A program made the position numbers and the translations under genes. The notes below the pieces were generated by a model, which searched no databases, had not been told where the DNA came from, and saw only the letters and a program-made list of their open reading frames with translations. From positions 1 to 64,000 of the IMG/VR virus record IMGVR_UViG_3300010366_000011: a stretch of DNA of 64,000 nucleotides. One strand, given 5' to 3'. The stretch comes from a virus. Shown here in pieces: positions 1-64,000 of this stretch; position 1 is the first letter of the stretch; every line of letters begins with the position of its first letter.

Positions 1-281
1 ACCGTGGCGGAGTCCCATGCCCGCACCGTGGCGGAGCCCCATGCCCGCACCGTGGCGGAGCCCCCTGCCCGCACCGTGGCGGAGCCCCCTGCCCCCACCG
101 TGGCGGAGCCCCATGCCCCCACCGTGGCGGAGTCCCATGCCCGCACCGTGGCGGAGTCCCCTGCCCGCACCGTGGCGGAGCCCCATGCCTCCACCGTGGC
201 GGAGTCCCATGCCCGCACCGTGGCGGAGTCCCATGCCCGCACCGTGGCGGAGCCCCCTGCCCGCACCGTGGCGGAGCCCCC
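1..281. repeat. 24-bp tandem repeat, about 11.7 copies, continuing off the window
   Basis: Unit ACCGTGGCGGAGYCCCMTGCCYSC starts at 1, 25, 49 ... 265 with no spacers. Confidence 0.97.
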
Positions 282-377
282 GATGACGAACAGGTTGTCC
301 CCCATGCATCGCGGGTAGTCCCCGCGGGCGAGAGCGGCATCCAACTCTGTTTGGTTGTGAACGTCGACGCGTGCCAT
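1..377 (-). CDS. Octapeptide-repeat ([GD]SATV[REG]A[WG]) putative beta-solenoid protein, N-terminal part (runs off window)
   Basis: ATG at 377 preceded by GGAGG; reads MARVDVHNQTELDAALARGDYPRCMGDNLFVIG then GSATVRAG/DSATVRAW repeats with no stop; absent from the ORF track. Confidence 0.85.
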   Translation of the reverse strand, partial: MARVDVHNQTELDAALARGDYPRCMGDNLFVIGGSATVRAGGSATVRAWDSATVRAWDSATVEAWGSATVRAGDSATVRAWDSATVGAWGSATVGAGGSATVRAGGSATVRAWGSATVRAWDSAT

Positions 378-381
378 CTGT

Positions 382-528
382 TCAATCCTCCCTTTCGTGG
401 TTCTGCCAGGACGCCCGGCCCTCGCGCTCCAGGCGAAGCATGAGGTCCAGGTCCATCCTCTCGGATGGAGTGAGCCCGTAGGCGGCTGCCTGCAGGCGGA
501 TCAGGTATCCGAGGGTGAGTCTCTTCAT
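382..528 (-). CDS. Small hypothetical protein (48 aa)
   Basis: ATG at 528 behind GAAGGGAG RBS and a CAAGGTAAA promoter. Confidence 0.7.
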   Translation of the reverse strand: MKRLTLGYLIRLQAAAYGLTPSERMDLDLMLRLEREGRASWQNHERED

Positions 529-555
529 GTGCGTGGCTCCCTTCGTCGGTGAGGC

Positions 556-601
556 TTTACCTTGTATGCTCACCATACACCCGGACGGCTGAATCCGTCA
601 A
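556..601 (-). promoter_or_regulatory. CAAGGTAAA-class promoter
   Basis: TTGACG-N18-TATGGT-N7-CAAGGTAAA on the minus strand. Confidence 0.85.
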
Positions 602-631
602 GCAGCGAGGATCAGTTACTATGGGTGTTCG

Positions 632-1222
632 TTGCTAGAAAGGTCCAGGATCTTGAAGACCGGCCGCCCTCGCGTCGACCCGCGCCGGACGGAGAAACGG
701 TGCGCCCACTGTCATCTAGTGAAACCAATGGATGCTTTTGCTCGGAATAGAGGGTCTCCCGACGAACACCTTTATCGCTGTCGCGAGTGTGACTCCAAAC
801 AACGCCGGGAGCGATATGCCGCTAGCGAGGACGTCCGCCGCAAGGCCATCGAAGACTCTGCCCGCTGGCGTCGGCAGAACCCTGAAAAGAAGAAGGCAGC
901 ACAGAAACGGTATCGGGCGGCTCATGGCAACAACCCGGAGGAGAACCTGCGGCGGTGGCTAGCTCGGCAGTACGGACTCAGTGTCGAGGAGTACCAGGCG
1001 CAGGTCGCCGCTCAGAATGGGGTATGTGCGGTCTGTCGTTTGCCATGCCAACGCCACAAACGTCTTTCCGTCGACCACGATCATATGACCGGACAATACC
1101 GGGGCCTCGTGTGCGATCGATGCAACAAGGTCTTAGGAATGGTGGCCGATGACGTTGATTTACTCAGGGCATTGGCGAGCTATCTATCTGGCCACCGGGG
1201 GGACTTGACATCGGGTGTATGA
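632..1222 (+). CDS. Endonuclease VII-family (HNH-like) free-standing endonuclease
   Basis: N-terminal CxxC..CxxC; YGLSVEEY..QNGVCAVC..LSVDHDHMTGQYRGLVCDRCN motif. Confidence 0.9.
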   Translation: MLERSRILKTGRPRVDPRRTEKRCAHCHLVKPMDAFARNRGSPDEHLYRCRECDSKQRRERYAASEDVRRKAIEDSARWRRQNPEKKKAAQKRYRAAHGNNPEENLRRWLARQYGLSVEEYQAQVAAQNGVCAVCRLPCQRHKRLSVDHDHMTGQYRGLVCDRCNKVLGMVADDVDLLRALASYLSGHRGDLTSGV

Positions 1223-1239
1223 TGGCCGTACAAGGTAAA
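1205..1239 (+). promoter_or_regulatory. CAAGGTAAA-class promoter with a shortened (7-bp) spacer
   Basis: TTGACA-N7-TATGAT-N7-CAAGGTAAA. Confidence 0.7.
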
Positions 1240-1257
1240 CCATCGAAGGGAGCCGCA

Positions 1258-1779
1258 ATGCCTGATCTCAATCTCTACCAGACCCACAACGGTGTGATCG
1301 ATCTGGCCGACCCGATCGCCCGCTTCACCCGGGGTGCCCTGGAGGCCGTGGACTTCCTGCGCCGAAACCACGGTGTGCCCGCCAGGATCAAGCTGTCGAC
1401 CGACCAGCGCACCATCACGGTCACCTACCCGGCGCTGGCCAGCCACGAGCGCCCCTACGTCTACGCCCTCCGGCCCGTGGCTCCGCTCCAGCTCGGCGCT
1501 CGGTACTACTGGGAGGTACGGGCTGGCGCCCGCCGGATTGACCACGGCACCGGTACCCAGGCCGAGGTCCAGGCGTTCTTTGCCGGCATCCACAAGGCCG
1601 GTGAGTACCTGATGATCCCTGTCGACCGCCTGACCCTTTTCTCGGTGTCCGAACCCACCACCCGTCTCCGGGTGGGAGCCCCTACCCGCATGGATGATTT
1701 GCTGCAGGGCGCCACCCGGGCCCGCGCCAAGGCCGGCATCCGACCGGGAGGTGTGGAGGGTGACCCCGACCCGTACTGA
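1258..1779 (+). CDS. Hypothetical protein
   Basis: ATG at 1258 after GAAGGGAG RBS; GC3-rich codon pattern. Confidence 0.75.
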   Translation: MPDLNLYQTHNGVIDLADPIARFTRGALEAVDFLRRNHGVPARIKLSTDQRTITVTYPALASHERPYVYALRPVAPLQLGARYYWEVRAGARRIDHGTGTQAEVQAFFAGIHKAGEYLMIPVDRLTLFSVSEPTTRLRVGAPTRMDDLLQGATRARAKAGIRPGGVEGDPDPY

Positions 1780-1990
1780 GATTGCGGCTTACCGGGACGG
1801 AAAATGGCATCCAAGCATATCTCAATATTCGGCTGGCAGGGCTTGCCGCGGTCGGTGCTTCCGATGGATCGACGGGAAATGGGAGCAGGAGTATTGCCCG
1901 CACGCCCACCGCAGCAAGGTTGCTGCCCTGCGGTGCTCGAAGGCAGCGGCTCGGCGGTGGAACCGAAAGGCTGCTGCCGGGGAGAATTGA
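1760..1990 (+). CDS. Small Cys/His (CxHxH) hypothetical phage protein
   Basis: GTG at 1760 after GGAGG; CPHAHRSKVAALRC motif. Confidence 0.6.
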   Translation: MTPTRTEIAAYRDGKWHPSISQYSAGRACRGRCFRWIDGKWEQEYCPHAHRSKVAALRCSKAAARRWNRKAAAGEN

Positions 1991-1991
1991 C

Positions 1992-2037
1992 TTGCTAACG
2001 TACCCGGTGCAGGTGTACTATTACCGTACAAGGTAAA
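1992..2037 (+). promoter_or_regulatory. CAAGGTAAA-class promoter
   Basis: TTGCTA-N18-TACTAT-N7-CAAGGTAAA then GAAGGAG RBS. Confidence 0.85.
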
Positions 2038-2060
2038 GCACCGAGCCGAAGGAGTCAGTA

Positions 2061-4496
2061 GTGACCGAGACCACCGCCACCACCCGCCCCGAGCGCCACT
2101 ACCTGAAGTGCGAGGTCTGCACCGAGCCGGTCGCCTACGAGGGCAGAGTCAAGGGCTTCCCCGCCTGCAGCTACTGCGGCGGCAAGATGCGCTACATGGG
2201 CCAGGTGACCGGCAACCGCTGGAACCGCACCGAGACCCGGACGGCGTGCGACGAGCGTTGCACCCAGGCCCAGGGCCCCGCCTGCGACTGCCAGTGCCAC
2301 GGCGCCAACCACGGCACCGGCCGGGTGGTCACCGTTGTGGTCGAGTCCGGCGTCGCCCGGATCACCACCCCGAACGACCCGAAGGTCGCCGAGCGGGTCG
2401 CCCGGACGCTGGCCCTCGCCGCCGAGTTCGACCGCCGGCTCGCCGAGACCACCGCCCGCCTTGACACGGCTTGCGCCGAGGTCCGCAGCGCCAAGCGAGC
2501 CGGCGAGTACCTCCGGGGCGACCGCTGGCGCCTGTACGTCGAGGGCACCGCCCTGCAGGCCGAGCTCCACCGGATCAGCGGCCTCAAGACCCCCAAGGGT
2601 CGCCTCGAGGCCCTGGGCCAGATCGACGCCCTTGTGCCGGCCCCGGCCGCTGAGGTCGTCCCCGAGGTCTCGGTCGAGCCGGAGTCGCCCATGGCTCCGG
2701 TGGCTCCGGCTCCCGAGCCCGTCCCCCCGGCGAAGCCCGGCTGCCTGATGGGCGCCCGGTACGCTGGGATCTGCCCCGACTGCAAGACCGCCATCCGCGT
2801 CGGCCAGCCCATCTACTACGAGCGGACGGCTCGCCGGGCTGTCCACGCCGAGTGTCCCTCCGGCGACACCTGGGTTCGTACGCTGCAGACCCCCGAGCCC
2901 GCCCCCGACTGCAAGTCCGCCCGAGTCCCCACCCCCCAGCAGGCCGAGGCGATCGACCTGTACCGGGATGGATCCTCGCTGGCAATCAAGGCCCTGGCCG
3001 GCACCGGCAAGACCGCCCTCCTCGAGATGATGGCCGCGGCCACGCCGGAGCGGGCCTGCCTGTACACCGCCTTCAACCGATCGATCGTCCAGGAGGCCAC
3101 CGGCCGCATGCCGAAAAACGTGAGCTGCTCGACTGCCCACTCGCTGGCTTTCCAGGGCATCATGCGGATGCTGGGTGCGTCGGCCGGGCGCCGCTACCTG
3201 GACCGCAGGCCGGCGACCTCCGGCGGCCACGGCGTCCGCCAGCCCGGCCGAGTGGTTGCGCAGATCCTGGGCATCAGCGACTTCGGCGTGACCGTCAAGG
3301 GCGAGACCATCGTGATCTCCGCTGCCGCTCTGGCGTCCAACGTGCTCGAGGCCCTCGGCCGCTTCTGTAACTCGGCCGAAGCCGAACCCACCGTCCGCCA
3401 CTTCCCCAAGATCGAGGGCATCGATCTCCCGCTGAACAACGGGACGCCCACCTACGAGAACAACAACAAGGTCCACGCCTGGCTCCTCAAGTACCTTGTC
3501 CGGGCGTGGGAAGACCTCACCGCCCCGGTGGGCAAGCTCACGCTCTCCCACGATGCGTACTTCAAGCTCTGGGAGCTGGGTGGCCCGACCCGTACCGAGT
3601 GCCCCGTCATCCCGGCCAAGGTCATCTTTTTCGATGAGGCCCAGGACGCCTCGCCGGTCATGGTCTCGGTCATGACCCAGCAGCCCGAAGAGACCCAGAT
3701 TGTCTGGGTGGGCGACCCCCACCAGGAAATCTACGGCTTCCGTGGGGCGATCAACGCCCTAGACAACGTGCCCTCTGAGCGCCAGTGCTCCCTCACCTGG
3801 TCGTTCCGTTTCGGCCCGGCGATCGCTGCCGTGGGCAACGGCCCCCTGCAGATCCTCGGCACCGATCTCCGCCTCGAGGGCCGCGGCTCCGCCTCCTCCC
3901 GCACGGGTATCCTCGCCGAGCCCCGTGCGATCCTCTGCCGGAGCAACGCTGGCGCCGTCGAGGCGGTGCTCGAGGCCATGGACGCGGGGCAACGCCCGCA
4001 CCTGATCGGCGGTGGCAAGGCCATCGAGTTCTTCTGCGAGGAGGCTCTCCGGCTCATGGAGACCGGCCGCTCCTCGCACCCCGACCTGGCGGCCTTCGGG
4101 TCCTGGGGCGACGTGCAGGACTACGTCGAGCGTGACGGCTCAGGTGCCGACCTCAAGCTGCTCGTCAAGCTGATCGACCAGTACGGTGCCGGCCGCATCC
4201 TGGCGGCCATGCGGAACATGCCCAAGGAGCCTGACGCTGACCTGGTCGTCTCCACTGTCCACAAGACCAAGGGCCGCGAATGGCTGACGGTCCAGGTCCG
4301 GGGCGACTTCGGCAAATTCGATCTCGAGGAGGACAACCCGGCCGACCTCGCCGACGAGGAGCTGCGGGTGCTGTACGTGGCCGCCACCCGGGCACGTGAG
4401 GTGCTGGACTACTCCCGCTGCAAGCCCCTGGTCGCCATCATGCGGGACCTCGAGGAGGACGCCCGGCAACTCACCGAAGCGGAGCCAGTGGCGTGA
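2061..4496 (+). CDS. UvrD/Rep-like SF1 helicase with N-terminal Zn-binding domains
   Basis: Walker A ALAGTGKT, Walker B FFDEAQD, VGDPHQEIYGFRGA, STVHKTKGREW, LYVAATRA. Confidence 0.93.
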   Translation: MTETTATTRPERHYLKCEVCTEPVAYEGRVKGFPACSYCGGKMRYMGQVTGNRWNRTETRTACDERCTQAQGPACDCQCHGANHGTGRVVTVVVESGVARITTPNDPKVAERVARTLALAAEFDRRLAETTARLDTACAEVRSAKRAGEYLRGDRWRLYVEGTALQAELHRISGLKTPKGRLEALGQIDALVPAPAAEVVPEVSVEPESPMAPVAPAPEPVPPAKPGCLMGARYAGICPDCKTAIRVGQPIYYERTARRAVHAECPSGDTWVRTLQTPEPAPDCKSARVPTPQQAEAIDLYRDGSSLAIKALAGTGKTALLEMMAAATPERACLYTAFNRSIVQEATGRMPKNVSCSTAHSLAFQGIMRMLGASAGRRYLDRRPATSGGHGVRQPGRVVAQILGISDFGVTVKGETIVISAAALASNVLEALGRFCNSAEAEPTVRHFPKIEGIDLPLNNGTPTYENNNKVHAWLLKYLVRAWEDLTAPVGKLTLSHDAYFKLWELGGPTRTECPVIPAKVIFFDEAQDASPVMVSVMTQQPEETQIVWVGDPHQEIYGFRGAINALDNVPSERQCSLTWSFRFGPAIAAVGNGPLQILGTDLRLEGRGSASSRTGILAEPRAILCRSNAGAVEAVLEAMDAGQRPHLIGGGKAIEFFCEEALRLMETGRSSHPDLAAFGSWGDVQDYVERDGSGADLKLLVKLIDQYGAGRILAAMRNMPKEPDADLVVSTVHKTKGREWLTVQVRGDFGKFDLEEDNPADLADEELRVLYVAATRAREVLDYSRCKPLVAIMRDLEEDARQLTEAEPVA

Positions 4497-5139
4497 TGGC
4501 CCTCCGCATCTCTCAAGACCTCGCCCTGTCGCCGGACTTCGCCACCAAGACCGCCGGCATATTGGCGCAGAGACGCAAGGGCAAGTCGTATACGGCGTCG
4601 GTGATCGCAGAGGAGATGGTGGCTGCAGGGATCCCATTCGTCGCCCTGGATCCGACCGGTGCCTGGTGGGGGCTGCGCGCCGGGGCGGACGGCAAGGGCG
4701 CCGGTCTGTCCGTGGTGATCCTCGGAGGCCAGCACGGCGACCTTCCCTTGGAACGCGGTGCCGGCCGGTTCGTAGCGGACCTGGTGGTCGAGCACCCGGG
4801 GTTCTACGTGATCGACTTCTCGCTGTTCCCCTCTGCCGCCGCGGAGCCGACCGCTTCGCTCCTCAGCGAGTGCCGTCTGGCGACCAGCGCCTGCTCGGAG
4901 CCTTCGAGGCACTGGTGCGTCGTGGCGGGTTGCGAGGGATCGGCACGACACTTATCTCCCAGCGCGCGGCGGTCGTCAACAAGAACGTCCTGGAACAGCT
5001 CGACGTGCTGATCGTCCTGCGGACCGTGGGTCCCAACGACCGGGCGGCCATCGAGGACTATGTGAAGGCCCACGGCTCCGTTGGCGGGAGTGATGTAATC
5101 CGTCATTCCTCAGTTCATCCTTTCGCCCTCGCCTTGTAA
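4496..5139 (+). pseudogene. HerA/DUF87-like ATPase, frameshifted and truncated
   Basis: AQRRKGKS Walker A and LDPTG in one frame; ADRFAPQ..RRGGLRGIG..ISQR..VNKNVLEQ in another; Walker B missing; C-terminus lost. Confidence 0.8.
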
Positions 5140-5328
5140 ATGCCGAACAGCTGACCGAGCTGCGATCCACTCCTCGATCTCGTCTCCCCACCAGACCCAG
5201 CCGCCGGAGAGCTTCTGGCGGGGCTCGGGCAGGCTGCCCCGCTCCCGGCGCTTGCGGATGACCTCCTGGCTCACGCCGGCGGCCTCAGCCAGCTCGGCGA
5301 CGCCGTAGACCCGGTCAGGACCTATCAC
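5110..5328 (-). CDS. AlpA/excisionase-like HTH DNA-binding protein
   Basis: YGVAELAEAAGVSQEVIRKRRERGSLPEP..GWVWWGDEIEEW. Confidence 0.75.
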   Translation of the reverse strand: MIGPDRVYGVAELAEAAGVSQEVIRKRRERGSLPEPRQKLSGGWVWWGDEIEEWIAARSAVRHLQGEGERMN

Positions 5329-5570
5329 TTTCCCGCTCCGTCAACTTCCGAAGGAAGATCCGCAGGGAGCCTTATTGCAGCCTGCTTGGCCTCCCGGATC
5401 GTGGCGTAGCGCGCCCAAACTTTGCCCTCAATGACGAGTTCAACCGGCTGAGGTTGTAGGCCGGACCACTTGACATCCTGTCCTTGGCGGTTGATGACTT
5501 CGATGTCTGTCCCGCGCAACTGATAGTAGCCAGCTTCAACACGTCGCCACGGCGATTGTCCGTAGTGCAT
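5325..5570 (-). CDS. Hypothetical protein
   Basis: ATG at 5570 after AGAGGA; stop overlaps the next start. Confidence 0.6.
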   Translation of the reverse strand: MHYGQSPWRRVEAGYYQLRGTDIEVINRQGQDVKWSGLQPQPVELVIEGKVWARYATIREAKQAAIRLPADLPSEVDGAGK

Positions 5571-5648
5571 TTCGGTTTTCCTCTCGCTTGTCGTTTCCAG
5601 CCCATCCGCCGGGGTCCTCACACGGCCCCGGAAGTCGGCTGGGGGAAG

Positions 5649-5855
5649 CTAGTCGCTGGCCCAAGTGGAGTACCACTTGCGGCTAAGCGCCCAAGCCGTT
5701 TGAGCACCGATGTCGGAGCGAACTACGAAGTCCCCATGGGCTCCATAGACCTTCCCCCCGTCGGCAAGGTGGTAGCACATTGATGTGTCGTGGCCGTAGT
5801 CCTCGACCTTGCTGACCTCAACCCCGTTGATGGTGTCGCCTGTTCTCGGTACCAT
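5649..5855 (-). CDS. Hypothetical protein
   Basis: AGGGGG RBS; first gene after the promoter at 5894-5922. Confidence 0.6.
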   Translation of the reverse strand: MVPRTGDTINGVEVSKVEDYGHDTSMCYHLADGGKVYGAHGDFVVRSDIGAQTAWALSRKWYSTWASD

Positions 5856-5893
5856 CCCGTTTCCCCCCTGCTCGGTTCCCTGCTGACACCCAG

Positions 5894-5935
5894 ATCATGT
5901 CACATCTCAGGGACAATGTCAAGGCTCAGGGACAA
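5894..5935 (-). promoter_or_regulatory. Promoter with two 11-bp direct-repeat operator candidates
   Basis: TTGACA-N17-CATGAT; CTCAGGGACAA at 5906-5916 and 5925-5935. Confidence 0.7.
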
Positions 5936-6099
5936 AAGGGTTGACAGGGGGAATAGGATCACTGCCAGCAAGGCTGAGGCAGAACAGGAAGCGTGACAGC
6001 GCCCGCGTCCACCCAGATGCGATCGCTCTCGCTCGGGCTGCGGGGAAGCTGGCGGAATGAGCGCCGAGGAAATTGCCGCTGTCGTCGCCGACTTCCGCG

Positions 6100-6331
6100 C
6101 CGGGCACGTCTCCACCCGGATCTGCTGCCCTCCGGGATGGTAATCTGCAAGACCGCCCGCCACGTGGTAGCCGTTGCCGATGGGATCGCCCACGATAGCT
6201 ACGACTCGACGCGCGACGGGTGGACGCTGCGGCCGAGCGCGAAGGCATTTCTCGAGCTGAGTGGATCCGGCGAGCGGCGCTGGGAGCGCTCGGTAGGAGC
6301 GAGTGAAGAGACCGCACACCGGGACGCCTGA
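6100..6331 (+). pseudogene. Probable C-terminal remnant of a conserved mobile-element protein
   Basis: LPSGMVICKTARHVVAVADGIAHDSYD resembles a recurrent HxxAVxDGxxxDxxD phage/plasmid motif; upstream part looks non-coding. Confidence 0.35.
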
Positions 6332-6481
6332 GCCCCGCTGGATCGTTGGCGGCCGGCCGGCGTGGAACTGGCCGAGTGGAACCTCAACGTCCCCGCGCGC
6401 AACATCGCCGGCTGGAGCGTACCGGCGTAGCCGTTCATACGATCGGGGGAGTCCGAGACCGACTATCGGCTCATGCCCAGT

Positions 6482-7141
6482 TCAGCCCAGCGAGTAGGCC
6501 ACCCGGACCACTCCGGATCCCAGGGAGCCAGCGACGTCGAGAAACACCTGAGCTGAGGCGTCGATCCCTCGTTCGGGACAATCACAGTTTGGCCCATGGT
6601 CCCATATCCGGGCACGCACCGTGCCGGCCGGACCTTCCACCGTCACCGGGGTCCCGCAGGGAACACCCCGCATCGCGACGAAGTAGCGATCGATCTGGCC
6701 CGTGGGCGTCCTGAGGCCGCTATGGGCGCCTGCAGCGTCCCAGCAGGTCCAGGGCGGCGTCCAGGCGTACCAGGTAGCCAGGGTCGTGGCGGAGCCGGAC
6801 GCGGCCACAGGCGGCTGCTGGGGAGCTGGCGATCTCGGCGCCGAGGCGGGATTAGTCGCCCTGGACGTCGGTGTCGAAGGTGCCGAGGATCTCGGCGAAG
6901 TCGCTGCGGATCTGGATCGCGGGAGAGTCGAAGACGGCGGTGACGCTGTAGCTAATACCGGGCTCGAGGATGCCAAGGGGAGGAATGTCAGCGTCCGGGG
7001 TGAAGGGTGCGACCACCGACCAGAAAGGACATCGGGGGAGAGCTCGGAGCCCTGAGCCAGGCTGACCAGGACGGGAAGGCTCCCTATGACCACGAGAGCG
7101 ATGCTGGCGTAGGCGAGCCCGGAGGCCCGTGGGCGCCACAT
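6482..7141 (-). CDS. Secreted or membrane-anchored RlpA-like double-psi beta-barrel protein (putative lytic transglycosylase)
   Basis: N-terminal hydrophobic helix, S/P/T linker, ATWY..VAM..PCGTPVTV..IWDHGP..IDAS..F. Confidence 0.8.
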   Translation of the reverse strand: MWRPRASGLAYASIALVVIGSLPVLVSLAQGSELSPDVLSGRWSHPSPRTLTFLPLASSSPVLATASPPSSTLPRSRSAATSPRSSAPSTPTSRATNPASAPRSPAPQQPPVAASGSATTLATWYAWTPPWTCWDAAGAHSGLRTPTGQIDRYFVAMRGVPCGTPVTVEGPAGTVRARIWDHGPNCDCPERGIDASAQVFLDVAGSLGSGVVRVAYSLG

Positions 7142-7444
7142 CCGAAGTATTCAAGCGGAGTCTGAGGGCTGATGCAAGGACCAAGGCGAGCCCGACAGCT
7201 CCCGCCAGGGTCCCCGGAACCAAGCGCCAGGGCATCATGAGCGCCGACCGTGCCGGGGGGTGAGTCGGGTCCTGGCCTCCCCGGTCACGGCTGCCGGCGT
7301 GTTTCTCTCTGGTGGGGCATCGGCTCTACGGCGAGTGACCGCACCCTTTGGGCGGTGCGAAGCCCCGGCCGGACCTGAGCCCGACTGCCGGCCTTTCCCG
7401 AGTGTCGCCGTTTCATCGCTCTGCCCCTCGTTGGGAAGTCATAG

Positions 7445-7852
7445 TCATGCGGAGCGTTCCTTGACCGGGTACCCGGCCGAGGCCATGATCCCACCGTCTA
7501 CCGTGGGCGCCACGTAGACCTCAAGGCGGTCGGCCGCGGCAGCCGTGTCACGGTCGATCTTGAAGCCCTCCGGGTAGCTCATGAGGACCGCGGCAAGCAG
7601 CGCCCTGTAGCGCAGCACTTCGCCGGCCAGCTCGGTCACCTGGTCCGCCAGCTCGGCAAGCTGCGCCTGGTCGACGGTGGGCTTGACACTCTTGTGGGGC
7701 AGCCAGGCCCGTCGGGTCATCCAGGCGAGGACCAGGGCCACCTCGATTGCGACACCGAGCTTCTGGCCGCCGGTCCAGAGGACCACAGCCACGAACGCCA
7801 GCACCGCCATCTTGAGGATGGGCCGCTTCGGCCGGACAACGTAGCGAGTCAT
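7445..7852 (-). CDS. Membrane protein (2 TM plus coiled coil)
   Basis: GGAGG RBS; two hydrophobic segments. Confidence 0.75.
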   Translation of the reverse strand: MTRYVVRPKRPILKMAVLAFVAVVLWTGGQKLGVAIEVALVLAWMTRRAWLPHKSVKPTVDQAQLAELADQVTELAGEVLRYRALLAAVLMSYPEGFKIDRDTAAAADRLEVYVAPTVDGGIMASAGYPVKERSA

Positions 7853-7874
7853 GGTGGATCCTCCCGGCTGTCAG

Positions 7875-7920
7875 TTTACCTTGCCCGTCCAGTCTACTTG
7901 TCGACAAGTAGTTAGGTCAA
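7875..7920 (-). promoter_or_regulatory. CAAGGTAAA-class promoter containing a perfect 18-bp palindromic operator
   Basis: TTGACC-N18-TAGACT-N7-CAAGGTAAA; CTACTTGTCGACAAGTAG at 7894-7911. Confidence 0.85.
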
Positions 7921-7950
7921 TAGCGGGAGAAGAAGTATGTCCCGTGGAGC

Positions 7951-7996
7951 TTGACGGTGAAACCGCCCGGGGTGTATGCTTGGCGTACAAGGTAAA
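7951..7996 (+). promoter_or_regulatory. CAAGGTAAA-class promoter, divergent from the previous one
   Basis: TTGACG-N18-TATGCT-N7-CAAGGTAAA. Confidence 0.85.
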
Positions 7997-8020
7997 CAGA
8001 TTCCCCGAAGGGAGCCACCA

Positions 8021-8236
8021 ATGCTGATCGAGACCACGATTCCGACCTCTGAGCTACGCGCCGGGGATCGCATCCATAACTTCTGCGCGATCTTGCTGGA
8101 CGTCACCGTGGAGAGCGTGATCGGGGGCCGCATGACGGCTGTTCGCTCGGACGGATCTCGCTTCTCCACATCGGTTCCGGCTGACTCCCAGATCCTGGTC
8201 CGGGTCCCCAGGCCGGTCGCAACGGCGGCGGCCTGA
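8021..8236 (+). CDS. Hypothetical protein
   Basis: ATG at 8021 after GAAGGGAG. Confidence 0.7.
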   Translation: MLIETTIPTSELRAGDRIHNFCAILLDVTVESVIGGRMTAVRSDGSRFSTSVPADSQILVRVPRPVATAAA

Positions 8237-8574
8237 TGACCATCGATCTCGCGGCCATCCGCGCTCGGATCCTCGCCCGACCTCTCGAACTCGAGGGTGT
8301 AAGTCGCCTGGTCTGGGGTGGCGATGACACGAACTCCCTCATCTTCGGTATCTGCAAATGCGAGGATTGCCACAACGAGCATGCCACCTTTGAGATGGAG
8401 GTCGGCGATCGGGCAGCGGCGTGGAGTATCAGGCGTCGCGTCACAGGCACACCTGAGCAGCGAGGCGTGTGGGCGCTGAACGGGATCCTTGCGGCCTACG
8501 ACGACCGGAGGCAGCGGGACACCCGGCCGGAGCTTCGCTCCCTGATCGATCAGCAATATGCGAGGTTCCACTGA
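8236..8574 (+). CDS. Hypothetical protein
   Basis: TGATG coupling on both sides. Confidence 0.7.
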   Translation: MTIDLAAIRARILARPLELEGVSRLVWGGDDTNSLIFGICKCEDCHNEHATFEMEVGDRAAAWSIRRRVTGTPEQRGVWALNGILAAYDDRRQRDTRPELRSLIDQQYARFH

Positions 8575-8864
8575 TGGACTCTCCCGGCAAGTACCGCTTC
8601 GGTGGTGACCTCTTCAACTGCCCGGACCCCCAGCGCCTGGCGGTGCTGTACGGCACGGCGATGGGCTGGACCGACGTGGTGCCCCAGGCCCATCTCACGA
8701 GCGGCCAGGGGATCAGCGTCTCCTACACCGATACCGACGGCATCCGGCGCCGCTACAACATCGGAGTTTGGTTCCTGCAGGACTTCGCGGCCAATCGCTA
8801 CGGGCCTGGCGTGCCCGTGTGGTCCTGGCCAGGCAGGACCCAAAGGAAAGGAGAACGCGGATGA
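8574..8864 (+). CDS. Hypothetical protein
   Basis: ATG at 8574 overlaps the previous stop. Confidence 0.65.
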   Translation: MDSPGKYRFGGDLFNCPDPQRLAVLYGTAMGWTDVVPQAHLTSGQGISVSYTDTDGIRRRYNIGVWFLQDFAANRYGPGVPVWSWPGRTQRKGERG

Positions 8865-9445
8865 TGACCCGACCACACGCCGAGGGCTTCTTCTACACGA
8901 TCCTGTCGCGGGATCCCGTCGAGCAGAGCGAGATCTACGACCGCTGGAAGAAGCAAGGTATCTGGGATCCTCGGATCACGGCATGGGAAGTCGGCGCGCT
9001 GGAGTCCGAGGAGCGTATAGCGGCTCGGATGACCTACGCGACTTTCATCGAGAGCCCCTACGGTTCGTGGGATCACTGTCCCATCTGCAACTTGACCGCA
9101 ACGCCTCATTGTGACGGGTGCGTCGCCTGTCCGGGGATGCCTCACGAGTGGTGGTGTCACGGGGATACCTGCATCTGTGGGTGTCCGAAGAGTCGGCACT
9201 ACCACAAGACCATCCGTGGCGCAACGACAGCGTTCGGGAGGCCATACACCATCGCCCGTCGCTGCCGGGGCCGTAAGTGCGGTTGCCCCGGCTATGAGGA
9301 TGTCGAGTACCAAGGTAGTTGCCTAGCTTGGGCTGATTGCACCGACGAAGAGAGGGCAGAGCGCCGGGCTCTCGCTCGGGTCATCCTCCAAGAGTGGGCC
9401 CTGGGGTTGGGGCCCTTCGAGGGAGAACGAGATGGCCGAGGCTGA
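8861..9445 (+). CDS. Cys-rich (zinc-finger-like) hypothetical protein
   Basis: AAGGAG RBS, ATGA overlap, multiple CxxC/CxC motifs. Confidence 0.7.
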   Translation: MMTRPHAEGFFYTILSRDPVEQSEIYDRWKKQGIWDPRITAWEVGALESEERIAARMTYATFIESPYGSWDHCPICNLTATPHCDGCVACPGMPHEWWCHGDTCICGCPKSRHYHKTIRGATTAFGRPYTIARRCRGRKCGCPGYEDVEYQGSCLAWADCTDEERAERRALARVILQEWALGLGPFEGERDGRG

Positions 9446-9944
9446 GTTCGGTCTTGCCCACGAAGCAGGCACCCTGCGGTGGGGCATCTGGGTTTGCGAC
9501 TGCGACCGGTGCCGCCAGGTGTGCCTGGACAACCCGGACGTCGTGCTGGTCATCAAGAGCAGCGAGGCTCGGATTGCGGTGACAGCGGGACGGCTCGCCG
9601 CGCTCGGCGCCGAAGCATTCCTCATCACAACCACCAGAGAGGAGGAAAGGGTGCGGATTCTGAGTAGGGAAGAGGCAACGGCGGGTGGAATGTCCTACAG
9701 CTTTCCGGGCGAATTGAATGCCGCCCAGCTCGACGGCACAGCCTGTGCGCGGTGCGGCGCCCCTGCCGCGTCCGCCGGAGATGGAATCGCCGGGCCGGCA
9801 ATGGTGCCGATCATGGAGGGCAGCTCCCTGTTCGTCTGCGATCCGGCATGCCCGACGAAACCTGCTGAGAGCGGGGAGCAGCCGAGAGTTCCTGCCGGTA
9901 ATCGTCCGGTGCGGATTCTGCCTCCGGGCGTCGAACTGGGCTGA
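9432..9944 (+). CDS. Cys-containing hypothetical protein
   Basis: GGGAGA RBS; CDCDRC and CARC motifs. Confidence 0.65.
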   Translation: MAEAEFGLAHEAGTLRWGIWVCDCDRCRQVCLDNPDVVLVIKSSEARIAVTAGRLAALGAEAFLITTTREEERVRILSREEATAGGMSYSFPGELNAAQLDGTACARCGAPAASAGDGIAGPAMVPIMEGSSLFVCDPACPTKPAESGEQPRVPAGNRPVRILPPGVELG

Positions 9945-10012
9945 AAGGAGGCACTGAGGCAAACCTGCATCACGACCAGACTCTGTCCGACCGAACGAAA
10001 AGGAGTAGGACG

Positions 10013-10354
10013 ATGGACTCGCAAACCGCAGCACCGATGGACCCCGAAGTCACGGCAATGGCGACCATTGTGGGCGCCATCAAGGGGCTCTCTCCCGAGC
10101 AGCTCCGCCACATCAGCCGCTGGAACCTCCCGACCACGGATGCCGAGATCGGTGACTTGGCCGCCACCACCGCGGCGCTTCAGACCACTCTTCGGGCCCT
10201 CCGGGCGCTGCCGGACCCGACCCAGCGCCAGCTTCTCGCCCGCTGGACTCTTCAGCGGTTTACCCCGGCAGTGGAACCGAAGACCGCCCAGACCGGAGCC
10301 CACCGCGGTCCCGGCCGTCCCCCGAAGGAGGAGGGACTCCGCAGGGCTGGCTAA
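10013..10354 (+). CDS. Hypothetical protein
   Basis: AAGGAG/AGGA RBS; last gene of the plus-strand operon. Confidence 0.65.
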   Translation: MDSQTAAPMDPEVTAMATIVGAIKGLSPEQLRHISRWNLPTTDAEIGDLAATTAALQTTLRALRALPDPTQRQLLARWTLQRFTPAVEPKTAQTGAHRGPGRPPKEEGLRRAG

Positions 10355-10478
10355 GATTCAGACTCCGCCCGGGAGAGCCTCGGTAAGCGCCACCTACTTA
10401 GCAGCGATCCTCGCCCAGGGGTCGGGGTGGGCAAGGCACCGAGTGCTTGGGGCTCTCCCGGGGGTTGGGCCGGTTCGA

Positions 10479-11312
10479 TTAACTCTCCCCTCGCCCCAGC
10501 CAGTCGACCCGCAGGGATGGTTCCTGCGGGTCGCTCCATATCCGGGCGAAGGCGCCCTCGCTGCGGAGCTGGCCGAGGGTGGTGATTCGGAACGGCATCC
10601 GCCGGTCATCGCGCGCCCAGTACGCCATGATGCGCTCCGCCCGATCTCTCGAAGCGCCGGGCCAGTCCTCGTCGGCGGCGTCGACCACGAACAGCACGAA
10701 GGGCCATCCCCGTGGAAAGCGGTGAGCCCACAGCCGCGGATCATCGCGGACGTCGGCGTACTGGCGGAGCTTCTCGGCGAGGCGCCCCGGACTGTAGGTG
10801 GCCCGGTCAACCTCGAGCAGCGCCGTGGCGAAGCCGACCTGGCCAGACCCTGTTACCACCGTGTAGCGGATCAGCGCATCGGCAATTACCCTATTTCTCC
10901 GCAGTGGGATCTCGTGGTCCCATCCGTGAACCCCGAAGTCGTCCCCGCGCTGTCGAGCGGATTCCAGCAGGGAAATCCCTACTTCGTTCACCGCCCAGGT
11001 GTGCCGAGCGAGGCGCAGGCCCTTCGTGCTGGGGGCGAATGGCAGGCGCCCGTCGCCGTCGAGCTGGCGCAGGCCGGCCAGTGTGCAGCTCCATACCTTC
11101 GGCCCCGAGCGCACCATCTTCCGGCCGGTGATGAGTCCCCGTCGCTCGAGATGAGCCAGGGGTTTGCTCACGGCAGCTCCCCTGCCGGCTTTCGTGTTCG
11201 GCAGATGCATCCGGCGGACCTGCTCGGAGTCCAGGTAGCGGTGCCAGCCGATCGAGGTCAGGATCCGGGCTGCCGTGTCGGGCAGCGGGGTGAGGTCAGG
11301 CATTGCTGACAT
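10479..11312 (-). CDS. Replication-relaxation family relaxase
   Basis: N-terminal wHTH (HRYLDSEQVRRMH), ARHTWAVNE His motif, ADA..LLEVDRAT PD-(D/E)xK-like core; downstream of the coupling protein; start could be 11303. Confidence 0.85.
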   Translation of the reverse strand: MSAMPDLTPLPDTAARILTSIGWHRYLDSEQVRRMHLPNTKAGRGAAVSKPLAHLERRGLITGRKMVRSGPKVWSCTLAGLRQLDGDGRLPFAPSTKGLRLARHTWAVNEVGISLLESARQRGDDFGVHGWDHEIPLRRNRVIADALIRYTVVTGSGQVGFATALLEVDRATYSPGRLAEKLRQYADVRDDPRLWAHRFPRGWPFVLFVVDAADEDWPGASRDRAERIMAYWARDDRRMPFRITTLGQLRSEGAFARIWSDPQEPSLRVDWLGRGES

Positions 11313-11583
11313 CCCTGCGGCCGGCGCCGAGCGCTGCCCGGTAATTGTGCTCGAGCGCCAGCCAAAAGCGGGCGGAGGGAAAAATCGGTATGCGGGCGAG
11401 CCCCTCCGCGTCGGTCTCGGTGATTGGCTCCCCTGCGAGGATCGCCGCCAACCGTTCCGGTCCAAGGCCAGTAAGTCTCTCGATCGCCCGGCTGGGAAGA
11501 TGCAGGTCCGCGATGGCTTCTGCGAGCGTGAGCCCCGGTCGGATACACCAGTCGGGCTCGAAGGAGTAGTGAGATGCGCTCAC
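11296..11583 (-). CDS. HigA/VapI-like HTH protein
   Basis: FEPDWCIRPGLTLAE..ITETDAEGLA..SARFWLALEHNY. Confidence 0.75.
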   Translation of the reverse strand: MSASHYSFEPDWCIRPGLTLAEAIADLHLPSRAIERLTGLGPERLAAILAGEPITETDAEGLARIPIFPSARFWLALEHNYRAALGAGRRDVSNA

Positions 11584-14081
11584 AGGTCCACCACCTGGAG
11601 GCCGCCGTCCTTTGGCGCTTTGCCGCTGGGGGTCTCGCCGAGCGCCAGAAGGATATCGTCGTCCAGGGTGTCAAGCGCCGCGACCGTGTCCGAGGCCAGG
11701 CGGTAGCGAGGGTCTCCGGCGATCGTGGCCTCGAGGGCTCCGGGGTTGCGAGGGTAGAGGGTGTGCGGCTCGAGCGGCTGGACCTGGAATGCAGGGGTTC
11801 GGTGGCTGTCATGGATCACCGAAGTCAGGAAGGTGTACTTCGCCGCGTCCATGAGGTCGGCGGCTCCGGCGCCCTGCCATTCCCTGGCGATCACCGCCGC
11901 TGCGTCGTGGGAGACGGCGGTTGACGCCACGGACGATCCGTTGGTGAAGATGGCCTCGAGCGTGCCCGGCTTAAGCTTGATCGGGCTCTGGGCGAGGATG
12001 TCGGCCCGGATACCGTACTTGCCCTGCTCCTGGAGGGCGACTGAGAGGTCTGGCCCGTCATAGGTCGGGGCCTCGTCAAAAACCTCTAAGAACCGGGGGC
12101 AGCGAATGGCGCGCTCGGCGGCCGGTGTGTCGGCTCTCGATGAGCCGCCCATCAGCAGACCACGGACGAACAGCGCTGTCGGCAGCACGTCCTGGCCGTC
12201 GCCCTTGCGGGCGTTCGAGAACAGCATGACCGTGCGGCTGTCCATGGCCTTGCGGTAGTCGAACGTGGAGGGCCCGCCCAGGAAGGCGGCGGTGGGCACG
12301 TTGGCCCGCAGCCGGCTGATCAAAAAGGTCACGGTCAGTGGAGCGTCCTTCGGCAGCCGGGGGAACTCGTTTTCCCACCAGTCCCGGATGCTGCGGGGAA
12401 GGTGTCGCATCACCGCCTTGCGCCAGTCCTCGTCGGAGACGAGCGTGGGGATCTGAAAGAACGTGGGCACCACCGGCGAGCCCGCATCGGCGAGCGCCCG
12501 GGACAGGGCGACGAGCGCCTGACCGCAGGCGGTGATGATGGCGGTGGCGCGTGGGGCGAAGCTAGCGGACCACTTTGTGGCGGCCTGGAAAGCGGAGACC
12601 ACCGCGGCCATGGCAGCGTTGGCCTCCTGCGGGCTCGAGCACCCGGCGTCGAATGGATTCCAGCAGGGCAGCCACAGGTCTTCCCACTGCCGGCCGAGAT
12701 TGATCATGAGCGCCCGGCCGGGGAAGCACTCGCCGAAGGGCTCGAGGGCACCGATGGCATCGCCTGCGGGGTCCACGAATGCACCGCCTAGACCCATGCC
12801 CCAGGGCGGGTCGGCCACGAACGACAGGAACGTGGTCAGCTCGTTGCTAGTTTTCCCCCAGCGCGTCCTGCCGAAGGTTGCCCCGAAGAAGAACTCATCC
12901 CAGGGTGTGCCGACCGGCTCGGCGTACCCGTCGACGCGTCCCAGCGGACGAACGCCGGGGCCAAGCGGGAGCAGGCCGCGCGGCGGCGGCGCGGCGGCAC
13001 CGGAGCGGCGAAGGTCGGCGTGCCTGTTCTTGGCGGTGGGGGGCTTAAGGAGCCCGGCGACCTCGGTGGCTGACACCCGCGGGGGGCGGTGGGACCGGAA
13101 TATCGTGGTGGCGCCCGGGAAGATGCCGTCCTCGAACCGGGTGTCGAAGCCGGCACGCATCAGCGGCCAGTCGGCGGTGGGGCGTCCCAGGAAGGCTCGG
13201 GGCTCGAACCAGTTACCGCCATCCGGCTGGGCCCACTGCCGTAACGGCGCGCCGGTGACGGCGGCTACCAACGCGCGTGAGCGGGCGCGCGAGGCCGAGG
13301 CAGCTCGGGCGAGCACCTGCACGTGGAACAGAGGCGGCGGCGTGCCCTTGGCTGGGCCTGCAGCTGCACGCGATCGCGCGGGAGCCTGTGGAGTGACTGT
13401 GGTTGGTGTTCGTGCCGCGTGGGCCCCGAGCGGCTGGGAGAACTGCCGCCAGGCAGCTCCCCAGTCGCGTGCCGCGTGCTGAGTGGGTTCGGCCAGGGCG
13501 TCTTCACGCTCGAGCCGAACCGCGGCATGGCGCTTGTGGGAGAGCGCCATGAGGTCAAAGCAGATCTGTAGATCCTCACCGTCGGCCACGAGCGCGAAGA
13601 CCTTGGCAAAGGCGGTGAGCGGATCCGGGTCAAGTCCCACCGCGGCAAGAGCAGCGCCGTCGGGGCGGGCCAGCACCATCTCGTGCCGGGCGACGTAGCG
13701 CGCGATCGTGTGTAAATCCTCCGGGGGTTCGGGTACCCGCACGGAGAGCCCCGCGGGCAGATGCGGGCGGAGAGCGGCCAGCAGATCCGCTGGTGCGGAG
13801 AGCCGGTAGCCCATGCGCCCGGGGGGGATGGAGACAAGCGCGATGCGGACGCTGTCCGCAGCCCTGCTGGCGCGGGGCCCGGGGCGTCGCGTCGCCGCGA
13901 TGGCAGAGGCGAGACGGGCCAGCGTCTCGCCGTCGGGGTCGAACGCCCGAGAGGGGATCAGGTCGACCCCCTCTCTCAGTCCGGCGCGGGAGCGGATCAG
14001 CGCACGCTGGAGGCTGACGGAGCCCATGGCTCCGGCTGCGAGGGCCCCGGCGGCAAGACCGGGAAGCTCTGCCCCGATCAT
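11580..14081 (-). CDS. VirD4/TraD-like type IV coupling ATPase
   Basis: N-terminal TM, GRTRWGKT Walker A, FVDPAGD, WNPFD, VFDEA Walker B, QGKYG..LAQ. Confidence 0.85.
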   Translation of the reverse strand: MIGAELPGLAAGALAAGAMGSVSLQRALIRSRAGLREGVDLIPSRAFDPDGETLARLASAIAATRRPGPRASRAADSVRIALVSIPPGRMGYRLSAPADLLAALRPHLPAGLSVRVPEPPEDLHTIARYVARHEMVLARPDGAALAAVGLDPDPLTAFAKVFALVADGEDLQICFDLMALSHKRHAAVRLEREDALAEPTQHAARDWGAAWRQFSQPLGAHAARTPTTVTPQAPARSRAAAGPAKGTPPPLFHVQVLARAASASRARSRALVAAVTGAPLRQWAQPDGGNWFEPRAFLGRPTADWPLMRAGFDTRFEDGIFPGATTIFRSHRPPRVSATEVAGLLKPPTAKNRHADLRRSGAAAPPPRGLLPLGPGVRPLGRVDGYAEPVGTPWDEFFFGATFGRTRWGKTSNELTTFLSFVADPPWGMGLGGAFVDPAGDAIGALEPFGECFPGRALMINLGRQWEDLWLPCWNPFDAGCSSPQEANAAMAAVVSAFQAATKWSASFAPRATAIITACGQALVALSRALADAGSPVVPTFFQIPTLVSDEDWRKAVMRHLPRSIRDWWENEFPRLPKDAPLTVTFLISRLRANVPTAAFLGGPSTFDYRKAMDSRTVMLFSNARKGDGQDVLPTALFVRGLLMGGSSRADTPAAERAIRCPRFLEVFDEAPTYDGPDLSVALQEQGKYGIRADILAQSPIKLKPGTLEAIFTNGSSVASTAVSHDAAAVIAREWQGAGAADLMDAAKYTFLTSVIHDSHRTPAFQVQPLEPHTLYPRNPGALEATIAGDPRYRLASDTVAALDTLDDDILLALGETPSGKAPKDGGLQVVDL

Positions 14082-14125
14082 CGGACCGCCTCCGGCGGGA
14101 CGTGGAGAAGGGGTCGCACCTTCAT
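14078..14125 (-). CDS. Putative 15-aa leader peptide (MKVRPLLHVPPEAVR)
   Basis: AGGAGGT RBS; TGA overlaps the ATG of the coupling protein gene. Confidence 0.4.
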   Translation of the reverse strand: MKVRPLLHVPPEAVR

Positions 14126-14165
14126 CAACTGGACCTCCTGGCTGGACAAACGTAATCTGGCGCGA

Positions 14166-14216
14166 ACTGTAACATCGACATAACGGAGATGTCTACTAGC
14201 CGACTTGTAGACAACA
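14166..14216 (-). promoter_or_regulatory. Promoter of the coupling protein/relaxase operon with operator
   Basis: TAGACA-N18-TACAGT; ACTTGTAGACAACA at 14203-14216. Confidence 0.65.
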
Positions 14217-14302
14217 CAACAGGGCGAAGGGCAGAACAGGAAAACCTATCGAATCCAGACAGCGAGCGATCGCCGAGCCCCGCGCACTCCGTGTTCTGGC
14301 GG

Positions 14303-14872
14303 TCACGGCTGAGCCTGCGCCTGGAGAATGCCACGGTAGACCTTGAGAAGATCAGCACCGGGCGGGTCGCCGTAGTTGCACTCGCACCACGGGCTCTCGC
14401 CGATGGCCTGGATCTGGGCCTCCGGGAGAAGCCCGAAGGAGGCGATCACGCCCACATAAAGCTTGCCTGTCAGGAGACTGGCGATGGCAGCGACTCCCTC
14501 CGCCGGGGTGGCATAGACCTGCCAGTCCCGGCCGGCCAGCGTCATGCAGGGCGGATGGGTGCAGGCGATGAACAGGTAGTTGTTGGCAGGCTGGCCCGGT
14601 CCGCCGCCGTTTTCCACCTTGAACCAGGCCCGGCAGACGTTGAGGTCGATCCCCGGCTGGCGAATCTGGGCGGTAGCGGTGACAAGGGCCTCGCATCCAG
14701 CCTCCTGGCTGGCGGGCACGGCCTGAGTGGGCACGGCTGGGGACACTGCTACCGCCGGCACCTGATCGGCCGCTACGGCGCCCGTGGTGGTCCCGCTGAA
14801 CATGGAGACGAAGGCCAGCAGGGCCATGCCTGCCGTCAAGGCCAGAGCGAAGAGTGCCGCTGCCCACTTCAT
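14303..14872 (-). CDS. Secreted glucosaminidase/lysozyme-like peptidoglycan hydrolase (VirB1 role)
   Basis: Signal/TM; AWFKVENG..NNYLFI..WQVYATPAEG..LL..Y..IGESPW pattern; position within tra operon. Confidence 0.65.
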   Translation of the reverse strand: MKWAAALFALALTAGMALLAFVSMFSGTTTGAVAADQVPAVAVSPAVPTQAVPASQEAGCEALVTATAQIRQPGIDLNVCRAWFKVENGGGPGQPANNYLFIACTHPPCMTLAGRDWQVYATPAEGVAAIASLLTGKLYVGVIASFGLLPEAQIQAIGESPWCECNYGDPPGADLLKVYRGILQAQAQP

Positions 14873-16956
14873 GGCTTCGCTCGCTGGCGTCGGGCCGACC
14901 GCAGCGCCTCAAGGTCTGCCAGGGCCTTATTGGCAGCCAGGTCCCGGACCCTACCTTGCACCCGGGCATTGAACGCTGCCCGCGCCTCGTCCTGATGAAC
15001 GGCAGCACTCTCGAATGCTGCAGCTCCCTGAGCCTGGCGGGCGCGCTGGGCGGCGATTTCGGCAAGGCCCTCGCGGATCTTGCGAGCACGGTCCTCGCTG
15101 TCCGCGAAGCGGCGGGAAGTTTCGGGCATCCCCACGGCGTGGTGCTGAAGGGGTGACACGAGCCGGCCTCGCACGTCGGCCAAGCGCTGGCGAGCGTCCT
15201 CGATGCGATTCTGGATCGGCACCGTCCCGGCGATGGCGAAGATGTTTCCGTAGGCGCCGAGCGCCTGCACTCCCCGCTTGCCCGCCTTGCCGGCGACAAC
15301 CGCCGCCGCCGCCACCGGAGGAAGACCCTTCTTCACCGCCGTCATCGTCGCCGCCCCGACGCGTCCAGGGAGCTTGTGAGCGAAGCGCTGGGCAGCTCCG
15401 GCAGCCGAGATGCCGAGCACCGTCTTTCCGACGCGATGGCCCTTGCCCGCTGCCGCGGTGTAGCCACCTCCCGACCCCAGGCTGCCGAGCTTGGCTCCGA
15501 GCGATGCCGAGGCTGCGGCGCCGGCAGCCAGGAAGTGCTTCTTGGCCACGAAGGCGCCCACAGTCACCGTGCCCAAGAATACCAACTTGACGGCGGCCGG
15601 GTCGTTCTGAGTTTGGATGAGACCTTGGGAGAAGAGCATCACAAAGAAGACCAGGAGGGCGCTACAGGCCAGGATAGCTCCGGCGGCCTTTGCCGCCGAT
15701 GCCGTCCACTTCCAGATCGCCGTGTGACGGGGGGCGAGCCCGAGGGCAGCGGCGATCGGCATTGCCACGATCAGGAACACGCCCCAGAGCTGGGCACCCA
15801 CAACCGTGATGGCGATTCCGACAAGCAGGATCATCACCAGGAAACTCAGGAGGACGAAAAACCAGGACCACATCCAGCGATCACCGTTGGCGGGGTCGGC
15901 GTTCATGTCGGCGTACTTCTTGCACTCGGGCTGGGTGGCCATGATCGACCGGGGGTAGTTGTCGTTGCCCCATGGGCCGCTGAGGATGATGGCATCGCGG
16001 ATCGCGGCACACTTCCCGGTCAGGATCTCGCCCCACTGGAGCTGGTCGAAGGGCTTGTCGATCAGGGCTTCGGCGATGCTCTTGTTGAGAGGGCCGAGGC
16101 GGACAGCAAACTCCGGGTGGTCGAAGGAGTTGGCCGCTGGCTGGGGATTGGCCAGGCCCTGGGTGGGATCGGTCGACGCCGAGAGGATCTGTCCACTCAC
16201 GTCGCTCACCGTTGAGTAGGCGCCTCGCAGGTACCCGGCGGGGTTGGCCAGCAGGACGCCCATGACCATGAAGATCGCGTACGTCACCGCCAGCTCTCCG
16301 GCGGCCTTCGTCCCCTTGCCCCGAAAAAGCAGGATCGCCACGGCGACACCGGTGGCGAGGAGAGCGTAGTAGCCGAGCCCCAGCGGGCCGACCAGATGAG
16401 TGGTGAACGCATGCGCGGCGTCGGCTGCCGGACCGGCGAGGCGCGCAGCGAAGCCGAAGGAAAACGCCCACGCCACGGCGAACAGTCCGAACCGGATCAT
16501 CAGCATGTGAATCGACCAACCCGACGTCATGATCGTGCCCTGGAACCTCCGAGTAGCGTCGGTGGGGTTCGAGTCGTCATATCCCAGGCCGTAGGCGCTC
16601 GGGGGGAAGCGGGCTCCCACGTCGCCTGGGATCATCTCGCCGCCGAGGTCGAGGATCGGTTTCGGCTGGCTGAACTCATGGAGCTTGAGGCAGATGTCCA
16701 GGCCGCTCGGGTCGTGAATGTTGTCGTAACAGACTCCGCCCGGCATGGTCATGTGGGGGTTGGCCTTGCAGATGTCGAGGCCATGGCCGGTGAGTCCGTC
16801 GCAGTTTCCTGTCGGCACGGTGACGGTTGGGGCCGGACTCGGTGGAGGCGTCTGGGCCCTCGCGGCGCTGGCGATGCCGAGCACGCCCGCTCCCGCAAGG
16901 GCGAGGCTGATCAGGCTGCGGGTGGCTATGCGCCCGGCGTGAAGACGGCCAGTCAC
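14869..16956 (-). CDS. VirB6/TcpH-like polytopic conjugation membrane protein
   Basis: GTG at 16956 overlapping the upstream stop; signal peptide, multiple TM helices, PFDQLQWG loop motif. Confidence 0.8.
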   Translation of the reverse strand: MTGRLHAGRIATRSLISLALAGAGVLGIASAARAQTPPPSPAPTVTVPTGNCDGLTGHGLDICKANPHMTMPGGVCYDNIHDPSGLDICLKLHEFSQPKPILDLGGEMIPGDVGARFPPSAYGLGYDDSNPTDATRRFQGTIMTSGWSIHMLMIRFGLFAVAWAFSFGFAARLAGPAADAAHAFTTHLVGPLGLGYYALLATGVAVAILLFRGKGTKAAGELAVTYAIFMVMGVLLANPAGYLRGAYSTVSDVSGQILSASTDPTQGLANPQPAANSFDHPEFAVRLGPLNKSIAEALIDKPFDQLQWGEILTGKCAAIRDAIILSGPWGNDNYPRSIMATQPECKKYADMNADPANGDRWMWSWFFVLLSFLVMILLVGIAITVVGAQLWGVFLIVAMPIAAALGLAPRHTAIWKWTASAAKAAGAILACSALLVFFVMLFSQGLIQTQNDPAAVKLVFLGTVTVGAFVAKKHFLAAGAAASASLGAKLGSLGSGGGYTAAAGKGHRVGKTVLGISAAGAAQRFAHKLPGRVGAATMTAVKKGLPPVAAAAVVAGKAGKRGVQALGAYGNIFAIAGTVPIQNRIEDARQRLADVRGRLVSPLQHHAVGMPETSRRFADSEDRARKIREGLAEIAAQRARQAQGAAAFESAAVHQDEARAAFNARVQGRVRDLAANKALADLEALRSARRQRAKP

Positions 16957-17510
16957 AACCCGCTCGCGACCCGTTCGATCCAGGTAATCACGGCCGTCGG
17001 GGACCAGTACCACACGGCTGTTGCCAAGGCGCCCGCAACCCACCAGCCGCGAACGAGAAGGGCAGCGATGACGGTCCGCCAGAAGGTCTTCCACGGGTGA
17101 CGCTTGCTGCGGTGGCCCCCGAACAAGAGGGCGTTCTCCATCCAGTTCACGCCCGGGGAGACCGGAATCAGGTTGTACCAGCGCTCGTGGCCGAGCGACC
17201 CGTACCCGAAGAGATGCTGCGGCTCCCGCTTCGTCGCCTTGCGCGACCCGGCTGCCCGGCATAGGGCGCCGGCAGCCTTCATGGCGGAGATGTAGGCGAT
17301 GGCCACCAGACAAACCGCTCGCAGCGCAAGCGGTATCCAAGATGCCCAGCCGGCCGCATGCAACACAAGCGGTCCGCCAGCGCCGAGCCATCCCAGCGAC
17401 CGCCACATGAAGAACGATCGGCGTACTTTCGCCCGGAACTTCGGCGTCCGCCGGTACTCGGCATAGGCTTGCTGAAGCTCGTCGAGAGTGGGTCTGGTAG
17501 CGACGCTCAC
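16953..17510 (-). CDS. Membrane protein in tra operon
   Basis: GTG at 17510 with GGAGG, GTGA overlap, hydrophobic segments. Confidence 0.7.
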   Translation of the reverse strand: MSVATRPTLDELQQAYAEYRRTPKFRAKVRRSFFMWRSLGWLGAGGPLVLHAAGWASWIPLALRAVCLVAIAYISAMKAAGALCRAAGSRKATKREPQHLFGYGSLGHERWYNLIPVSPGVNWMENALLFGGHRSKRHPWKTFWRTVIAALLVRGWWVAGALATAVWYWSPTAVITWIERVASGL

Positions 17511-18373
17511 CTCCACCCCCAGTGGTATCTGGCAGCGAAGAAGGCTGTTGCCAGGAAGGCGATGGCAATTACCCAGGGCACGGCAGCACGTCCCCCGCGG
17601 TGTGACCGCGGGGAGGTAGGCGCCTGGGCGTCGAAGGTCAGCGAGGTAGGCTTGCCCGATGTGGTCATCGAAGGCTGTGGGATCGGGTCCTGATGTACGG
17701 GTGATGGTGAAGGCGTTGGACCGACGGCCTCCGGCGAAGCTGCAGGCGACTGGGTCTGCGCTGACAGGACTGGGGGCGGCGTTTCTGTCGCTGGGGAACG
17801 GGTTGCAGAAGGCGTCGGCCGAGGCTGAGCTACAGGCACGGGCGAGGGTGCGGACCGAGCTGTCACTACCTTCGCCGGGATGGGGGCAGGCGCGCTCGCT
17901 GCAGGAATCGGCGCTGCAGGCGGCAGCTCGCTGGAGAAAGTCACGTCGATCGACGGAGTCCCGGTAGCTCCCTGGGGGAGCGGGCAGGTCACTGTGATCT
18001 TCCAGACCACCGGCGGCGTCATGTTGAGACTCCAGACGTAGGGAGTAGGCGCCCCGGCCCCGATGTGCTGGGAGTCCTGCTCGACACCGTTGCGATAGCG
18101 GATCGTGGCGCAGGCCGGACCCGCCCAGCTGGGATCCCAGACGTGTACCCACGGAGTCACGTAGACCCAAGATGGTCCGACGTGGCCATAGTCGAATACC
18201 GTGCCCGCGGTGATGACGTCGGCGGTCTGCTGGACCGGCGTGGGGTTGACCGTCATGCCCCAGGTGTAACCGCCATCGTTGGCATGAGCCGCGTCAGCCA
18301 ACGCGAAGGCCAGCACCAAAGCCGATGCCAGAACGAGCATCATGACCACGACACGGAGAATCTTCACATCCAT
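17507..18373 (-). CDS. Surface-exposed protein: signal peptide, beta-rich domain, Pro/Thr stalk, C-terminal TM anchor (putative adhesin)
   Basis: ATG at 18373 after GAGGAGG; AHA cleavage site; C-terminal hydrophobic helix with basic tail. Confidence 0.7.
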   Translation of the reverse strand: MDVKILRVVVMMLVLASALVLAFALADAAHANDGGYTWGMTVNPTPVQQTADVITAGTVFDYGHVGPSWVYVTPWVHVWDPSWAGPACATIRYRNGVEQDSQHIGAGAPTPYVWSLNMTPPVVWKITVTCPLPQGATGTPSIDVTFSSELPPAAPIPAASAPAPIPAKVVTARSAPSPVPVAQPRPTPSATRSPATETPPPVLSAQTQSPAASPEAVGPTPSPSPVHQDPIPQPSMTTSGKPTSLTFDAQAPTSPRSHRGGRAAVPWVIAIAFLATAFFAARYHWGWR

Positions 18374-20919
18374 CAGCAGACCTCCTCGAGCTGAGCTGGT
18401 CGGGTCATGCGGGCCGGATTGGTCTCGAAGGCTTCGGCATAGACGCCTTGCGGTGGCCGAACCCAGACCAGGCCCACCCGTCCCCGGGTATCGCGCATCA
18501 GGCATAGGGCCGGGTCCGGCGGGACACTGAGGTCCACCTCCTTGCGGCGCATGCCCTCCTCGAAGAGCCGGCGCAGATCCGGATCTGCCTCAAGGCCCAT
18601 CAGGGTCGCCGCCTCGTCCCCGGCGTTGCGGGGTTGGCCGAACAGGAAGCGGTATTCGAATTGGCTGGCGAGCTGTGGCGGCACATCGCCAGGGTGCTGG
18701 CTGAGGATCCAGATGCAGCCGTTCTCCTTGCGCCCCTTGCGGACCGCCTCGTCAATCAGGGCCTGGCCGGGCAGGGTGGCCGTGTAGTTGTGTGCCTCAT
18801 CCAGGATGGCCACGGCGAAACGGTTGGGGTCGAGCAGGATGAAAGCCCGCTGTACCGCTGCCACCGCGTAGAGGATGGCGAGCCCGTTCAGTTGCTCCGG
18901 CAGGAGGTTCCGGTTGAGGTTGTCCGAGAGCATGGCCTCCCGGCTGGGCAGGGCAAGATCGGGGGCGTGAAAAATCACGGCGTCGAGGCTGCCCAGGTCG
19001 AGCACGCGGCGGTTGGGGTCGAAGATCAGCGCGCCCAGCCATTGCCCGGAAGCTGGCCGGCGGGCGAAGGTGTTCAGGTGCCGGTACGCCTGGGAAGCTC
19101 CGGCCACGCCCCGGTCAGCCATGCCCTTCAGGATCTCGAGCGCCAGAGGCATGGACGGGGCCGGGTGGTCGACCGCAGCATCGATTGCCTCCTTCAGCGA
19201 CGTGCCCTCGTCGTCCTGGGGATTGGCGCCGGTGATCATCATCACGAAGCCGAGGGCGATGCGTCGGGCCGCCATGGGGTCCTTGGCGAAGACCCGCAGC
19301 GGATCGATCGACAGCGTCGGGTCCTCGGTGATCCGCACCACGTCGGTGCGGCCGTGCTGGACCTGCAGCCACCGGACCCACTCGCCGCCCGGCGTCAGGT
19401 CGATCCCACAGACCATCCCGCCCTGGTCGACCACGGCCGTGGCGAGGATCTTTGCCGTGACCGACTTGCCCTCGCCGCTGGCGCCGATGAACATGGCGCT
19501 GCCTGAGCGCCCCAGGCGCTGAGCTTCGGCCGGGTTGACCATTACCCGTCGGGAGTGCCCCGCCGTAGCGGACAGTCCGAACAGGGCGCCGGAGCGGTCG
19601 CCCAGGTCGAGCCCCAGGAACGCGCCGAGCTTCGCTGCGCCGTCGGGTAGCAGGTGCTGGCGGTACTCGGCCATCAGCAGCGAAGCCTGGCCCCGCAGCG
19701 AGCCCGGAAGCATGGAGACAAAGAGCGGGAGCTGGCCCCCGGTCGGCCGCTCGAGGCGCCAGTCGACCGGGGCGAAGGCGCCGCGTAGCTCCGCCGCCCG
19801 GCGCTCCGCCTCGGCCGCCGTCGGGCCGTAGACGCAGAAGACCACCGTGGCTCGCAGCTCGGGGTCCGAGGTCGCCTGCAGGTGATCCCGGAGTTCCTGG
19901 GTGTCGCCGATCGCCCGCGCCAGATCGGTCGGGTATTCGCCGGTGGCCTTGACCTCGGCCGCCCGCTCGTCGCCCTGCTGGACCAGGTGCTCAATACGGC
20001 GCTTCACGTCGGCGAAGGCACGCTCGTTCGGGGTGCTCACGATGCGGATCGCCCAGTCCACCGGGTAGCTCTCGCGGTCCACCCGAAGCAGCTCGGCAAT
20101 GCTGAACCACGAGGGTGTGCGGTGCAGCACCAGGAAGCTCTGGAAGCTCACGGTCTCGAAGGTGGTCACCTTCAGGTACCGGCGTGGCCGGCTCGGCAGG
20201 TAGCGGCTCCAGCCGGTTCGTACCCGGCCGCTGTCGTGCGGATCCCCGCCCTCCTTCATGATCGCCCGGTCCAGATCCTCGAGCAAGGGCCCGACTCCGG
20301 CGGCCTCGGCTTCGTCGGCCTCAAGGCTCTCCAGCTCGTTTGCGGGCTCGGGGTCCTGGCGGAGCGGCGGCTCGAGGAGCCCCCGGCGAAACGCCCGCTC
20401 CCACAGCCACATGGTCTCGGCCCGGGTCACCGGGGTCAGACTCAGATGCCGTCCCAGCGCAGCCCGGATCGAGCGGGCATCCGCGGTGGCGTGGTCCCGC
20501 TCCGCCGCGCTGGGCTCACCGATCCTCTGGGGTTTCACCCACCGACCCTTCTTGCCCGATGCCCCTGGTGGCTTCAGCTCCACGCAGATGTAGAACCGCC
20601 GGGTCCACGCCGGGTTGTTGCTCATGTAGTCGAAGGCTTCGAGTGCCGCCGCCTCCCAGGTCGGGTGGGTCTCGGGGTCGAGGTCGCCGAGCATCTGATC
20701 GTGGACCTCGACCGGGTCGTCCGGCGGTTGGATCGACAGGATCACCGATTCACCCTCAAGCACCAGGAGCGCCGCCCGGATGCTGTCGAGGGTCTCCTCC
20801 TGAAGATCAGCCGGGAGGTAGTGGAAGGTCTCGGGCTCGACCTGCCAGATCCCCCAGGGCGCTCCCGTAGGAAACCAGGCGATGTTGCCGACGATCCAGC
20901 GCGGCGTGTAGCGGCTCAT
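18373..20919 (-). CDS. virB4: VirB4-like conjugation ATPase (TcpF/ConE type)
   Basis: GASGEGKS Walker A, ILDEAH Walker B, RKGRKEN..LSQHPGD, LMRDTRGRVG; follows tcpE. Confidence 0.9.
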   Translation of the reverse strand: MSRYTPRWIVGNIAWFPTGAPWGIWQVEPETFHYLPADLQEETLDSIRAALLVLEGESVILSIQPPDDPVEVHDQMLGDLDPETHPTWEAAALEAFDYMSNNPAWTRRFYICVELKPPGASGKKGRWVKPQRIGEPSAAERDHATADARSIRAALGRHLSLTPVTRAETMWLWERAFRRGLLEPPLRQDPEPANELESLEADEAEAAGVGPLLEDLDRAIMKEGGDPHDSGRVRTGWSRYLPSRPRRYLKVTTFETVSFQSFLVLHRTPSWFSIAELLRVDRESYPVDWAIRIVSTPNERAFADVKRRIEHLVQQGDERAAEVKATGEYPTDLARAIGDTQELRDHLQATSDPELRATVVFCVYGPTAAEAERRAAELRGAFAPVDWRLERPTGGQLPLFVSMLPGSLRGQASLLMAEYRQHLLPDGAAKLGAFLGLDLGDRSGALFGLSATAGHSRRVMVNPAEAQRLGRSGSAMFIGASGEGKSVTAKILATAVVDQGGMVCGIDLTPGGEWVRWLQVQHGRTDVVRITEDPTLSIDPLRVFAKDPMAARRIALGFVMMITGANPQDDEGTSLKEAIDAAVDHPAPSMPLALEILKGMADRGVAGASQAYRHLNTFARRPASGQWLGALIFDPNRRVLDLGSLDAVIFHAPDLALPSREAMLSDNLNRNLLPEQLNGLAILYAVAAVQRAFILLDPNRFAVAILDEAHNYTATLPGQALIDEAVRKGRKENGCIWILSQHPGDVPPQLASQFEYRFLFGQPRNAGDEAATLMGLEADPDLRRLFEEGMRRKEVDLSVPPDPALCLMRDTRGRVGLVWVRPPQGVYAEAFETNPARMTRPAQLEEVC

Positions 20920-21293
20920 GGCCGTGCCCACCGGAGTCGGCGGTCAGCCTCAGTGGTCCATGCCTGCCGGTAGGGCTTGCCCTTGTAGAGCCCGCGCTTG
21001 GGGGAGAGGGCATAGCTGGCGTAGCCGATGATGGCTGAGATCGGCCCCCTGCCCTCCAGGCGGAAGTATCGGCTGGTCCATGCCAGCCCGACAGGGATGC
21101 CGAGAATGGCAGCCAGGTTCACCAGTCCTGGTCCCACCGCCCACAGGGGGCGGGTCACCAGGAGCACGATGCTGGCACCGATGAAGGTGCCGAGCTGGTA
21201 GAGGGTGACCGTAAACGGCATCACCCACCGGCCGATCTTGCCGAGCACCAGCGGGAAGCGCCGGGCCTCGGTCCAGTTACGTCCGGGCTCCAT
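20916..21293 (-). CDS. tcpE: TcpE-family (VirB3-like) conjugation membrane protein
   Basis: WTEARRFPLVLGKIGRW..TLYQLG, 2 TM, RLEGR; directly upstream of VirB4. Confidence 0.8.
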   Translation of the reverse strand: MEPGRNWTEARRFPLVLGKIGRWVMPFTVTLYQLGTFIGASIVLLVTRPLWAVGPGLVNLAAILGIPVGLAWTSRYFRLEGRGPISAIIGYASYALSPKRGLYKGKPYRQAWTTEADRRLRWARP

Positions 21294-21294
21294 G

Positions 21295-21615
21295 TCAGTT
21301 GCAAGCCGTAGGGGCGCCGAGGGGCGTGGAGGCTGCCGTGGCTCCGGCAGAAGTCAGCGTGTCCTGTGCCACCCCGCCCAAGCTGATGACCCCACTAAGG
21401 ATGGTGCCCCAGAAGATCAGGGCTGCCAGGAGGAACGCGCCGATGGTGGGGATCAGATTGCCTTTCGACTTGATCCAGGCATAGGCGGGGAAGGCGACGC
21501 AGGCGATGGTGATGGCCCCCTTCACCACCCACCAGAAATCGTTCTCCAAGTTCCCCGCCACGCAGTGGGCCGGAGAACCTGGAAGGGTGAGAGCAAGGTG
21601 CATCAGGAGCCTCAT
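21295..21615 (-). CDS. Small 2-TM pilin/VirB2-TcpD-like protein
   Basis: Hydrophobic hairpin; position upstream of tcpE. Confidence 0.6.
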   Translation of the reverse strand: MRLLMHLALTLPGSPAHCVAGNLENDFWWVVKGAITIACVAFPAYAWIKSKGNLIPTIGAFLLAALIFWGTILSGVISLGGVAQDTLTSAGATAASTPLGAPTACN

Positions 21616-21830
21616 GGGGTCCCCCTTGTATCGGTTGGCGCTTGGGGCCTCCGGCTGGCGGCCCATCGAAGTAGGACAGCGGCGTCGGGATGCCACCGCC
21701 AGCGTGTGCCGTTGATCTTCATCGCCACCTCCTCCGGTGGCGCGTGCTCATCAGCCCACCTACGGAGCGTATTCACGTGGACGCCGAGGAGTCTGGCCGC
21801 CGCTCGAGATGTCAACCATCCACCATGCAT
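21612..21830 (-). CDS. MerR/excisionase-like HTH protein, probably leaderless
   Basis: WLTSRAAARLLGVHVNTLRRWAD; ATG 7 nt after the -10 box. Confidence 0.8.
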   Translation of the reverse strand: MHGGWLTSRAAARLLGVHVNTLRRWADEHAPPEEVAMKINGTRWRWHPDAAVLLRWAASRRPQAPTDTRGTP

Positions 21831-21837
21831 GGCAGGG

Positions 21838-21880
21838 AATGTAAACCCCACGCAACGATCCTGTCAACTTATCTACAAGT
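21838..21880 (-). promoter_or_regulatory. Main tra operon promoter with operator
   Basis: TTGACA-N18-TACATT; ACTTATCTACAAGT at 21867-21880 abuts the -35. Confidence 0.8.
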
Positions 21881-21901
21881 CATCCCCCGCGCGGGGGATC
21901 T

Positions 21902-22192
21902 TTAGAGACTCAGGACGTGGGTGCCGTACTCGGTCAGGACGTAGGTTCTCCGATGCCGCCTGCCACTCTCGTCCGCGATGCTTTGGGGATGCCATTCTTC
22001 CCGCACCAGGCCGAAGTCCTCGAGACGCCGGAGCACCACGTAGACATTGCTGGCGGCCGTGCCAACCGCTCGGGCGATGGCGGTGCCGAAGTGCGACACG
22101 GCTGGATCCCCCACCGCCAGAAAAACCCGGCGTTGTAGATCAGTCAACGTATCGCTAGGGGTACTTGTCGACAAATCCATATGGAGATACAT
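21902..22192 (-). CDS. PadR-family wHTH regulator
   Basis: FGTAIARAVG..SNVYVVLRRLEDFGLVREEW..RRTYVLTEYG. Confidence 0.85.
   Translation of the reverse strand: MYLHMDLSTSTPSDTLTDLQRRVFLAVGDPAVSHFGTAIARAVGTAASNVYVVLRRLEDFGLVREEWHPQSIADESGRRHRRTYVLTEYGTHVLSL
22163..22176. promoter_or_regulatory. Operator copy inside the 5' end of the PadR gene
   Basis: ACTTGTCGACAAAT, 13/14 match to the palindrome. Confidence 0.6.
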
Positions 22193-22308
22193 CGTCTTGT
22201 CCTCTTAGTGACATATGGCTAGGTACGGTTAGATGTGCGTAGAAATGCGTCGCCTCATAGTAGTCGGCTATCCGCTCAGATTCCACCGGGGCACAATAGA
22301 ATGTCTTT

Positions 22309-22719
22309 GTGGACATTCGCACTCTGCCCGAGCCGGGGACCTACCGGGGCCCGGTCCTGTGCCATCTCGCCGGAATCTCGTACCGGCAGCTCGACTACTG
22401 GGACCGTACCCGGCTACTTCAGCCGTCGATCGCCATCGCCCAGGGGTCCGGCTCGCAGCGACTGTACTGCCGCGAAGACCTTCTCCTGGCGGTAGCGATC
22501 CGCCGGCTGCGCATCCTGGGCCTCACATTGCAGTGCGTCCGGCATCTGGTCGATCCTGTTCTGCCCGGCGCCCCGATGGGACTGCGAGACGCGATCCAGC
22601 GAGGCCGGAAGTGGTGGACCACGGCACCCAACAGCGGGGCCGGTGTCTGGCTCGACCTCGAGGAGATCCGGCGCTGGCTTGAGGACGCGGAGGCGCGCTT
22701 CGAACCCCCAGCGGCGTAG
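22309..22719 (+). CDS. MerR-family regulator of the actinobacterial Rv1830/McdR type
   Basis: YRGPVLCHLAGISYRQLDYWDRTRLLQPSI..AQGSGSQRLY; TAGAAT -10 six nt upstream of GTG (leaderless). Confidence 0.85.
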   Translation: MDIRTLPEPGTYRGPVLCHLAGISYRQLDYWDRTRLLQPSIAIAQGSGSQRLYCREDLLLAVAIRRLRILGLTLQCVRHLVDPVLPGAPMGLRDAIQRGRKWWTTAPNSGAGVWLDLEEIRRWLEDAEARFEPPAA

Positions 22720-22728
22720 CTCTGGAAC

Positions 22729-22763
22729 AAAAAAAGAGCCCTCCGGATCCGGAGGGCTCTTTT
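22729..22763. terminator. Bidirectional intrinsic terminator
   Basis: Perfect 32-bp palindrome AAAAGAGCCCTCCGGATCCGGAGGGCTCTTTT with A/T runs, between convergent genes. Confidence 0.9.
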
Positions 22764-22869
22764 AGAGAGGGGGAGTAACTACCGCCGGCAACGGCACGCC
22801 GGCATGATGCACCACAGCACCACCAGGAGCAGGATCACGCCGAGCATCTACGGTTTCTCCCCTTCGAGT

Positions 22870-23064
22870 TCACGACGACTTGAGGTAGCCCCCGACCACG
22901 GGCAGCAGCGGCCCGGTGACGGCAAGGATCCCAGCCTTGAGCGTCAGCCCCCCACCCGCCCACAGCGCCAGCAGGACCCCTGCGGCGTAGATGCCGCCCA
23001 CGGCCGCCGCCGCCTTGATCTTTGGTACTGGTGCGAGCGATTTCGCGAGGGGGGGGATGCTCAT
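22870..23064 (-). CDS. Holin-like 2-TM protein
   Basis: 64 aa, two hydrophobic helices, end of lysis cluster. Confidence 0.6.
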   Translation of the reverse strand: MSIPPLAKSLAPVPKIKAAAAVGGIYAAGVLLALWAGGGLTLKAGILAVTGPLLPVVGGYLKSS

Positions 23065-23390
23065 GGCAGCTTGACACCCTTCAGCGGATCGACCGCTGCC
23101 ACATCCTTCGCCAGATCCGTTGCCAGCGCCGCCGTCGGGGAAGGCGGAACGGGAGTCGGGACCGGGGGCAAGACGACGGGCACCGAAGTGGGAACGGCTG
23201 CCTGAGCTGCCAGCGCCGTGACCGTAGCCGTGTGCCCGGTCAGCGCGCGCACCTCGCCCAACGTGGCCTTCCCGTCGGTGACGTCCTTGCCCACGATGGC
23301 CATCGTCGCCTTCAGGTCCCCCATCAGCGCCGGGAGGAGCCTGAGAATCGACAAGATCTCGTCCAGCTTGGCGTGCAGCTTTTTGAACAT
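23061..23390 (-). CDS. Hypothetical protein
   Basis: AAGGAG RBS; ATGA overlap. Confidence 0.7.
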   Translation of the reverse strand: MFKKLHAKLDEILSILRLLPALMGDLKATMAIVGKDVTDGKATLGEVRALTGHTATVTALAAQAAVPTSVPVVLPPVPTPVPPSPTAALATDLAKDVAAVDPLKGVKLP

Positions 23391-23546
23391 CGCTCTCCTT
23401 TCAGCCCAGGAGACCCCGGGCGATGACTTGGATGACGGCGGCCCCCGTATCTGCGGCCCCCCCGAGGAACGGGCCGATTACGGGAACGAAATGGGTGAAG
23501 AACGAGCCTACGACGGTCAGGATCCCTGCAAGCATGTTCGCCTCCT

Positions 23547-24248
23547 TTACGGCGTTGTCGGGCATACCACGGGGCACTGCACCTGCAGGTTCACCGCCGG
23601 ACTGCGGCTGGGGGCTGGAGTCGGGACCGTCTTTGGGGTAGGCGCGGGCGCCGTGGGGGCGGTCGGAATCGTGATCGGCGGGGGCGCCTCGGCGAGGATC
23701 ATCGCCACGGCAGCGGCGATCCTGGCTGTCTGATCAGGGGGAGCCAGTGCCACAGCGATCTCACCGAGCTTGCGAAGCTGGTCCTGACTCTGGATCTGCT
23801 GAGCGACCAAGAGTTGCCTGATCGCCGATGCCGTCGTCGCCGCCCGTTCCCTCGCCCCAGCGCTGTTCGGATCGGTAAAACTCGCGATCAGTGAGGTCAG
23901 GTCCTTGATCTGCTTCAGAGTCGCCCGGCCGTTCGCCGAATTGTCAGCCTGGTTCTGCTGCAGGACCCTGATGGCTTCGGTCTGGGCGGTGATCGTGACT
24001 CCCTGGTCCACGATTGTCTTGTTCTGTCTCACGAGGGTGTGACCCTGTGCCTTGATCTGCGCTTGGCCCTGAGCCAGCCAGATCAGGACGACCACAACCC
24101 CAGCAAGGATCACAGCTCCAATAAACGCCCCGATCAGGATCCACTTCCGGCGCTTGCGCTTTGCTTCCAGCCCAGCTTTGAGTCCGGCGCGCTCCTCGGC
24201 CGCATTGATTTCAGCCATGATCTCGGGCGACAGGTTAGATGGGTTCAT
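23547..24248 (-). CDS. Single-TM coiled-coil protein of the lysis cluster
   Basis: Basic patch, TM, Gln-rich coil, Pro-rich tail. Confidence 0.75.
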   Translation of the reverse strand: MNPSNLSPEIMAEINAAEERAGLKAGLEAKRKRRKWILIGAFIGAVILAGVVVVLIWLAQGQAQIKAQGHTLVRQNKTIVDQGVTITAQTEAIRVLQQNQADNSANGRATLKQIKDLTSLIASFTDPNSAGARERAATTASAIRQLLVAQQIQSQDQLRKLGEIAVALAPPDQTARIAAAVAMILAEAPPPITIPTAPTAPAPTPKTVPTPAPSRSPAVNLQVQCPVVCPTTP

Positions 24249-24522
24249 CCGGGTGCCTCGCCTTCATCTCGGCCAGCTTGATCTCCGCCTCCCGCCTTCC
24301 AGCTTCGGCTTCCTGGAGCTGCTCGAGGATCTTGCTCATCTGCCCATCTACCTGCACTTGGATCGCGGATGCCTTGGCGTCGGTCGCGTCGGCCTTTCTG
24401 GACAGCCGGGAAATCTGGAGCAGCGCCACTCCCAGCCCGGTGATCACGGTCGCTGCCCCGGTGATGACCGCCACAGCTACTCCGTTGTCGGTTGCACCGA
24501 GGAGCAGCGAGAGCGGCATCAA
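24235..24522 (-). CDS. Small membrane protein (holin-associated)
   Basis: N-terminal TM then coil; downstream of endolysin. Confidence 0.65.
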   Translation of the reverse strand: MMPLSLLLGATDNGVAVAVITGAATVITGLGVALLQISRLSRKADATDAKASAIQVQVDGQMSKILEQLQEAEAGRREAEIKLAEMKARHPDEPI

Positions 24523-24670
24523 CTCATTCTCCCTCTCTGGGGATCACCGCGCCGGCCGGGAGCTCAGCAGCATGGCATAGCCGAAGAGCAGGATCGCTCC
24601 GGCCAAGCAGACCAGGAAGACGTAATGCCTCATCCCAGGTCCCGATCGTTTCGCATCAACTGGGAGTGCT

Positions 24671-24931
24671 TCATGCTGTCTGAGCCCTTCGTGCTTGTTG
24701 CCACTGAGCAAGAGCTATCGTGAAGTCACGCCTGTCGGTCCGCAGCCGCCGCGGTTCAGGGTGACAAGAACACGCGCAAAACCAGTGGTAACCGGTGGCG
24801 CCTCGCAGAATTCCATCGCAGTCATTGTGGGATCCTCGCCGGCACCATCCCGAGAGGTCAGTGATGTTCTCCTGCGGATCCCGCATCCCGTGAAGGCTGC
24901 TTGAAGTAGCAGTCATTCCTACGGCCTCCAC
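24671..24931 (-). CDS. Small Cys/His hypothetical protein
   Basis: SGWC..HNDC..CACSCH motif. Confidence 0.55.
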   Translation of the reverse strand: MEAVGMTATSSSLHGMRDPQENITDLSGWCRRGSHNDCDGILRGATGYHWFCACSCHPEPRRLRTDRRDFTIALAQWQQARRAQTA

Positions 24932-25084
24932 CTGACGTCGACAACATCAACCGAGAGCAAGCCGGCCTCCGCTTCTAACGCAGGGACCATGATAGTGCGC
25001 CAGCAGGCCCGGAGACATCCACCAGCGTCCTACAGGGCAATCCGTGAGAGGCTAGTTGCTCTCTCCCGGCGATGGTGCTAGTGC

Positions 25085-26038
25085 TCACTTCGCCAGTACA
25101 CCGGAGGAGGGGAACGAGTAGGAACGAGGTTTCCCGTCCGCACCCTGCGTCATGACCGCGTAGGCTGACCAGCCTGCGTTGCCATCGTCGAAAAACTCGA
25201 AGGCCACGACCGGGCCGTTCGCCTGACCCGTACCGACATTCCAGCCCGCTCGGTTGGCTCCCCCGAGGTAGTGGCCCCCAGGCGTCCAATCCGGGTTGTA
25301 GCAGTAAACCGCACCAGTATCGCGGTCGCAGAGGGCGTGGCAACCGTTCTTCGGATCGGTCGCGGCGAGCATGGGCATGGTTTCCTCCTCGGTCTGGGAC
25401 TGGGCTACGGACTGAACGTGGACCTGGCCGGATCCGCCCGCGTAGGCAGCCCATTCGGCATCGGTGCCGAGCCACATGGACATATCCACGTCGCCGCTGA
25501 TCCCGTCCACGCGACCCTTCGACGTGTACTGCCACAGGATCACATCCGAAGGCGGGAACTGGGTCGAGGCCCGTACCGCGGCAGGATCCCCGTGCGGCTT
25601 CCCGTCGTTGACGCCATAGGCTGCCAGCCAGACATGGACCTTCCCGACGAAGGTGGTTCCGAGCGTGGCAAGATCCCCCGCATTGCCGTACAGCAGGACC
25701 GGGCCGGGCGGTAGCAGGCTCAGGAGTGTGGCTAGCTGGGCGACAGTCGGAAGCATTCCCTGGTACCGCTCGAAGTCGATCACCCACCCAAAGCAGTCGG
25801 GCGTGCCGATGGTGGATGTGTAGAGTCGCACCTGGGTGGCTGGAGCCACGTCGTAGGCCATGAAGTGGTAACAGCCGTGATGCAGGTCCGCGGCGGGGAT
25901 GCCGGAGTGGTGCTGAGAGAACATCTGGTCCACCCGGTACTGAGTCGCCTTGTGGATCGCGGCAGATACTCCCGCTGCCCTGACACGGCCCCAGTCCACG
26001 GTACCGTTTCCCTCAAACACATCCACCATGACGACCAT
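25085..26038 (-). CDS. Endolysin, GH25 muramidase
   Basis: VDVFEGNGTVDW..KATQ..GCYHF..IDFE..WLAAY..LWQYTSKGRVDGISGDVD. Confidence 0.92.
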   Translation of the reverse strand: MVVMVDVFEGNGTVDWGRVRAAGVSAAIHKATQYRVDQMFSQHHSGIPAADLHHGCYHFMAYDVAPATQVRLYTSTIGTPDCFGWVIDFERYQGMLPTVAQLATLLSLLPPGPVLLYGNAGDLATLGTTFVGKVHVWLAAYGVNDGKPHGDPAAVRASTQFPPSDVILWQYTSKGRVDGISGDVDMSMWLGTDAEWAAYAGGSGQVHVQSVAQSQTEEETMPMLAATDPKNGCHALCDRDTGAVYCYNPDWTPGGHYLGGANRAGWNVGTGQANGPVVAFEFFDDGNAGWSAYAVMTQGADGKPRSYSFPSSGVLAK

Positions 26039-26065
26039 CGGGTGCTCCCCTCGGAGAGTATGGAT

Positions 26066-26431
26066 TCAGGCGAGTAGCTTACCGATCACGGCTCGCAGCG
26101 CGGCTTCCTGTTCCTGTTGGGTCCAGGTGGGTTTGGCGGCAAGAGCAACCAGCTCCCTGAGCTCGGCCGATGCGCCGTACAGGGGGTCGGCGGTGTGAGC
26201 GGCGAGCACCGCATCGAGGTCTGCCTGGTCGACGTCGGCCATGACCACGGTCGTGCCGTCAGTACTCGCCGAGGTCCAGATGTCTGCGGCCACCGCCGTT
26301 TTTCCGGCAGCGTCCAGACGCGCCCGTAGCTCCGCTTTCACCTGGTGCGGAACCACGGGCTTGTCGACACCCCGCACTACGGCCGTAAATGGACGACGTG
26401 GTCCAGCTCGCTGCTCGGTTGGATCTGGCAC
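26066..26431 (-). CDS. Hypothetical tail-region protein
   Basis: GGAGGG RBS; position. Confidence 0.65.
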   Translation of the reverse strand: MPDPTEQRAGPRRPFTAVVRGVDKPVVPHQVKAELRARLDAAGKTAVAADIWTSASTDGTTVVMADVDQADLDAVLAAHTADPLYGASAELRELVALAAKPTWTQQEQEAALRAVIGKLLA

Positions 26432-26440
26432 GTTCCCTCC

Positions 26441-26929
26441 CTAACTGAGCTTGTTGGCCGGCCACACCGCGATATTCCGGTTCACGTAGCTCCCGGTACC
26501 ACTGCCGACACGGTACTTGGTCGTGAACGTGTTCGATCCCGCCGTGAGACCGGTGACCAGGTAGAGAACCGAGGCGGCGACATTCACGACGGCGGAACTG
26601 TCCACCCGCATCGCCATGGCGTCGGCGGCTGCCACCGACGAGGCACCGGTCACAGCGAATCCCATGTAGGGTGTTACTCCGGCGCCGGTCGTGTCCGCCT
26701 CGGCCGTGAGAGCGACCATCGCCGCGGTACCCGTGGTCAGCGTTGTCGCAGGACCAACGGTCGCCAGATCCGTGTACGTGGTCGACGTCGTGGTCTGGGA
26801 GGTCGCTACCGTCGCCCCCTTGGGCTGGGTCCGGGAGTCGAGATCGGAGAGGTCGTTGCTGAGCTGATTCTGCAGCGCGGCGGTGAGCACCTGCCCGACC
26901 GAGAACACCGGCGGCGTCGTCCAGGAAAT
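26441..26929 (-). CDS. Minor tail/fibre protein (probable ATT start at 26929; GTG at 26908 is the alternative)
   Basis: ISWTTPPVFSVGQVLTAALQN N-terminus typical of actinophage minor tail proteins; Thr-rich beta domain. Confidence 0.75.
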   Translation of the reverse strand: MSWTTPPVFSVGQVLTAALQNQLSNDLSDLDSRTQPKGATVATSQTTTSTTYTDLATVGPATTLTTGTAAMVALTAEADTTGAGVTPYMGFAVTGASSVAAADAMAMRVDSSAVVNVAASVLYLVTGLTAGSNTFTTKYRVGSGTGSYVNRNIAVWPANKLS

Positions 26930-27418
26930 CTAGATCACCCCCGGGATGGCGAACACGCCGGGTTCGGCTGGCACGGACCCCTGAACCTCGTTCTCCGCCC
27001 GGAGTTGTTCCAGCGTCTCTGCCGGTCCCACCCAGCCCACATGGCGGACACGCAGAACCCCCGGTTTCCAGATCCGGTTGGCCGGCGAGGATCGCTCCAG
27101 GAGGATCGCCTCTATCTCCGCCCTCAGGTCGTCTGGCGGCCACTCCACCGGGATCCATAACCCGTTCTGCCAGCCGTTCAGACACTCGGTGCAGAGGAAA
27201 CGCCGGTCGGTCTCGCAGGCGTGCTGAGCGGAGGAACACTCCGGGCACATGACCATCCAGCGCGAGTAGTTGACCTCCGCCTTGAGAGCGACGTCTGCGG
27301 TGCCGAGCGGCAGCGCGAACGGGATCCCTGCTGGCCAGTACGTGCGAACCACTGCCTCGGCGTGTCCGGAGGACCCAGGCACCGGATGGTAGAACTGCTC
27401 GCCCGTGCGGATCGTCAT
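26930..27418 (-). CDS. Zn-ribbon tail-region protein
   Basis: GAGGAGG RBS; VNYSRWMVMCPEC..FLCTECLN..VEWP. Confidence 0.75.
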   Translation of the reverse strand: MTIRTGEQFYHPVPGSSGHAEAVVRTYWPAGIPFALPLGTADVALKAEVNYSRWMVMCPECSSAQHACETDRRFLCTECLNGWQNGLWIPVEWPPDDLRAEIEAILLERSSPANRIWKPGVLRVRHVGWVGPAETLEQLRAENEVQGSVPAEPGVFAIPGVI

Positions 27419-27426
27419 GGTCCTCC

Positions 27427-29412
27427 TCAATACGCCAAAATGTTGGCGCTGTCCAATTTTCCCAGCGTCGCGTGGTCGAGGATGAAGTAGGTCTGGGTCT
27501 CGGCGGGGGAGAGCCGGAACAGCGTCGTCCATTTCCCCGGGTCCGCGGACCACGTGTGCTCAATGCCTTCGATTAGGTAGTCCTGGGAGAACGGGGTACA
27601 CGCGGGAGAGCCCGGGTTGACCGGGAAGAAGTTGCGCTGCACCGTCACTCGGTCCCACAACTCCCGCCCGAGCATCTGGGGCCACATGAGCGACGGGTTC
27701 GACAGGGCGTCCACGGTGATCGACCGGACTCGCTGGTAGGGCTGCTTGTAGTGCGTGACCTCCCAGTTCGCCGCGTCCTGGGCAACCAGCGGACTCGCGG
27801 TCAGCAGGTTCTTCGTGAGCGTCCGGGCGATGTACTGGGTCTTCGATGACGAGTCGGAGGACAACACCGGTCCACCGCCCGACGGCGTGATCTGCGCGGC
27901 GTTGTAGATATCCAGCTCGTCCAGAGCCAGTTCTGTGCCCGCCAGGAGGTACGGCAGGTTGCCGTCCCCGAAGGTTGCCTGCGATGTCGTGAACGGCGGC
28001 TTGAGCGTGTGGTCTCGCTCGTAGAAGGTGATCTTGCCAGCGCCCGACTCGAAGGTGTTCCCGGTCTCACTCGTGGTGGCGTCCAGGATGTGGCTGAGCG
28101 CACCCACCGGGGCAGGGACCGCGACCATCGAATCCTGGCCGGCGTCGAGCGCACGAAGTGCCGACGGCCATGACGCTTGGTCAAGAACCCAACCGATCCG
28201 GGTGCCGGTGAGGTCTCCCACGCGCCCCAGCCCCGCGGTATAGTGCGCGGCCACCCGTGCTCCTGAGAGCACGGTGCCGGCATAGACGGCTGGCTCGGCG
28301 ATCGACCCCGCGAACCGCTGCCCCACCTGGCCGCCGCCGACATCCATGATCGCGGTCGCGTTGAACGCCAGAGACCCGCTGGCGGCTGTTCCGCCGAGCA
28401 CCCCATCCACGTAGACCGCGAGGTTGCCGGAGCCATCGCGGGTGCCCACAACGTGATGCCACTTCCCGTCGTTGATCGCAGCCGAACTCGTCGCGGCGGC
28501 AAACGCGCCTCCGAACGATGTGTCCTGGATGATGAAGGAAGCTCGGGAAGGTGATGCTTCAAGCAACCAGTACCACAGGGTGCCCGGGTTCGGCACGTTC
28601 GGCGGATACATGACACCCTCAAGAAATGGGCTGTCAATGGGACCCGTGGTCGTTGTGTTGATCCACGCTTCGACGCTGAAGGCTCCCGGCAGCGCCACCG
28701 TGGGGATGCTGACATTTCCGATCGCGCCGAGCCCGACCGTACCGGACACCGTGATCGCCTTGGCTGTCGAATCGGCGATGGGTGATGTCACTTGGTAGGC
28801 GACTGCACTGGGGGCGTAGGTTCCGTTGCGGCCATTGCCCGAGTAGTCAATCGCTGTCGTGGTGCCCGAGGTCGCCTGCATCTCCTGGAGCCGGTACCAC
28901 TCCGAAGGAGAGTCAGTCAGCACCGCGTAGTAGTAGGGGCTCTGCAATGTCAGGAGATCGAGAGCACGGAAGCCTCCCGTAGCCTCGATGGTCATGTCGG
29001 TGTTGGCCGCGTCCGACCACACGTTGCGCATAGCGGTGACGAAGCCCTGCCAGACGTTATAGGTGACTGCGGATGCCACCGCCTGCACCCGCAGCGGCAC
29101 CATCATCTTGAGGTTCGGCCAGTAGGGACTGTTTTGATTCCAGGCGTAGAAGCGGGCGTCGCGGTTTGTGAACAGACCGGAGAACTGCCCGGCCTCCGAG
29201 CGGTTGAGCTCGTGCTGGCGGCCCCGCTTCGTGCGGAAGTTCCGGCAGTAGGCGCTCACGTCCGTCCAGGTGTAGGTGGTGTCGAGCGGGTTGTTGCCAA
29301 GCGCCATCTGGACGATGACCTGGTCCGGCTGACCTGCGAGTGCCAACGGTGGCCTCCAGAGTTGCAGAGCGAGCGCGGTGACTAGGAGCGCCGCGAGGAC
29401 GAGGCGTCTCAT
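27427..29412 (-). CDS. Minor tail (tip/hub) protein with inserted LamG/ConA-like domain
   Basis: Follows TMP; WTDVSAY..RGRQHELNRSEAG; FSVEAWI..NDGKWHHVVGT..YVDG LamG motif; IEGIEHTW. Confidence 0.85.
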   Translation of the reverse strand: MRRLVLAALLVTALALQLWRPPLALAGQPDQVIVQMALGNNPLDTTYTWTDVSAYCRNFRTKRGRQHELNRSEAGQFSGLFTNRDARFYAWNQNSPYWPNLKMMVPLRVQAVASAVTYNVWQGFVTAMRNVWSDAANTDMTIEATGGFRALDLLTLQSPYYYAVLTDSPSEWYRLQEMQATSGTTTAIDYSGNGRNGTYAPSAVAYQVTSPIADSTAKAITVSGTVGLGAIGNVSIPTVALPGAFSVEAWINTTTTGPIDSPFLEGVMYPPNVPNPGTLWYWLLEASPSRASFIIQDTSFGGAFAAATSSAAINDGKWHHVVGTRDGSGNLAVYVDGVLGGTAASGSLAFNATAIMDVGGGQVGQRFAGSIAEPAVYAGTVLSGARVAAHYTAGLGRVGDLTGTRIGWVLDQASWPSALRALDAGQDSMVAVPAPVGALSHILDATTSETGNTFESGAGKITFYERDHTLKPPFTTSQATFGDGNLPYLLAGTELALDELDIYNAAQITPSGGGPVLSSDSSSKTQYIARTLTKNLLTASPLVAQDAANWEVTHYKQPYQRVRSITVDALSNPSLMWPQMLGRELWDRVTVQRNFFPVNPGSPACTPFSQDYLIEGIEHTWSADPGKWTTLFRLSPAETQTYFILDHATLGKLDSANILAY

Positions 29413-32204
29413 GCCAGTCCCGTGGAACCGGCAGACCGGCCGAGCGTTCGTTGCGCCACGGAGCGGAGCGGATCGAACAGCGTCTGCGCAAGCCCGTCGG
29501 GGGTGAGGATGCCGAGCCCGGACACGTAGACATTGAGGTTCACGACCCCCCCCAGTCCCCCAGCGCCTGCGAGCGGTGGGGCGATCACCAGCGACGACGC
29601 CGGGGGGATGATGGTCTCGCCGCCGTGGACGATGGCGAACTGCGGGCTGCCGGTCGCGCCCGGCACGACACCGCCGGACTGGAAGCCGAGCACGTGGGCG
29701 ATCGCACCCCCGGCGTGACCCACCGCCGAGATGGCCCCGCCCACCGCCGAGATGGCACCGCCGATGGCGTCGAAGATCGGCTTCAGGAAGTTCCACACAT
29801 CGGCGACCACCTGCTGGATCCAGTCCCACGCTCTCGCCCAGAACCTGAGGAAGGCTCCGAAGATATCGGTGATGCCACCCCAGATCTCTCCCCAGTGCTT
29901 CCACAGCTCGTAGAAGGGGATGAGGAAGGGGGCGACGAGAGCCATCACCAGGAAAAGGTGGTCCTTCACCCACGCCACGGCGTCACCGATGATGTCCTTG
30001 ATCGCCTTCCACACCGTTGACCAGTGCGTGACCAGCTCGTAGGCCCCGACGATCAGCAGGCCGAGGACGAGGATGATCCCGCCCGTCGCGGCGATAATGG
30101 CGATGTTGGCTGCCACCCACGCCGCTGCGGTTGCGATGGCGCTGGCGATCATGGAGGCGGCGGTCTCGGCGGCCATGATGCCCGTGCCCAGGAGATGCAC
30201 ACCAAACAGCACCAAGCGGGGGATCAGGTTGGACTCGATGATCATCCCGACCGTCATCATGATCGGGCCGATCTCCACCATCCACTTGCCGAACTTGGCG
30301 CCGTTCACGGAGATGAAGTTGCCGATCTCCGTCTCGGCCGCCTTGATCCTGCCCGTAAAGGTGTTGCCGACCGCGTCGGCGGCGCCCTTGGTGCGGGCGT
30401 CGATCTGGGCCATCGCGGTGCTGGACTGGTTCTGCGCCGCGGTGAGCTGCGCAGCGGTGTCGGAGACCTTCTTCTGGGCGTCAGCCAGGGCTTCGGCGTC
30501 CTTCTGCGCAGCGACGCTCGCCTGCGCAGCGGCGACGTTGGCCGTGACAACACCTTGTTCGGACTGGGCAACCTGGTCCTGCGCGTCCTGCACCTTCTTG
30601 AGCGCCGCGGCGTACTGCGTGCTCCCCGGCAGCGAGGCGGCGAAGAGGTCGTTCTGCTTCTGCTGCGCGTCGGCTTGGGAGAGGTTGGCCTGGCGGAGCG
30701 CGAGCTGGGCATCGGCGAGCTGATTTCGCGCCGACGTCATTGCCGCTGAACCGGGCAGCGAGTCGGTCTGGAGCTTATTCAGCGCCGCCTGGGAGTCGGA
30801 GTAGGTCTTGTTGGCGTCCGTGACGCCGTACTGGGCCTCCTGGATGGCGAGCTGCGCGTCGGCGAGCTGGCGGCTTGTAGCGGTGCCGGAAGCTTGCAGG
30901 GTTGAGAGGTTGGCCGTGGCGTCGGCGAGCGTGTTGGCCGCCCTCTGCTGGCCGATCTGCGCCTTCCCAATGTTCTCCTGCGCGGTCGCCACGTCGGTGG
31001 CATCCGGACCCTTGGCGAGATCGTTCAGGGCCTTTTGTGTATCGATCACCTTCTGCGCCGCGTCCCGGGTAGTCTTGGCCGCGTTCGCGATGGCGATGTA
31101 GCCGGCCTCAACGTCCTTGGCCGCCGGGCCCGCGGCGAGGGTTGCGAACTCCTTCTCGGCCGTGTTCAGGTTCGCCAGCGCGTCCCGGTGGGCCTTGGCC
31201 GCCGAGGCCGCCTGTATCTGGGCCTGCCCCTCCTTGGCCGCCGATATCTGGGCTTGGTCGGCCTGGGTCTGCTGGACCTTCTGGAGAGCATCAACCGCCG
31301 CTGCGTGGTCCTTCTCGGCGGTGGCAAGATCCTTGACGACCTTGGTCTGTGAGACCGTCTGGATATTGAGCTGGGCGAGCAATCTTCCCTTGCCCTGCTC
31401 GGCGAGCGTGACGTTCTGTGCCGCCTTGGCAAGGGATGTGTGGGTGTCGACCGCGACGTTCTCAACCGTCGTCAGCTCTTTGATCGCGGTCGGCATGTCC
31501 TGCGTGGCCAGGTCCAGCTTGTTCAGGACCTGCATGACCTCCGAGGCGGACTCTCCGTGCTTCGCCTCGGCGCTGATGACCTGGTTGATCGACCCGGCAT
31601 ACTCGTCATACGAATGGCCGGTGTTCTGGATCGTGTTCGCTAGTGCCGCCTGGTTCTGCTCGACACCCTGGCCGGCCTTGACCAGCAGGGCACCCACGAC
31701 GGTGACTACACCACCCACGGCCGTGATCGCGGCTCCAACCTTGGCTACTGCGTCCGGCAGGCTGTCCCAGGCGTTCTGGAGCCCTTGGGTAGCCTGGGTG
31801 ATGACGTTGACCGCGGATGGGATCGGGCCAAGTGACACGCCGGCCTGCATGGCGGCCATCTGCATGTTGTTGAACGCCGTCGTGCCGAACTGCGCGCCGC
31901 CGCTGAGAGCGGACCCCATCTTGCCGGCGGCGACGTTTACTTCCTCGCTCGCCGCAGCTGCGGCCTTGGCGGCTGCCGAGACCTCCTCCTCGAAGACCGC
32001 CTGGGCAGCGGCCTTGCCCTGCTCCTCGAGCGTGGTGGCGAGTGCCTTGCCCGTGGCGGTGCCGGCGTCCGCGCCGACCTTGGCTCCCGCCTCCGTCATC
32101 GGGCCGGCGAGGGCCTCCAGGATCTGAACCGCCTTCGGAGCCTCGCTCTGGAACTGGGTCAGCGAGAGCTGGAGCTGGGCGACGACTGGGTCGAGATAAG
32201 CCAC
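29409..32204 (-). CDS. Tape measure protein
   Basis: 931-aa Ala/Gln-rich coil, Trp-periodic repeats, FQSGGVVPG..AIVHGGE C-terminus. Confidence 0.92.
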   Translation of the reverse strand: MAYLDPVVAQLQLSLTQFQSEAPKAVQILEALAGPMTEAGAKVGADAGTATGKALATTLEEQGKAAAQAVFEEEVSAAAKAAAAASEEVNVAAGKMGSALSGGAQFGTTAFNNMQMAAMQAGVSLGPIPSAVNVITQATQGLQNAWDSLPDAVAKVGAAITAVGGVVTVVGALLVKAGQGVEQNQAALANTIQNTGHSYDEYAGSINQVISAEAKHGESASEVMQVLNKLDLATQDMPTAIKELTTVENVAVDTHTSLAKAAQNVTLAEQGKGRLLAQLNIQTVSQTKVVKDLATAEKDHAAAVDALQKVQQTQADQAQISAAKEGQAQIQAASAAKAHRDALANLNTAEKEFATLAAGPAAKDVEAGYIAIANAAKTTRDAAQKVIDTQKALNDLAKGPDATDVATAQENIGKAQIGQQRAANTLADATANLSTLQASGTATSRQLADAQLAIQEAQYGVTDANKTYSDSQAALNKLQTDSLPGSAAMTSARNQLADAQLALRQANLSQADAQQKQNDLFAASLPGSTQYAAALKKVQDAQDQVAQSEQGVVTANVAAAQASVAAQKDAEALADAQKKVSDTAAQLTAAQNQSSTAMAQIDARTKGAADAVGNTFTGRIKAAETEIGNFISVNGAKFGKWMVEIGPIMMTVGMIIESNLIPRLVLFGVHLLGTGIMAAETAASMIASAIATAAAWVAANIAIIAATGGIILVLGLLIVGAYELVTHWSTVWKAIKDIIGDAVAWVKDHLFLVMALVAPFLIPFYELWKHWGEIWGGITDIFGAFLRFWARAWDWIQQVVADVWNFLKPIFDAIGGAISAVGGAISAVGHAGGAIAHVLGFQSGGVVPGATGSPQFAIVHGGETIIPPASSLVIAPPLAGAGGLGGVVNLNVYVSGLGILTPDGLAQTLFDPLRSVAQRTLGRSAGSTGLA

Positions 32205-32224
32205 AGGCGTCGCCCTTTCCGGAT

Positions 32225-32677
32225 TTAGGTCAGCGCCTTGCCGATCTCCTCCAGGAAGACGTTGACGGCGTGCGACTGGACCACGAAGTCAAAGGCAGGC
32301 TTGAGGTAGGGCATCGGGGGCTGGTCGTAGTGGCGCGACCGGGAGTCGATGCCCTGGAAGCCGAGCTCGATGCGGCGGCTGTAGCGCATCGTCGGCCCGA
32401 CGCTGATGGTCCAGAGACCTCCGGCCAGGCTCGGCCCGTCCACCATGATCGACCGCCGATGCGAGCCGGTCACCACTCCGGGGCCCGTGCCTCCTTGACG
32501 CGCTCGGGGGCCGGGCCGGCCGTGCAGCCAGCGCGCCTCCCCGCTTGAGTTCTCCTTGGCCTGGGCCTCCACCATGTGCCCTAGGCGAGAGAGCGCGGCC
32601 CTGCCGCCCTCCTGCGCCCGGCTGACCATGCTCTCAAGCGAGCGGCTAAACCCGTCCAGGCCCTCTAGCGTTGCGAT
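32225..32677 (-). CDS. HK97 gp10-like neck/tail-completion protein (start uncertain)
   Basis: LEGLDGF..PGVVTGSHRRSI..VGPTMRYSRRIELG..PYLKPA. Confidence 0.8.
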   Translation of the reverse strand: MATLEGLDGFSRSLESMVSRAQEGGRAALSRLGHMVEAQAKENSSGEARWLHGRPGPRARQGGTGPGVVTGSHRRSIMVDGPSLAGGLWTISVGPTMRYSRRIELGFQGIDSRSRHYDQPPMPYLKPAFDFVVQSHAVNVFLEEIGKALT

Positions 32678-32891
32678 TGGCGGCCTCCTGGGCGTCGGCC
32701 CGGCCTTGCGCCTCGGCGGCGTCGTAGGCGAGATACCAGGCAACCTTCGCCGCTGGCAGGGTGTCCACGTACTCCACCGTCCAGCCCGGGAAGAGCCGGA
32801 GCACCCGGTAGCGCAGGTACTCGAGCGGGAGCGGGTTGCGCGTGTTGTGCCCGGCGGTTACTGCCCGGACGCGCTGGAGGATCCAAAAGGG
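32646..32891 (-). CDS. Tail assembly chaperone, -1 frameshift extension (gpGT-like)
   Basis: Open -1 frame from slippery CCCTTTT (32885-32891): ..FPGWTVEYVDTLP.. Confidence 0.75.
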   Translation of the reverse strand, partial: PFWILQRVRAVTAGHNTRNPLPLEYLRYRVLRLFPGWTVEYVDTLPAAKVAWYLAYDAAEAQGRADAQEAANRNARGPGRV

Positions 32892-33445
32892 ATCTCGGCT
32901 GAGTCCGCCTGAGCTCCCTCCGGCACCGAGGAGAAGTCTGGATGCCCGGCGTCCCAGATCGCCGTCGCTGCGTCCCGGAGCTTCATGCCGTCGAGACGAG
33001 GAATCATCCGCAGGGAATCCACATCGAGACCGACGGGTTGCCCTGAGACCGCCCGGCCATGCACCAGCCGTGGCCGTTCCCGGACTACACCGGGCAGCGG
33101 CAGGTCGAAGTCCCACGACACGATCAGAGAGCATAGCGGGAAGTTTTTCTGCGTCGACACCTGGGTCGCCAGAGCAGTGGCCGACACCTGGAGAGCCATC
33201 GTCTGGCCGGCCCCCGCAGGCACGTCGGCGATGCTCAGGCCCTCCGTGGGCTGCGGGATGTCCGCTGAGGTGCGCCCGTTCGCCAGCGGCGTTGCCTGCT
33301 GGCGTAGCTGGGCGGACGCGGCTATCTGCGAGGCCAGCGCCTCGAGATCCATGTCGTCGCCGAAGGTGACCTCGGTTCGAAGAGTCGCCGAGTGACCGGA
33401 GGGAAGCAGGATCGTTTCCGTCGGAACATCCATCGGTGCTGGCAT
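32858..33445 (-). CDS. Tail assembly chaperone (gpG-like)
   Basis: Between tail tube and TMP genes; LIVSWDF motif. Confidence 0.8.
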   Translation of the reverse strand: MPAPMDVPTETILLPSGHSATLRTEVTFGDDMDLEALASQIAASAQLRQQATPLANGRTSADIPQPTEGLSIADVPAGAGQTMALQVSATALATQVSTQKNFPLCSLIVSWDFDLPLPGVVRERPRLVHGRAVSGQPVGLDVDSLRMIPRLDGMKLRDAATAIWDAGHPDFSSVPEGAQADSAEIPFGSSSASGQ

Positions 33446-34626
33446 CAGTAGACCCCCTGTGGGCTGATCGTCGTGATCTTCACCGGGGAGTATCCCACCG
33501 ATCCCCCCGCGTCGGTGGTGTTGGCGATGCCCTCGATGGTGGCCTCGGTCTCCAGATAGTGCTTGCCGCGGATGGCCTGGGTGGGGGAGATGAAGGCACA
33601 CGAGTTCATGTGGATCTCCACCGAGCGGTTCGCCACGCCCTGCTGGATGAGGGTCACGTCCAGCGCAGGTTGCGTGTTGTTGATGTAGTAAGCCAGCTCG
33701 GTGTCATCCTCGTAGACGAGCAGCACCTTTCCCTTGGCGGTGATCGGGCCGCCGAAGATCGAATAAGGGTTCTGAACGCCCTGAGCTGTCCAGATGGGGG
33801 CGAGGTTCATACGGGCGATGGTGAGGTCCAGGCTCCAGAGTTTTGTGATGGTGGAGCCGGCGATCTTCGCGGTGCAGTTCCAGCCAGGGATGGGAGCTGT
33901 GGAGGAGAAGGAGATCGCAGGAGCGGATCCGGTCACGGGAAGCGCCGAGAAGACCTTGGTCGTGTAATTGAACATGTCCTCCGACGTGAACTTGAAGGCC
34001 ACCTCGGAGACCTCGGCTCCCGCGAACTGGCGCATGTTGAACCCATTGAAGTCCGAGACCGTGAGAGCCGGGGCCTGGCCGTTGGACAGGTTGTAGGCCG
34101 AGAAGGTGTTGGTGAACGGGGCCACCACGGGCTGCACTGTCTGGGCACTGGCGTGGGCAAAGCTCAACGGTGAGTTGAGGGTGAGAGTGAACGGCCCGGC
34201 GCCGCTCACCGATACCACCGAGCGGATCTCCGCCGTGGCACCCGTTCCGATCTGAAGGACGGTGGTGGCAGCCTCAGTGGCCGCAGTGGAGATCGTAGTG
34301 GCGCCGATGGCGGCCGATGACGACAGGGTGGTGGAGCCTCCGGAGGCGGTCCCGACCCCGCCGACGTCGCCCATGAGCGCAGCTAGCCAGAACCCGATGG
34401 CGTCCGGGAACACGTCGCCCTGACACGAGTATTCCCCGTCCTCGACTCCCTGGATCATCCCGTAGGTCTGGGCCATGGCACCGCGGAAGCCTTCGTCCGG
34501 GAGGTACTTGATCTGCGGGAGCGCGTTCGGCGCCTTGATCGGGATGAAGAACGACGGGGCCACCGCGGTGAACTTCGTGGTCTCCCGGGCCACACCGAGC
34601 CAGGATAGGTTGACGGGATATGGCAC
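33445..34626 (-). CDS. Major tail tube protein with inserted Ig-like segment
   Basis: WLGVARET..YLPDEGFRG..GDVFPDAIG; position. Confidence 0.85.
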   Translation of the reverse strand: MPYPVNLSWLGVARETTKFTAVAPSFFIPIKAPNALPQIKYLPDEGFRGAMAQTYGMIQGVEDGEYSCQGDVFPDAIGFWLAALMGDVGGVGTASGGSTTLSSSAAIGATTISTAATEAATTVLQIGTGATAEIRSVVSVSGAGPFTLTLNSPLSFAHASAQTVQPVVAPFTNTFSAYNLSNGQAPALTVSDFNGFNMRQFAGAEVSEVAFKFTSEDMFNYTTKVFSALPVTGSAPAISFSSTAPIPGWNCTAKIAGSTITKLWSLDLTIARMNLAPIWTAQGVQNPYSIFGGPITAKGKVLLVYEDDTELAYYINNTQPALDVTLIQQGVANRSVEIHMNSCAFISPTQAIRGKHYLETEATIEGIANTTDAGGSVGYSPVKITTISPQGVY

Positions 34627-34731
34627 AGCAGTCTCCCCTCTAGTGAATTGTCCTTAGATCGCCCTGCGAAGTGGTCCCTAGACGAGCGCGCCAAGAAGCC
34701 CCGCCAAGGGCTCCGGCACTATGAGGGGTAC

Positions 34732-35037
34732 TTAGTTCAGCGTGATCGAGCGGCCCCCGTTGGGTGGCAGGGGAACTACCGGGGCCATCAGCTTGGCCCG
34801 TGCAACTTGGGCCTCGGCGGAGTCCAGCCAGGTGGAGACCCTCGTCTCGTACGAGTAGAGGAACTCCACCCACTCAGGCGAGCCCGTCGGCCCGATCAGC
34901 TTCTCAATGAGCATCTCGATCATCCACGCCGGCCCGATGCTGGCCGCCATGCCCTGGCCCTGGAGCCCGGCCAGACGGCGCTGGTTGCTCTGTTGCAGAG
35001 TTACCAGACTCTCGGGCGTGACGGAAGGATCAGCCAT
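34732..35037 (-). CDS. Hypothetical protein
   Basis: ORF in late operon. Confidence 0.65.
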   Translation of the reverse strand: MADPSVTPESLVTLQQSNQRRLAGLQGQGMAASIGPAWMIEMLIEKLIGPTGSPEWVEFLYSYETRVSTWLDSAEAQVARAKLMAPVVPLPPNGGRSITLN

Positions 35038-35042
35038 GTCGG

Positions 35043-35591
35043 TCAGGGAGTCGCCGGCGCCGTGGTGGCGTCGGGAGCGGGAGCCTCCATGGTAGGCGCG
35101 GCGGCCATGGTCTCGACGGATGCCGCAGCAACCGGGGGTCCTGGGATGGGCTCGGCGGTGGGTTCTGTACCCGTGCCGGGCGCGGAAGGCTCCGGCACGA
35201 CGCCGCCGGAGTGGAAACCTTCGGGAGCCGTCGCAGCAAGCTCGCTGACCACGCCCGAGGGGTCTTGCACGAGAGCGGCGCCGATGTTCTCCGCCGTGGC
35301 CTCGGCCGCGGGGATCAGCTCGAGATGGGGACTGTTCACGACCACGGCAACCTCTGTCGGCAGCGTGACCGCAGCACCCGTCTCCGGATGGGTATCGCCC
35401 GGGCTCAGGATATGGACCGGGGCAACCTCGACCACATCTCCCGGGTGAAGGTCGGCGAGAGGTGGCGGATCCTGGCCCTCCGGCGGCGCTGCGTGACGGT
35501 GGACGCGCAGGATCGGCAGGAACGGAAAACTCATGGCGGCGTGGTGGATGAATCTGTAGAACCTGCCGTGGGGCTCCGGTGCCTCATCCAT
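35043..35591 (-). CDS. Acidic Pro/Ala-rich hypothetical protein
   Basis: ATG at 35591 after GAGGAG. Confidence 0.65.
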   Translation of the reverse strand: MDEAPEPHGRFYRFIHHAAMSFPFLPILRVHRHAAPPEGQDPPPLADLHPGDVVEVAPVHILSPGDTHPETGAAVTLPTEVAVVVNSPHLELIPAAEATAENIGAALVQDPSGVVSELAATAPEGFHSGGVVPEPSAPGTGTEPTAEPIPGPPVAAASVETMAAAPTMEAPAPDATTAPATP

Positions 35592-35625
35592 CCCGTGTAC
35601 TCCTCTCTCGCCGTTGGCGACGGCC

Positions 35626-35814
35626 TCAGTGATGCGGATGTGAGATGTGCTTGATCTTGCGAGTCTTGTGGACCTTGACGTGCTTCTTGGCAGCGGCTCC
35701 CTTCGGTGCCGGCTGTCCATGGATCGCGGCGTGGTGAGCCTTGGCCTGAGCCTTTGGCTTGACCTGATGTACGGCGATTCGGTGCGTACGAAGTGCAATG
35801 TGATGGTACGCCAT
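35626..35814 (-). CDS. Very basic His/Lys-rich small protein
   Basis: GAGGAGG RBS, TGATG coupling; 62 aa with no D/E. Confidence 0.7.
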   Translation of the reverse strand: MAYHHIALRTHRIAVHQVKPKAQAKAHHAAIHGQPAPKGAAAKKHVKVHKTRKIKHISHPHH

Positions 35815-36011
35815 CAGACCTCCTCGCATGGCCGGTAGTGCTCGGCGAGCCAGTGGACCTCCCAGAGCGCCCGGCTGGCGAACATGACCTTGCACTCGTA
35901 GCAGGCGGGTTTGTACCGGAAGAGCGTTCGCCAGCTTCGGCGCCAGAACGGCTCGGGGACGGCGACGATCTCTCCCAGGTCGGGATCCCAGCCTTCGACA
36001 GGTTCGTTCAT
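35814..36011 (-). CDS. Small C2H2-like zinc-finger protein
   Basis: CYECKVMF..WEVHWLAEH; ATGA overlap. Confidence 0.6.
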   Translation of the reverse strand: MNEPVEGWDPDLGEIVAVPEPFWRRSWRTLFRYKPACYECKVMFASRALWEVHWLAEHYRPCEEV

Positions 36012-36541
36012 GCCGTGAACCATACCTGCACCCACCACGTTACCTGGTTACGGATCCACACCGTGCCGTCATCGCTTCGCACCGGCAGTTCCGAGCCCAC
36101 GTGGATATGGCCATGCTGCGGATCCCCCTCGCCGGCACAGAACACCATTCCGCCCATCGTCTGGTCGGAGCGGATCCGGGTCTTGATCGCCTCGACCAAG
36201 GTGTCATAGTCGTCCATCGCCAGCTCGGCCATGTCCTCGCCCTGGCCTACCACTGCGAGGCGCGCCGAGCGGAACATCACGTAGAGCGAGACCTCGAACC
36301 AGGTGGCCTTCCATCCGCTGAATACCGGGGAGGTCTCCCGGTACTCGTCGTCAGTGTGGATCCAGACGAACGCAACAGCATCCGAGGCGACCCCGGCCGG
36401 CGCCGTGAAGTCCCGGCCGCCCATGAGAACCCGGGGGCTCCGGTAGACGGTCGACAGTCCCGGGACGGGGGGAGTGGTGAACCAGGCTTGGATCAGCGCC
36501 CGCAGATCCTGGCGCTGAGTGACCGCCGACGGACCGGGCAT
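36008..36541 (-). CDS. Tail terminator-like protein
   Basis: LVEAIKTRIRSDQTMGG motif; upstream of tail tube. Confidence 0.7.
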   Translation of the reverse strand: MPGPSAVTQRQDLRALIQAWFTTPPVPGLSTVYRSPRVLMGGRDFTAPAGVASDAVAFVWIHTDDEYRETSPVFSGWKATWFEVSLYVMFRSARLAVVGQGEDMAELAMDDYDTLVEAIKTRIRSDQTMGGMVFCAGEGDPQHGHIHVGSELPVRSDDGTVWIRNQVTWWVQVWFTA

Positions 36542-36910
36542 CTACCGGTCCGGTCGGAGCGGTCCGTCCAGCTTCTCCAAAAGCGCCCTGCCCTCCTTGC
36601 ACGGTATTCCGGGAGCACCGCAGTAGCAGGCGCCCTCCCAAGGGTCGGATGGGTCGCTGACCATGTCACCCCAAGCCAGGTGCGGATGATCCTCGCACAC
36701 GTAGCCAGTCCCGAGACAGAACGGGCAGGCAGGATCTATGCCGCCGGGCCCGCAGACGAACTCCTCCACGATGCTGCGCAGTGGTGGCGCCGGAGGGGAA
36801 GAAGGCCGCGCTGGGGCTGTTGGCGTGTGGTGCGAATGGCCGAGCACTTCCCCGTCTCCGGCCCCGTCCTCCCGGGCGCTGGGGGGGCTAGCGAGCCGGG
36901 AAGATCTCAT
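36542..36910 (-). CDS. Cys-rich hypothetical protein
   Basis: CPFCLGTGYVCEDHP..W..CYCGAPGIPC. Confidence 0.55.
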   Translation of the reverse strand: MRSSRLASPPSAREDGAGDGEVLGHSHHTPTAPARPSSPPAPPLRSIVEEFVCGPGGIDPACPFCLGTGYVCEDHPHLAWGDMVSDPSDPWEGACYCGAPGIPCKEGRALLEKLDGPLRPDR

Positions 36911-37100
36911 CAGGATTCCGTGATCCGAGCAGGTCGACAAAGCCTGAGTGGTGCATGGTCGCGGTGGCCGATGTGACCACGCCTGCGTGCTCAAGCTGGT
37001 CCACCAGAGCCTTGAGATTGGCGATCACGGTCTGCTCCGCCTCTCTCTGTGCTTCCACGCTGCCGGGGATGTTCCCGCTGATAATTGCCTGCCAGGTCAT
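36888..37100 (-). CDS. Hypothetical protein
   Basis: AAAGGAG RBS. Confidence 0.65.
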   Translation of the reverse strand: MTWQAIISGNIPGSVEAQREAEQTVIANLKALVDQLEHAGVVTSATATMHHSGFVDLLGSRNPDEIFPAR

Positions 37101-37124
37101 TGTTACCCGTCTCCTTTCCGGCTG

Positions 37125-38630
37125 TCAGAACAGCCACCATTTCCAGGTCGGGGCGGCGGCGCCGGTCCAGGAAATCGTCTTGCCGCTGGGCACGATGACC
37201 GTCCCCGAGGTCAGGCCCGTCACCACGCCGTCCACGGTGATGGCGGTCACCGTGCCGCCGGTAATGGTGACGGCGGCATCTCTCCAGAAGGTGTTCTGGT
37301 AGGCGACGGTGCTGGCGGGGACGGCGGGAGCAGTTACCGCGCCCTTGCCGGCCTGGAGGCTCTTGATGTCGAGGTTGGCGGCGCCCGTGACGATAGGAGC
37401 AAACGGGGTGTCGTTCGTCTGCAAGCCCACGGACCCATAAAGGCGGTTGCCCGGATCGTAGATGTGCGCCTGCGGAGCGAAGCCACCAGCACCGTCCTCA
37501 TAGTCGAGGACGTCGATCACGATCTTGCTGTAGGTGTTGCTGGCCGATACATTCAGGCAGACGGCGCAAGCCTCGATCGAGGCGTAGCCGATCCAAGCGC
37601 CGTGGAAGCTGGTCCCATCCTGGCAAAAGATGCCATCGGCGCAGTAGATGGCACGCATCGACTGGATGCAGGTGTGCTCACCCACCAGAATCGGAAAGTA
37701 GGCGCCCTCGCATGAGTACCAGACACCGTTGCAGTTGTCGTTGTTGCCCGTCTGGGGCATCCCCAGTCCGAACTGCCATGTGTGGGCTGGTATGGTGGCC
37801 GTGGGTGGGTTCTGGTCCGCCTGGCTGCCCAACCTCCCGAAGTTGAACTCCGCGAGGCAGCGGGCATCGAGGCCGGAGACCGTGGAGTTGGCTGGATAGA
37901 CGAAGGCAATCCCGTCGATGTAGAGCAGCATGTTGGAGAAGAGCGGATCGCTGATGCTCCACGATGGCCCGTAGCCTTCGGCCGGGGTCGGGCCGCCAAG
38001 GATGGATGCCTCTCCGAAGCCGCTGAGCGTGATGCTCACGCCCGTGGCGGTGGCGGTCGCATTCTGGCTCAGCGTGACCTGCGTCGCCGACTGGCGGGAA
38101 GCTATCCAGGTGCCCAGGGGGATCCCAGCACCGGTGACGTAGCGCCCGATGTCCGTAGCGACGAAGGCCGCAGTGGCGCTGGTCACCACGGCCGAGTTAT
38201 TGGTGGTCACTCCATTGTTGAACGTGCGCCCGCTGGCGTCGTTGGAGCCGTCGGTCCTCGTTGTCTTGAAGACCGTCCCCGACTGCTGGGTGACCGTCTG
38301 GTGCCAGTGGGGAAGCGAGGTCGCATCCCCGGCGCCCACCAGCTCCAGGACGAACTTCTGCCCCGTGACCGGCATGATCGGCAAGGGCACGATCGCATTG
38401 CCCCGGGTCGCTCCGCCCTGGACATAGGACCCGTTGAGCATGTAAATACCGGCCGGGAAGAACAGCCGGGCGAAGTAGGTCCCGTTGGCGATTCCATTGG
38501 CGACCTCGGTGGAGATCGCGTTCCACAGGGCCGCGCTGTCGTCGGTGGACCCGTCTCCCTTGAGGTTGTAGGCGGTCTTGGCGTTGACCCCAGCGGACAG
38601 GGTCGCGGAGGATGGCACCGACAGCCCCAC
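37125..38630 (-). CDS. Pectate-lyase-like beta-helix fibre/tailspike protein
   Basis: YNLKGDGSTDDSAALWNAI..LFFPAGIY..LELVGAG; GTG at 38630. Confidence 0.8.
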   Translation of the reverse strand: MGLSVPSSATLSAGVNAKTAYNLKGDGSTDDSAALWNAISTEVANGIANGTYFARLFFPAGIYMLNGSYVQGGATRGNAIVPLPIMPVTGQKFVLELVGAGDATSLPHWHQTVTQQSGTVFKTTRTDGSNDASGRTFNNGVTTNNSAVVTSATAAFVATDIGRYVTGAGIPLGTWIASRQSATQVTLSQNATATATGVSITLSGFGEASILGGPTPAEGYGPSWSISDPLFSNMLLYIDGIAFVYPANSTVSGLDARCLAEFNFGRLGSQADQNPPTATIPAHTWQFGLGMPQTGNNDNCNGVWYSCEGAYFPILVGEHTCIQSMRAIYCADGIFCQDGTSFHGAWIGYASIEACAVCLNVSASNTYSKIVIDVLDYEDGAGGFAPQAHIYDPGNRLYGSVGLQTNDTPFAPIVTGAANLDIKSLQAGKGAVTAPAVPASTVAYQNTFWRDAAVTITGGTVTAITVDGVVTGLTSGTVIVPSGKTISWTGAAAPTWKWWLF

Positions 38631-38631
38631 G

Positions 38632-38925
38632 TCACGCCTCCTTGCAGGTGAACGCCTGCCCCGTCGTCGCCCCGACGATGGTGACCGGCTCCTGGATGAT
38701 GTAGGAGGACTCCATGACGAACGAGGCCGGGTTCGCCGGGATGCGGATGCTGCCCTGCCCCTGAGTGGCCGGCGCCGTGAAGTTGATCCAGAGGTCCCCG
38801 GTCGAGAGGTTCTGGACGAACAGATAGGAGCGGTTGGCGTTGACCGGAGCAAGCTGCTGGGACGTTCCGCCCGTAGCGATCGTGCCGGACCGGTCGGTGG
38901 AGAGGAGGCCGAACGGGTTGGGCAT
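38632..38925 (-). CDS. Small beta-sandwich virion (decoration-like) protein
   Basis: AAGGAGGAG RBS; NRSYLFVQNLSTGDLWINF. Confidence 0.7.
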   Translation of the reverse strand: MPNPFGLLSTDRSGTIATGGTSQQLAPVNANRSYLFVQNLSTGDLWINFTAPATQGQGSIRIPANPASFVMESSYIIQEPVTIVGATTGQAFTCKEA

Positions 38926-38936
38926 CGTCTCCTCCT

Positions 38937-39857
38937 TTACCGGACCCTGCGGTAGCGGTCCAGGGCGTCGGCCGCCAAGGTGAGGTTGTGCAACTCGGAA
39001 TCCTCGGAGCCCTGCACCATGCGGCCCGACTGCATGGACTCGAGCACGATCGCATCCGATCCCCGGGTGCGAATCAGCGCCGTGGTCAGGAAGATCACGG
39101 CCTGCTTGACCGCATCCGGTATGGCCGAGACCCCCACCCCGGCGACATGGGGGTAGACCAGTGGGGGTGAGACCGTGATGGCGTTCCCCGCCACCCCCGT
39201 GACCAGCAGGCCCCGCTCCGTCGCCGCGGGCGTCCCCGTCGCCGAGTAGGTGCCGTCGTAGACCGTCAGGTGCGTTCCATTCGTGGCGTAGATCCCGGTG
39301 GGGTCCGCCACGGTGAGCACGCTGGCTCCGACACTGGTCGGGCTGGCGAGGATCGAGTTGGCGTAGCCGTTCACGTAGGTCCACTGGCAGAACAGCCGCT
39401 GGCCCGGTATGGTGATCGGGCCAAACTGCAGGGGGCCCTGGTTCGTGGTGGGCAGCCCGGCCACCGGCTGCGTCACCGTGAAGCCGTGCGTATCCACGAA
39501 GATTCCTGACAGGTCGGTGAGTGCCGAGACGGAGCTCGGCGTCGAGCCCGACCGGAAGTCCGTCACTGCAACGACAGGCCAGTTGCGCGGGTGGACGAAT
39601 ATCTCCCCCATGCGATTGACGCCGATCCGCTCGGTCTCCGTGTCGGTCGTCGCCCCGAGTACCTGATCGCAGAACCCGTCGGCGATTGACGACGCCCTGG
39701 CGATGATCTCCGCCAGCCTCGTGGCCTGCTCGAGGGCGGTGCCGCCGGGCATCAGGTTGCTCAGGTCAACGCCCGTGGGAGTTACCTGGTACTCGGCGAC
39801 CGTGATGTAGGGCGCCGGGGAGTAGGGCGTACTCACTCCGACGACGGGCGTCGCCAT
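38937..39857 (-). CDS. Head-tail adaptor/connector
   Basis: PYITVAEY..ARASSIADGFC..IPDAVKQA..LDRYRRV. Confidence 0.8.
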   Translation of the reverse strand: MATPVVGVSTPYSPAPYITVAEYQVTPTGVDLSNLMPGGTALEQATRLAEIIARASSIADGFCDQVLGATTDTETERIGVNRMGEIFVHPRNWPVVAVTDFRSGSTPSSVSALTDLSGIFVDTHGFTVTQPVAGLPTTNQGPLQFGPITIPGQRLFCQWTYVNGYANSILASPTSVGASVLTVADPTGIYATNGTHLTVYDGTYSATGTPAATERGLLVTGVAGNAITVSPPLVYPHVAGVGVSAIPDAVKQAVIFLTTALIRTRGSDAIVLESMQSGRMVQGSEDSELHNLTLAADALDRYRRVR

Positions 39858-40331
39858 TCAGACCTCCTGCGGGTTGACGAAGAACTCCCATCGGGCCACG
39901 GCCGGCAGCGCCCCGGTTCCCACCGTCTTTCCTCCCCACCGGCCCGACCGGTCGATGGTGAAGTCCCCGTGCCACACCCCGAGTGCGTCGCGGACCGCTG
40001 CCGGGCTTGTCGTGGTCCCGTCCTCCCGCAACGCGGTGAGCGTCACCGCCGTGGGGTCCCCCGGCGTCGTGACCGTGGACCCGTCGGCGTGCTGGACTGG
40101 TGCCATGATCCCCGTCCCCCGGGTGACGACCCAGGTCGTCGTTCCCTGACCACTCGTCACCAGCATGTCTTCGGCGTCGATGTGGATCGGGAAGCTTCCT
40201 GAGCCGGGGAACCCCGCCGCCGATGCCACCACGAGCGTCGTGGCCGTCGAGGAGATCGCACCCACCAGCACCGTGGCGAAGTAGAAGCGTGTCGTCACCC
40301 GCGCGACCGCCCCGATCTCGTAGGTGTTCAC
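39858..40331 (-). CDS. Putative virion protein
   Basis: NTYEIGAVARV..DPTAVTL..G.W motif; position. Confidence 0.65.
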   Translation of the reverse strand: MNTYEIGAVARVTTRFYFATVLVGAISSTATTLVVASAAGFPGSGSFPIHIDAEDMLVTSGQGTTTWVVTRGTGIMAPVQHADGSTVTTPGDPTAVTLTALREDGTTTSPAAVRDALGVWHGDFTIDRSGRWGGKTVGTGALPAVARWEFFVNPQEV

Positions 40332-42781
40332 GGTCCTCTCCCAGTCGAGTCAACAGGCGACGCTTCCCCAGGGGACCCGCTCGATGCCACCGCCGAGCCA
40401 ACCGCTGTGTCAGTGGCTACCGATACGTAGGCAGGCCGGACAACCGCCGTGGCCGTTCCTGCGGGGATGCTGCTACCCCGGATGATTGAGCGCAGCAGGT
40501 TTACAGCGGTGGTGACCAACGCCTGCAGGCCACGAGGGAACCCGCGTGACACCTTCGCCCCCAGCGTTGCGCTGGCGCTCAGGGGTTTCGTGAACCCCTG
40601 GACGACCGAAACCCCGGCGGCCACCGACCCGCTCAGTACTTTGGCCGGCAGACGCTGCACCGTCGGGGCCGTGCTGGCCGCGACGCTGAGACGCCTTGCT
40701 GCCTGCTTGACGACCTGGGTCGCCGTCGCCAGCGATGCTGCCAGGGTCGCCGAGAGGAACTTGCCAGCGCTGAGGGCCGCTGACGTGGTTACGCCAGCCG
40801 ACAGGCTCCGGGCTTGCCCCTTGGTGACGCTCGGGGTCAGGGTTCCCGAGACCGCCATCCCTTTCGCCGTTGACCGGCCCAGCGCAGGTGACGTGGTGAG
40901 CGCTCCCGTAGCGACCTTGCCAATCTGGCGGACCTGGCCCGCCGCCGTCGCCAGCGATGCGGTGAGCGTGACGAGGCGTGCCCGGAGCGCCACCAGGGCC
41001 GGGCTCACCGTCACTGTCACCACCAGCGACCTCGATGGTGCCTTGGCCACCGCCGGTCCCGCCGTGACGCCTACGGCGGTCACCTTGCCCACCTGACGGC
41101 TCATGGCCGGCACCGTGGTTGCCTGGGCGCTCCGCGCCGTCTGGGCCTGCTTGCTCATGGTCACGGCGCTGGTCGCTGCCGCTACGAGAGAGGTGGCAAA
41201 CCCTCTCGCCACCGAAGCCGCCGCGACGATGCTGGTTAGCACCCCCTTCCCGGCCTGCCGACTCACGGTGACTCCAGATGTCACCGCGGTGGCCAGTGGG
41301 TGCCCGGCCGACTTCGTGACCGCGGCTCCCGTGGACACCGCTGCGCTCCGCCCCAGCCCGATCCCCCGAGCGAGAGCCGCAGTCATGGCAACTGAGGCGC
41401 TCAGGAGCTTCGCCAGGCCCCGGGCGCCCAGAACGGGAGCGGCGGTCACGGATGCGGTGAGACCCTTGCCTGGCTGGCGCCCGAGTGCTGTTGCCGTCGT
41501 CACGCCTGTGCTCACGGGGTGGCTCGCTGACTTCGTGACTAATGGCCCGGCGCCTACCGAGGCTGCAAGAGATCTGCTCGCCTGACGGATGGCGCTGACC
41601 GAGAGCGAAGCGGCGACGGCAAGTGTCCTAGTCAGCCCCCGGGCCAGTGTGGCCGCCGATGTGACGCCCGGAGCGAACACCTTCCCGGCCTGGCGACTCA
41701 AGGATGGACCTGTTGAGACACCGGCGGTCAGAGGGTGGCTGGCAATAGACTTTGTCGCTACTGCCGTCAGCGTGGCTGCCACCGATCTGGCACTCGCCAC
41801 TGCCCGGGCAAGAGATGGCAGGGCAGCAAGCGCCACGCTGCGCACAGCGCCCGTCGACCGCCCGATCGTCGGTACCGAGGTCAGGTTGGCTGTCCGGACC
41901 GCTCCGGCCTGTTTGGTCACCTGGGGAGAGGTACTTGTTGCCGCTGATCGGGCGGCCCCAGCACTCTTCACCAGCGAGGGCCCCATTGTGGCCCCCACAG
42001 ACCGGCGAGCCCCTACCTGGCGCGCGAGCACCGGTGAAGCCGTGACGCTGGGAGTGAGGGTCTTGGTGAAGGTCTGCGCGCCGCCAGCGAGGATCTCCAC
42101 CACGACCATGTTGTGTTTCACGCTCGGAGCGGTGTCGTTGATCGTTACGACCGTCCCCGAATTGGTCGTGTTGGCGTTCTGCATCTGCACCCAGAACGCC
42201 TCGGCGTCGGTGGAGTTGGTGAGCACCCCGGAGTTGCCGTTGATCGTGGAGGTCTGGGCGGTGCCCACGGTCGGGCCTGTGGCGTTGGTGTAGTTGTACA
42301 CGACCCCGATCACCCGGCTCCCGGCCGCCGTGGTCGTAACCGATTTCGACGGCAGGGTGGCACTCGTCTGGGGATCTGTAGCCGTCGCGCCGTTCTGGGT
42401 GGTGGCGGCCCCCGTGAACACGATGGGCAGGATGAGGCTGTCGGGGTTCGCCGTCGCCCCGCTGTTCTGGGTGAAATTCGCCGTTACGGTCATGTTGGTC
42501 TGCGCCGAGGGGCACGAGGCGTACCACACCTCGCAGCTCCCTCCGACGTTGCCGGTCGAGAACGTGTTCGACCGAGCTCCCGTGATGAGCGCCCACGTGA
42601 GGTGACTGCCAAGGCTGTCCGTCATCGACGACACGGACTGGGAACTGGTCGAAGGACCTCCGACACCCACACACACGACGATGACCGAGTTCGCCGGGGG
42701 ACTGAAGGTGTTGGACGTGATCGAGGTCGCGGGGGCCACGCCTTTGGCGGCCGGGGTCGACGCATCGATGGTGAGAGCCAC
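40328..42781 (-). CDS. Fibre-like protein: N-terminal beta domain plus about 29 degenerate 18-aa repeats
   Basis: Periodic [KR]xLxAxVxxxPxLx[RK]xxG units, A/T/S/V-rich. Confidence 0.8.
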   Translation of the reverse strand: MALTIDASTPAAKGVAPATSITSNTFSPPANSVIVVCVGVGGPSTSSQSVSSMTDSLGSHLTWALITGARSNTFSTGNVGGSCEVWYASCPSAQTNMTVTANFTQNSGATANPDSLILPIVFTGAATTQNGATATDPQTSATLPSKSVTTTAAGSRVIGVVYNYTNATGPTVGTAQTSTINGNSGVLTNSTDAEAFWVQMQNANTTNSGTVVTINDTAPSVKHNMVVVEILAGGAQTFTKTLTPSVTASPVLARQVGARRSVGATMGPSLVKSAGAARSAATSTSPQVTKQAGAVRTANLTSVPTIGRSTGAVRSVALAALPSLARAVASARSVAATLTAVATKSIASHPLTAGVSTGPSLSRQAGKVFAPGVTSAATLARGLTRTLAVAASLSVSAIRQASRSLAASVGAGPLVTKSASHPVSTGVTTATALGRQPGKGLTASVTAAPVLGARGLAKLLSASVAMTAALARGIGLGRSAAVSTGAAVTKSAGHPLATAVTSGVTVSRQAGKGVLTSIVAAASVARGFATSLVAAATSAVTMSKQAQTARSAQATTVPAMSRQVGKVTAVGVTAGPAVAKAPSRSLVVTVTVSPALVALRARLVTLTASLATAAGQVRQIGKVATGALTTSPALGRSTAKGMAVSGTLTPSVTKGQARSLSAGVTTSAALSAGKFLSATLAASLATATQVVKQAARRLSVAASTAPTVQRLPAKVLSGSVAAGVSVVQGFTKPLSASATLGAKVSRGFPRGLQALVTTAVNLLRSIIRGSSIPAGTATAVVRPAYVSVATDTAVGSAVASSGSPGEASPVDSTGRGP

Positions 42782-42890
42782 TGGTCAGGGCCCCCGGTGA
42801 AACGAGTCCCGGTCGGTGCCTTCAGGATCCGGTCGGTGAACCAGCCAATAAAGGAACCAGCGGAGTTTCCAGACGAGCGCGCTCATTTGA

Positions 42891-43538
42891 TTAAGAAACG
42901 CTAACGGTCCATGTGAAGCTGATCGAGTCACCGTTGTTCACATTGATCACCAGAAAGTCGGCCTTCGCGAGTAGCGATCCTCCGGTGATGCCCGTCTGGC
43001 CCGGGGGGTTGCCGGGAGCAACGTTGTCCGAGATGGCGATGGTGGCGATGGCCGAAGAACCGTTCTGCGCGCGCACGACCGTCAAGGCGGTGGTCCCGGA
43101 CCCGGCGGTCACCTGCATGACCTCGGTGCGGATCTGGATGTAGTTGTTGTTGCCAGGCGTGAAGGTCGCAGACGTGTTCAGGGTGGTAGCGGAACTGGAC
43201 CCCACCACCCCACCGGCTGCCACTGTGGCCTGCGCCGGCTGGGTAGTGGAGTCGGAGAGAGCGGCCTCCGTGATGGCTCGGGTGGCCGTGGCCGTCATGG
43301 TCCCGGTGACCCGGTAGGAGTCGTTGGTCGTAGTCGTGGTCACCTGCGAACTGGTCCCGGTGACCCGGGCCTCGGCCGACTCCGTGAAGAGCGCCACATC
43401 GGTGTTCGCCGCCGCGTAGGCGTCCGCTGGGTCCAAACCCCAGCAGAGGATCTTGGGCTCGGCCTGAGTGGGGGACGAACCGATCATGCGCCCCGTGAAG
43501 ACCTCTCTGCCCTTTCGGGTCACGACGGTAGCGGCCAT
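42891..43538 (-). CDS. Putative virion fibre-associated protein
   Basis: TVVTRKGR..AITEAAL..FLVINVNNGDSISFTW. Confidence 0.75.
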   Translation of the reverse strand: MAATVVTRKGREVFTGRMIGSSPTQAEPKILCWGLDPADAYAAANTDVALFTESAEARVTGTSSQVTTTTTNDSYRVTGTMTATATRAITEAALSDSTTQPAQATVAAGGVVGSSSATTLNTSATFTPGNNNYIQIRTEVMQVTAGSGTTALTVVRAQNGSSAIATIAISDNVAPGNPPGQTGITGGSLLAKADFLVINVNNGDSISFTWTVSVS

Positions 43539-43541
43539 GGC

Positions 43542-43904
43542 TTACGATCCTTTCTCCCAGCCGCGCCGCCAGGCGTCGGCGATCTGAGCAAGCAGGCTGC
43601 GGTCAGCGGTCTCGGTGGGCTTGATCTCGGCGATAGGTGCCCCGCACCTCTTGCACGCGTCCCGCCGTGGGTCGTTGGTGTAGCCGCAGTTCGGGCAGGG
43701 ACGCGTGAGACCGCTGAGCACGCCCATGTCGACCGTCACGGGGTCTTGGGCAACCAGAGGCCGCCCGCAGCGGCACATCCCCGGCCGCCTAGGGTCTTCC
43801 GTCCCGAAGCCACAGTCCTCGCAGCGCGACCGCCTGGTGACCGCGACCTCAAGAGTGGCGAGCCACTTGGCCTCGGCGAGGGCACCTACCTCGCTCTCGC
43901 TCAT
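43542..43904 (-). CDS. Double zinc-ribbon protein
   Basis: CEDC..CRC, CPNC..CKRC. Confidence 0.7.
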   Translation of the reverse strand: MSESEVGALAEAKWLATLEVAVTRRSRCEDCGFGTEDPRRPGMCRCGRPLVAQDPVTVDMGVLSGLTRPCPNCGYTNDPRRDACKRCGAPIAEIKPTETADRSLLAQIADAWRRGWEKGS

Positions 43905-44311
43905 GCCAGCGATGGTGGAGGTACCTCTGGCTCACTCGGCGCGGGTGCCGATGCTTCCGTCGCCTGTGCCAGTTCGCCAAGGGGCAGCTCGCCCAGGTCG
44001 GCATGCACCCGGTCGATGTCGGAGAAAGCGATCAGGTGGTCGATCGGCTTGCCGGGCCCGAAGCCGATCCCCAGGTGGGTATCGATCAGGATGACCGGGT
44101 AGCCCGAGATGGTGCGGATGTGGCCGAGCGGGTGATGGGCCAGCACCGTCTCACCAACCGGATTGCCGTCGTCGTCCTTCCGGTCGTCCTTCACGGCTTC
44201 GCCAGCCTCGTTCAGCACTGGCGTGAGGTAATCCCGGAACGTCACCACCAGATGCCCGCTCGGGCCAGCCTCGTCGATCAGGCTCTGGACGAATGCCCTG
44301 TCAATGCTCAC
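43901..44311 (-). CDS. Hypothetical protein
   Basis: GTG at 44311 overlapping the upstream stop. Confidence 0.65.
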   Translation of the reverse strand: MSIDRAFVQSLIDEAGPSGHLVVTFRDYLTPVLNEAGEAVKDDRKDDDGNPVGETVLAHHPLGHIRTISGYPVILIDTHLGIGFGPGKPIDHLIAFSDIDRVHADLGELPLGELAQATEASAPAPSEPEVPPPSLA

Positions 44312-44598
44312 TGGTTCATCGCCCGGGAGAGGTTCACTGCCGACGGACGGTCGGCCTCGGTCGAGCCCTCGGGCAGCCACCCCAGAGCCTCTGCGCACGC
44401 CCGGCAGGTGATGAACCGGACCAGGCGGCCGTCCTCGGTGGCCTCCTCCACCTGGTGGGTGTGGCCGTCCGGACCCCCCACGCTCAGCACATCGGTCGCG
44501 TCGACAACCTGCTTTCCGTCCCGCACGATCAGCGGACCGGACCTCTCCGCGATGTACCTCGTGGGGCGCTCGCTCTCAACTTTCGTCGGGGTGGGCAT
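44308..44598 (-). CDS. Hypothetical protein
   Basis: AAGGAG RBS, ATG at 44598. Confidence 0.65.
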   Translation of the reverse strand: MPTPTKVESERPTRYIAERSGPLIVRDGKQVVDATDVLSVGGPDGHTHQVEEATEDGRLVRFITCRACAEALGWLPEGSTEADRPSAVNLSRAMNQ

Positions 44599-44869
44599 CG
44601 GTGTCTCCTTCCATTCGGTCACATCTCAGGCACTGGCGGCCATGGTTTCCTGGGAGGCGGCGCCACAGCCGGGCGCCACAGGGGCACTGGTGAGTCGAGC
44701 GCCGGGTGTAGGGATTGAGCGCCGCCCGGAAGCACCCGCCAGCGAGCATGATCCGCTCGTGCTCGCGGTTCTCCACGACGACCGCCCCGCCGCCGAACGG
44801 CTGGTGGTAGCGGGTGCCCCCGACCTCCATCTCGATCGCTCCCCTGTCGGGAGCCATGATGCGGGTCAT
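44576..44869 (-). CDS. Hypothetical Zn-ribbon protein
   Basis: TGATG coupling; CPC..CLRC. Confidence 0.65.
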   Translation of the reverse strand: MTRIMAPDRGAIEMEVGGTRYHQPFGGGAVVVENREHERIMLAGGCFRAALNPYTRRSTHQCPCGARLWRRLPGNHGRQCLRCDRMEGDTDAHPDES

Positions 44870-45399
44870 CAGAGCTGGAACCCATAGGCGTCGGCAGCGG
44901 CATTGGTGTTGCCTGAGCCTCCGGCCGGCAGCGTGACCACGATGGCCGTGTTCACCGCGGACGCCGGGATGGGCTGGGAGAAGTGGACGCTGAGCGGGGA
45001 TGCCCCGACCAGCACCCCAGCAGGGAAGGTGAAGATGAACGAGAGCGTCCCCGTGATGACCCCCGTCACGGTGGCAACGACGGGGAGACCCGCCGTGGCG
45101 CCCGAGGCGGTGAGGATGAACCCGTTGATGTAGGTCGTCTTCCCGGCCGCCGCAGCGAGCGTGGCGACCGCGCTGGCATTCGCCACATTGCCCGAGGACG
45201 CGGTGATTGGGGTACCGGTGGCCACCTGTGCCGCCATCGTGGCGATAGTGCAGGTGCCGTCACCGTTGTCCGTGACCTTGTAGACGTTGCCGGCGGCGTC
45301 CGTCAGTGCGATGAGCGGAGAGTCGGGGGCACCGTTCTGGCCGGTGAGGAAACTGCCGATCAGGTTGCCTTCGGCCTTAACGCGTGAATTGAGGCCCAT
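44869..45399 (-). CDS. Putative capsid decoration protein
   Basis: AGGAGG RBS; Ala/Thr-rich beta protein directly after the capsid gene. Confidence 0.7.
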   Translation of the reverse strand: MGLNSRVKAEGNLIGSFLTGQNGAPDSPLIALTDAAGNVYKVTDNGDGTCTIATMAAQVATGTPITASSGNVANASAVATLAAAAGKTTYINGFILTASGATAGLPVVATVTGVITGTLSFIFTFPAGVLVGASPLSVHFSQPIPASAVNTAIVVTLPAGGSGNTNAAADAYGFQL

Positions 45400-45566
45400 C
45401 TATGCCTCCTAAGGGAGAGGATCGAGCGGCGGTCACGAGAGTCAACGGAGCAGTCGGCGCCTGAGCGTTTGTGAAAGTTTCTTCACACTGCAAAACCAGC
45501 GCTAACTCTGTCGGTATCTCTTCGTAAACTTGGGATTACCAACCTACGGAAAGGGACCGGGGAGAG

Positions 45567-46103
45567 ATGGACGCCGCATCGAAAGTGTGCACTGGCTGCG
45601 GCCAGGTCAAGCCCCTAACCGACTATGGGAAGCGGGCAGCATCGAGGGACGGCCTTCAATACAAGTGCAAGTCGTGCGTCTCAACCTACGGCGCCAGCTA
45701 CTTTCAGCAGAACAGGGAACGGAAAGCGGAGTACCAGCGAGCATGGGTCGAGGCAAACCGAGACCGACACAATGCCAGAACTCGGCAGTGGTACGCGGAA
45801 CATCCCGGTCGCCAGGTGATTGTCCACCGCAAGTGGCGCTACGGACTCAGCGAGGAGGAGTACAACCGCCTCTGGGAAGCTCAGGGAGGCACCTGTGCTA
45901 TCTGCGGAGAACCGGATCCTGCACGTCACACGCTGAGCGTGGACCACGACCACGCCACAGGCGCGATCCGAGGTCTGCTCTGCACCAAACACAACTCAGC
46001 TCTCGGATTGCTCAACGATGACCTTGAACTGGTGGAGCGGGCAGCGGCCTACCTGCGCCGCTACGCCGCTCCACCAGCAACCATCAACGAAGCGGCGGGC
46101 TAA
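45567..46103 (+). CDS. Free-standing Endonuclease VII-family homing endonuclease
   Basis: KVCTGC..CKSC; YGLSEEEY..QGGTCAIC..LSVDHDHATGAIRGLLC..N; antisense to the late operon. Confidence 0.9.
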   Translation: MDAASKVCTGCGQVKPLTDYGKRAASRDGLQYKCKSCVSTYGASYFQQNRERKAEYQRAWVEANRDRHNARTRQWYAEHPGRQVIVHRKWRYGLSEEEYNRLWEAQGGTCAICGEPDPARHTLSVDHDHATGAIRGLLCTKHNSALGLLNDDLELVERAAAYLRRYAAPPATINEAAG

Positions 46104-46231
46104 GTGTTCGCCGCTCCGTAAGTCGGTCTGATTCCTTGGATACTGCCTGAGAACAATGGGGCATACGCCGTGAGTGCTCCGAAAGCGTACGTGCTCACGT
46201 CCCAGGTGAACTGCACTGTCGGCCACGCGAT
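46100..46231 (-). CDS. Major capsid protein, exon 2 (43 aa)
   Basis: IAWPTVQFTWDVSTYAFGALTAYAPLFSGSIQGIRPTYGAANT*, a capsid-like C-terminus in frame after splicing; absent from the ORF track. Confidence 0.88.
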   Translation of the reverse strand: MAWPTVQFTWDVSTYAFGALTAYAPLFSGSIQGIRPTYGAANT

Positions 46232-46523
46232 CTGGAGGTTTGTTACCGCCAACGGCGGGGCCGGTCATTTCTGCCGGCCTCTCCCGGTCTCCCGGAAGCA
46301 CGGACTATACCTTCGCCCCAGTGGGGCGCCCCGTGCCTAGTCTCTGAACCTTCCCGTCGAGCAATCCTCAGGCGGGCTCGGCTGCTGATTGCCCCTACCG
46401 GTGCGTTCTTGAACCGTCGCGCTCACCCTTTCGGATCACGCTGTGGTCGCACCGTCTACCGGGGTGTCCCAGCAATTCTCGGGGTTTGTCATCCGCTTAT
46501 TACTAAGCGGCGGAGCCTAGTGG
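46232..46523 (-). ncRNA. Group I self-splicing intron, ORF-less, 292 nt
   Basis: P GAATTGCTGGGA (46467-46478), Q AATCAGCAG (46382-46390), R GTTCAGAGACTAG (46337-46349), S GAAGGTATAGTCC (46302-46314); exon 1 ends in U, P1 GAGU/GCUC, terminal G. Confidence 0.93.
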
Positions 46524-48221
46524 ACTCATGTACTCCTGAACCGCGGTCCACTCCCATGCCGAGGGGATCTGCGAGTTCGGCACCGGGAGCGCCCACGTGA
46601 GGATCATGGCGTTGCCCGGCGGCATGTACGGGTGGACCCGGATGTCCACCATGCGCCTCGTGGGAGACGACTGGTTCGTAATCCCCGTCACGATGGCGCC
46701 GATCATGGCGTCGTTGGTCTGGCCGGCGGGGAACGTGATCCGGTAGCTCGAGCCCGACGGGTTGATCTTGATCAGGTCGCTGAGCTGCGACGAGTCACGT
46801 GCCGCCATCCACAGGTCTTCGGGGTCGGCGTATGTCTTCTCCCAGAGCTGCAGGAAGGCGTTCTGGAACTCGACGCCCGGGTTGCCGCTGGAGAGAGCGG
46901 CGTTCAGCCTGGTGTTGTACCCCCCCCGGGTACCATCGGAGACGATCGACATCATGCCGTCGCAGTCCGAGGCCGAGGCCGACGTGTCGCCACCGGTGGG
47001 CACCTTGGCCGTGGCCGTGAGCAGCGACGTCACACCACCTGCGCCGATGGTGAAGGTGTTCCAGCCGGTCCTGCCCTGAAGGGCCCTCGTGGCGTCGCCC
47101 GGGTCCGCGCCTCCGGCGTTGGCCAGGTTGGCATAGACGTTGTATCCCAGTGCTCCCTGGGCGTCGGTGCCGACCTTGACATCAATGACCTGGGTGACGC
47201 CGTTGGCGATGTTCACGGTGACGAGGGAAGACGGGACCGACTCGCCGAACTCGGCCTGGCTCGTGACCTTGATGTAGACGTTCGTGCCTCCGGAGCCGGA
47301 TCCGGTGATCCCGCCTTCCCCGGTGGCCGGGGCTCTCCCGGTACCGGTGACGGTCCCCGGAGCCGCAAGGGCACCCGAGCCACCGGAGTCCGTCGTGCGG
47401 CCGGCGAGGATCATGCGCTCGTCGGCGATCATGTGGGCGGTGAGCAGGACATATTGGCTCAACTGCCTGATGTCCTGGAATCCCTGGCCAGCGAATTGCG
47501 CCTCCCACGACACTTGATCCGACCAGGAGAATTGCTTGTAAGTTACTGTTTGGTCGTCGACAGTGTACGAAATCTTGGGTCCACGGATCAGGTAGAGGTT
47601 CTGCGCCGCACCCAAGTTGAAGTTGGTTTGGGTCACCTCGGTGATCCCGTGCCGTGTCGCCGCTCCGGCGGTGCCGATGCCCGAGCCCGTGAACCCGGTG
47701 ATCCGCTTGAACCGGCGCACCAGGCCCTGGCCGGGCTGGCGAGGCAGGCGATTCCGAAGAGGGGAGAAGGTGGGCACGATGTACTTGGCCGGAGCCTCAA
47801 GGTCGAATGGGACCAGGCCCGTGCCCAGAGGCGACGTGGTCGTGATGTCCTTCATGACCTCGGCCTGCGCCGCCCGGTACGCGGTGATCTGCGCCTGCAC
47901 GGATGCCAGAACCTCGGCACTGGTCCCCTTGAATATCTGGCCGATCAGGGGGTCCGAGGCGAACTGCGTGTAGATGTCTGCGGCGTTGGTCTTCTCGATC
48001 AGGCGTCCCTCGGCGAGGACCCGCCGCGTGCTGGGCTCGAGGTTCCAGCCGGTCTTCAGCCGGGTCTCTCCCGCCAGTGTGGAGCGGAACGAGTCGTCGA
48101 TTGCCGTCTTGAACGCCTCGAAGCGTGCTGCCAGGGCCCGTGGGTCGGGCCTACCCAGAGAGTCGTGCCCGTAGTTCTCTACGAGGTCGCCCCCCAGGTC
48201 CTTCTCCAGATTCACTCCCAT
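46524..48221 (-). CDS. Major capsid protein, exon 1 (566 aa; spliced product 609 aa)
   Basis: GLVPFDLEAPAK..PLRNRLPR..GQGFQDIRQLS..VHPYMPPGN; follows the protease gene. Confidence 0.9.
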
Positions 48222-48231
48222 GTCTTGTCCT

Positions 48232-50598
48232 TTAGGTGGTGGCCGGCCTGTCCAGCGCCGCTGCCCTCGCGAGCTCGTCGGTGGCGAGGCCGCGGAAGCC
48301 CTGGGCCATCGTCGGATCCGACATCGAGGCCGCCTGGTCCATGTAGTAGGCGGCCTTCTCGCGGTGGGCGTCGGCCGGGGAGGACTGCGCCGGTCCGTTG
48401 GTGGAGATCCCCGCCCGGCGTGGCGTCGGGGGGACTGGTGCCTTGGCGATACGCTCCACCGTCTCTTCCACCTTTGCCATCCTCCCGCCCAGGGCCTCGA
48501 TGCCCTCGAGCGGCTTCATGGCCGTGGCAAGTTCCTTGTGGAGTGTTGCTGCGAAATCGCTGGGGTCGAACCCCTGTTGAGGGGCCTTCACGACGATCGG
48601 CGGGTTGAGCGCCTGCGCAAGCCCTTCAGCGAGCTGGCGCTGAGTCTCCTGTATCCCCGTCAGAACTTTCACCAGGTCCGGCTCGGCGCCGTAGTACATC
48701 GGGCGGCCGTTGGTGAGCGGCCCTTCGAGCTCCCCCTCGGAGATTTCGCCCTGGAGATAGGACCGCAGCCCGGACACAGCCTGTAGGAGGCAGTAGAGCG
48801 ACCAGTACTCATCGTCGCCATCCGCCAGTTCATCGGCCTCCTGCTGGATCAGGGTGGCGAGGCCCCGGCACGCCTGCGCGTAGGCGTCGTGGTGATCCTG
48901 ATCTCCGTCCCAGCCCGTCCCGCCCCCGTCGATACCGTCGTCCTGCTTGGTCAGGAGCCGGTCGGCGTGAAGCAATCGCCGCGCCAACTTGAGGAGTTCG
49001 GAGGCCGCCACCTTCCCGTCATCGGAGACCTCAACGCCGAACTTCTTCGCCGCGGTCTTAATCCTTGAGAGCGCACTAGCCTTGTCGTCGGCAGAGAGAC
49101 CCTTGGTCTGGGGAAGCCGGGCAAGAGCGTTGCGGACATGGGCGGCAGCATGGATCGGCAGCATCCGCAGATCACGAGGGACCGTCTTGCCCTGGTCGTC
49201 TTTCGTGCCTCCGTCCTTGATGAAGGCGAACGCGGAGTCTGGGAGATCGTTGATCTCCGCTGTTGAAGCCTCACCCTTGTGGAGTTCGGCTCCGAGCGCT
49301 TTCCCCAGCGACGCGCGGCAGATGGCAATGGAGCGTGACTTGCGGGCTTTATCGTCGGGGTAGCGGGCCTTCATGTCATCGGAGTCATAGAGGTCCGTGA
49401 TGCAGCGCTCAAGCTTGGGGTCGTCGGGGACATCCTTCGTCAGCACGTCCGCGAGTGCCTTCTCCAGGTCGGCTCCGCTCATCTTCTTGTCGCCGTTGCC
49501 GAAGGATCGGTGGTGCATGCCGGCGTCGCGCTTCTCCCCGCACGAGTCGCATTTGCCATCCCCATCGTCGTCCACGAAGGCGTGGGGATCGGACGGATCT
49601 TTCTTGGCCTGCTTCTCCACACCCGACATAGCCTTGGCCACAGCAGCGTCCACCGCTATCTGCAAAGCCTCGAGCGTGAGCGTCACGGGGGCACCGGCGG
49701 TCGCCTGGGGTACCTGGGCTGCCTGCTTCTCCATCTTCGCCACCGTGGCCTGGTGCAGTGCTTCGGGTGCTTGGGGACCGGCGTCGAAGGTGGGTGCCAG
49801 CAACGTCTGGGCCGCTGCCTTGGCAGCGGCGTCATCTCCCCCGTCTTCGGCCCCGCTGTCCTCAACCCGGGGCGGGTCCTTCGGGTCGTGAGCGTGCTCG
49901 TGCGGAGTCCCGTCGCCGTGGTCGAAGTGCCCATCGAGCGGAGAGTGCGGATGCGCGTGAGAGTGGGCCCCGTCCTCGTGGACGTGCATGTGGGTGTGGC
50001 CGGCCGAGGTCGAGACCTTGACGAGCTCCCCGTCGGCCTGACGCAGTAGCTCCTCAGTCCGCACCAGGCCTTTGTCGGCCACAGGCGTAATGCCGGGTGG
50101 CAGGGTGATGCTGGGGTCCTTCTCGGCCGACTTCGCCAACGTGAGCACGCAGGTGGGGTTCGCTGGCCGGTCGACCAGGCTGATCTCGATGATCTGGCCC
50201 CCCACGATCCTGCCGTTCGGGGCTCTGGCATCCTTGCGAATCCGGGGGTTCTTGATCCCCACGCTGTAGCCGGTCAGCACGTCTTCGTCCACTAGGCGCT
50301 GCGCGTCGGAGTCGACCACCTTGGACATGAGCCAGTGCCCGTCGCTTTTCACCTCGTGCTCGGTACCCTTGCCAACCGGACGGTGCATGTCATGGGAGAG
50401 CCGAACATTAGCTCCCGAGTCGAACCACTCCGGGACCGCTCCGGCGAGCCAGTCGGGGTCAAGGATCTGGGCATCCAAGTCCAGGTCGTCGCCCGCCGCC
50501 TTGCCATAGACGAGCAGATTGCCAGCGTCGTCCCTGCGCTTGTCGAGGACGTCCCCGAAGTAGACGTACGTGAGATCCGGCGCGGAGCGAGCGGGCAT
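48232..50598 (-). CDS. HK97-type prohead protease/scaffold fusion
   Basis: VYGKA..DLDAQI..NVRLSH..TGYSVG..EISLVDRPAN; long low-complexity/coil C-terminus. Confidence 0.88.
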   Translation of the reverse strand: MPARSAPDLTYVYFGDVLDKRRDDAGNLLVYGKAAGDDLDLDAQILDPDWLAGAVPEWFDSGANVRLSHDMHRPVGKGTEHEVKSDGHWLMSKVVDSDAQRLVDEDVLTGYSVGIKNPRIRKDARAPNGRIVGGQIIEISLVDRPANPTCVLTLAKSAEKDPSITLPPGITPVADKGLVRTEELLRQADGELVKVSTSAGHTHMHVHEDGAHSHAHPHSPLDGHFDHGDGTPHEHAHDPKDPPRVEDSGAEDGGDDAAAKAAAQTLLAPTFDAGPQAPEALHQATVAKMEKQAAQVPQATAGAPVTLTLEALQIAVDAAVAKAMSGVEKQAKKDPSDPHAFVDDDGDGKCDSCGEKRDAGMHHRSFGNGDKKMSGADLEKALADVLTKDVPDDPKLERCITDLYDSDDMKARYPDDKARKSRSIAICRASLGKALGAELHKGEASTAEINDLPDSAFAFIKDGGTKDDQGKTVPRDLRMLPIHAAAHVRNALARLPQTKGLSADDKASALSRIKTAAKKFGVEVSDDGKVAASELLKLARRLLHADRLLTKQDDGIDGGGTGWDGDQDHHDAYAQACRGLATLIQQEADELADGDDEYWSLYCLLQAVSGLRSYLQGEISEGELEGPLTNGRPMYYGAEPDLVKVLTGIQETQRQLAEGLAQALNPPIVVKAPQQGFDPSDFAATLHKELATAMKPLEGIEALGGRMAKVEETVERIAKAPVPPTPRRAGISTNGPAQSSPADAHREKAAYYMDQAASMSDPTMAQGFRGLATDELARAAALDRPATT

Positions 50599-50676
50599 TG
50601 GGGGCCTCCTTCGATGATGGATGAACGCAGGTTCCGGCTGCGGTGGGAGAGAATGGAGGTACAGAAAGGGGGCTCA

Positions 50677-50829
50677 ATGGACCAGTGCAAGGTCTCCGGT
50701 TGCACCGAGGAAGCGGTCCCGGAATGCGTCCTCAGGTTCCAGATGGTGGACACCGAGACCGTGGTCTACGACGACGACACCCGGCTCCATGAGGCGACGG
50801 TTTGCCGGTACCACAAGGGCGGCCAGTGA
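50677..50829 (+). CDS. Small hypothetical protein (antisense cassette gene 1)
   Basis: AAAGGGGG RBS; CxxxGC..CxxH. Confidence 0.6.
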   Translation: MDQCKVSGCTEEAVPECVLRFQMVDTETVVYDDDTRLHEATVCRYHKGGQ

Positions 50830-51029
50830 AGTCCAAGCGAATTGGGTCCTGGTACACCATTGCTCTTTGGGCCTTCATAGTCCTGGCGTTGGGAGCGTGG
50901 ACGAACATCCTCGACGGGTACTTCGCTCCGGACCGACTCGTGCATCCCCTCTCACTGCTCAACTGGGTGGACGCCGCATTCTTCTCGGCCGGAGTCGTGA
51001 CTTTGTGGTGGGCAAGGAGGTCCGAATGA
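50826..51029 (+). CDS. Small 2-TM membrane protein (cassette gene 2)
   Basis: GTGA overlap; two hydrophobic segments. Confidence 0.6.
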   Translation: MKSKRIGSWYTIALWAFIVLALGAWTNILDGYFAPDRLVHPLSLLNWVDAAFFSAGVVTLWWARRSE

Positions 51030-51190
51030 GCATGGGACTCATGGAACACATCACTGAGCACTTCAGCGAGTCGGGATTATGTCAATGCCCATGTGACGAA
51101 TGCACGCTGCCACTGAGTCAGTTCTGCATCTGCCTAGACTGCCCCTGCGAGAGCGACGCGGATCACGGCGCGGTGGTTCCCGATGCCTAG
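51026..51190 (+). CDS. Cys-rich metallothionein-like peptide (cassette gene 3)
   Basis: AAGGAGG RBS; CQCPCDEC..CICLDCPC. Confidence 0.6.
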   Translation: MSMGLMEHITEHFSESGLCQCPCDECTLPLSQFCICLDCPCESDADHGAVVPDA

Positions 51191-51479
51191 CCGGTCCTGC
51201 CCCCACATATGGGAGCCCGTACCGCAACCTCCGTACCTGACGGTTCAGGGGATCGACGCCCGGTGCTCTCTCTGCGGTGCCCGGGTCATCGCCACACCGC
51301 ATGTGGTCACCTACGTACCGGGGGACCCCCACGTGATCACCTACATTGAGACACCGTGGCACCCGGACATCGAGGTCCTACCGGACGGTCGCCGAGCTGT
51401 TCCCCTTAGGCCGGGCGTGGACATCAGAGCGGCGATCAGGGAAGCTTCTCGGATCTTGGGCGAACGTCCGGATGCCTGA
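51183..51479 (+). CDS. Hypothetical protein (cassette gene 4)
   Basis: Overlapping start; CPH..CSLC. Confidence 0.55.
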   Translation: MPSRSCPHIWEPVPQPPYLTVQGIDARCSLCGARVIATPHVVTYVPGDPHVITYIETPWHPDIEVLPDGRRAVPLRPGVDIRAAIREASRILGERPDA

Positions 51480-51672
51480 GCCCACACCCGCTCCCGTGGA
51501 GCCCGGCTGGTACGTCATCGTCCCCGAGTCCGGCACATCCATGCCGAAGGTAGCTCTGGTCTTCGAGCAGCACGGCCACCTGATGGTGCGGGCCGAGTCG
51601 CTCGGGGATCGCGACCTCGACTCCCGGGGCCTGTATCAGGGCTGGCGCTGGGGGCCACGGATCCCGCTGTGA
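51472..51672 (+). CDS. Hypothetical protein (cassette gene 5)
   Basis: EPGWY..WGPRIP; overlapping start. Confidence 0.6.
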   Translation: MPEPTPAPVEPGWYVIVPESGTSMPKVALVFEQHGHLMVRAESLGDRDLDSRGLYQGWRWGPRIPL

Positions 51673-52025
51673 ACCTGCCGGCGGTCTGCAGTTGCGGCTG
51701 GCCCGTCTCATTCGACGTCTGGGCACCTGACTTCGGCCAAGGTCCGTGGTCGGACCTCCGCCGTCAGTGCCCACTGTGCCAGCGATGGCTCAGGCTTCGG
51801 TGCCTATTCTCTCCGGCCGGTACGTTCACACTTGCTGTGGTGCTGCCGGCCGGAGTCCTTCGGGGCTTCGGGCACCTGACTACGCCTCCGCCATCGCTTC
51901 TTCGCTGGCAGGCGTCGAGTCGTCAGGTGCCGGGGGATTGGCCATCTCGGCCGATGCCAGAGCACAGCGGCAACCGGGGTGGACCGGCGGGTCTCCGTTG
52001 GGGAAGTCGTCGTCTATGGAGATGA
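51669..52025 (+). CDS. Zn-ribbon hypothetical protein (cassette gene 6)
   Basis: GTGA overlap; CSC..CPLC; 3' end overlaps the portal gene antisense. Confidence 0.4.
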   Translation: MNLPAVCSCGWPVSFDVWAPDFGQGPWSDLRRQCPLCQRWLRLRCLFSPAGTFTLAVVLPAGVLRGFGHLTTPPPSLLRWQASSRQVPGDWPSRPMPEHSGNRGGPAGLRWGSRRLWR

Positions 52026-54588
52026 CCCCGGTGTCCTCGTTCTCCTGACACTCCGGACAGACCAGATCGTCGTCCGCCGCCAGGAACCGCTGCGCCTCGA
52101 TCCCGCTGGCGGCGTACTCGTCTTGTGTGGCCACCGTCACCGCCCTGGCCGTCTCCGTGGTGGCGATCAACTCCGCCCGGGCTGGGTCATCCAGCAGGCC
52201 CCGGATGGCGTCGGCTACCACCGACATGGGATCTCCGTTGTCGATGCCGTCGGCCAGGGCCTGCGCCAGGTCGTCAAGGCGGTTGTCGGCAATGGAGCGG
52301 ATGTCCACAGCGGCGTCCGAGAGCATCCCGGCCAAGCCCCGAGACCCGTCACCTCCGAGCAGAGCCGCCTGAGCTCGCCAGTTGGTCAGCGTGTCTTCCG
52401 GTACCGCGTCGTCGCCGGCAAGGGCCGCCTGGGCACCTGCCGAGCCCGTCACGTACGCCTCCGACCGCAAGTCAACCATCAGCTCTACCCGGCGCGCCTC
52501 CGGCGTGAGGTTGGCAGAGAGGACGGTCTTGGCGTGCGCCCTGTTCGAGGGGTCCGCCGCCTTGCCCACCTGATTGGCGTAGGCCCGGACCGCTCCGGGG
52601 ATGTCACGGACCAGGTTGCGGAATGCCGTACGAACCTTCGTGGTGTACTTCCGGGCGACGGCATCACGTGCCGAGTGTAGCGGGCGCATCCTGCCCCGCT
52701 CCGAGGCTAAAGGGTCCTGGCTTACTCCCTTCACTGCGGCCATCGTGGCGAGGCGGGTGGCGTCCATGTCAAAGCTGGCTCCGATGTCATTCAGAATGCC
52801 GCCGACCTTCATCAGTGGGGACCCGAACTCGAATGGCCTCCATGTCCCGAGCTTGGCCCGCTTCGCCGCGAAGGTCAGGAATTTCTTCGCCTCCTCATCG
52901 GCGCTCGGAGCCCCTGGTGCTACCAGAGGCGTGGTCGGGGTCGGGGATGGCGCAGGCGACTGCGACCCTGGCTGAGGTGGCTTGGTGTCGGGAGGCACGC
53001 CAGGTGGTGTCGCATCCGGGAGCGCCGTCATGGACCCCCGGAGAGGCTGGATGGTGGCGCCGGCCACGATCATCGGCTCGTTGGCCTCCGGGATGTCGTC
53101 GAACACAGGTAGGCCCCGCTCAGCCCGGCGCTCGTTCACCGTCCACACGCCGTCGCGCTGCTCGGTGGAACGGGTCTTGGCGATGGCGTCCTCGTCCTCG
53201 TCCTCGATGCCCTCGAACTGGAAGGTGAGCAGGGGGTCCATGCCCACGTAGCGGATAGCGAGGTGGTTGATCCAACCTGTCATCCACAGGAGATAGGGGC
53301 GGATACCGCGGCGGTAGAGCGTGTCCTCCATCGACTCGGAGAAACCCTTGCCCCCCAGTCCTCCACGGGACGGCTCGAAGCCAAGCTCAATAGGCAGCAA
53401 GTCGAAGTAAAGGCAAATGAGCTTTATCAGGAACTCGTCAAAGAGGGGCGTGTACTTCTCCCCGAACTGGGGCATCGCGTCCGGCTTCATGCCCCGCGGT
53501 AGGATCCGGAGCCGGTGGCGCTCGGCTGTGTTGCCGGAGAGAAGCTCGTTGAGGATGGTCTCCCACTGCAAGGCCAGCTCCGGTGGCCAGTCGGCGTCGA
53601 CCAGGATCCACGCCTCCGGTTGCACCCCGGAGTTGTACTCGGCCCTGATCCACTCCTGGCGCTTCAGCCAGAGGTCCAGATCCGAGAGTACCTGCTCAAC
53701 AGGGCCGAACCCATAAGGTGTATCATTTCTCACTAACTTAGGGAAGTAGCCCATCTCGTCGGCTGCAAACTGCCCGTCGGCTCCGCCGCTGTCCTGGTAT
53801 TCGCCTCTGGGGAAGCCGTAGATGAACTGTTGGTACGCCGGTGCGGGTGCCTGCGGGCGATTACCACTCACGTCGAGCAACGGCTTGATTGTGGACCCGT
53901 CCACGCTCATCAATGAGTGCAAACCACCGTCCATGGTCCGCCACGGGTAGACGGTACAGGCATCGAAACGGAAGTGATCCTCAATGCACATCGATAGCCA
54001 GTCGGCGAACTGGAGGCCGCGGAGCCGGTCCGGCCACTGGAACCACCGGGTTACCCGGTCCACGTCGTCGGCGAGGTCAGTGGCGAGCTTCTGGCGGACG
54101 GCCCGCTGGTCCCCGTTGGCTTGCGCCATGGCGATCCGCCGGACTGCCACCTGGTTCGGGACGATGGCCCAGTCCAGATAGGCCAGCTCCTGCTTGCGGA
54201 TCTCGATCGCCCGCCGGATGATGCCGATGTCCGACGCCTGGCGCAGCACCCGCCACGGCACCGCCTGCGTCCCGACGCCCGGAAGGTTCCACGAGGGCGG
54301 GTACTCGCTGCGCCGAGGGTACGGGTGCCCATCGGGCGACGGCGGTGAGATGGGCGCCGGGATGACCGGGACGCCGGGGCCGAAGGCGTACTGCTGGCCG
54401 AAGTTGTCCCCTCGTGGCAGCGCCGCTGAGCCATCCGGCCTGGTGTGCAGGCCCGTGCCCATCTGCCCGCTTCCGACCGCGGCGAGCTGGCCCGGTGAGT
54501 ACTCGGCCACCTGAGAACCGGGCGGCAGAGTCAGACCCGCTTTCACCATGCGCTCGACCGTGGAACCGTCCAAGACGATGCGGCTCAC
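51880..54588 (-). CDS. Portal protein fused to a MuF-like minor head domain
   Basis: VDGSTIKPL..YQQ..TPYGFGPVEQ..VWTVNERRAERGL portal motifs; RAELIATTE..VCPEC..PPVHPGCRC MuF motifs. Confidence 0.92.
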   Translation of the reverse strand: MSRIVLDGSTVERMVKAGLTLPPGSQVAEYSPGQLAAVGSGQMGTGLHTRPDGSAALPRGDNFGQQYAFGPGVPVIPAPISPPSPDGHPYPRRSEYPPSWNLPGVGTQAVPWRVLRQASDIGIIRRAIEIRKQELAYLDWAIVPNQVAVRRIAMAQANGDQRAVRQKLATDLADDVDRVTRWFQWPDRLRGLQFADWLSMCIEDHFRFDACTVYPWRTMDGGLHSLMSVDGSTIKPLLDVSGNRPQAPAPAYQQFIYGFPRGEYQDSGGADGQFAADEMGYFPKLVRNDTPYGFGPVEQVLSDLDLWLKRQEWIRAEYNSGVQPEAWILVDADWPPELALQWETILNELLSGNTAERHRLRILPRGMKPDAMPQFGEKYTPLFDEFLIKLICLYFDLLPIELGFEPSRGGLGGKGFSESMEDTLYRRGIRPYLLWMTGWINHLAIRYVGMDPLLTFQFEGIEDEDEDAIAKTRSTEQRDGVWTVNERRAERGLPVFDDIPEANEPMIVAGATIQPLRGSMTALPDATPPGVPPDTKPPQPGSQSPAPSPTPTTPLVAPGAPSADEEAKKFLTFAAKRAKLGTWRPFEFGSPLMKVGGILNDIGASFDMDATRLATMAAVKGVSQDPLASERGRMRPLHSARDAVARKYTTKVRTAFRNLVRDIPGAVRAYANQVGKAADPSNRAHAKTVLSANLTPEARRVELMVDLRSEAYVTGSAGAQAALAGDDAVPEDTLTNWRAQAALLGGDGSRGLAGMLSDAAVDIRSIADNRLDDLAQALADGIDNGDPMSVVADAIRGLLDDPARAELIATTETARAVTVATQDEYAASGIEAQRFLAADDDLVCPECQENEDTGVISIDDDFPNGDPPVHPGCRCALASAEMANPPAPDDSTPASEEAMAEA

Positions 54589-54597
54589 GCTTTGGTC

Positions 54598-54906
54598 TCA
54601 CCTGCCCATGCGTTGGCGGACTGAGAAGCCCGGCAGGCCCAGTCCAAAATCTGGCTCGGCCGAGCGGGGACGGACAGGAATGCGTAGCTCAGTGGCGTCC
54701 GGGGAGATCGTCAGCTCGTCGGCAAGTAGCCCGACGGTTGGCACACCCATAAAGGTGAACGACTCCTCGCATAGCTTGCACCAGATTCGGACCGTCGCCG
54801 CAAACCCACGCGGCTCGTCATCCTCGTCATCGGAGAGCAACCGATTGACCTCGACCTGAGCAACGAAGTCCTCGTGGCGGCACGGACGGTCGGGGTCGAA
54901 TGTCAT
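54598..54906 (-). CDS. Hypothetical protein
   Basis: CRHEDF..CKLC; ATGA overlap. Confidence 0.7.
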   Translation of the reverse strand: MTFDPDRPCRHEDFVAQVEVNRLLSDDEDDEPRGFAATVRIWCKLCEESFTFMGVPTVGLLADELTISPDATELRIPVRPRSAEPDFGLGLPGFSVRQRMGR

Positions 54907-55409
54907 CGGCGGGCGATCTCCTCTCGCAGGGCATCGATGTGCTCGAGTACAGTAGTGATCCCGCCCTGGGTGTGTTCGTCCAGCCGGTCGAGCACCTGTT
55001 CCACGTCCTCAAAGGTCTTGGCCGCCCTGGCGTCGGCAGCCTCGTTCTGGAGGTTCTGACCCACCATGAGAGCGGGCAGCAACACGAGCTGGATGAAGTT
55101 CTGGCTCACCCACGTGATGACCAGGATGAACCCGCCCGCGGCGAGGAACCCTATGCTCGGGGGGATCACCTTGGCCGCGACCAGCGTGGCCGGCAGGGCG
55201 CAGAACGACAGCAGGCAGAAGATCCAGAAGGTTGTCATAGTTCCGACATGCGTCGTCAGAGCCAGAGCCAGCCGCTTGTTGAAACGCTGGTAGGGCGTCT
55301 CGGCGGGTAGGTGGTCCACAACCCTGCCGTGGACAGCATGACCCAGACGCGTCCAGCCATGTGCCGGCCTGAGGCTCACGGTCTGCTCGGCCAACGCTTC
55401 TTCGCTCAC
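54903..55409 (-). CDS. DUF1003-like membrane protein
   Basis: FNKRLA..VGTM..WVSQNFIQLVLLPALMVGQN. Confidence 0.75.
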   Translation of the reverse strand: MSEEALAEQTVSLRPAHGWTRLGHAVHGRVVDHLPAETPYQRFNKRLALALTTHVGTMTTFWIFCLLSFCALPATLVAAKVIPPSIGFLAAGGFILVITWVSQNFIQLVLLPALMVGQNLQNEAADARAAKTFEDVEQVLDRLDEHTQGGITTVLEHIDALREEIARR

Positions 55410-55753
55410 CCGGCCAGCTTCTCCCGGAGCAGGTAGCCCTCGAGCTGCCACACCTGACGAACAGCGTGCTCGTAGGCCAGGTCCCGGCCCAGATCAGCAT
55501 TGAAGTTCTCCGGCGACGCTGGGGCCGAGAGACCGATCACCACAAAGCCGTTCCTCATCACCAGCATGCAGACAGTCACGACCTCAAGCCCGTCCGGGAT
55601 CACGTGGCTTCCGGTGGCGGAGCCGTCGGCCAAGCCGGCCGCGGTGATGAAGTACCGGTGGGCGATCCTCTTCTCGATGTCGGCCAGCGACACCCTGGGC
55701 GCCACGGCGACGGCTGCCGCAACCGCGTCGTCCTCCTCGAGCCCGTTGCTCAC
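55406..55753 (-). CDS. Phage gp49/gp66-family protein
   Basis: PRVSLADIE..TVCMLVMRNGFVVIGLSAPASPENFNADLG..WQLEGYLL. Confidence 0.85.
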   Translation of the reverse strand: MSNGLEEDDAVAAAVAVAPRVSLADIEKRIAHRYFITAAGLADGSATGSHVIPDGLEVVTVCMLVMRNGFVVIGLSAPASPENFNADLGRDLAYEHAVRQVWQLEGYLLREKLAG

Positions 55754-56052
55754 CCTTCCGCTCCTTCCGTGGGTGGCCAGCCCTTCAGCCGTACCACCTT
55801 GCCCGTGGGCGGGACGCCAGCCGAGCGCCTCTGTTCCCTGATCCGCCGGCGCCTGGAGTCCCGGTTGCCTGCCTGAGCCTCTGCCGCATCCAGCGCGCCC
55901 CGCAGCGCCTCCACCGTCTCTGCTGCCATCTCGCAGGCGCGCATGTAATTGGCAAGCTGCTCCCTGAGTGCGTTGTTCTCCGCCTCAAGCCTTCGGCACT
56001 CGGAGCACCCCACCACCGGGACCGGAACCGCAAGATCGGGAACGTGGCTCAT
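55750..56052 (-). CDS. Coiled-coil hypothetical protein
   Basis: ATGA overlap; CSEC plus heptad pattern. Confidence 0.6.
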   Translation of the reverse strand: MSHVPDLAVPVPVVGCSECRRLEAENNALREQLANYMRACEMAAETVEALRGALDAAEAQAGNRDSRRRRIREQRRSAGVPPTGKVVRLKGWPPTEGAEG

Positions 56053-56213
56053 CCGCGCCGGCCGGCCGCCGCACCACAAAGGTGCCGGTGCTGCTTGTCG
56101 GGATGCTGCAGGTCCCGCTTCACCTGCTTGGGCGTGGGGCGTCCCTTCCTCTCGCCGGGCCGGCACCGGTCGGGGACCGGAGTCGTTGCCATCCGATGCC
56201 CCAGACGCTTCAT
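56049..56213 (-). CDS. Small basic hypothetical protein
   Basis: AGGAGG RBS; overlaps terL stop. Confidence 0.45.
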   Translation of the reverse strand: MKRLGHRMATTPVPDRCRPGERKGRPTPKQVKRDLQHPDKQHRHLCGAAAGRRG

Positions 56214-57745
56214 GGCACTCCTCCTGCTGGATTCGGCGTGGATCGGTCCTCGATCGGCTTGCCGCACCACCGGCAGACACGAGCGCCGGCGATGTTCGGC
56301 TTCTCACAGTGCGGACACGGCGGGGCGGCAGATCGCATCCAGCCCTCCGTGGATGTCGGCACCAACACCGAGTAGGCACCCGAGCCGCCGTCGACCTGGT
56401 CGTCATGGGCCCCATGAGGGAAAACGTCATACTCCGCCAAGCAGTCCTCGTTCCAGGGCGCCTCAAGCATCTTGACATTACCCGCCTGCCACTGGGACGC
56501 AAGCGGATCCGCCCGCAGCACCTTGTCACCGCTGGAGGTCCGCCAGTTTACCGAGAAACCACCGAGCAGAGGCACCAGCGTCCCCGTGATGTAGAGCTCC
56601 CCCTCCGAACCTGGCTCCTGTTCGATCCAGACGGGGCACTCCCGGCCGTCCTGGATGGCCGTGTGACGCATCCGCTCCTGAAGGTCTTTGGCCCGCCACC
56701 GGCCCCGCCGGACATCGGCGATGAAAAGCTGGCCGTTCGGCGCCCGGCCGAGCTTGAACCCCACCGTCCAGTCCGGGTCCGACTTCTCCCGCTTCTTGCC
56801 GGCAGCCAGATCCCACCACCGGACGAAGCGACAGTCGGCCGGCAGCGCCGAGACGATCTCCACCGTCTCCCGGGGGAACATGCCGCCCTTGCGCGGCGAG
56901 GGCCGGCCCTGGTACTGCGCTGCGAACCAGTACGCTCCGCCCGGGGAGTCCCGGAGCTGGATCAGGTAGACCTTTTCGAACATCTCGACCCACAGGGGCT
57001 CGCCCTCGTCCCTGCCAAGCGGGTCATTCTCCTCGGCCAGCGCCGGGAGACGGACCTCGGAGAAACCGGCCTTGCGGATCAACTGGCCGCCGATGTCCTG
57101 CTCGTCCCATCGGGTCATGATAACCAGAACGGACGATATCTTGTGGAGCCGGGTCCGGCCGACGGCCAGCCACCAGTCCCAGTGCTTCCTCTGGACTACC
57201 TCTGACTGCGCCTCTTCGGCATTCTTGACCGGATCATCGATGATCAGCAGGTCGGCAGGCTTTCCGGTGACCGGGCCCCCGATGCCCGCCGTCCGCATAG
57301 CCCCCCGGCGGCCAGTGATCTGCCAGCGGTTGGCGGCGGAGGAGTCCGACCGGACGGACACGCCAAACACCGAGGGGCCGAATTCCTCGAGCACGTCGCG
57401 GGCCTTGCGACCCCACTCCGAGGCGAAGTCGGCTTCGTAGCTGGCCAGGATGACGCTGCGGTCGGGAAATCGTCCGAGATACCACGCTGGCCCGAAATGG
57501 GAGCATAGCGAGGACTTCCCATGCTGAGGCGGTACCGTCACCACCGCCCGGACCGGTTCGAAGGCCGCCCGGACGATCAGGTGGTTGACAAACTCAAGAT
57601 GTGGGGCCGGCCTCCACCAACCTCGGCTTGCCAGGATCGCCAGGGCCGCCGGGCTCGTCCTCGCCGCTGCTATCTGAGCTTCGTGCAGCGAGAGCGAGGA
57701 AGCGGACTCCGGCGTCCACGACGCGCGGGTCGTTCGTTGGCTCAA
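56210..57745 (-). CDS. terL: Terminase large subunit
   Basis: VPPQHGKS Walker A, LLIIDDPVK Walker B, MTRW, WDLA, FPHGAHDDQVD. Confidence 0.95.
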   Translation of the reverse strand: MSQRTTRASWTPESASSLSLHEAQIAAARTSPAALAILASRGWWRPAPHLEFVNHLIVRAAFEPVRAVVTVPPQHGKSSLCSHFGPAWYLGRFPDRSVILASYEADFASEWGRKARDVLEEFGPSVFGVSVRSDSSAANRWQITGRRGAMRTAGIGGPVTGKPADLLIIDDPVKNAEEAQSEVVQRKHWDWWLAVGRTRLHKISSVLVIMTRWDEQDIGGQLIRKAGFSEVRLPALAEENDPLGRDEGEPLWVEMFEKVYLIQLRDSPGGAYWFAAQYQGRPSPRKGGMFPRETVEIVSALPADCRFVRWWDLAAGKKREKSDPDWTVGFKLGRAPNGQLFIADVRRGRWRAKDLQERMRHTAIQDGRECPVWIEQEPGSEGELYITGTLVPLLGGFSVNWRTSSGDKVLRADPLASQWQAGNVKMLEAPWNEDCLAEYDVFPHGAHDDQVDGGSGAYSVLVPTSTEGWMRSAAPPCPHCEKPNIAGARVCRWCGKPIEDRSTPNPAGGVP

Positions 57746-58094
57746 ACGTCATCGCCTGCCGCACGTCCGCCGAGACGTCCAAATGGTCACGCCGGGCCCA
57801 CCGGTCGGGGAAGCGCCGTGCCAGAAACTCAGCCGCAGCTCGCCAGTCCTCCGGGATGGCCTGCTGCCACTGGGCCACCATCCTGACCTCAGCTCGGGCT
57901 TCCGCTTCGCGAATAGCGTCGCGAAAGGCTCGATACTGACCAGTGCGTTCCCGCTCTCCGCGCTCCATCCAGCGCCAGAAGGTGGCTCGGGAAATACCGG
58001 CGTACCCGGCCGCTGCCTCAAGGTAGTTTCCGCTGCCGACCGCCGTCGCAATCCGCTCCCGGACAGCGTCGGTGAGCTTGGATGGTCTTCCCAT
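57594..58094 (-). CDS. terS: Terminase small subunit (HTH)
   Basis: MGRPSKLT..AAGYAGISRATFWRW..DWRAAAEFLARRFPDRW; upstream of terL. Confidence 0.85.
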   Translation of the reverse strand: MGRPSKLTDAVRERIATAVGSGNYLEAAAGYAGISRATFWRWMERGERERTGQYRAFRDAIREAEARAEVRMVAQWQQAIPEDWRAAAEFLARRFPDRWARRDHLDVSADVRQAMTFEPTNDPRVVDAGVRFLALAARSSDSSGEDEPGGPGDPGKPRLVEAGPTS

Positions 58095-58236
58095 GGATGC
58101 TCCCGAGAGTCAGTGGGGGCAGGAGTATATTTCACGCCCTGCTGGCCAATGTCAACACCTGGCCCTTTACCTGCGAGGATGCAACACCGAGCTTGGGCGC
58201 AATCACCCCACCACCTCGGATGCCGAAGTGGCATGC

Positions 58237-58668
58237 TCACGACTTGTTGGGCGGGGCCTCGGCGGGTCTGGGATGGCCACAGGCGTGGCAGAAGGGATGC
58301 TCAGCCGGCCGCAGGCGATGACACGTCCCGCAGTACCAACGCTTTGGCGGACGCCAGGTCGGGTTCTGCAGGCGGAACACGATCTCCTCTGCCAGATCGG
58401 ACAGACGTTTGTCCACCCGGCGCTGGTATGAGCGCACCGACGCCCTGGCCTGATCCGGGATCGGTGCATCGACAGCCCCGCGCGCGCTACCTACCTCCGT
58501 CAGGCTTCCACCGTATGAGGGACTGGCGGCAAACTGGAGGAGGCGGTAGGCCGCCAGGACTCTAGCGACACTGGGGGGCATCGGCCTCTCCCTACTCCCG
58601 TTGGGCGGAGCCATGCCCGCGGGCTCGGGCCTGACAGGTGGCCGATCCACGCGTCGCACGCTACCCAA
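58237..58668 (-). CDS. Hypothetical protein with C-terminal Zn ribbon
   Basis: CGTC..FCHACG; upstream of terS. Confidence 0.6.
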   Translation of the reverse strand: MGSVRRVDRPPVRPEPAGMAPPNGSRERPMPPSVARVLAAYRLLQFAASPSYGGSLTEVGSARGAVDAPIPDQARASVRSYQRRVDKRLSDLAEEIVFRLQNPTWRPPKRWYCGTCHRLRPAEHPFCHACGHPRPAEAPPNKS

Positions 58669-58765
58669 TCCTGTGTCGCCCTCCCAATCAGTGACACCCG
58701 AATTTCGCGGAGTTTAGCCTACCGGCGCTCCACTCCCCTTTCTTTGAAAGATTGTCACTGGGGGC

Positions 58766-58810
58766 TTGACAGTCCCATCTGTCGGGTGTATGGTCTACCT
58801 ACAAGGTAAA
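58766..58810 (+). promoter_or_regulatory. CAAGGTAAA-class promoter
   Basis: TTGACA-N17-TATGGT-N7-CAAGGTAAA. Confidence 0.87.
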
Positions 58811-58850
58811 TTCAACGACGAAGGGAGACCCAAACTCGACAGGATCCCAA

Positions 58851-59031
58851 GTGAAAGGGCGAGGGCCGCCGGTCCGGCCTAGCCCTGGGCTCGCTGGGCC
58901 AACATAGCCCGGTGGTTCGAGGCGGCCGGGGGAAACCCCGGTACGTACAGGCCAGCCGGGTTGAGGCCCTTCCCGGGGCAACTAGGGTCGAGAGGCGCCA
59001 CGCGGGTGGTCTTCGGGCCCTCGCCCTTCGC
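58851..59031 (+). ncRNA. Candidate rod-shaped structured RNA (or ssDNA hairpin)
   Basis: 13-bp closing helix 58855-58867/59016-59028, nested helices, terminal CCGGGG-GAAA-CCCCGG; no credible ORF; directly behind a promoter. Confidence 0.6.
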
Positions 59032-59040
59032 CGCAGCCCA

Positions 59041-59049
59041 CAAGGTAAA
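59041..59049 (+). promoter_or_regulatory. Promoter-less CAAGGTAAA copy
   Basis: Motif followed by GAAGGGAG RBS and ATG, with no -10 box 7 nt upstream. Confidence 0.6.
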
Positions 59050-59071
59050 TCTCACCCGAAGGGAGATCCAC

Positions 59072-59200
59072 ATGGCGAAGACCGCTGTTACCCCTGCTCC
59101 GAAGCCGAAGCCTGTACCGAAGCTGCTTGTCGGCTCCGGTGCTCCCTACTGGGACCTGGGCAATCCGCACCAGATTCTCTACGTTCCGAGGGCGCGCTGA
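59072..59200 (+). CDS. Small protein (42 aa)
   Basis: GAAGGGAG RBS; MAKTAVTPAPKPKP.. Confidence 0.55.
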   Translation: MAKTAVTPAPKPKPVPKLLVGSGAPYWDLGNPHQILYVPRAR

Positions 59201-59357
59201 TCCCCCCAGCCGCCTTGCCACCCACGATCGGGGGTTGGGCTCTGGCTCAGCCCCCGAGAAAGGTTCAAGACCATGAAGCTGTCCTTCGATCACGGCCAAG
59301 CGGTCCAGTTCACCGCCGTGTGGCCGGGGCGCTTGCCCGCGAGGAGGTGCCTGCCTG

Positions 59358-59681
59358 ATGGCCGATGACTGTCCCGCCTGCAGCTTCCCAGATGGCGCCC
59401 GGGAGCCGCATATTTGCCTTGGGCCGGCTCCTCCGGGGTCCTGTTGGCCAGCAGATGTCGAGGCTGCCTTACTGGCCGATCTGGTCTCCGCTGCTGGTAT
59501 CGCGGAGACGGCTGGCGTGAAGCTGAACACCGTCCGGGTGTGGAGGCGCCGGTGGCCGACCTTTCCCAAGCCCCTCGAGGCTCCGGGTGTCGACCGGAAA
59601 CTCTGGCGGTGGTCGGAGGTCAAAGCATGGCTGGAGGGCGGCCTCGCTGCCCGCCGCGGTGACGAGGGAGCTACGTCATGA
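59358..59681 (+). CDS. AlpA-like HTH DNA-binding protein
   Basis: DLVSAAGIAETAGVKLNTVRVWRRRWPTFPKP..LWRWSEVKAWL. Confidence 0.8.
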   Translation: MADDCPACSFPDGAREPHICLGPAPPGSCWPADVEAALLADLVSAAGIAETAGVKLNTVRVWRRRWPTFPKPLEAPGVDRKLWRWSEVKAWLEGGLAARRGDEGATS

Positions 59682-60265
59682 AAGCTCTTACGCTCACCCA
59701 GCCCTGGGCCACCCTCGTGGCGATCGGTGCCAAATCGATCGAGACCCGGTCCTGGCGGTCCGCCTACCGGGGACCACTGGCGATCCACGCCTCGGCCAGC
59801 ATGCCGGAAGCTTTCCGACACCTATGCGTCCCCGGCCCGGGCTACACCCGTAACGCCATCTGGGATGCGTTCCAGACTGCCGGCGTCAAGGGGCCCCGCC
59901 GCACTGATCGTCGGGTTACTACTGGCAACCTTCCCCTCGGCGCCGTAGTGGCAACGTGCGAGCTCGTGGACTGCGCTCTCATCGGCGGTCCGTACTCGTT
60001 CCGGACCGGCCTCGTGGAGGGCGACGAGGGTGACTACCCAGGCCGGGCCGTCCTGGTGCGCCGGGAGGCTATGTTGTCGTGGGATCCCCCCGGTGGGGTA
60101 CTCATCCTTGACGATGCTGAGACCCGGTGCACCGACGTATCGTCCGAGCTCCCCTTCGGCGATTTCACCCCCGGCCGCTGGGGGTGGATCTTGGACAACA
60201 TCATCGCCCTTTCCGAACCTATTCCCGTCAAGGGCGCGCTCGGGCTTTGGGAGTGGCAACGATGA
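59678..60265 (+). CDS. ASCH-domain protein
   Basis: MKALTLTQPWATLVAIGAKSIETRSW..YRGPLAIHA..PIPVKGALGLW. Confidence 0.92.
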   Translation: MKALTLTQPWATLVAIGAKSIETRSWRSAYRGPLAIHASASMPEAFRHLCVPGPGYTRNAIWDAFQTAGVKGPRRTDRRVTTGNLPLGAVVATCELVDCALIGGPYSFRTGLVEGDEGDYPGRAVLVRREAMLSWDPPGGVLILDDAETRCTDVSSELPFGDFTPGRWGWILDNIIALSEPIPVKGALGLWEWQR

Positions 60266-60522
60266 TCCGTTTCCTCGCACAGCTCGCCGCTGCCGGCATC
60301 GTCGGGTTTGCCCTCACCGTCCTGGCTGCCCTGGCGGCCACCCTCATGCTGATCGCCTTCGGTCTTCTGATCCTGGTTTGGCTCGCGGGCTTGATCTGGG
60401 TAGCCGCCACCATTGGGGGAATGAAGGCGGTTGTTTGGCTCGCGGATTGGAGCCGGCGCCGGATTGAGAAGCACTACGGTGCCTCCCACCAGGAGCTTCC
60501 TGATTGGTTTGACCGGCCATGA
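60262..60522 (+). CDS. Small membrane protein (paralog 1)
   Basis: ATGA overlap; long hydrophobic stretch. Confidence 0.65.
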   Translation: MIRFLAQLAAAGIVGFALTVLAALAATLMLIAFGLLILVWLAGLIWVAATIGGMKAVVWLADWSRRRIEKHYGASHQELPDWFDRP

Positions 60523-60686
60523 CCGTCCTCGGTTTCGCCCTCGCGGTCCTGGCTGCCCTGGCGGCCACCCTCATGCTGATCGCCCTGGTAGCACTTCGGC
60601 TCGTCCTGCTTCCCGTGATCCTCCTGGTCACCGTGTGGGCGGTGCTGCTGCCCAGGCCCCGGAAGAGAAGTCGCCGGCGACGGTAG
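60519..60686 (+). CDS. Small membrane protein (paralog 2, 55 aa)
   Basis: ATGA overlap; shares 39 identical bp with paralog 1; basic tail. Confidence 0.6.
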   Translation: MTVLGFALAVLAALAATLMLIALVALRLVLLPVILLVTVWAVLLPRPRKRSRRRR

Positions 60687-60688
60687 CC

Positions 60689-60874
60689 ATGTCCTGGGAT
60701 TTGCTGGAGCTGTCGGGCATGGCCGGCCTCGCTGTCGCCCTAGCCGTGTTCGCCCTGGGCTGCTTGCTGATCGCGGTCGCCCTGGCGGGGTGGTGGCTCT
60801 GGCAGGTAGTCCGCTATCTCCGATGGCGACTTGCCAATCATCGGAATCAGATGTATGATGACCGTACAAGGTAA
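60689..60874 (+). CDS. Small membrane protein (paralog 3)
   Basis: GLAVALAVFALGCLLIAVALAG. Confidence 0.55.
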   Translation: MSWDLLELSGMAGLAVALAVFALGCLLIAVALAGWWLWQVVRYLRWRLANHRNQMYDDRTR

Positions 60875-60875
60875 A
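60831..60875 (+). promoter_or_regulatory. CAAGGTAAA-class promoter
   Basis: TTGCCA-N17-TATGAT-N7-CAAGGTAAA. Confidence 0.85.
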
Positions 60876-60896
60876 CCTCCCCGAAAGGAGCCCACC

Positions 60897-61196
60897 ATGA
60901 ACCTCCCTGCCCACCGAGCCGCCTTCATCGCCTGCCCCAGCGACCACTCGCTGGACAACATCACCGGGTACCACGTCCGGGTGACCGTGACCGACGAGGG
61001 TCACATCGTCAACGGCCCGGTCATCGCCGTGGTCGAAGGCGCCACCAACTACGGCGCTGCTCTCGAGGTCGTCCACGCCTACCGGGATGCCCACCCGAAG
61101 GGCTACGCCATCATTGACCAGATCCACGCCTGCGGGCACTCGTCGGCAGACTGGGACTGGGCCGAGCGGGCGGAGATTGTCGCCCAAGTCGGATGA
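60897..61196 (+). CDS. Hypothetical protein
   Basis: ATG at 60897 after GAAAGGAG; strong GC3 bias. Confidence 0.75.
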   Translation: MNLPAHRAAFIACPSDHSLDNITGYHVRVTVTDEGHIVNGPVIAVVEGATNYGAALEVVHAYRDAHPKGYAIIDQIHACGHSSADWDWAERAEIVAQVG

Positions 61197-61397
61197 CGTG
61201 CGACGCCACGACCTAGGCACCGGACTCGGGGAACGCCTCCGGCTGGCTCGGGAAGAGCTGGGCTGGCCGGTTATGGAGTGAAGTTGACAAGGCGGCGCGG
61301 GCGACCTACGAAGAAAGTATCGAGCAGCCCAAAGGCACTGGGTAGGGCAGAGGATGGCGGGACTGACGGACTACCTCCTTATCTTCTCCCGCCCATC

Positions 61398-61625
61398 TCA
61401 GGGGACACGGGCCTCGCAGACCTTGCAGCGGACAGCGGTGAGCTTCAGAGCCGTGACGTCGTCTGTGAACATGCGCCGCAGGATTCGCTCCGGTACACCT
61501 CGGTGGCCGCAGAGGGTAGGCCAGTACTGGCGGATGCCATCGGGGTCAAGGCCCTTGTTCGGATCAAGGATATGGCGCTTGCCAGCCGCGTAGGAATTGG
61601 TTGTGAAGATATCCGCGGGATCCAT
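61398..61625 (-). CDS. Small Zn-finger-like protein
   Basis: H..TLCG..CKVC. Confidence 0.5.
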   Translation of the reverse strand: MDPADIFTTNSYAAGKRHILDPNKGLDPDGIRQYWPTLCGHRGVPERILRRMFTDDVTALKLTAVRCKVCEARVP

Positions 61626-61668
61626 TGGCCCAAAGAGTATCCCCCCTGCCCCGACGTGGGTCGAGGAT

Positions 61669-62055
61669 TCAGGGCAGTTGACCCTTCGGCCCGGTCATCT
61701 TCGGGTGCCCAAGTCGATCACGGGGAGGCTCCGGCGTACCGTGCAGGTAGCGATCCTTCCACCAGCAGACCGGACAGTCCCCCTGCTCATACGGCCAGTC
61801 AGGTTCCGGACCGGGATCTTGCCAACCCTCCCCGACGACTACGCTCGTGATTCCCTCACTAGCACCGCATCCTATACATCGGCACCACGTGCCCATCAGA
61901 ACCGCAGCAGGCCCGAGACGGGGCCACCCGTGGAGGTAGACTAGCTCCTTCGGCGCCATGGGTTCTGGTTTGGGCTCCGTCACCGGGTCAACATACAGCG
62001 CGCGGTGGACGCTCGCCGCTACCACGTGAACCAGGCCAACAGTTCGGTCGGTCAT
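61669..62055 (-). CDS. Hypothetical Zn-ribbon protein
   Basis: CIGC..CPVC; start follows the upstream stop. Confidence 0.55.
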   Translation of the reverse strand: MTDRTVGLVHVVAASVHRALYVDPVTEPKPEPMAPKELVYLHGWPRLGPAAVLMGTWCRCIGCGASEGITSVVVGEGWQDPGPEPDWPYEQGDCPVCWWKDRYLHGTPEPPRDRLGHPKMTGPKGQLP

Positions 62056-62059
62056 CAAT

Positions 62060-62461
62060 CTACCCTTCCTCGCCGCGCTCACCGAGTTCCTTGGCCACCC
62101 TCCGGAGCACGTCGGCGACCTCGCCAGCCGTGCGATCCTCATCATCGTTCCAAGCCGCGATGTTGTCCCAACCCAGGCGACGAATGAAGCTCTCCAGAGA
62201 GCGCTCCGCCTGGCCGACGAAGTGCCTTCCCCGCCTGAGGCGGGCATCTGCCCGGATCGCCCCCGCCGCGCACCAGCGTTGCGCTCTCGGGTCCTCCGGC
62301 TGGCACACCGCCCCACCGCCATCCCTCGCACCCACGCCCTGGACCCAGCCCCCGAACTGAACCATGTCGGCGGCTGCCAGAAGGTGAGCAATGGTATCTG
62401 CGGTCGGCTCGGCCGGCAGCGTGGCCCCGGCGCCGCCCCTGCCCCGCCACGGCCAGGTCAC
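62060..62461 (-). CDS. DUF6197-like protein
   Basis: LLAAAD..GWVQG..CAAGAI..IAAWNDDEDRTAGEV. Confidence 0.7.
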   Translation of the reverse strand: MTWPWRGRGGAGATLPAEPTADTIAHLLAAADMVQFGGWVQGVGARDGGGAVCQPEDPRAQRWCAAGAIRADARLRRGRHFVGQAERSLESFIRRLGWDNIAAWNDDEDRTAGEVADVLRRVAKELGERGEEG

Positions 62462-62682
62462 TTCGAGGCCGCCAGCCAGGTGACCTCCGCCTGGGCACGC
62501 GCGAGCAGGTCAGGGTCCGTGTTCCGACCATGCTCGAGGTCGCTGTAGACCTGGGCGGGGATGCCCAAGGCTTTCGCCAGATCCCGCAGGCTGAGGCCCG
62601 CCCCGACCCGTGCCTCCCAGAGCCGCTGGGCAGCTGAGGTTGTGAGGGTAGGAACGGGACGGGCCCCGCCGCATCGGTTCAC
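62458..62682 (-). CDS. XRE-family HTH regulator
   Basis: LWEARVGAGLSLRDLAKALGIPAQVYSDLEHG. Confidence 0.85.
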   Translation of the reverse strand: MNRCGGARPVPTLTTSAAQRLWEARVGAGLSLRDLAKALGIPAQVYSDLEHGRNTDPDLLARAQAEVTWLAASK

Positions 62683-63164
62683 GCCGGGTCGATCACCGTG
62701 GCGGTGAGGGTGTTGCCCTCCCGGTGGATCTTGACACTCAGGCCGGCCTTGCGCGCCAGGGTGTAGACCTGGGCGCTGGCCGTGGCGTGCGGCGTCTTCC
62801 CGCCGGTGGGGCCGACGCTCGGAACCGTGATGACCAGCGTGCCGTCGCGCTGCAAGGCCTCGAGGTACTCGGCGTTGCGGCTGCCGGCCCGGACCCGGCC
62901 GCTGGCGCCGGTCGGAAGGTGAATCTTGTCGGCCGCGTAGAAGTGTGGTTTGCCCTCGCGGTCGATGACCCGGGCCTGAAGGATGCCCTTGCCCCGGGTG
63001 CGGCGGTAGAAATCGAAGGTGAAGATGCCGCGCTGTCCGTCGACGGCGATCTCCTGGCCCTTCGCAAAGGCCGGAGGCTCCGGTGCTTCGGGCACGAGTA
63101 CAGCAAGCTCCTCGACGGGCTCGGTGGCTTCGGGTGCGGCGTCAAGCTCTGCAGCGTCAATCAT
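62679..63164 (-). CDS. Hypothetical protein
   Basis: GGAAGG RBS; GTGA overlap with the next gene. Confidence 0.7.
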   Translation of the reverse strand: MIDAAELDAAPEATEPVEELAVLVPEAPEPPAFAKGQEIAVDGQRGIFTFDFYRRTRGKGILQARVIDREGKPHFYAADKIHLPTGASGRVRAGSRNAEYLEALQRDGTLVITVPSVGPTGGKTPHATASAQVYTLARKAGLSVKIHREGNTLTATVIDPA

Positions 63165-63376
63165 GGACCTTCCCCTTGCTCGGACGACGGGCCTTGTTCC
63201 CGCCGATCAAGCACCAGTATCCGCACTCTGTCACCAAAAGCAATGGGTAATGCTCAGAAAGCACGTGAACAGTCCTTAACCCTTCGGTACGTCGAAGGTC
63301 TCCAGATGACGCAGGTGCTGGCGGGTGATGGCCGGGAGGCCGTTCCACCAGCCCCGCAGGCGACGCAGCCAGCGCC

Positions 63377-64000
63377 TCACGCCAGCTCCGGATGGAGGGC
63401 CGCCAGGCGCTCGAGCGCCACGGCGGTGTACTTCGGGACCAGCTCCATGAGTCTCGCCCTCCGACCCCCCAGTTCGCATGCGACGGCGGTGCTGCCGCTC
63501 CCGCCGAAGGGATCGTAAACCAGCGCGCCCGGTTCACTCGAATTTTCCAGAGCGCCGGTGATCAGCCCCAGGGGTTTGGTGGTCGGGTGCAGCTCGGAAC
63601 GCTTCGGTCGGTCGACGTCAAGCACGGTGCTGGCGGCCTTGCCGTACCAGGGAAGCTCGCCCGCTCCCGTTCCCGTTGCTCCATAGAGCACATTCTCATG
63701 GCGGTAGTGGTAGTCCGAGTGACCGAGCACCATGGTGTCCTTCTTCCAGACCAGACTGCGCTCGAGGCGCCAGCCGGCGGCCCGGATCGCCCGCACGAAG
63801 ATCAGCCAGTGCCGCCCTGCCGGGGCGGCACTGTAGAAAGGAGCGCTGGGGATCAGGTGCGAGGTGGCCACCCGGAACACCCGGGCGAGGAGGTCGGGAA
63901 GCTCCGCCAGGTGGTCGTTGTCGATCGTCAGGGCATCCGCCGTCTTCCCCTCGTAGTCGACGCCGTAAGGCGGATCCGTCCACAGCAGGTCTGCCAGCTT
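63377..64000 (-). CDS. N6-adenine/N4-cytosine DNA methyltransferase, C-terminal part
   Basis: WTDPPYGV catalytic motif, HPTTKP, YDPFGGSGST; frame open to the window edge. Confidence 0.93.
   Translation of the reverse strand, partial: KLADLLWTDPPYGVDYEGKTADALTIDNDHLAELPDLLARVFRVATSHLIPSAPFYSAAPAGRHWLIFVRAIRAAGWRLERSLVWKKDTMVLGHSDYHYRHENVLYGATGTGAGELPWYGKAASTVLDVDRPKRSELHPTTKPLGLITGALENSSEPGALVYDPFGGSGSTAVACELGGRRARLMELVPKYTAVALERLAALHPELA

Follow-up and report, generated by a model that had tools for sequence, protein, structure and literature searches.

We describe an uncultured tailed phage of about 93 kb, with a long non-contractile tail and probably an actinobacterial host, that carries a conjugation module beside its virion and lysis genes. 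Comparison with related viruses shows that this module has long belonged to the phage genome and is under selection there rather than being a passenger, and that a group of uncultured, ~90-kb phages from soil, with high-GC bacteria as hosts, keeps a full-looking conjugation set over the long term. The window analysed here, a stretch of 64,000 nucleotides, is part of one IMG/VR virus contig of 93,037 bp (CheckV 89%) that has the same 24-bp tandem repeat array at both ends. Virion and lysis genes extend from 58.1 to 22.9 kb, on the minus strand throughout; past one strong terminator, mating genes of Gram-positive (monoderm) type follow in two operons from 21.9 to 10.5 kb (Table 1). An earlier note, made from the letters alone, had described an intact virion and lysis set, then a terminator, then tra operons, and the gene calls and the 14-bp stem of the terminator confirm that order; on inspection the virion, lysis and tra genes listed are free of frameshifts, as that note had also stated. 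The conjugation module, ~12 kb long, has the lysis cassette on one side and the early switch region on the other. In temperate siphoviruses, this boundary is the usual place of the integrase gene and attP.

Table 1. Genes, operator-like palindromes and other features of the window, with the evidence for each assignment
Feature	Position	Strand	Evidence or context
Operator-like palindrome copy	7896-7909		early switch region
MOBC-type (Replic_Relax) relaxase	10479-11465	minus	PF13814 E 9.6e-19
VirD4/VirB4-superfamily ATPase, 833 aa, without membrane helix	11580-14081	minus	language-model and fold evidence only
Operator-like palindrome copy, 3 mismatches	near 14203-14216		before ATPase operon
Secreted glucosaminidase-like cell-wall hydrolase	14303-14872	minus	signal peptide, fold match
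VirB6-analogue polytopic membrane protein	14869-16960	minus	CD3337/EF1877 E 6.5e-14, 8 membrane helices
Conserved membrane protein, tra core	16953-17510	minus	orthologue in third phage
Surface protein	17507-18373	minus	signal peptide, conserved 120-aa domain, proline-rich stalk, C-terminal anchor
VirB4-type conjugation ATPase, TcpF-like	18373-20931	minus	AAA_10 E 6.7e-34, TraC_F_IV, TcpF E 2.7e-26
TcpE-family membrane protein	20916-21293	minus	TcpE E 5.7e-9
Small two-helix membrane protein (pilin-like/VirB2-like guess)	21295-21696	minus	hydropathy
Operator-like palindrome copy	21867-21880		covers -35 of tra promoter
PadR-like regulator	21902-22192	minus	PadR E 1.5e-6
Operator-like palindrome, 1 mismatch	22163-22176		PadR promoter
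MerR-family regulator	22309-22719	plus	MerR_1 E 1.2e-9
Bidirectional intrinsic terminator	22732-22763		14-bp stem, T run
Holin-like protein, 64 aa, two TM helices	22870-23064	minus	hydropathy
GH25 endolysin	25085-26038	minus	Glyco_hydro_25 E 2e-17
Tape measure	29409-32204	minus	phrog_1535
Tail tube	33445-34626	minus	Phage_tube_2 E 4.8e-11
Group I intron after capsid-like gene	46281-46541		RF00028 58.8 bits
Capsid-like virion gene	46503-48221	minus	phrog_13692 E 6.5e-81
Portal fused to Mu F-like head morphogenesis domain	51880-54588	minus	Phage_portal, Phage_Mu_F
terL, terminase large subunit, start codon uncertain	56210-57745	minus	Terminase_6N E 1.3e-11, Terminase_6C
terS, terminase small subunit	57594-58094	minus	phrog_4102 E 1e-30

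The large terminase, small terminase and portal that identify a tailed phage are all present, and tail tube and tape measure genes occur with no tail sheath found, as expected of a non-contractile tail. The terL product is 41% identical to a phage TerL. The portal-MuF protein has a 78% orthologue in IMG/VR contig L004 and no match among actinobacterial plasmids. The sole match of the capsid-like gene is phrog_13692, of unknown function; its placement after a protease/scaffold-like gene suits a candidate capsid gene. Segments of the tape measure are 45-51% identical in the two related viruses discussed below, and in the second virus the holin-like protein has a 75% orthologue and the endolysin a 63% orthologue that adjoins the tra block. 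The terminator serves both the late operon and the MerR gene that converges on it.

For replication, genes of initiator/loader type encode a DnaA_C-domain protein and one that resembles helicase loaders; a DNA polymerase was not seen. Together with the lack of an integrase, these features could mean that the element is in the first place a conjugative plasmid with a domesticated phage-like particle system of gene-transfer-agent or tailocin type, rather than an infectious phage. However, packaging, head (with a candidate capsid gene), tail and lysis are covered by a full and intact set of genes, and the contig carries typical phage features, including several DNA methylases, Ro60, DUF5131 and HNH genes and the group I intron of the capsid-like gene. 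The third genome is 99% complete as a virus by CheckV, tail-tip genes vary from relative to relative in the manner of phages under selection for host range, and neither ParA nor ParB was found. We consider this plasmid reading improbable.

Searches of the entire 93,037-bp contig found no integrase, resolvase, ParA or ParB. No plasmid replication gene, repressor or other maintenance or lysogeny function was recognisable either; ParB_N, AAA_31 and CbiA, the partition families by which a phage-plasmid would be recognised, gave no match above cut-off. Most early and switch-region genes have no match in Pfam or PHROGs, so no repressor can be named.

Two hallmarks of a conjugative element are encoded: a relaxase of a recognised MOB family, PF13814 being the MobC profile of CONJscan (PMC5357655), and a VirB4-family ATPase, with its Walker A motif at aa 483. 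The virion, lysis and tra parts are all intact, with family-level or fold-level support, and the NCBIfam scores of the tra proteins all lie far under the equivalog cut-offs. The true start of the VirB6 analogue is internal to a longer open reading frame (14869-17568). The cell-wall hydrolase is a fold-level lead (TM 0.55-0.60 to PF01832 clusters) without a family match, and the pilin-like protein, also without a family match, has a 46% orthologue in the second virus. In the third phage, a 37% orthologue (E 1e-24) of the conserved membrane protein adjoins VirB4. No VirB8/TcpC-like protein was recognised among the tra genes. The search for an oriT through inverted repeats brought no convincing candidate; it yielded just one 10-nt inverted repeat, at 14190-14213 in front of the ATPase operon.

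The 833-aa ATPase had been called a VirD4-like coupling protein. Its place in the ATPase superfamily stands at fold level (ESM Atlas 0.98, TM 0.71-0.78 to TrwB_AAD_bind/T4SS-DNA_transf clusters), and its AF2 model matches TrwK/VirB4 (E 7e-5) and TrwB (prob 1.0). It has no Pfam or NCBIfam match, and PDB chains searched by sequence and by profile gave either nothing or spurious matches. The models suggest that it is probably a coupling protein without a membrane anchor, although the fold cannot tell VirD4 and VirB4 apart.

The age of the module can be judged from two relatives; all three viral genomes are metagenome assemblies. The second virus (IMG/VR 3300032180_000008 and Ga0307469_10000040, 100% identical over a 10.4-kb overlap) has ~65% protein identity, was assembled twice and has the same junctions on both sides of tra. 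It is collinear through the early genes, switch, relaxase, ATPase, VirB6, VirB4, TcpE, MerR, lysin and tape measure, with a 72% orthologue of the MerR regulator in the same place. Between the two viruses, tra genes have dS of 0.69-1.13 and dN/dS of 0.21-0.50, and backbone genes have dS of 0.6-1.5 and dN/dS of 0.13-0.61; because dS is near saturation, the argument from equal divergence is coarse. The relaxase, with dN/dS of 0.25, is under purifying selection. The third phage (IMGVR_UViG_3300036792_000096; 90,657 bp) carries the same tra core together with a different TerL and portal of its own, and there the block does not adjoin the lysis genes. In all three viruses the MOBC relaxase stands beside the ATPase (36-74% identity), and none of the three genomes has a Phage_integrase or Resolvase match. 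In the ATPase tree the viral proteins cluster together (SH-aLRT 100), separate from 37 other homologues.

Further relatives were seen by protein, for VirB4 at 78% (P0002) and for the ATPase at 76% (P0014); more distant ATPase homologues, at 31-37%, are encoded on contigs of 82-113 kb (P0031, P0043, P0046, P0048). Scans of IMG/VR with VirB4 queries gave nothing further, and a wide ATPase profile recovered only two viruses, both among those described above. GTDB species genomes scanned with VirB4 and portal profiles gave no match, and no isolate host or prophage copy is known. When a phage database was searched for VirB4, all that came back were insertions of Tn916 type in records of Streptococcus and Enterococcus.

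These comparisons bear on whether the module is foreign to the phage. A recent insertion of an ICE or plasmid, or a cointegrate or tandem, would fit a compact block with its own regulators and promoters, and has precedents (Tn916 in pneumococcal prophage IPP61; PMC13651849; PMC10123127). However, the absence of a recombinase bordering the block, claimed earlier, extends to the whole contig, and neither an excision gene pair nor a flanking repeat was found around it. Rather than appearing in relatives as a separate insert with att ends, the block has the same junctions at ~65% protein identity and the same dS as the backbone, its viral ATPases group apart, and it shares an operator with the phage switch. 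Its composition is normal: the tetranucleotide correlation of the tra block with the rest is 0.979 (other windows 0.962-0.989). Shared junctions, equal dS, normal composition and the lack of a recombinase lead us to reject a recent insertion, which is largely refuted and very improbable. The contig comes from a metagenome assembly, and a chimera of phage and conjugative element could arise in this way, but both junctions recur in the diverged relative, in two overlapping, independently assembled contigs, the third phage, with a different head module, also carries the tra core, and GC content and tetranucleotide use are even along the contig. We reject a chimera as scarcely credible. Given collinear, equally diverged tra genes and recurring junctions, one replicon carrying both gene sets, as first proposed, is well supported.

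An operator-like palindrome connects the module with the early switch region. There are 3 copies of this palindrome, ACTTGTCGACAAGT, where 0.12 would be expected, and the operator-like positions are kept in the second virus; the PadR-like protein is a candidate reader of this operator. A second motif, CAAGGTAAA, occurs 8 times against 0.04 expected. The earlier note had placed the tra operator also at 7.9 kb, where a copy does lie in the early switch region, and had gone on to propose that tra is co-regulated with the virion genes. The latter is unsupported: neither motif is present in the late operon, and since CAAGGTAAA is absent from the tra block as well, the shared operator ties tra to the 7.9-kb early switch only.

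Among known systems, the module resembles Tcp of Clostridium perfringens pCW3 and the ICEBs1/Tn916-type T4SS (MPF-FATA/FA) in its TcpE-family protein, TcpF-closest VirB4, CD3337/EF1877-type VirB6 analogue, predicted secreted wall hydrolase, VirD4-superfamily ATPase, relaxase and compact coupled operons. Unlike these, it lies inside a tailed phage genome and has a MOBC (Replic_Relax) relaxase instead of TcpM/MOBT; it also lacks a recognisable TcpC/VirB8-like protein, its hydrolase resembles glucosaminidases (at fold level) and not NlpC/P60, and the ATPase lacks membrane helices. The nearest cellular VirB4 homologues (~31%, full length) are in T4SS-like clusters of Streptomyces and other actinobacterial plasmids, and most homologues of the 833-aa ATPase come from Actinomycetota. 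The plasmids that bear those clusters are large and have no virion genes, and the viral ATPases group separately.

Phage-plasmids of the P1, N15 and SSU5 types and the sporadic conjugative phage-plasmids of E. coli are similar in combining virion and transfer genes on an integrase-free, extrachromosomal-looking replicon. Known phage-plasmids have replication and partition genes and move as virions, whereas the module here is small, co-diverged and found in three ~90-kb genomes in which par and rep genes are unrecognisable. Six E. coli phage-plasmids with conjugation genes (~175 kb) have been read as cointegrates or artefacts (PMC10123127), and p1002-1 was described as a fusion (bioRxiv 10.1101/2025.03.14.643293). 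In Tn916 within Streptococcus phage IPP61 and in phage-ICE tandems (PMC13651849), conjugation and phage genes are likewise adjacent on one DNA. Such cases are accretions in which either autonomous element keeps an integrase, an excisionase and recognisable borders of its own, and the tandems are expressly said by their authors not to be hybrid elements (PMC13651849). The phage described here, in contrast, has no recombinase or borders, a shared operator and equal divergence.

We give an even chance to the reading that this is a long-tailed phage whose ancient Tcp/ICEBs1-like module, in MPF-FATA style, works as a mating route for the phage genome. In this scenario, the unpackaged genome would reside in the cell in a repressed, plasmid-like or carrier state, with a PadR-type repressor holding both tra operons via the palindromic operator common to the early switch. 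On release, the MOBC relaxase would nick a putative oriT and the VirD4-like ATPase would pass DNA to a VirB4/VirB6/TcpE channel, with the glucosaminidase-like hydrolase and the stalked surface protein assisting wall crossing. Phage genome or other DNA could then enter a neighbouring cell without need of the phage receptor, and the virion route would be kept for long-range spread. The two horizontal routes suggested earlier, virion and mating, would thus belong to one element.

It is possible, though on balance doubtful, that the conserved module does not move the phage genome and serves instead in delivery of protein or other DNA, in mobilising co-resident elements, in preparing or excluding neighbours during infection, or in DNA uptake or release. 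The failure of the scans to find an oriT, the lack of maintenance genes that would give a resident donor state, the missing VirB8-like part, the unanchored ATPase and the different placement of the block in the third phage would all fit such a role. On the other hand, the relaxase is under purifying selection, and its retention beside the ATPase in all three viruses points to DNA as the substrate. Given that no partition, plasmid replication, integrase or recognisable repressor genes were found, the phage may be strictly lytic, a life that would leave little time for mating. Somewhat less tentatively than for these other roles, we can imagine strict conjugative phages, in which a built-in, repressor-controlled mating apparatus replaced chromosomal integration and the whole genome moves via capsids or the T4SS, escaping receptor-limited host range.

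Virion transfer and conjugation are regarded as alternative strategies of mobile elements that differ in costs, host ranges and size limits (PMC12282955). We found no published description of such phages in the literature, and the few published elements with both gene sets were taken as cointegrates, tandems or artefacts. The present genomes raise the question of what use a T4SS is to a phage without recognisable lysogeny genes. If the mating route is real, selection would be maintaining a conjugation module in a phage lineage and one element could use both routes, with a bearing on the limits of phage host range, on the handling of such contigs by viral and plasmid classifiers and on gene flow in soil actinobacteria. 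Viruses of this kind may travel in particles and also pass their DNA directly from cell to cell.

The window covers the first 64,000 bases of a single 93,037-bp contig, an IMG/VR virus record labelled 'linear', rated 89% complete by CheckV and even in GC content (63-70%). The two contig ends fall within the same 24-bp tandem array, ACCGTGGCGGAGCCCCATGCCCGC, of which at least 17 units stand at the contig's end and 11.7 at its start (at least 29 in total), so the assembly broke within the repeat and left the contig unclosed. Judging by this arrangement, the most likely form of the phage DNA is circular or circularly permuted.

Virion and lysis genes, all on the minus strand, stretch from 58.1 kb to 22.9 kb; a tail sheath gene was looked for and not found. 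Two tra operons follow, and the 221 bp between them hold a promoter-like site. The succession of a late operon and two tra operons, described in the earlier note, is confirmed by family and fold-level matches (see table). Next to the group I intron of the capsid-like gene lies an ORF (45567-46103, plus strand) whose relatives neighbour HNH-type genes in related contigs.

Features of the repeat array, the late operon and the tra operons
Feature	Position	Strand	Match or remark
24-bp tandem array	window 1-309; contig 92141-93037	-	within a minus-strand ORF; 8-residue protein repeat
terS		-	phrog_4102, E 1e-30
terL		-	Terminase_6N/6C
Phage_gp49_66 protein	late-gene run	-	
Portal	late-gene run	-	fused to Mu F domain
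Protease/scaffold-like protein	late-gene run	-	788 aa
Capsid-like gene	46503-48221	-	phrog_13692; ends at group I intron
Group I intron	46281-46541	-	3' end of capsid-like gene; Rfam RF00028, 58.8 bits, E 3.5e-12
Head-tail adaptor-like protein	late-gene run	-	
Tailspike	late-gene run	-	pectate-lyase-like
Tail tube		-	Phage_tube_2
Tape measure	late-gene run	-	
Distal-tail protein	late-gene run	-	large
GH25 lysin	late-gene run	-	
Several small membrane proteins	late-gene run	-	include a holin-like 64-aa two-helix protein
Terminator	22732-22763		14-bp stem; closes late operon and convergent MerR gene
PadR-like gene	beyond terminator		ahead of tightly packed tra operon
Small HTH protein, two-helix membrane protein, then TcpE	start of tra operon 1	-	
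VirB4	18373-20931, tra operon 1	-	AAA_10, E 6.7e-34; best NCBIfam match TcpF
Stalked surface protein and membrane protein	tra operon 1, after VirB4	-	
VirB6 analogue	within ORF 14869-17568, tra operon 1	-	CD3337/EF1877 type
Glucosaminidase-like protein	last in tra operon 1	-	secreted
833-aa ATPase	11580-14081, tra operon 2	-	
Replic_Relax protein (relaxase)	10479-11465, tra operon 2	-	E 9.6e-19

The 833-aa ATPase has no sequence-family match. It groups with TrwB_AAD_bind/T4SS-DNA_transf clusters in the ESM Atlas (feature score 0.98, TM 0.71-0.78), and its AF2 model, of moderate confidence (pLDDT 61), matches both R388 TrwK/VirB4 (E 7e-5) and TrwB (probability 1.0, TM by target 0.41). Together, these matches place the protein among the VirB4/VirD4-superfamily ATPases. 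Its fold does not by itself distinguish a coupling protein from a second VirB4, and it is because the gene adjoins that of the relaxase that a role as coupling protein is likely. The relaxase domain, PF13814, is the MOBC family of CONJscan (PMC5357655) and has a PD-(D/E)XK fold (PMC3424549).

Comparison with relatives settles whether the contig is one replicon and whether the tra block is a passenger in it. A soil metagenome contig, Ga0307469_10000040, was found by VirB4 profile and IMG/VR 3300032180_000008 by ATPase profile; they are 100% identical across a 10,453-bp overlap and, once joined, cover 62.4 kb of a second virus. This genome is collinear with that of the window through the early genes, gene 1219, the divergent switch genes 7445/7976 and gene 10013, and then through tra, MerR, lysin and tape measure, so that the tra block meets the same neighbours at each end in a genome about 35% different in protein. 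In map order, protein identities are 74% for the relaxase, 70% for the ATPase, 55% for the hydrolase, 46% for the VirB6 analogue, 66% for VirB4, 57% for TcpE and 46% for the two-helix protein, and then 72%, 63% and 45% for MerR, lysin and tape measure. Pairwise NG86 estimates, coarse with dS close to saturation, give dS of 0.69-1.13 and dN/dS of 0.21-0.50 for tra genes, and 0.6-1.5 and 0.13-0.61 for backbone genes. At this coarse resolution, the sequence comparison shows purifying selection and excludes a recent arrival of the block; several measures agree that it is not foreign to the phage genome.

The second virus also differs in detail. Its VirB4 carries a 1.37-kb in-frame insert immediately past the Walker A motif (11443-12818 of stretch L006) that matches LAGLIDADG_3 (E 2e-4), probably an intein in a phage-borne conjugation ATPase. 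Its holin-like gene, the neighbour of that gene and a second MerR paralogue (5479-7170 of stretch L010) lie about 45 kb from the lysin, so the lysis cassette is divided differently in the two viruses.

A third virus, IMG/VR 3300036792_000096 (90,657 bp, CheckV 99%), has its own portal and its own TerL (31-37% identical to terminases of Arthrobacter phages), although segments of its tailspike and tape measure are also found in the window. The tra core is the same (ATPase 48%, membrane protein 37%, hydrolase and relaxase 36%, VirB4 34%, VirB6 analogue 29% identity), placed away from the lysis genes and with a GntR-type regulator. In a quick maximum-likelihood tree with long branches and a midpoint root, the viral ATPases and one Logan contig form a single group (SH-aLRT 100), separate from 37 other homologues. 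A C5 cytosine methyltransferase gene with a Hint_2 domain, another probable intein, occurs in this virus (L015, 533-3202).

With the junctions recurring in a diverged relative and the tra core in a third virus, there is strong support for the proposal of one phage replicon that has long carried a conjugation module. The lack of an integrase at the block also held: tyrosine or serine recombinase, ParB and ParA-type genes are absent from the contig, as are integrase, resolvase and ParA from the third virus. Two small HTH_17/excisionase-like DNA-binding proteins are encoded (5110-5328 in the early region and 21700-21830 as first gene of the tra operon, both minus strand) on this contig that has no recombinase.

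The co-regulation of tra with virion genes claimed in the earlier note is not supported. The motif CAAGGTAAA has 8 copies in the window, all at early promoters, with none in the tra block or the late operon. The palindrome ACTTGTCGACAAGT has one exact copy (7896-7909) between divergent early promoters, a copy with one mismatch at the PadR gene start and another with two that covers the tra promoter's -35 (3 such sites versus 0.12 expected); a three-mismatch copy precedes the ATPase operon. Operator-like sites occur at the three corresponding kinds of place in the second virus. From these motifs, the tra genes look coupled to the early switch rather than to virion gene expression.

Other genes lie elsewhere on the contig. 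At least four N6/N4 DNA methyltransferase genes, with DUF5131 and DUF2303 genes (contig 63377-73159 and 87883-88626), are a heavy anti-restriction load. Within or beside a Ro60 gene (TROVE plus vWA, 67743-69623) lies a tRNA-like element (69520-69597) that ARAGORN reads as tRNA-Gln, consistent with a partner of the Y RNA/YrlA type.

The phage lineage thus retains an intact, selected and separately regulated gene set, whose homologues elsewhere build the conjugation channel of monoderms, together with its ATPases and a MOBC relaxase. The set would move DNA via cell contact, and that DNA would be the phage genome itself; two transfer routes, virion and mating, are plausible. Since a strictly lytic phage would have scant time for mating, we give a substantial share of probability to a repurposed role, such as mobilisation of DNA other than its own, an effect on nearby cells during infection, or DNA uptake or release. 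Our searches recognised no oriT, no VirB8/TcpC-like part and no function by which the genome would persist in a donor cell that stays alive, which also favours repurposing.

None of the papers searched describes a lineage of tailed phages that carries a T4SS of its own. E. coli phage-plasmids of about 175 kb with conjugation genes were interpreted as cointegrates or artefacts (PMC10123127), p1002-1 is a fusion plasmid (bioRxiv 10.1101/2025.03.14.643293), and phage-ICE tandems are not hybrids according to their authors (PMC13651849). Tn916 inserted in pneumococcal prophage IPP61 brings int, xis and tetM, whereas the contig studied here has no tyrosine or serine recombinase. In a review from 2025 on plasmid mobility, the virion and conjugation routes are presented as alternatives (PMC12282955). 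A phage with a conjugation module runs against this usual either/or view, and the arrangement is directly testable given a host.
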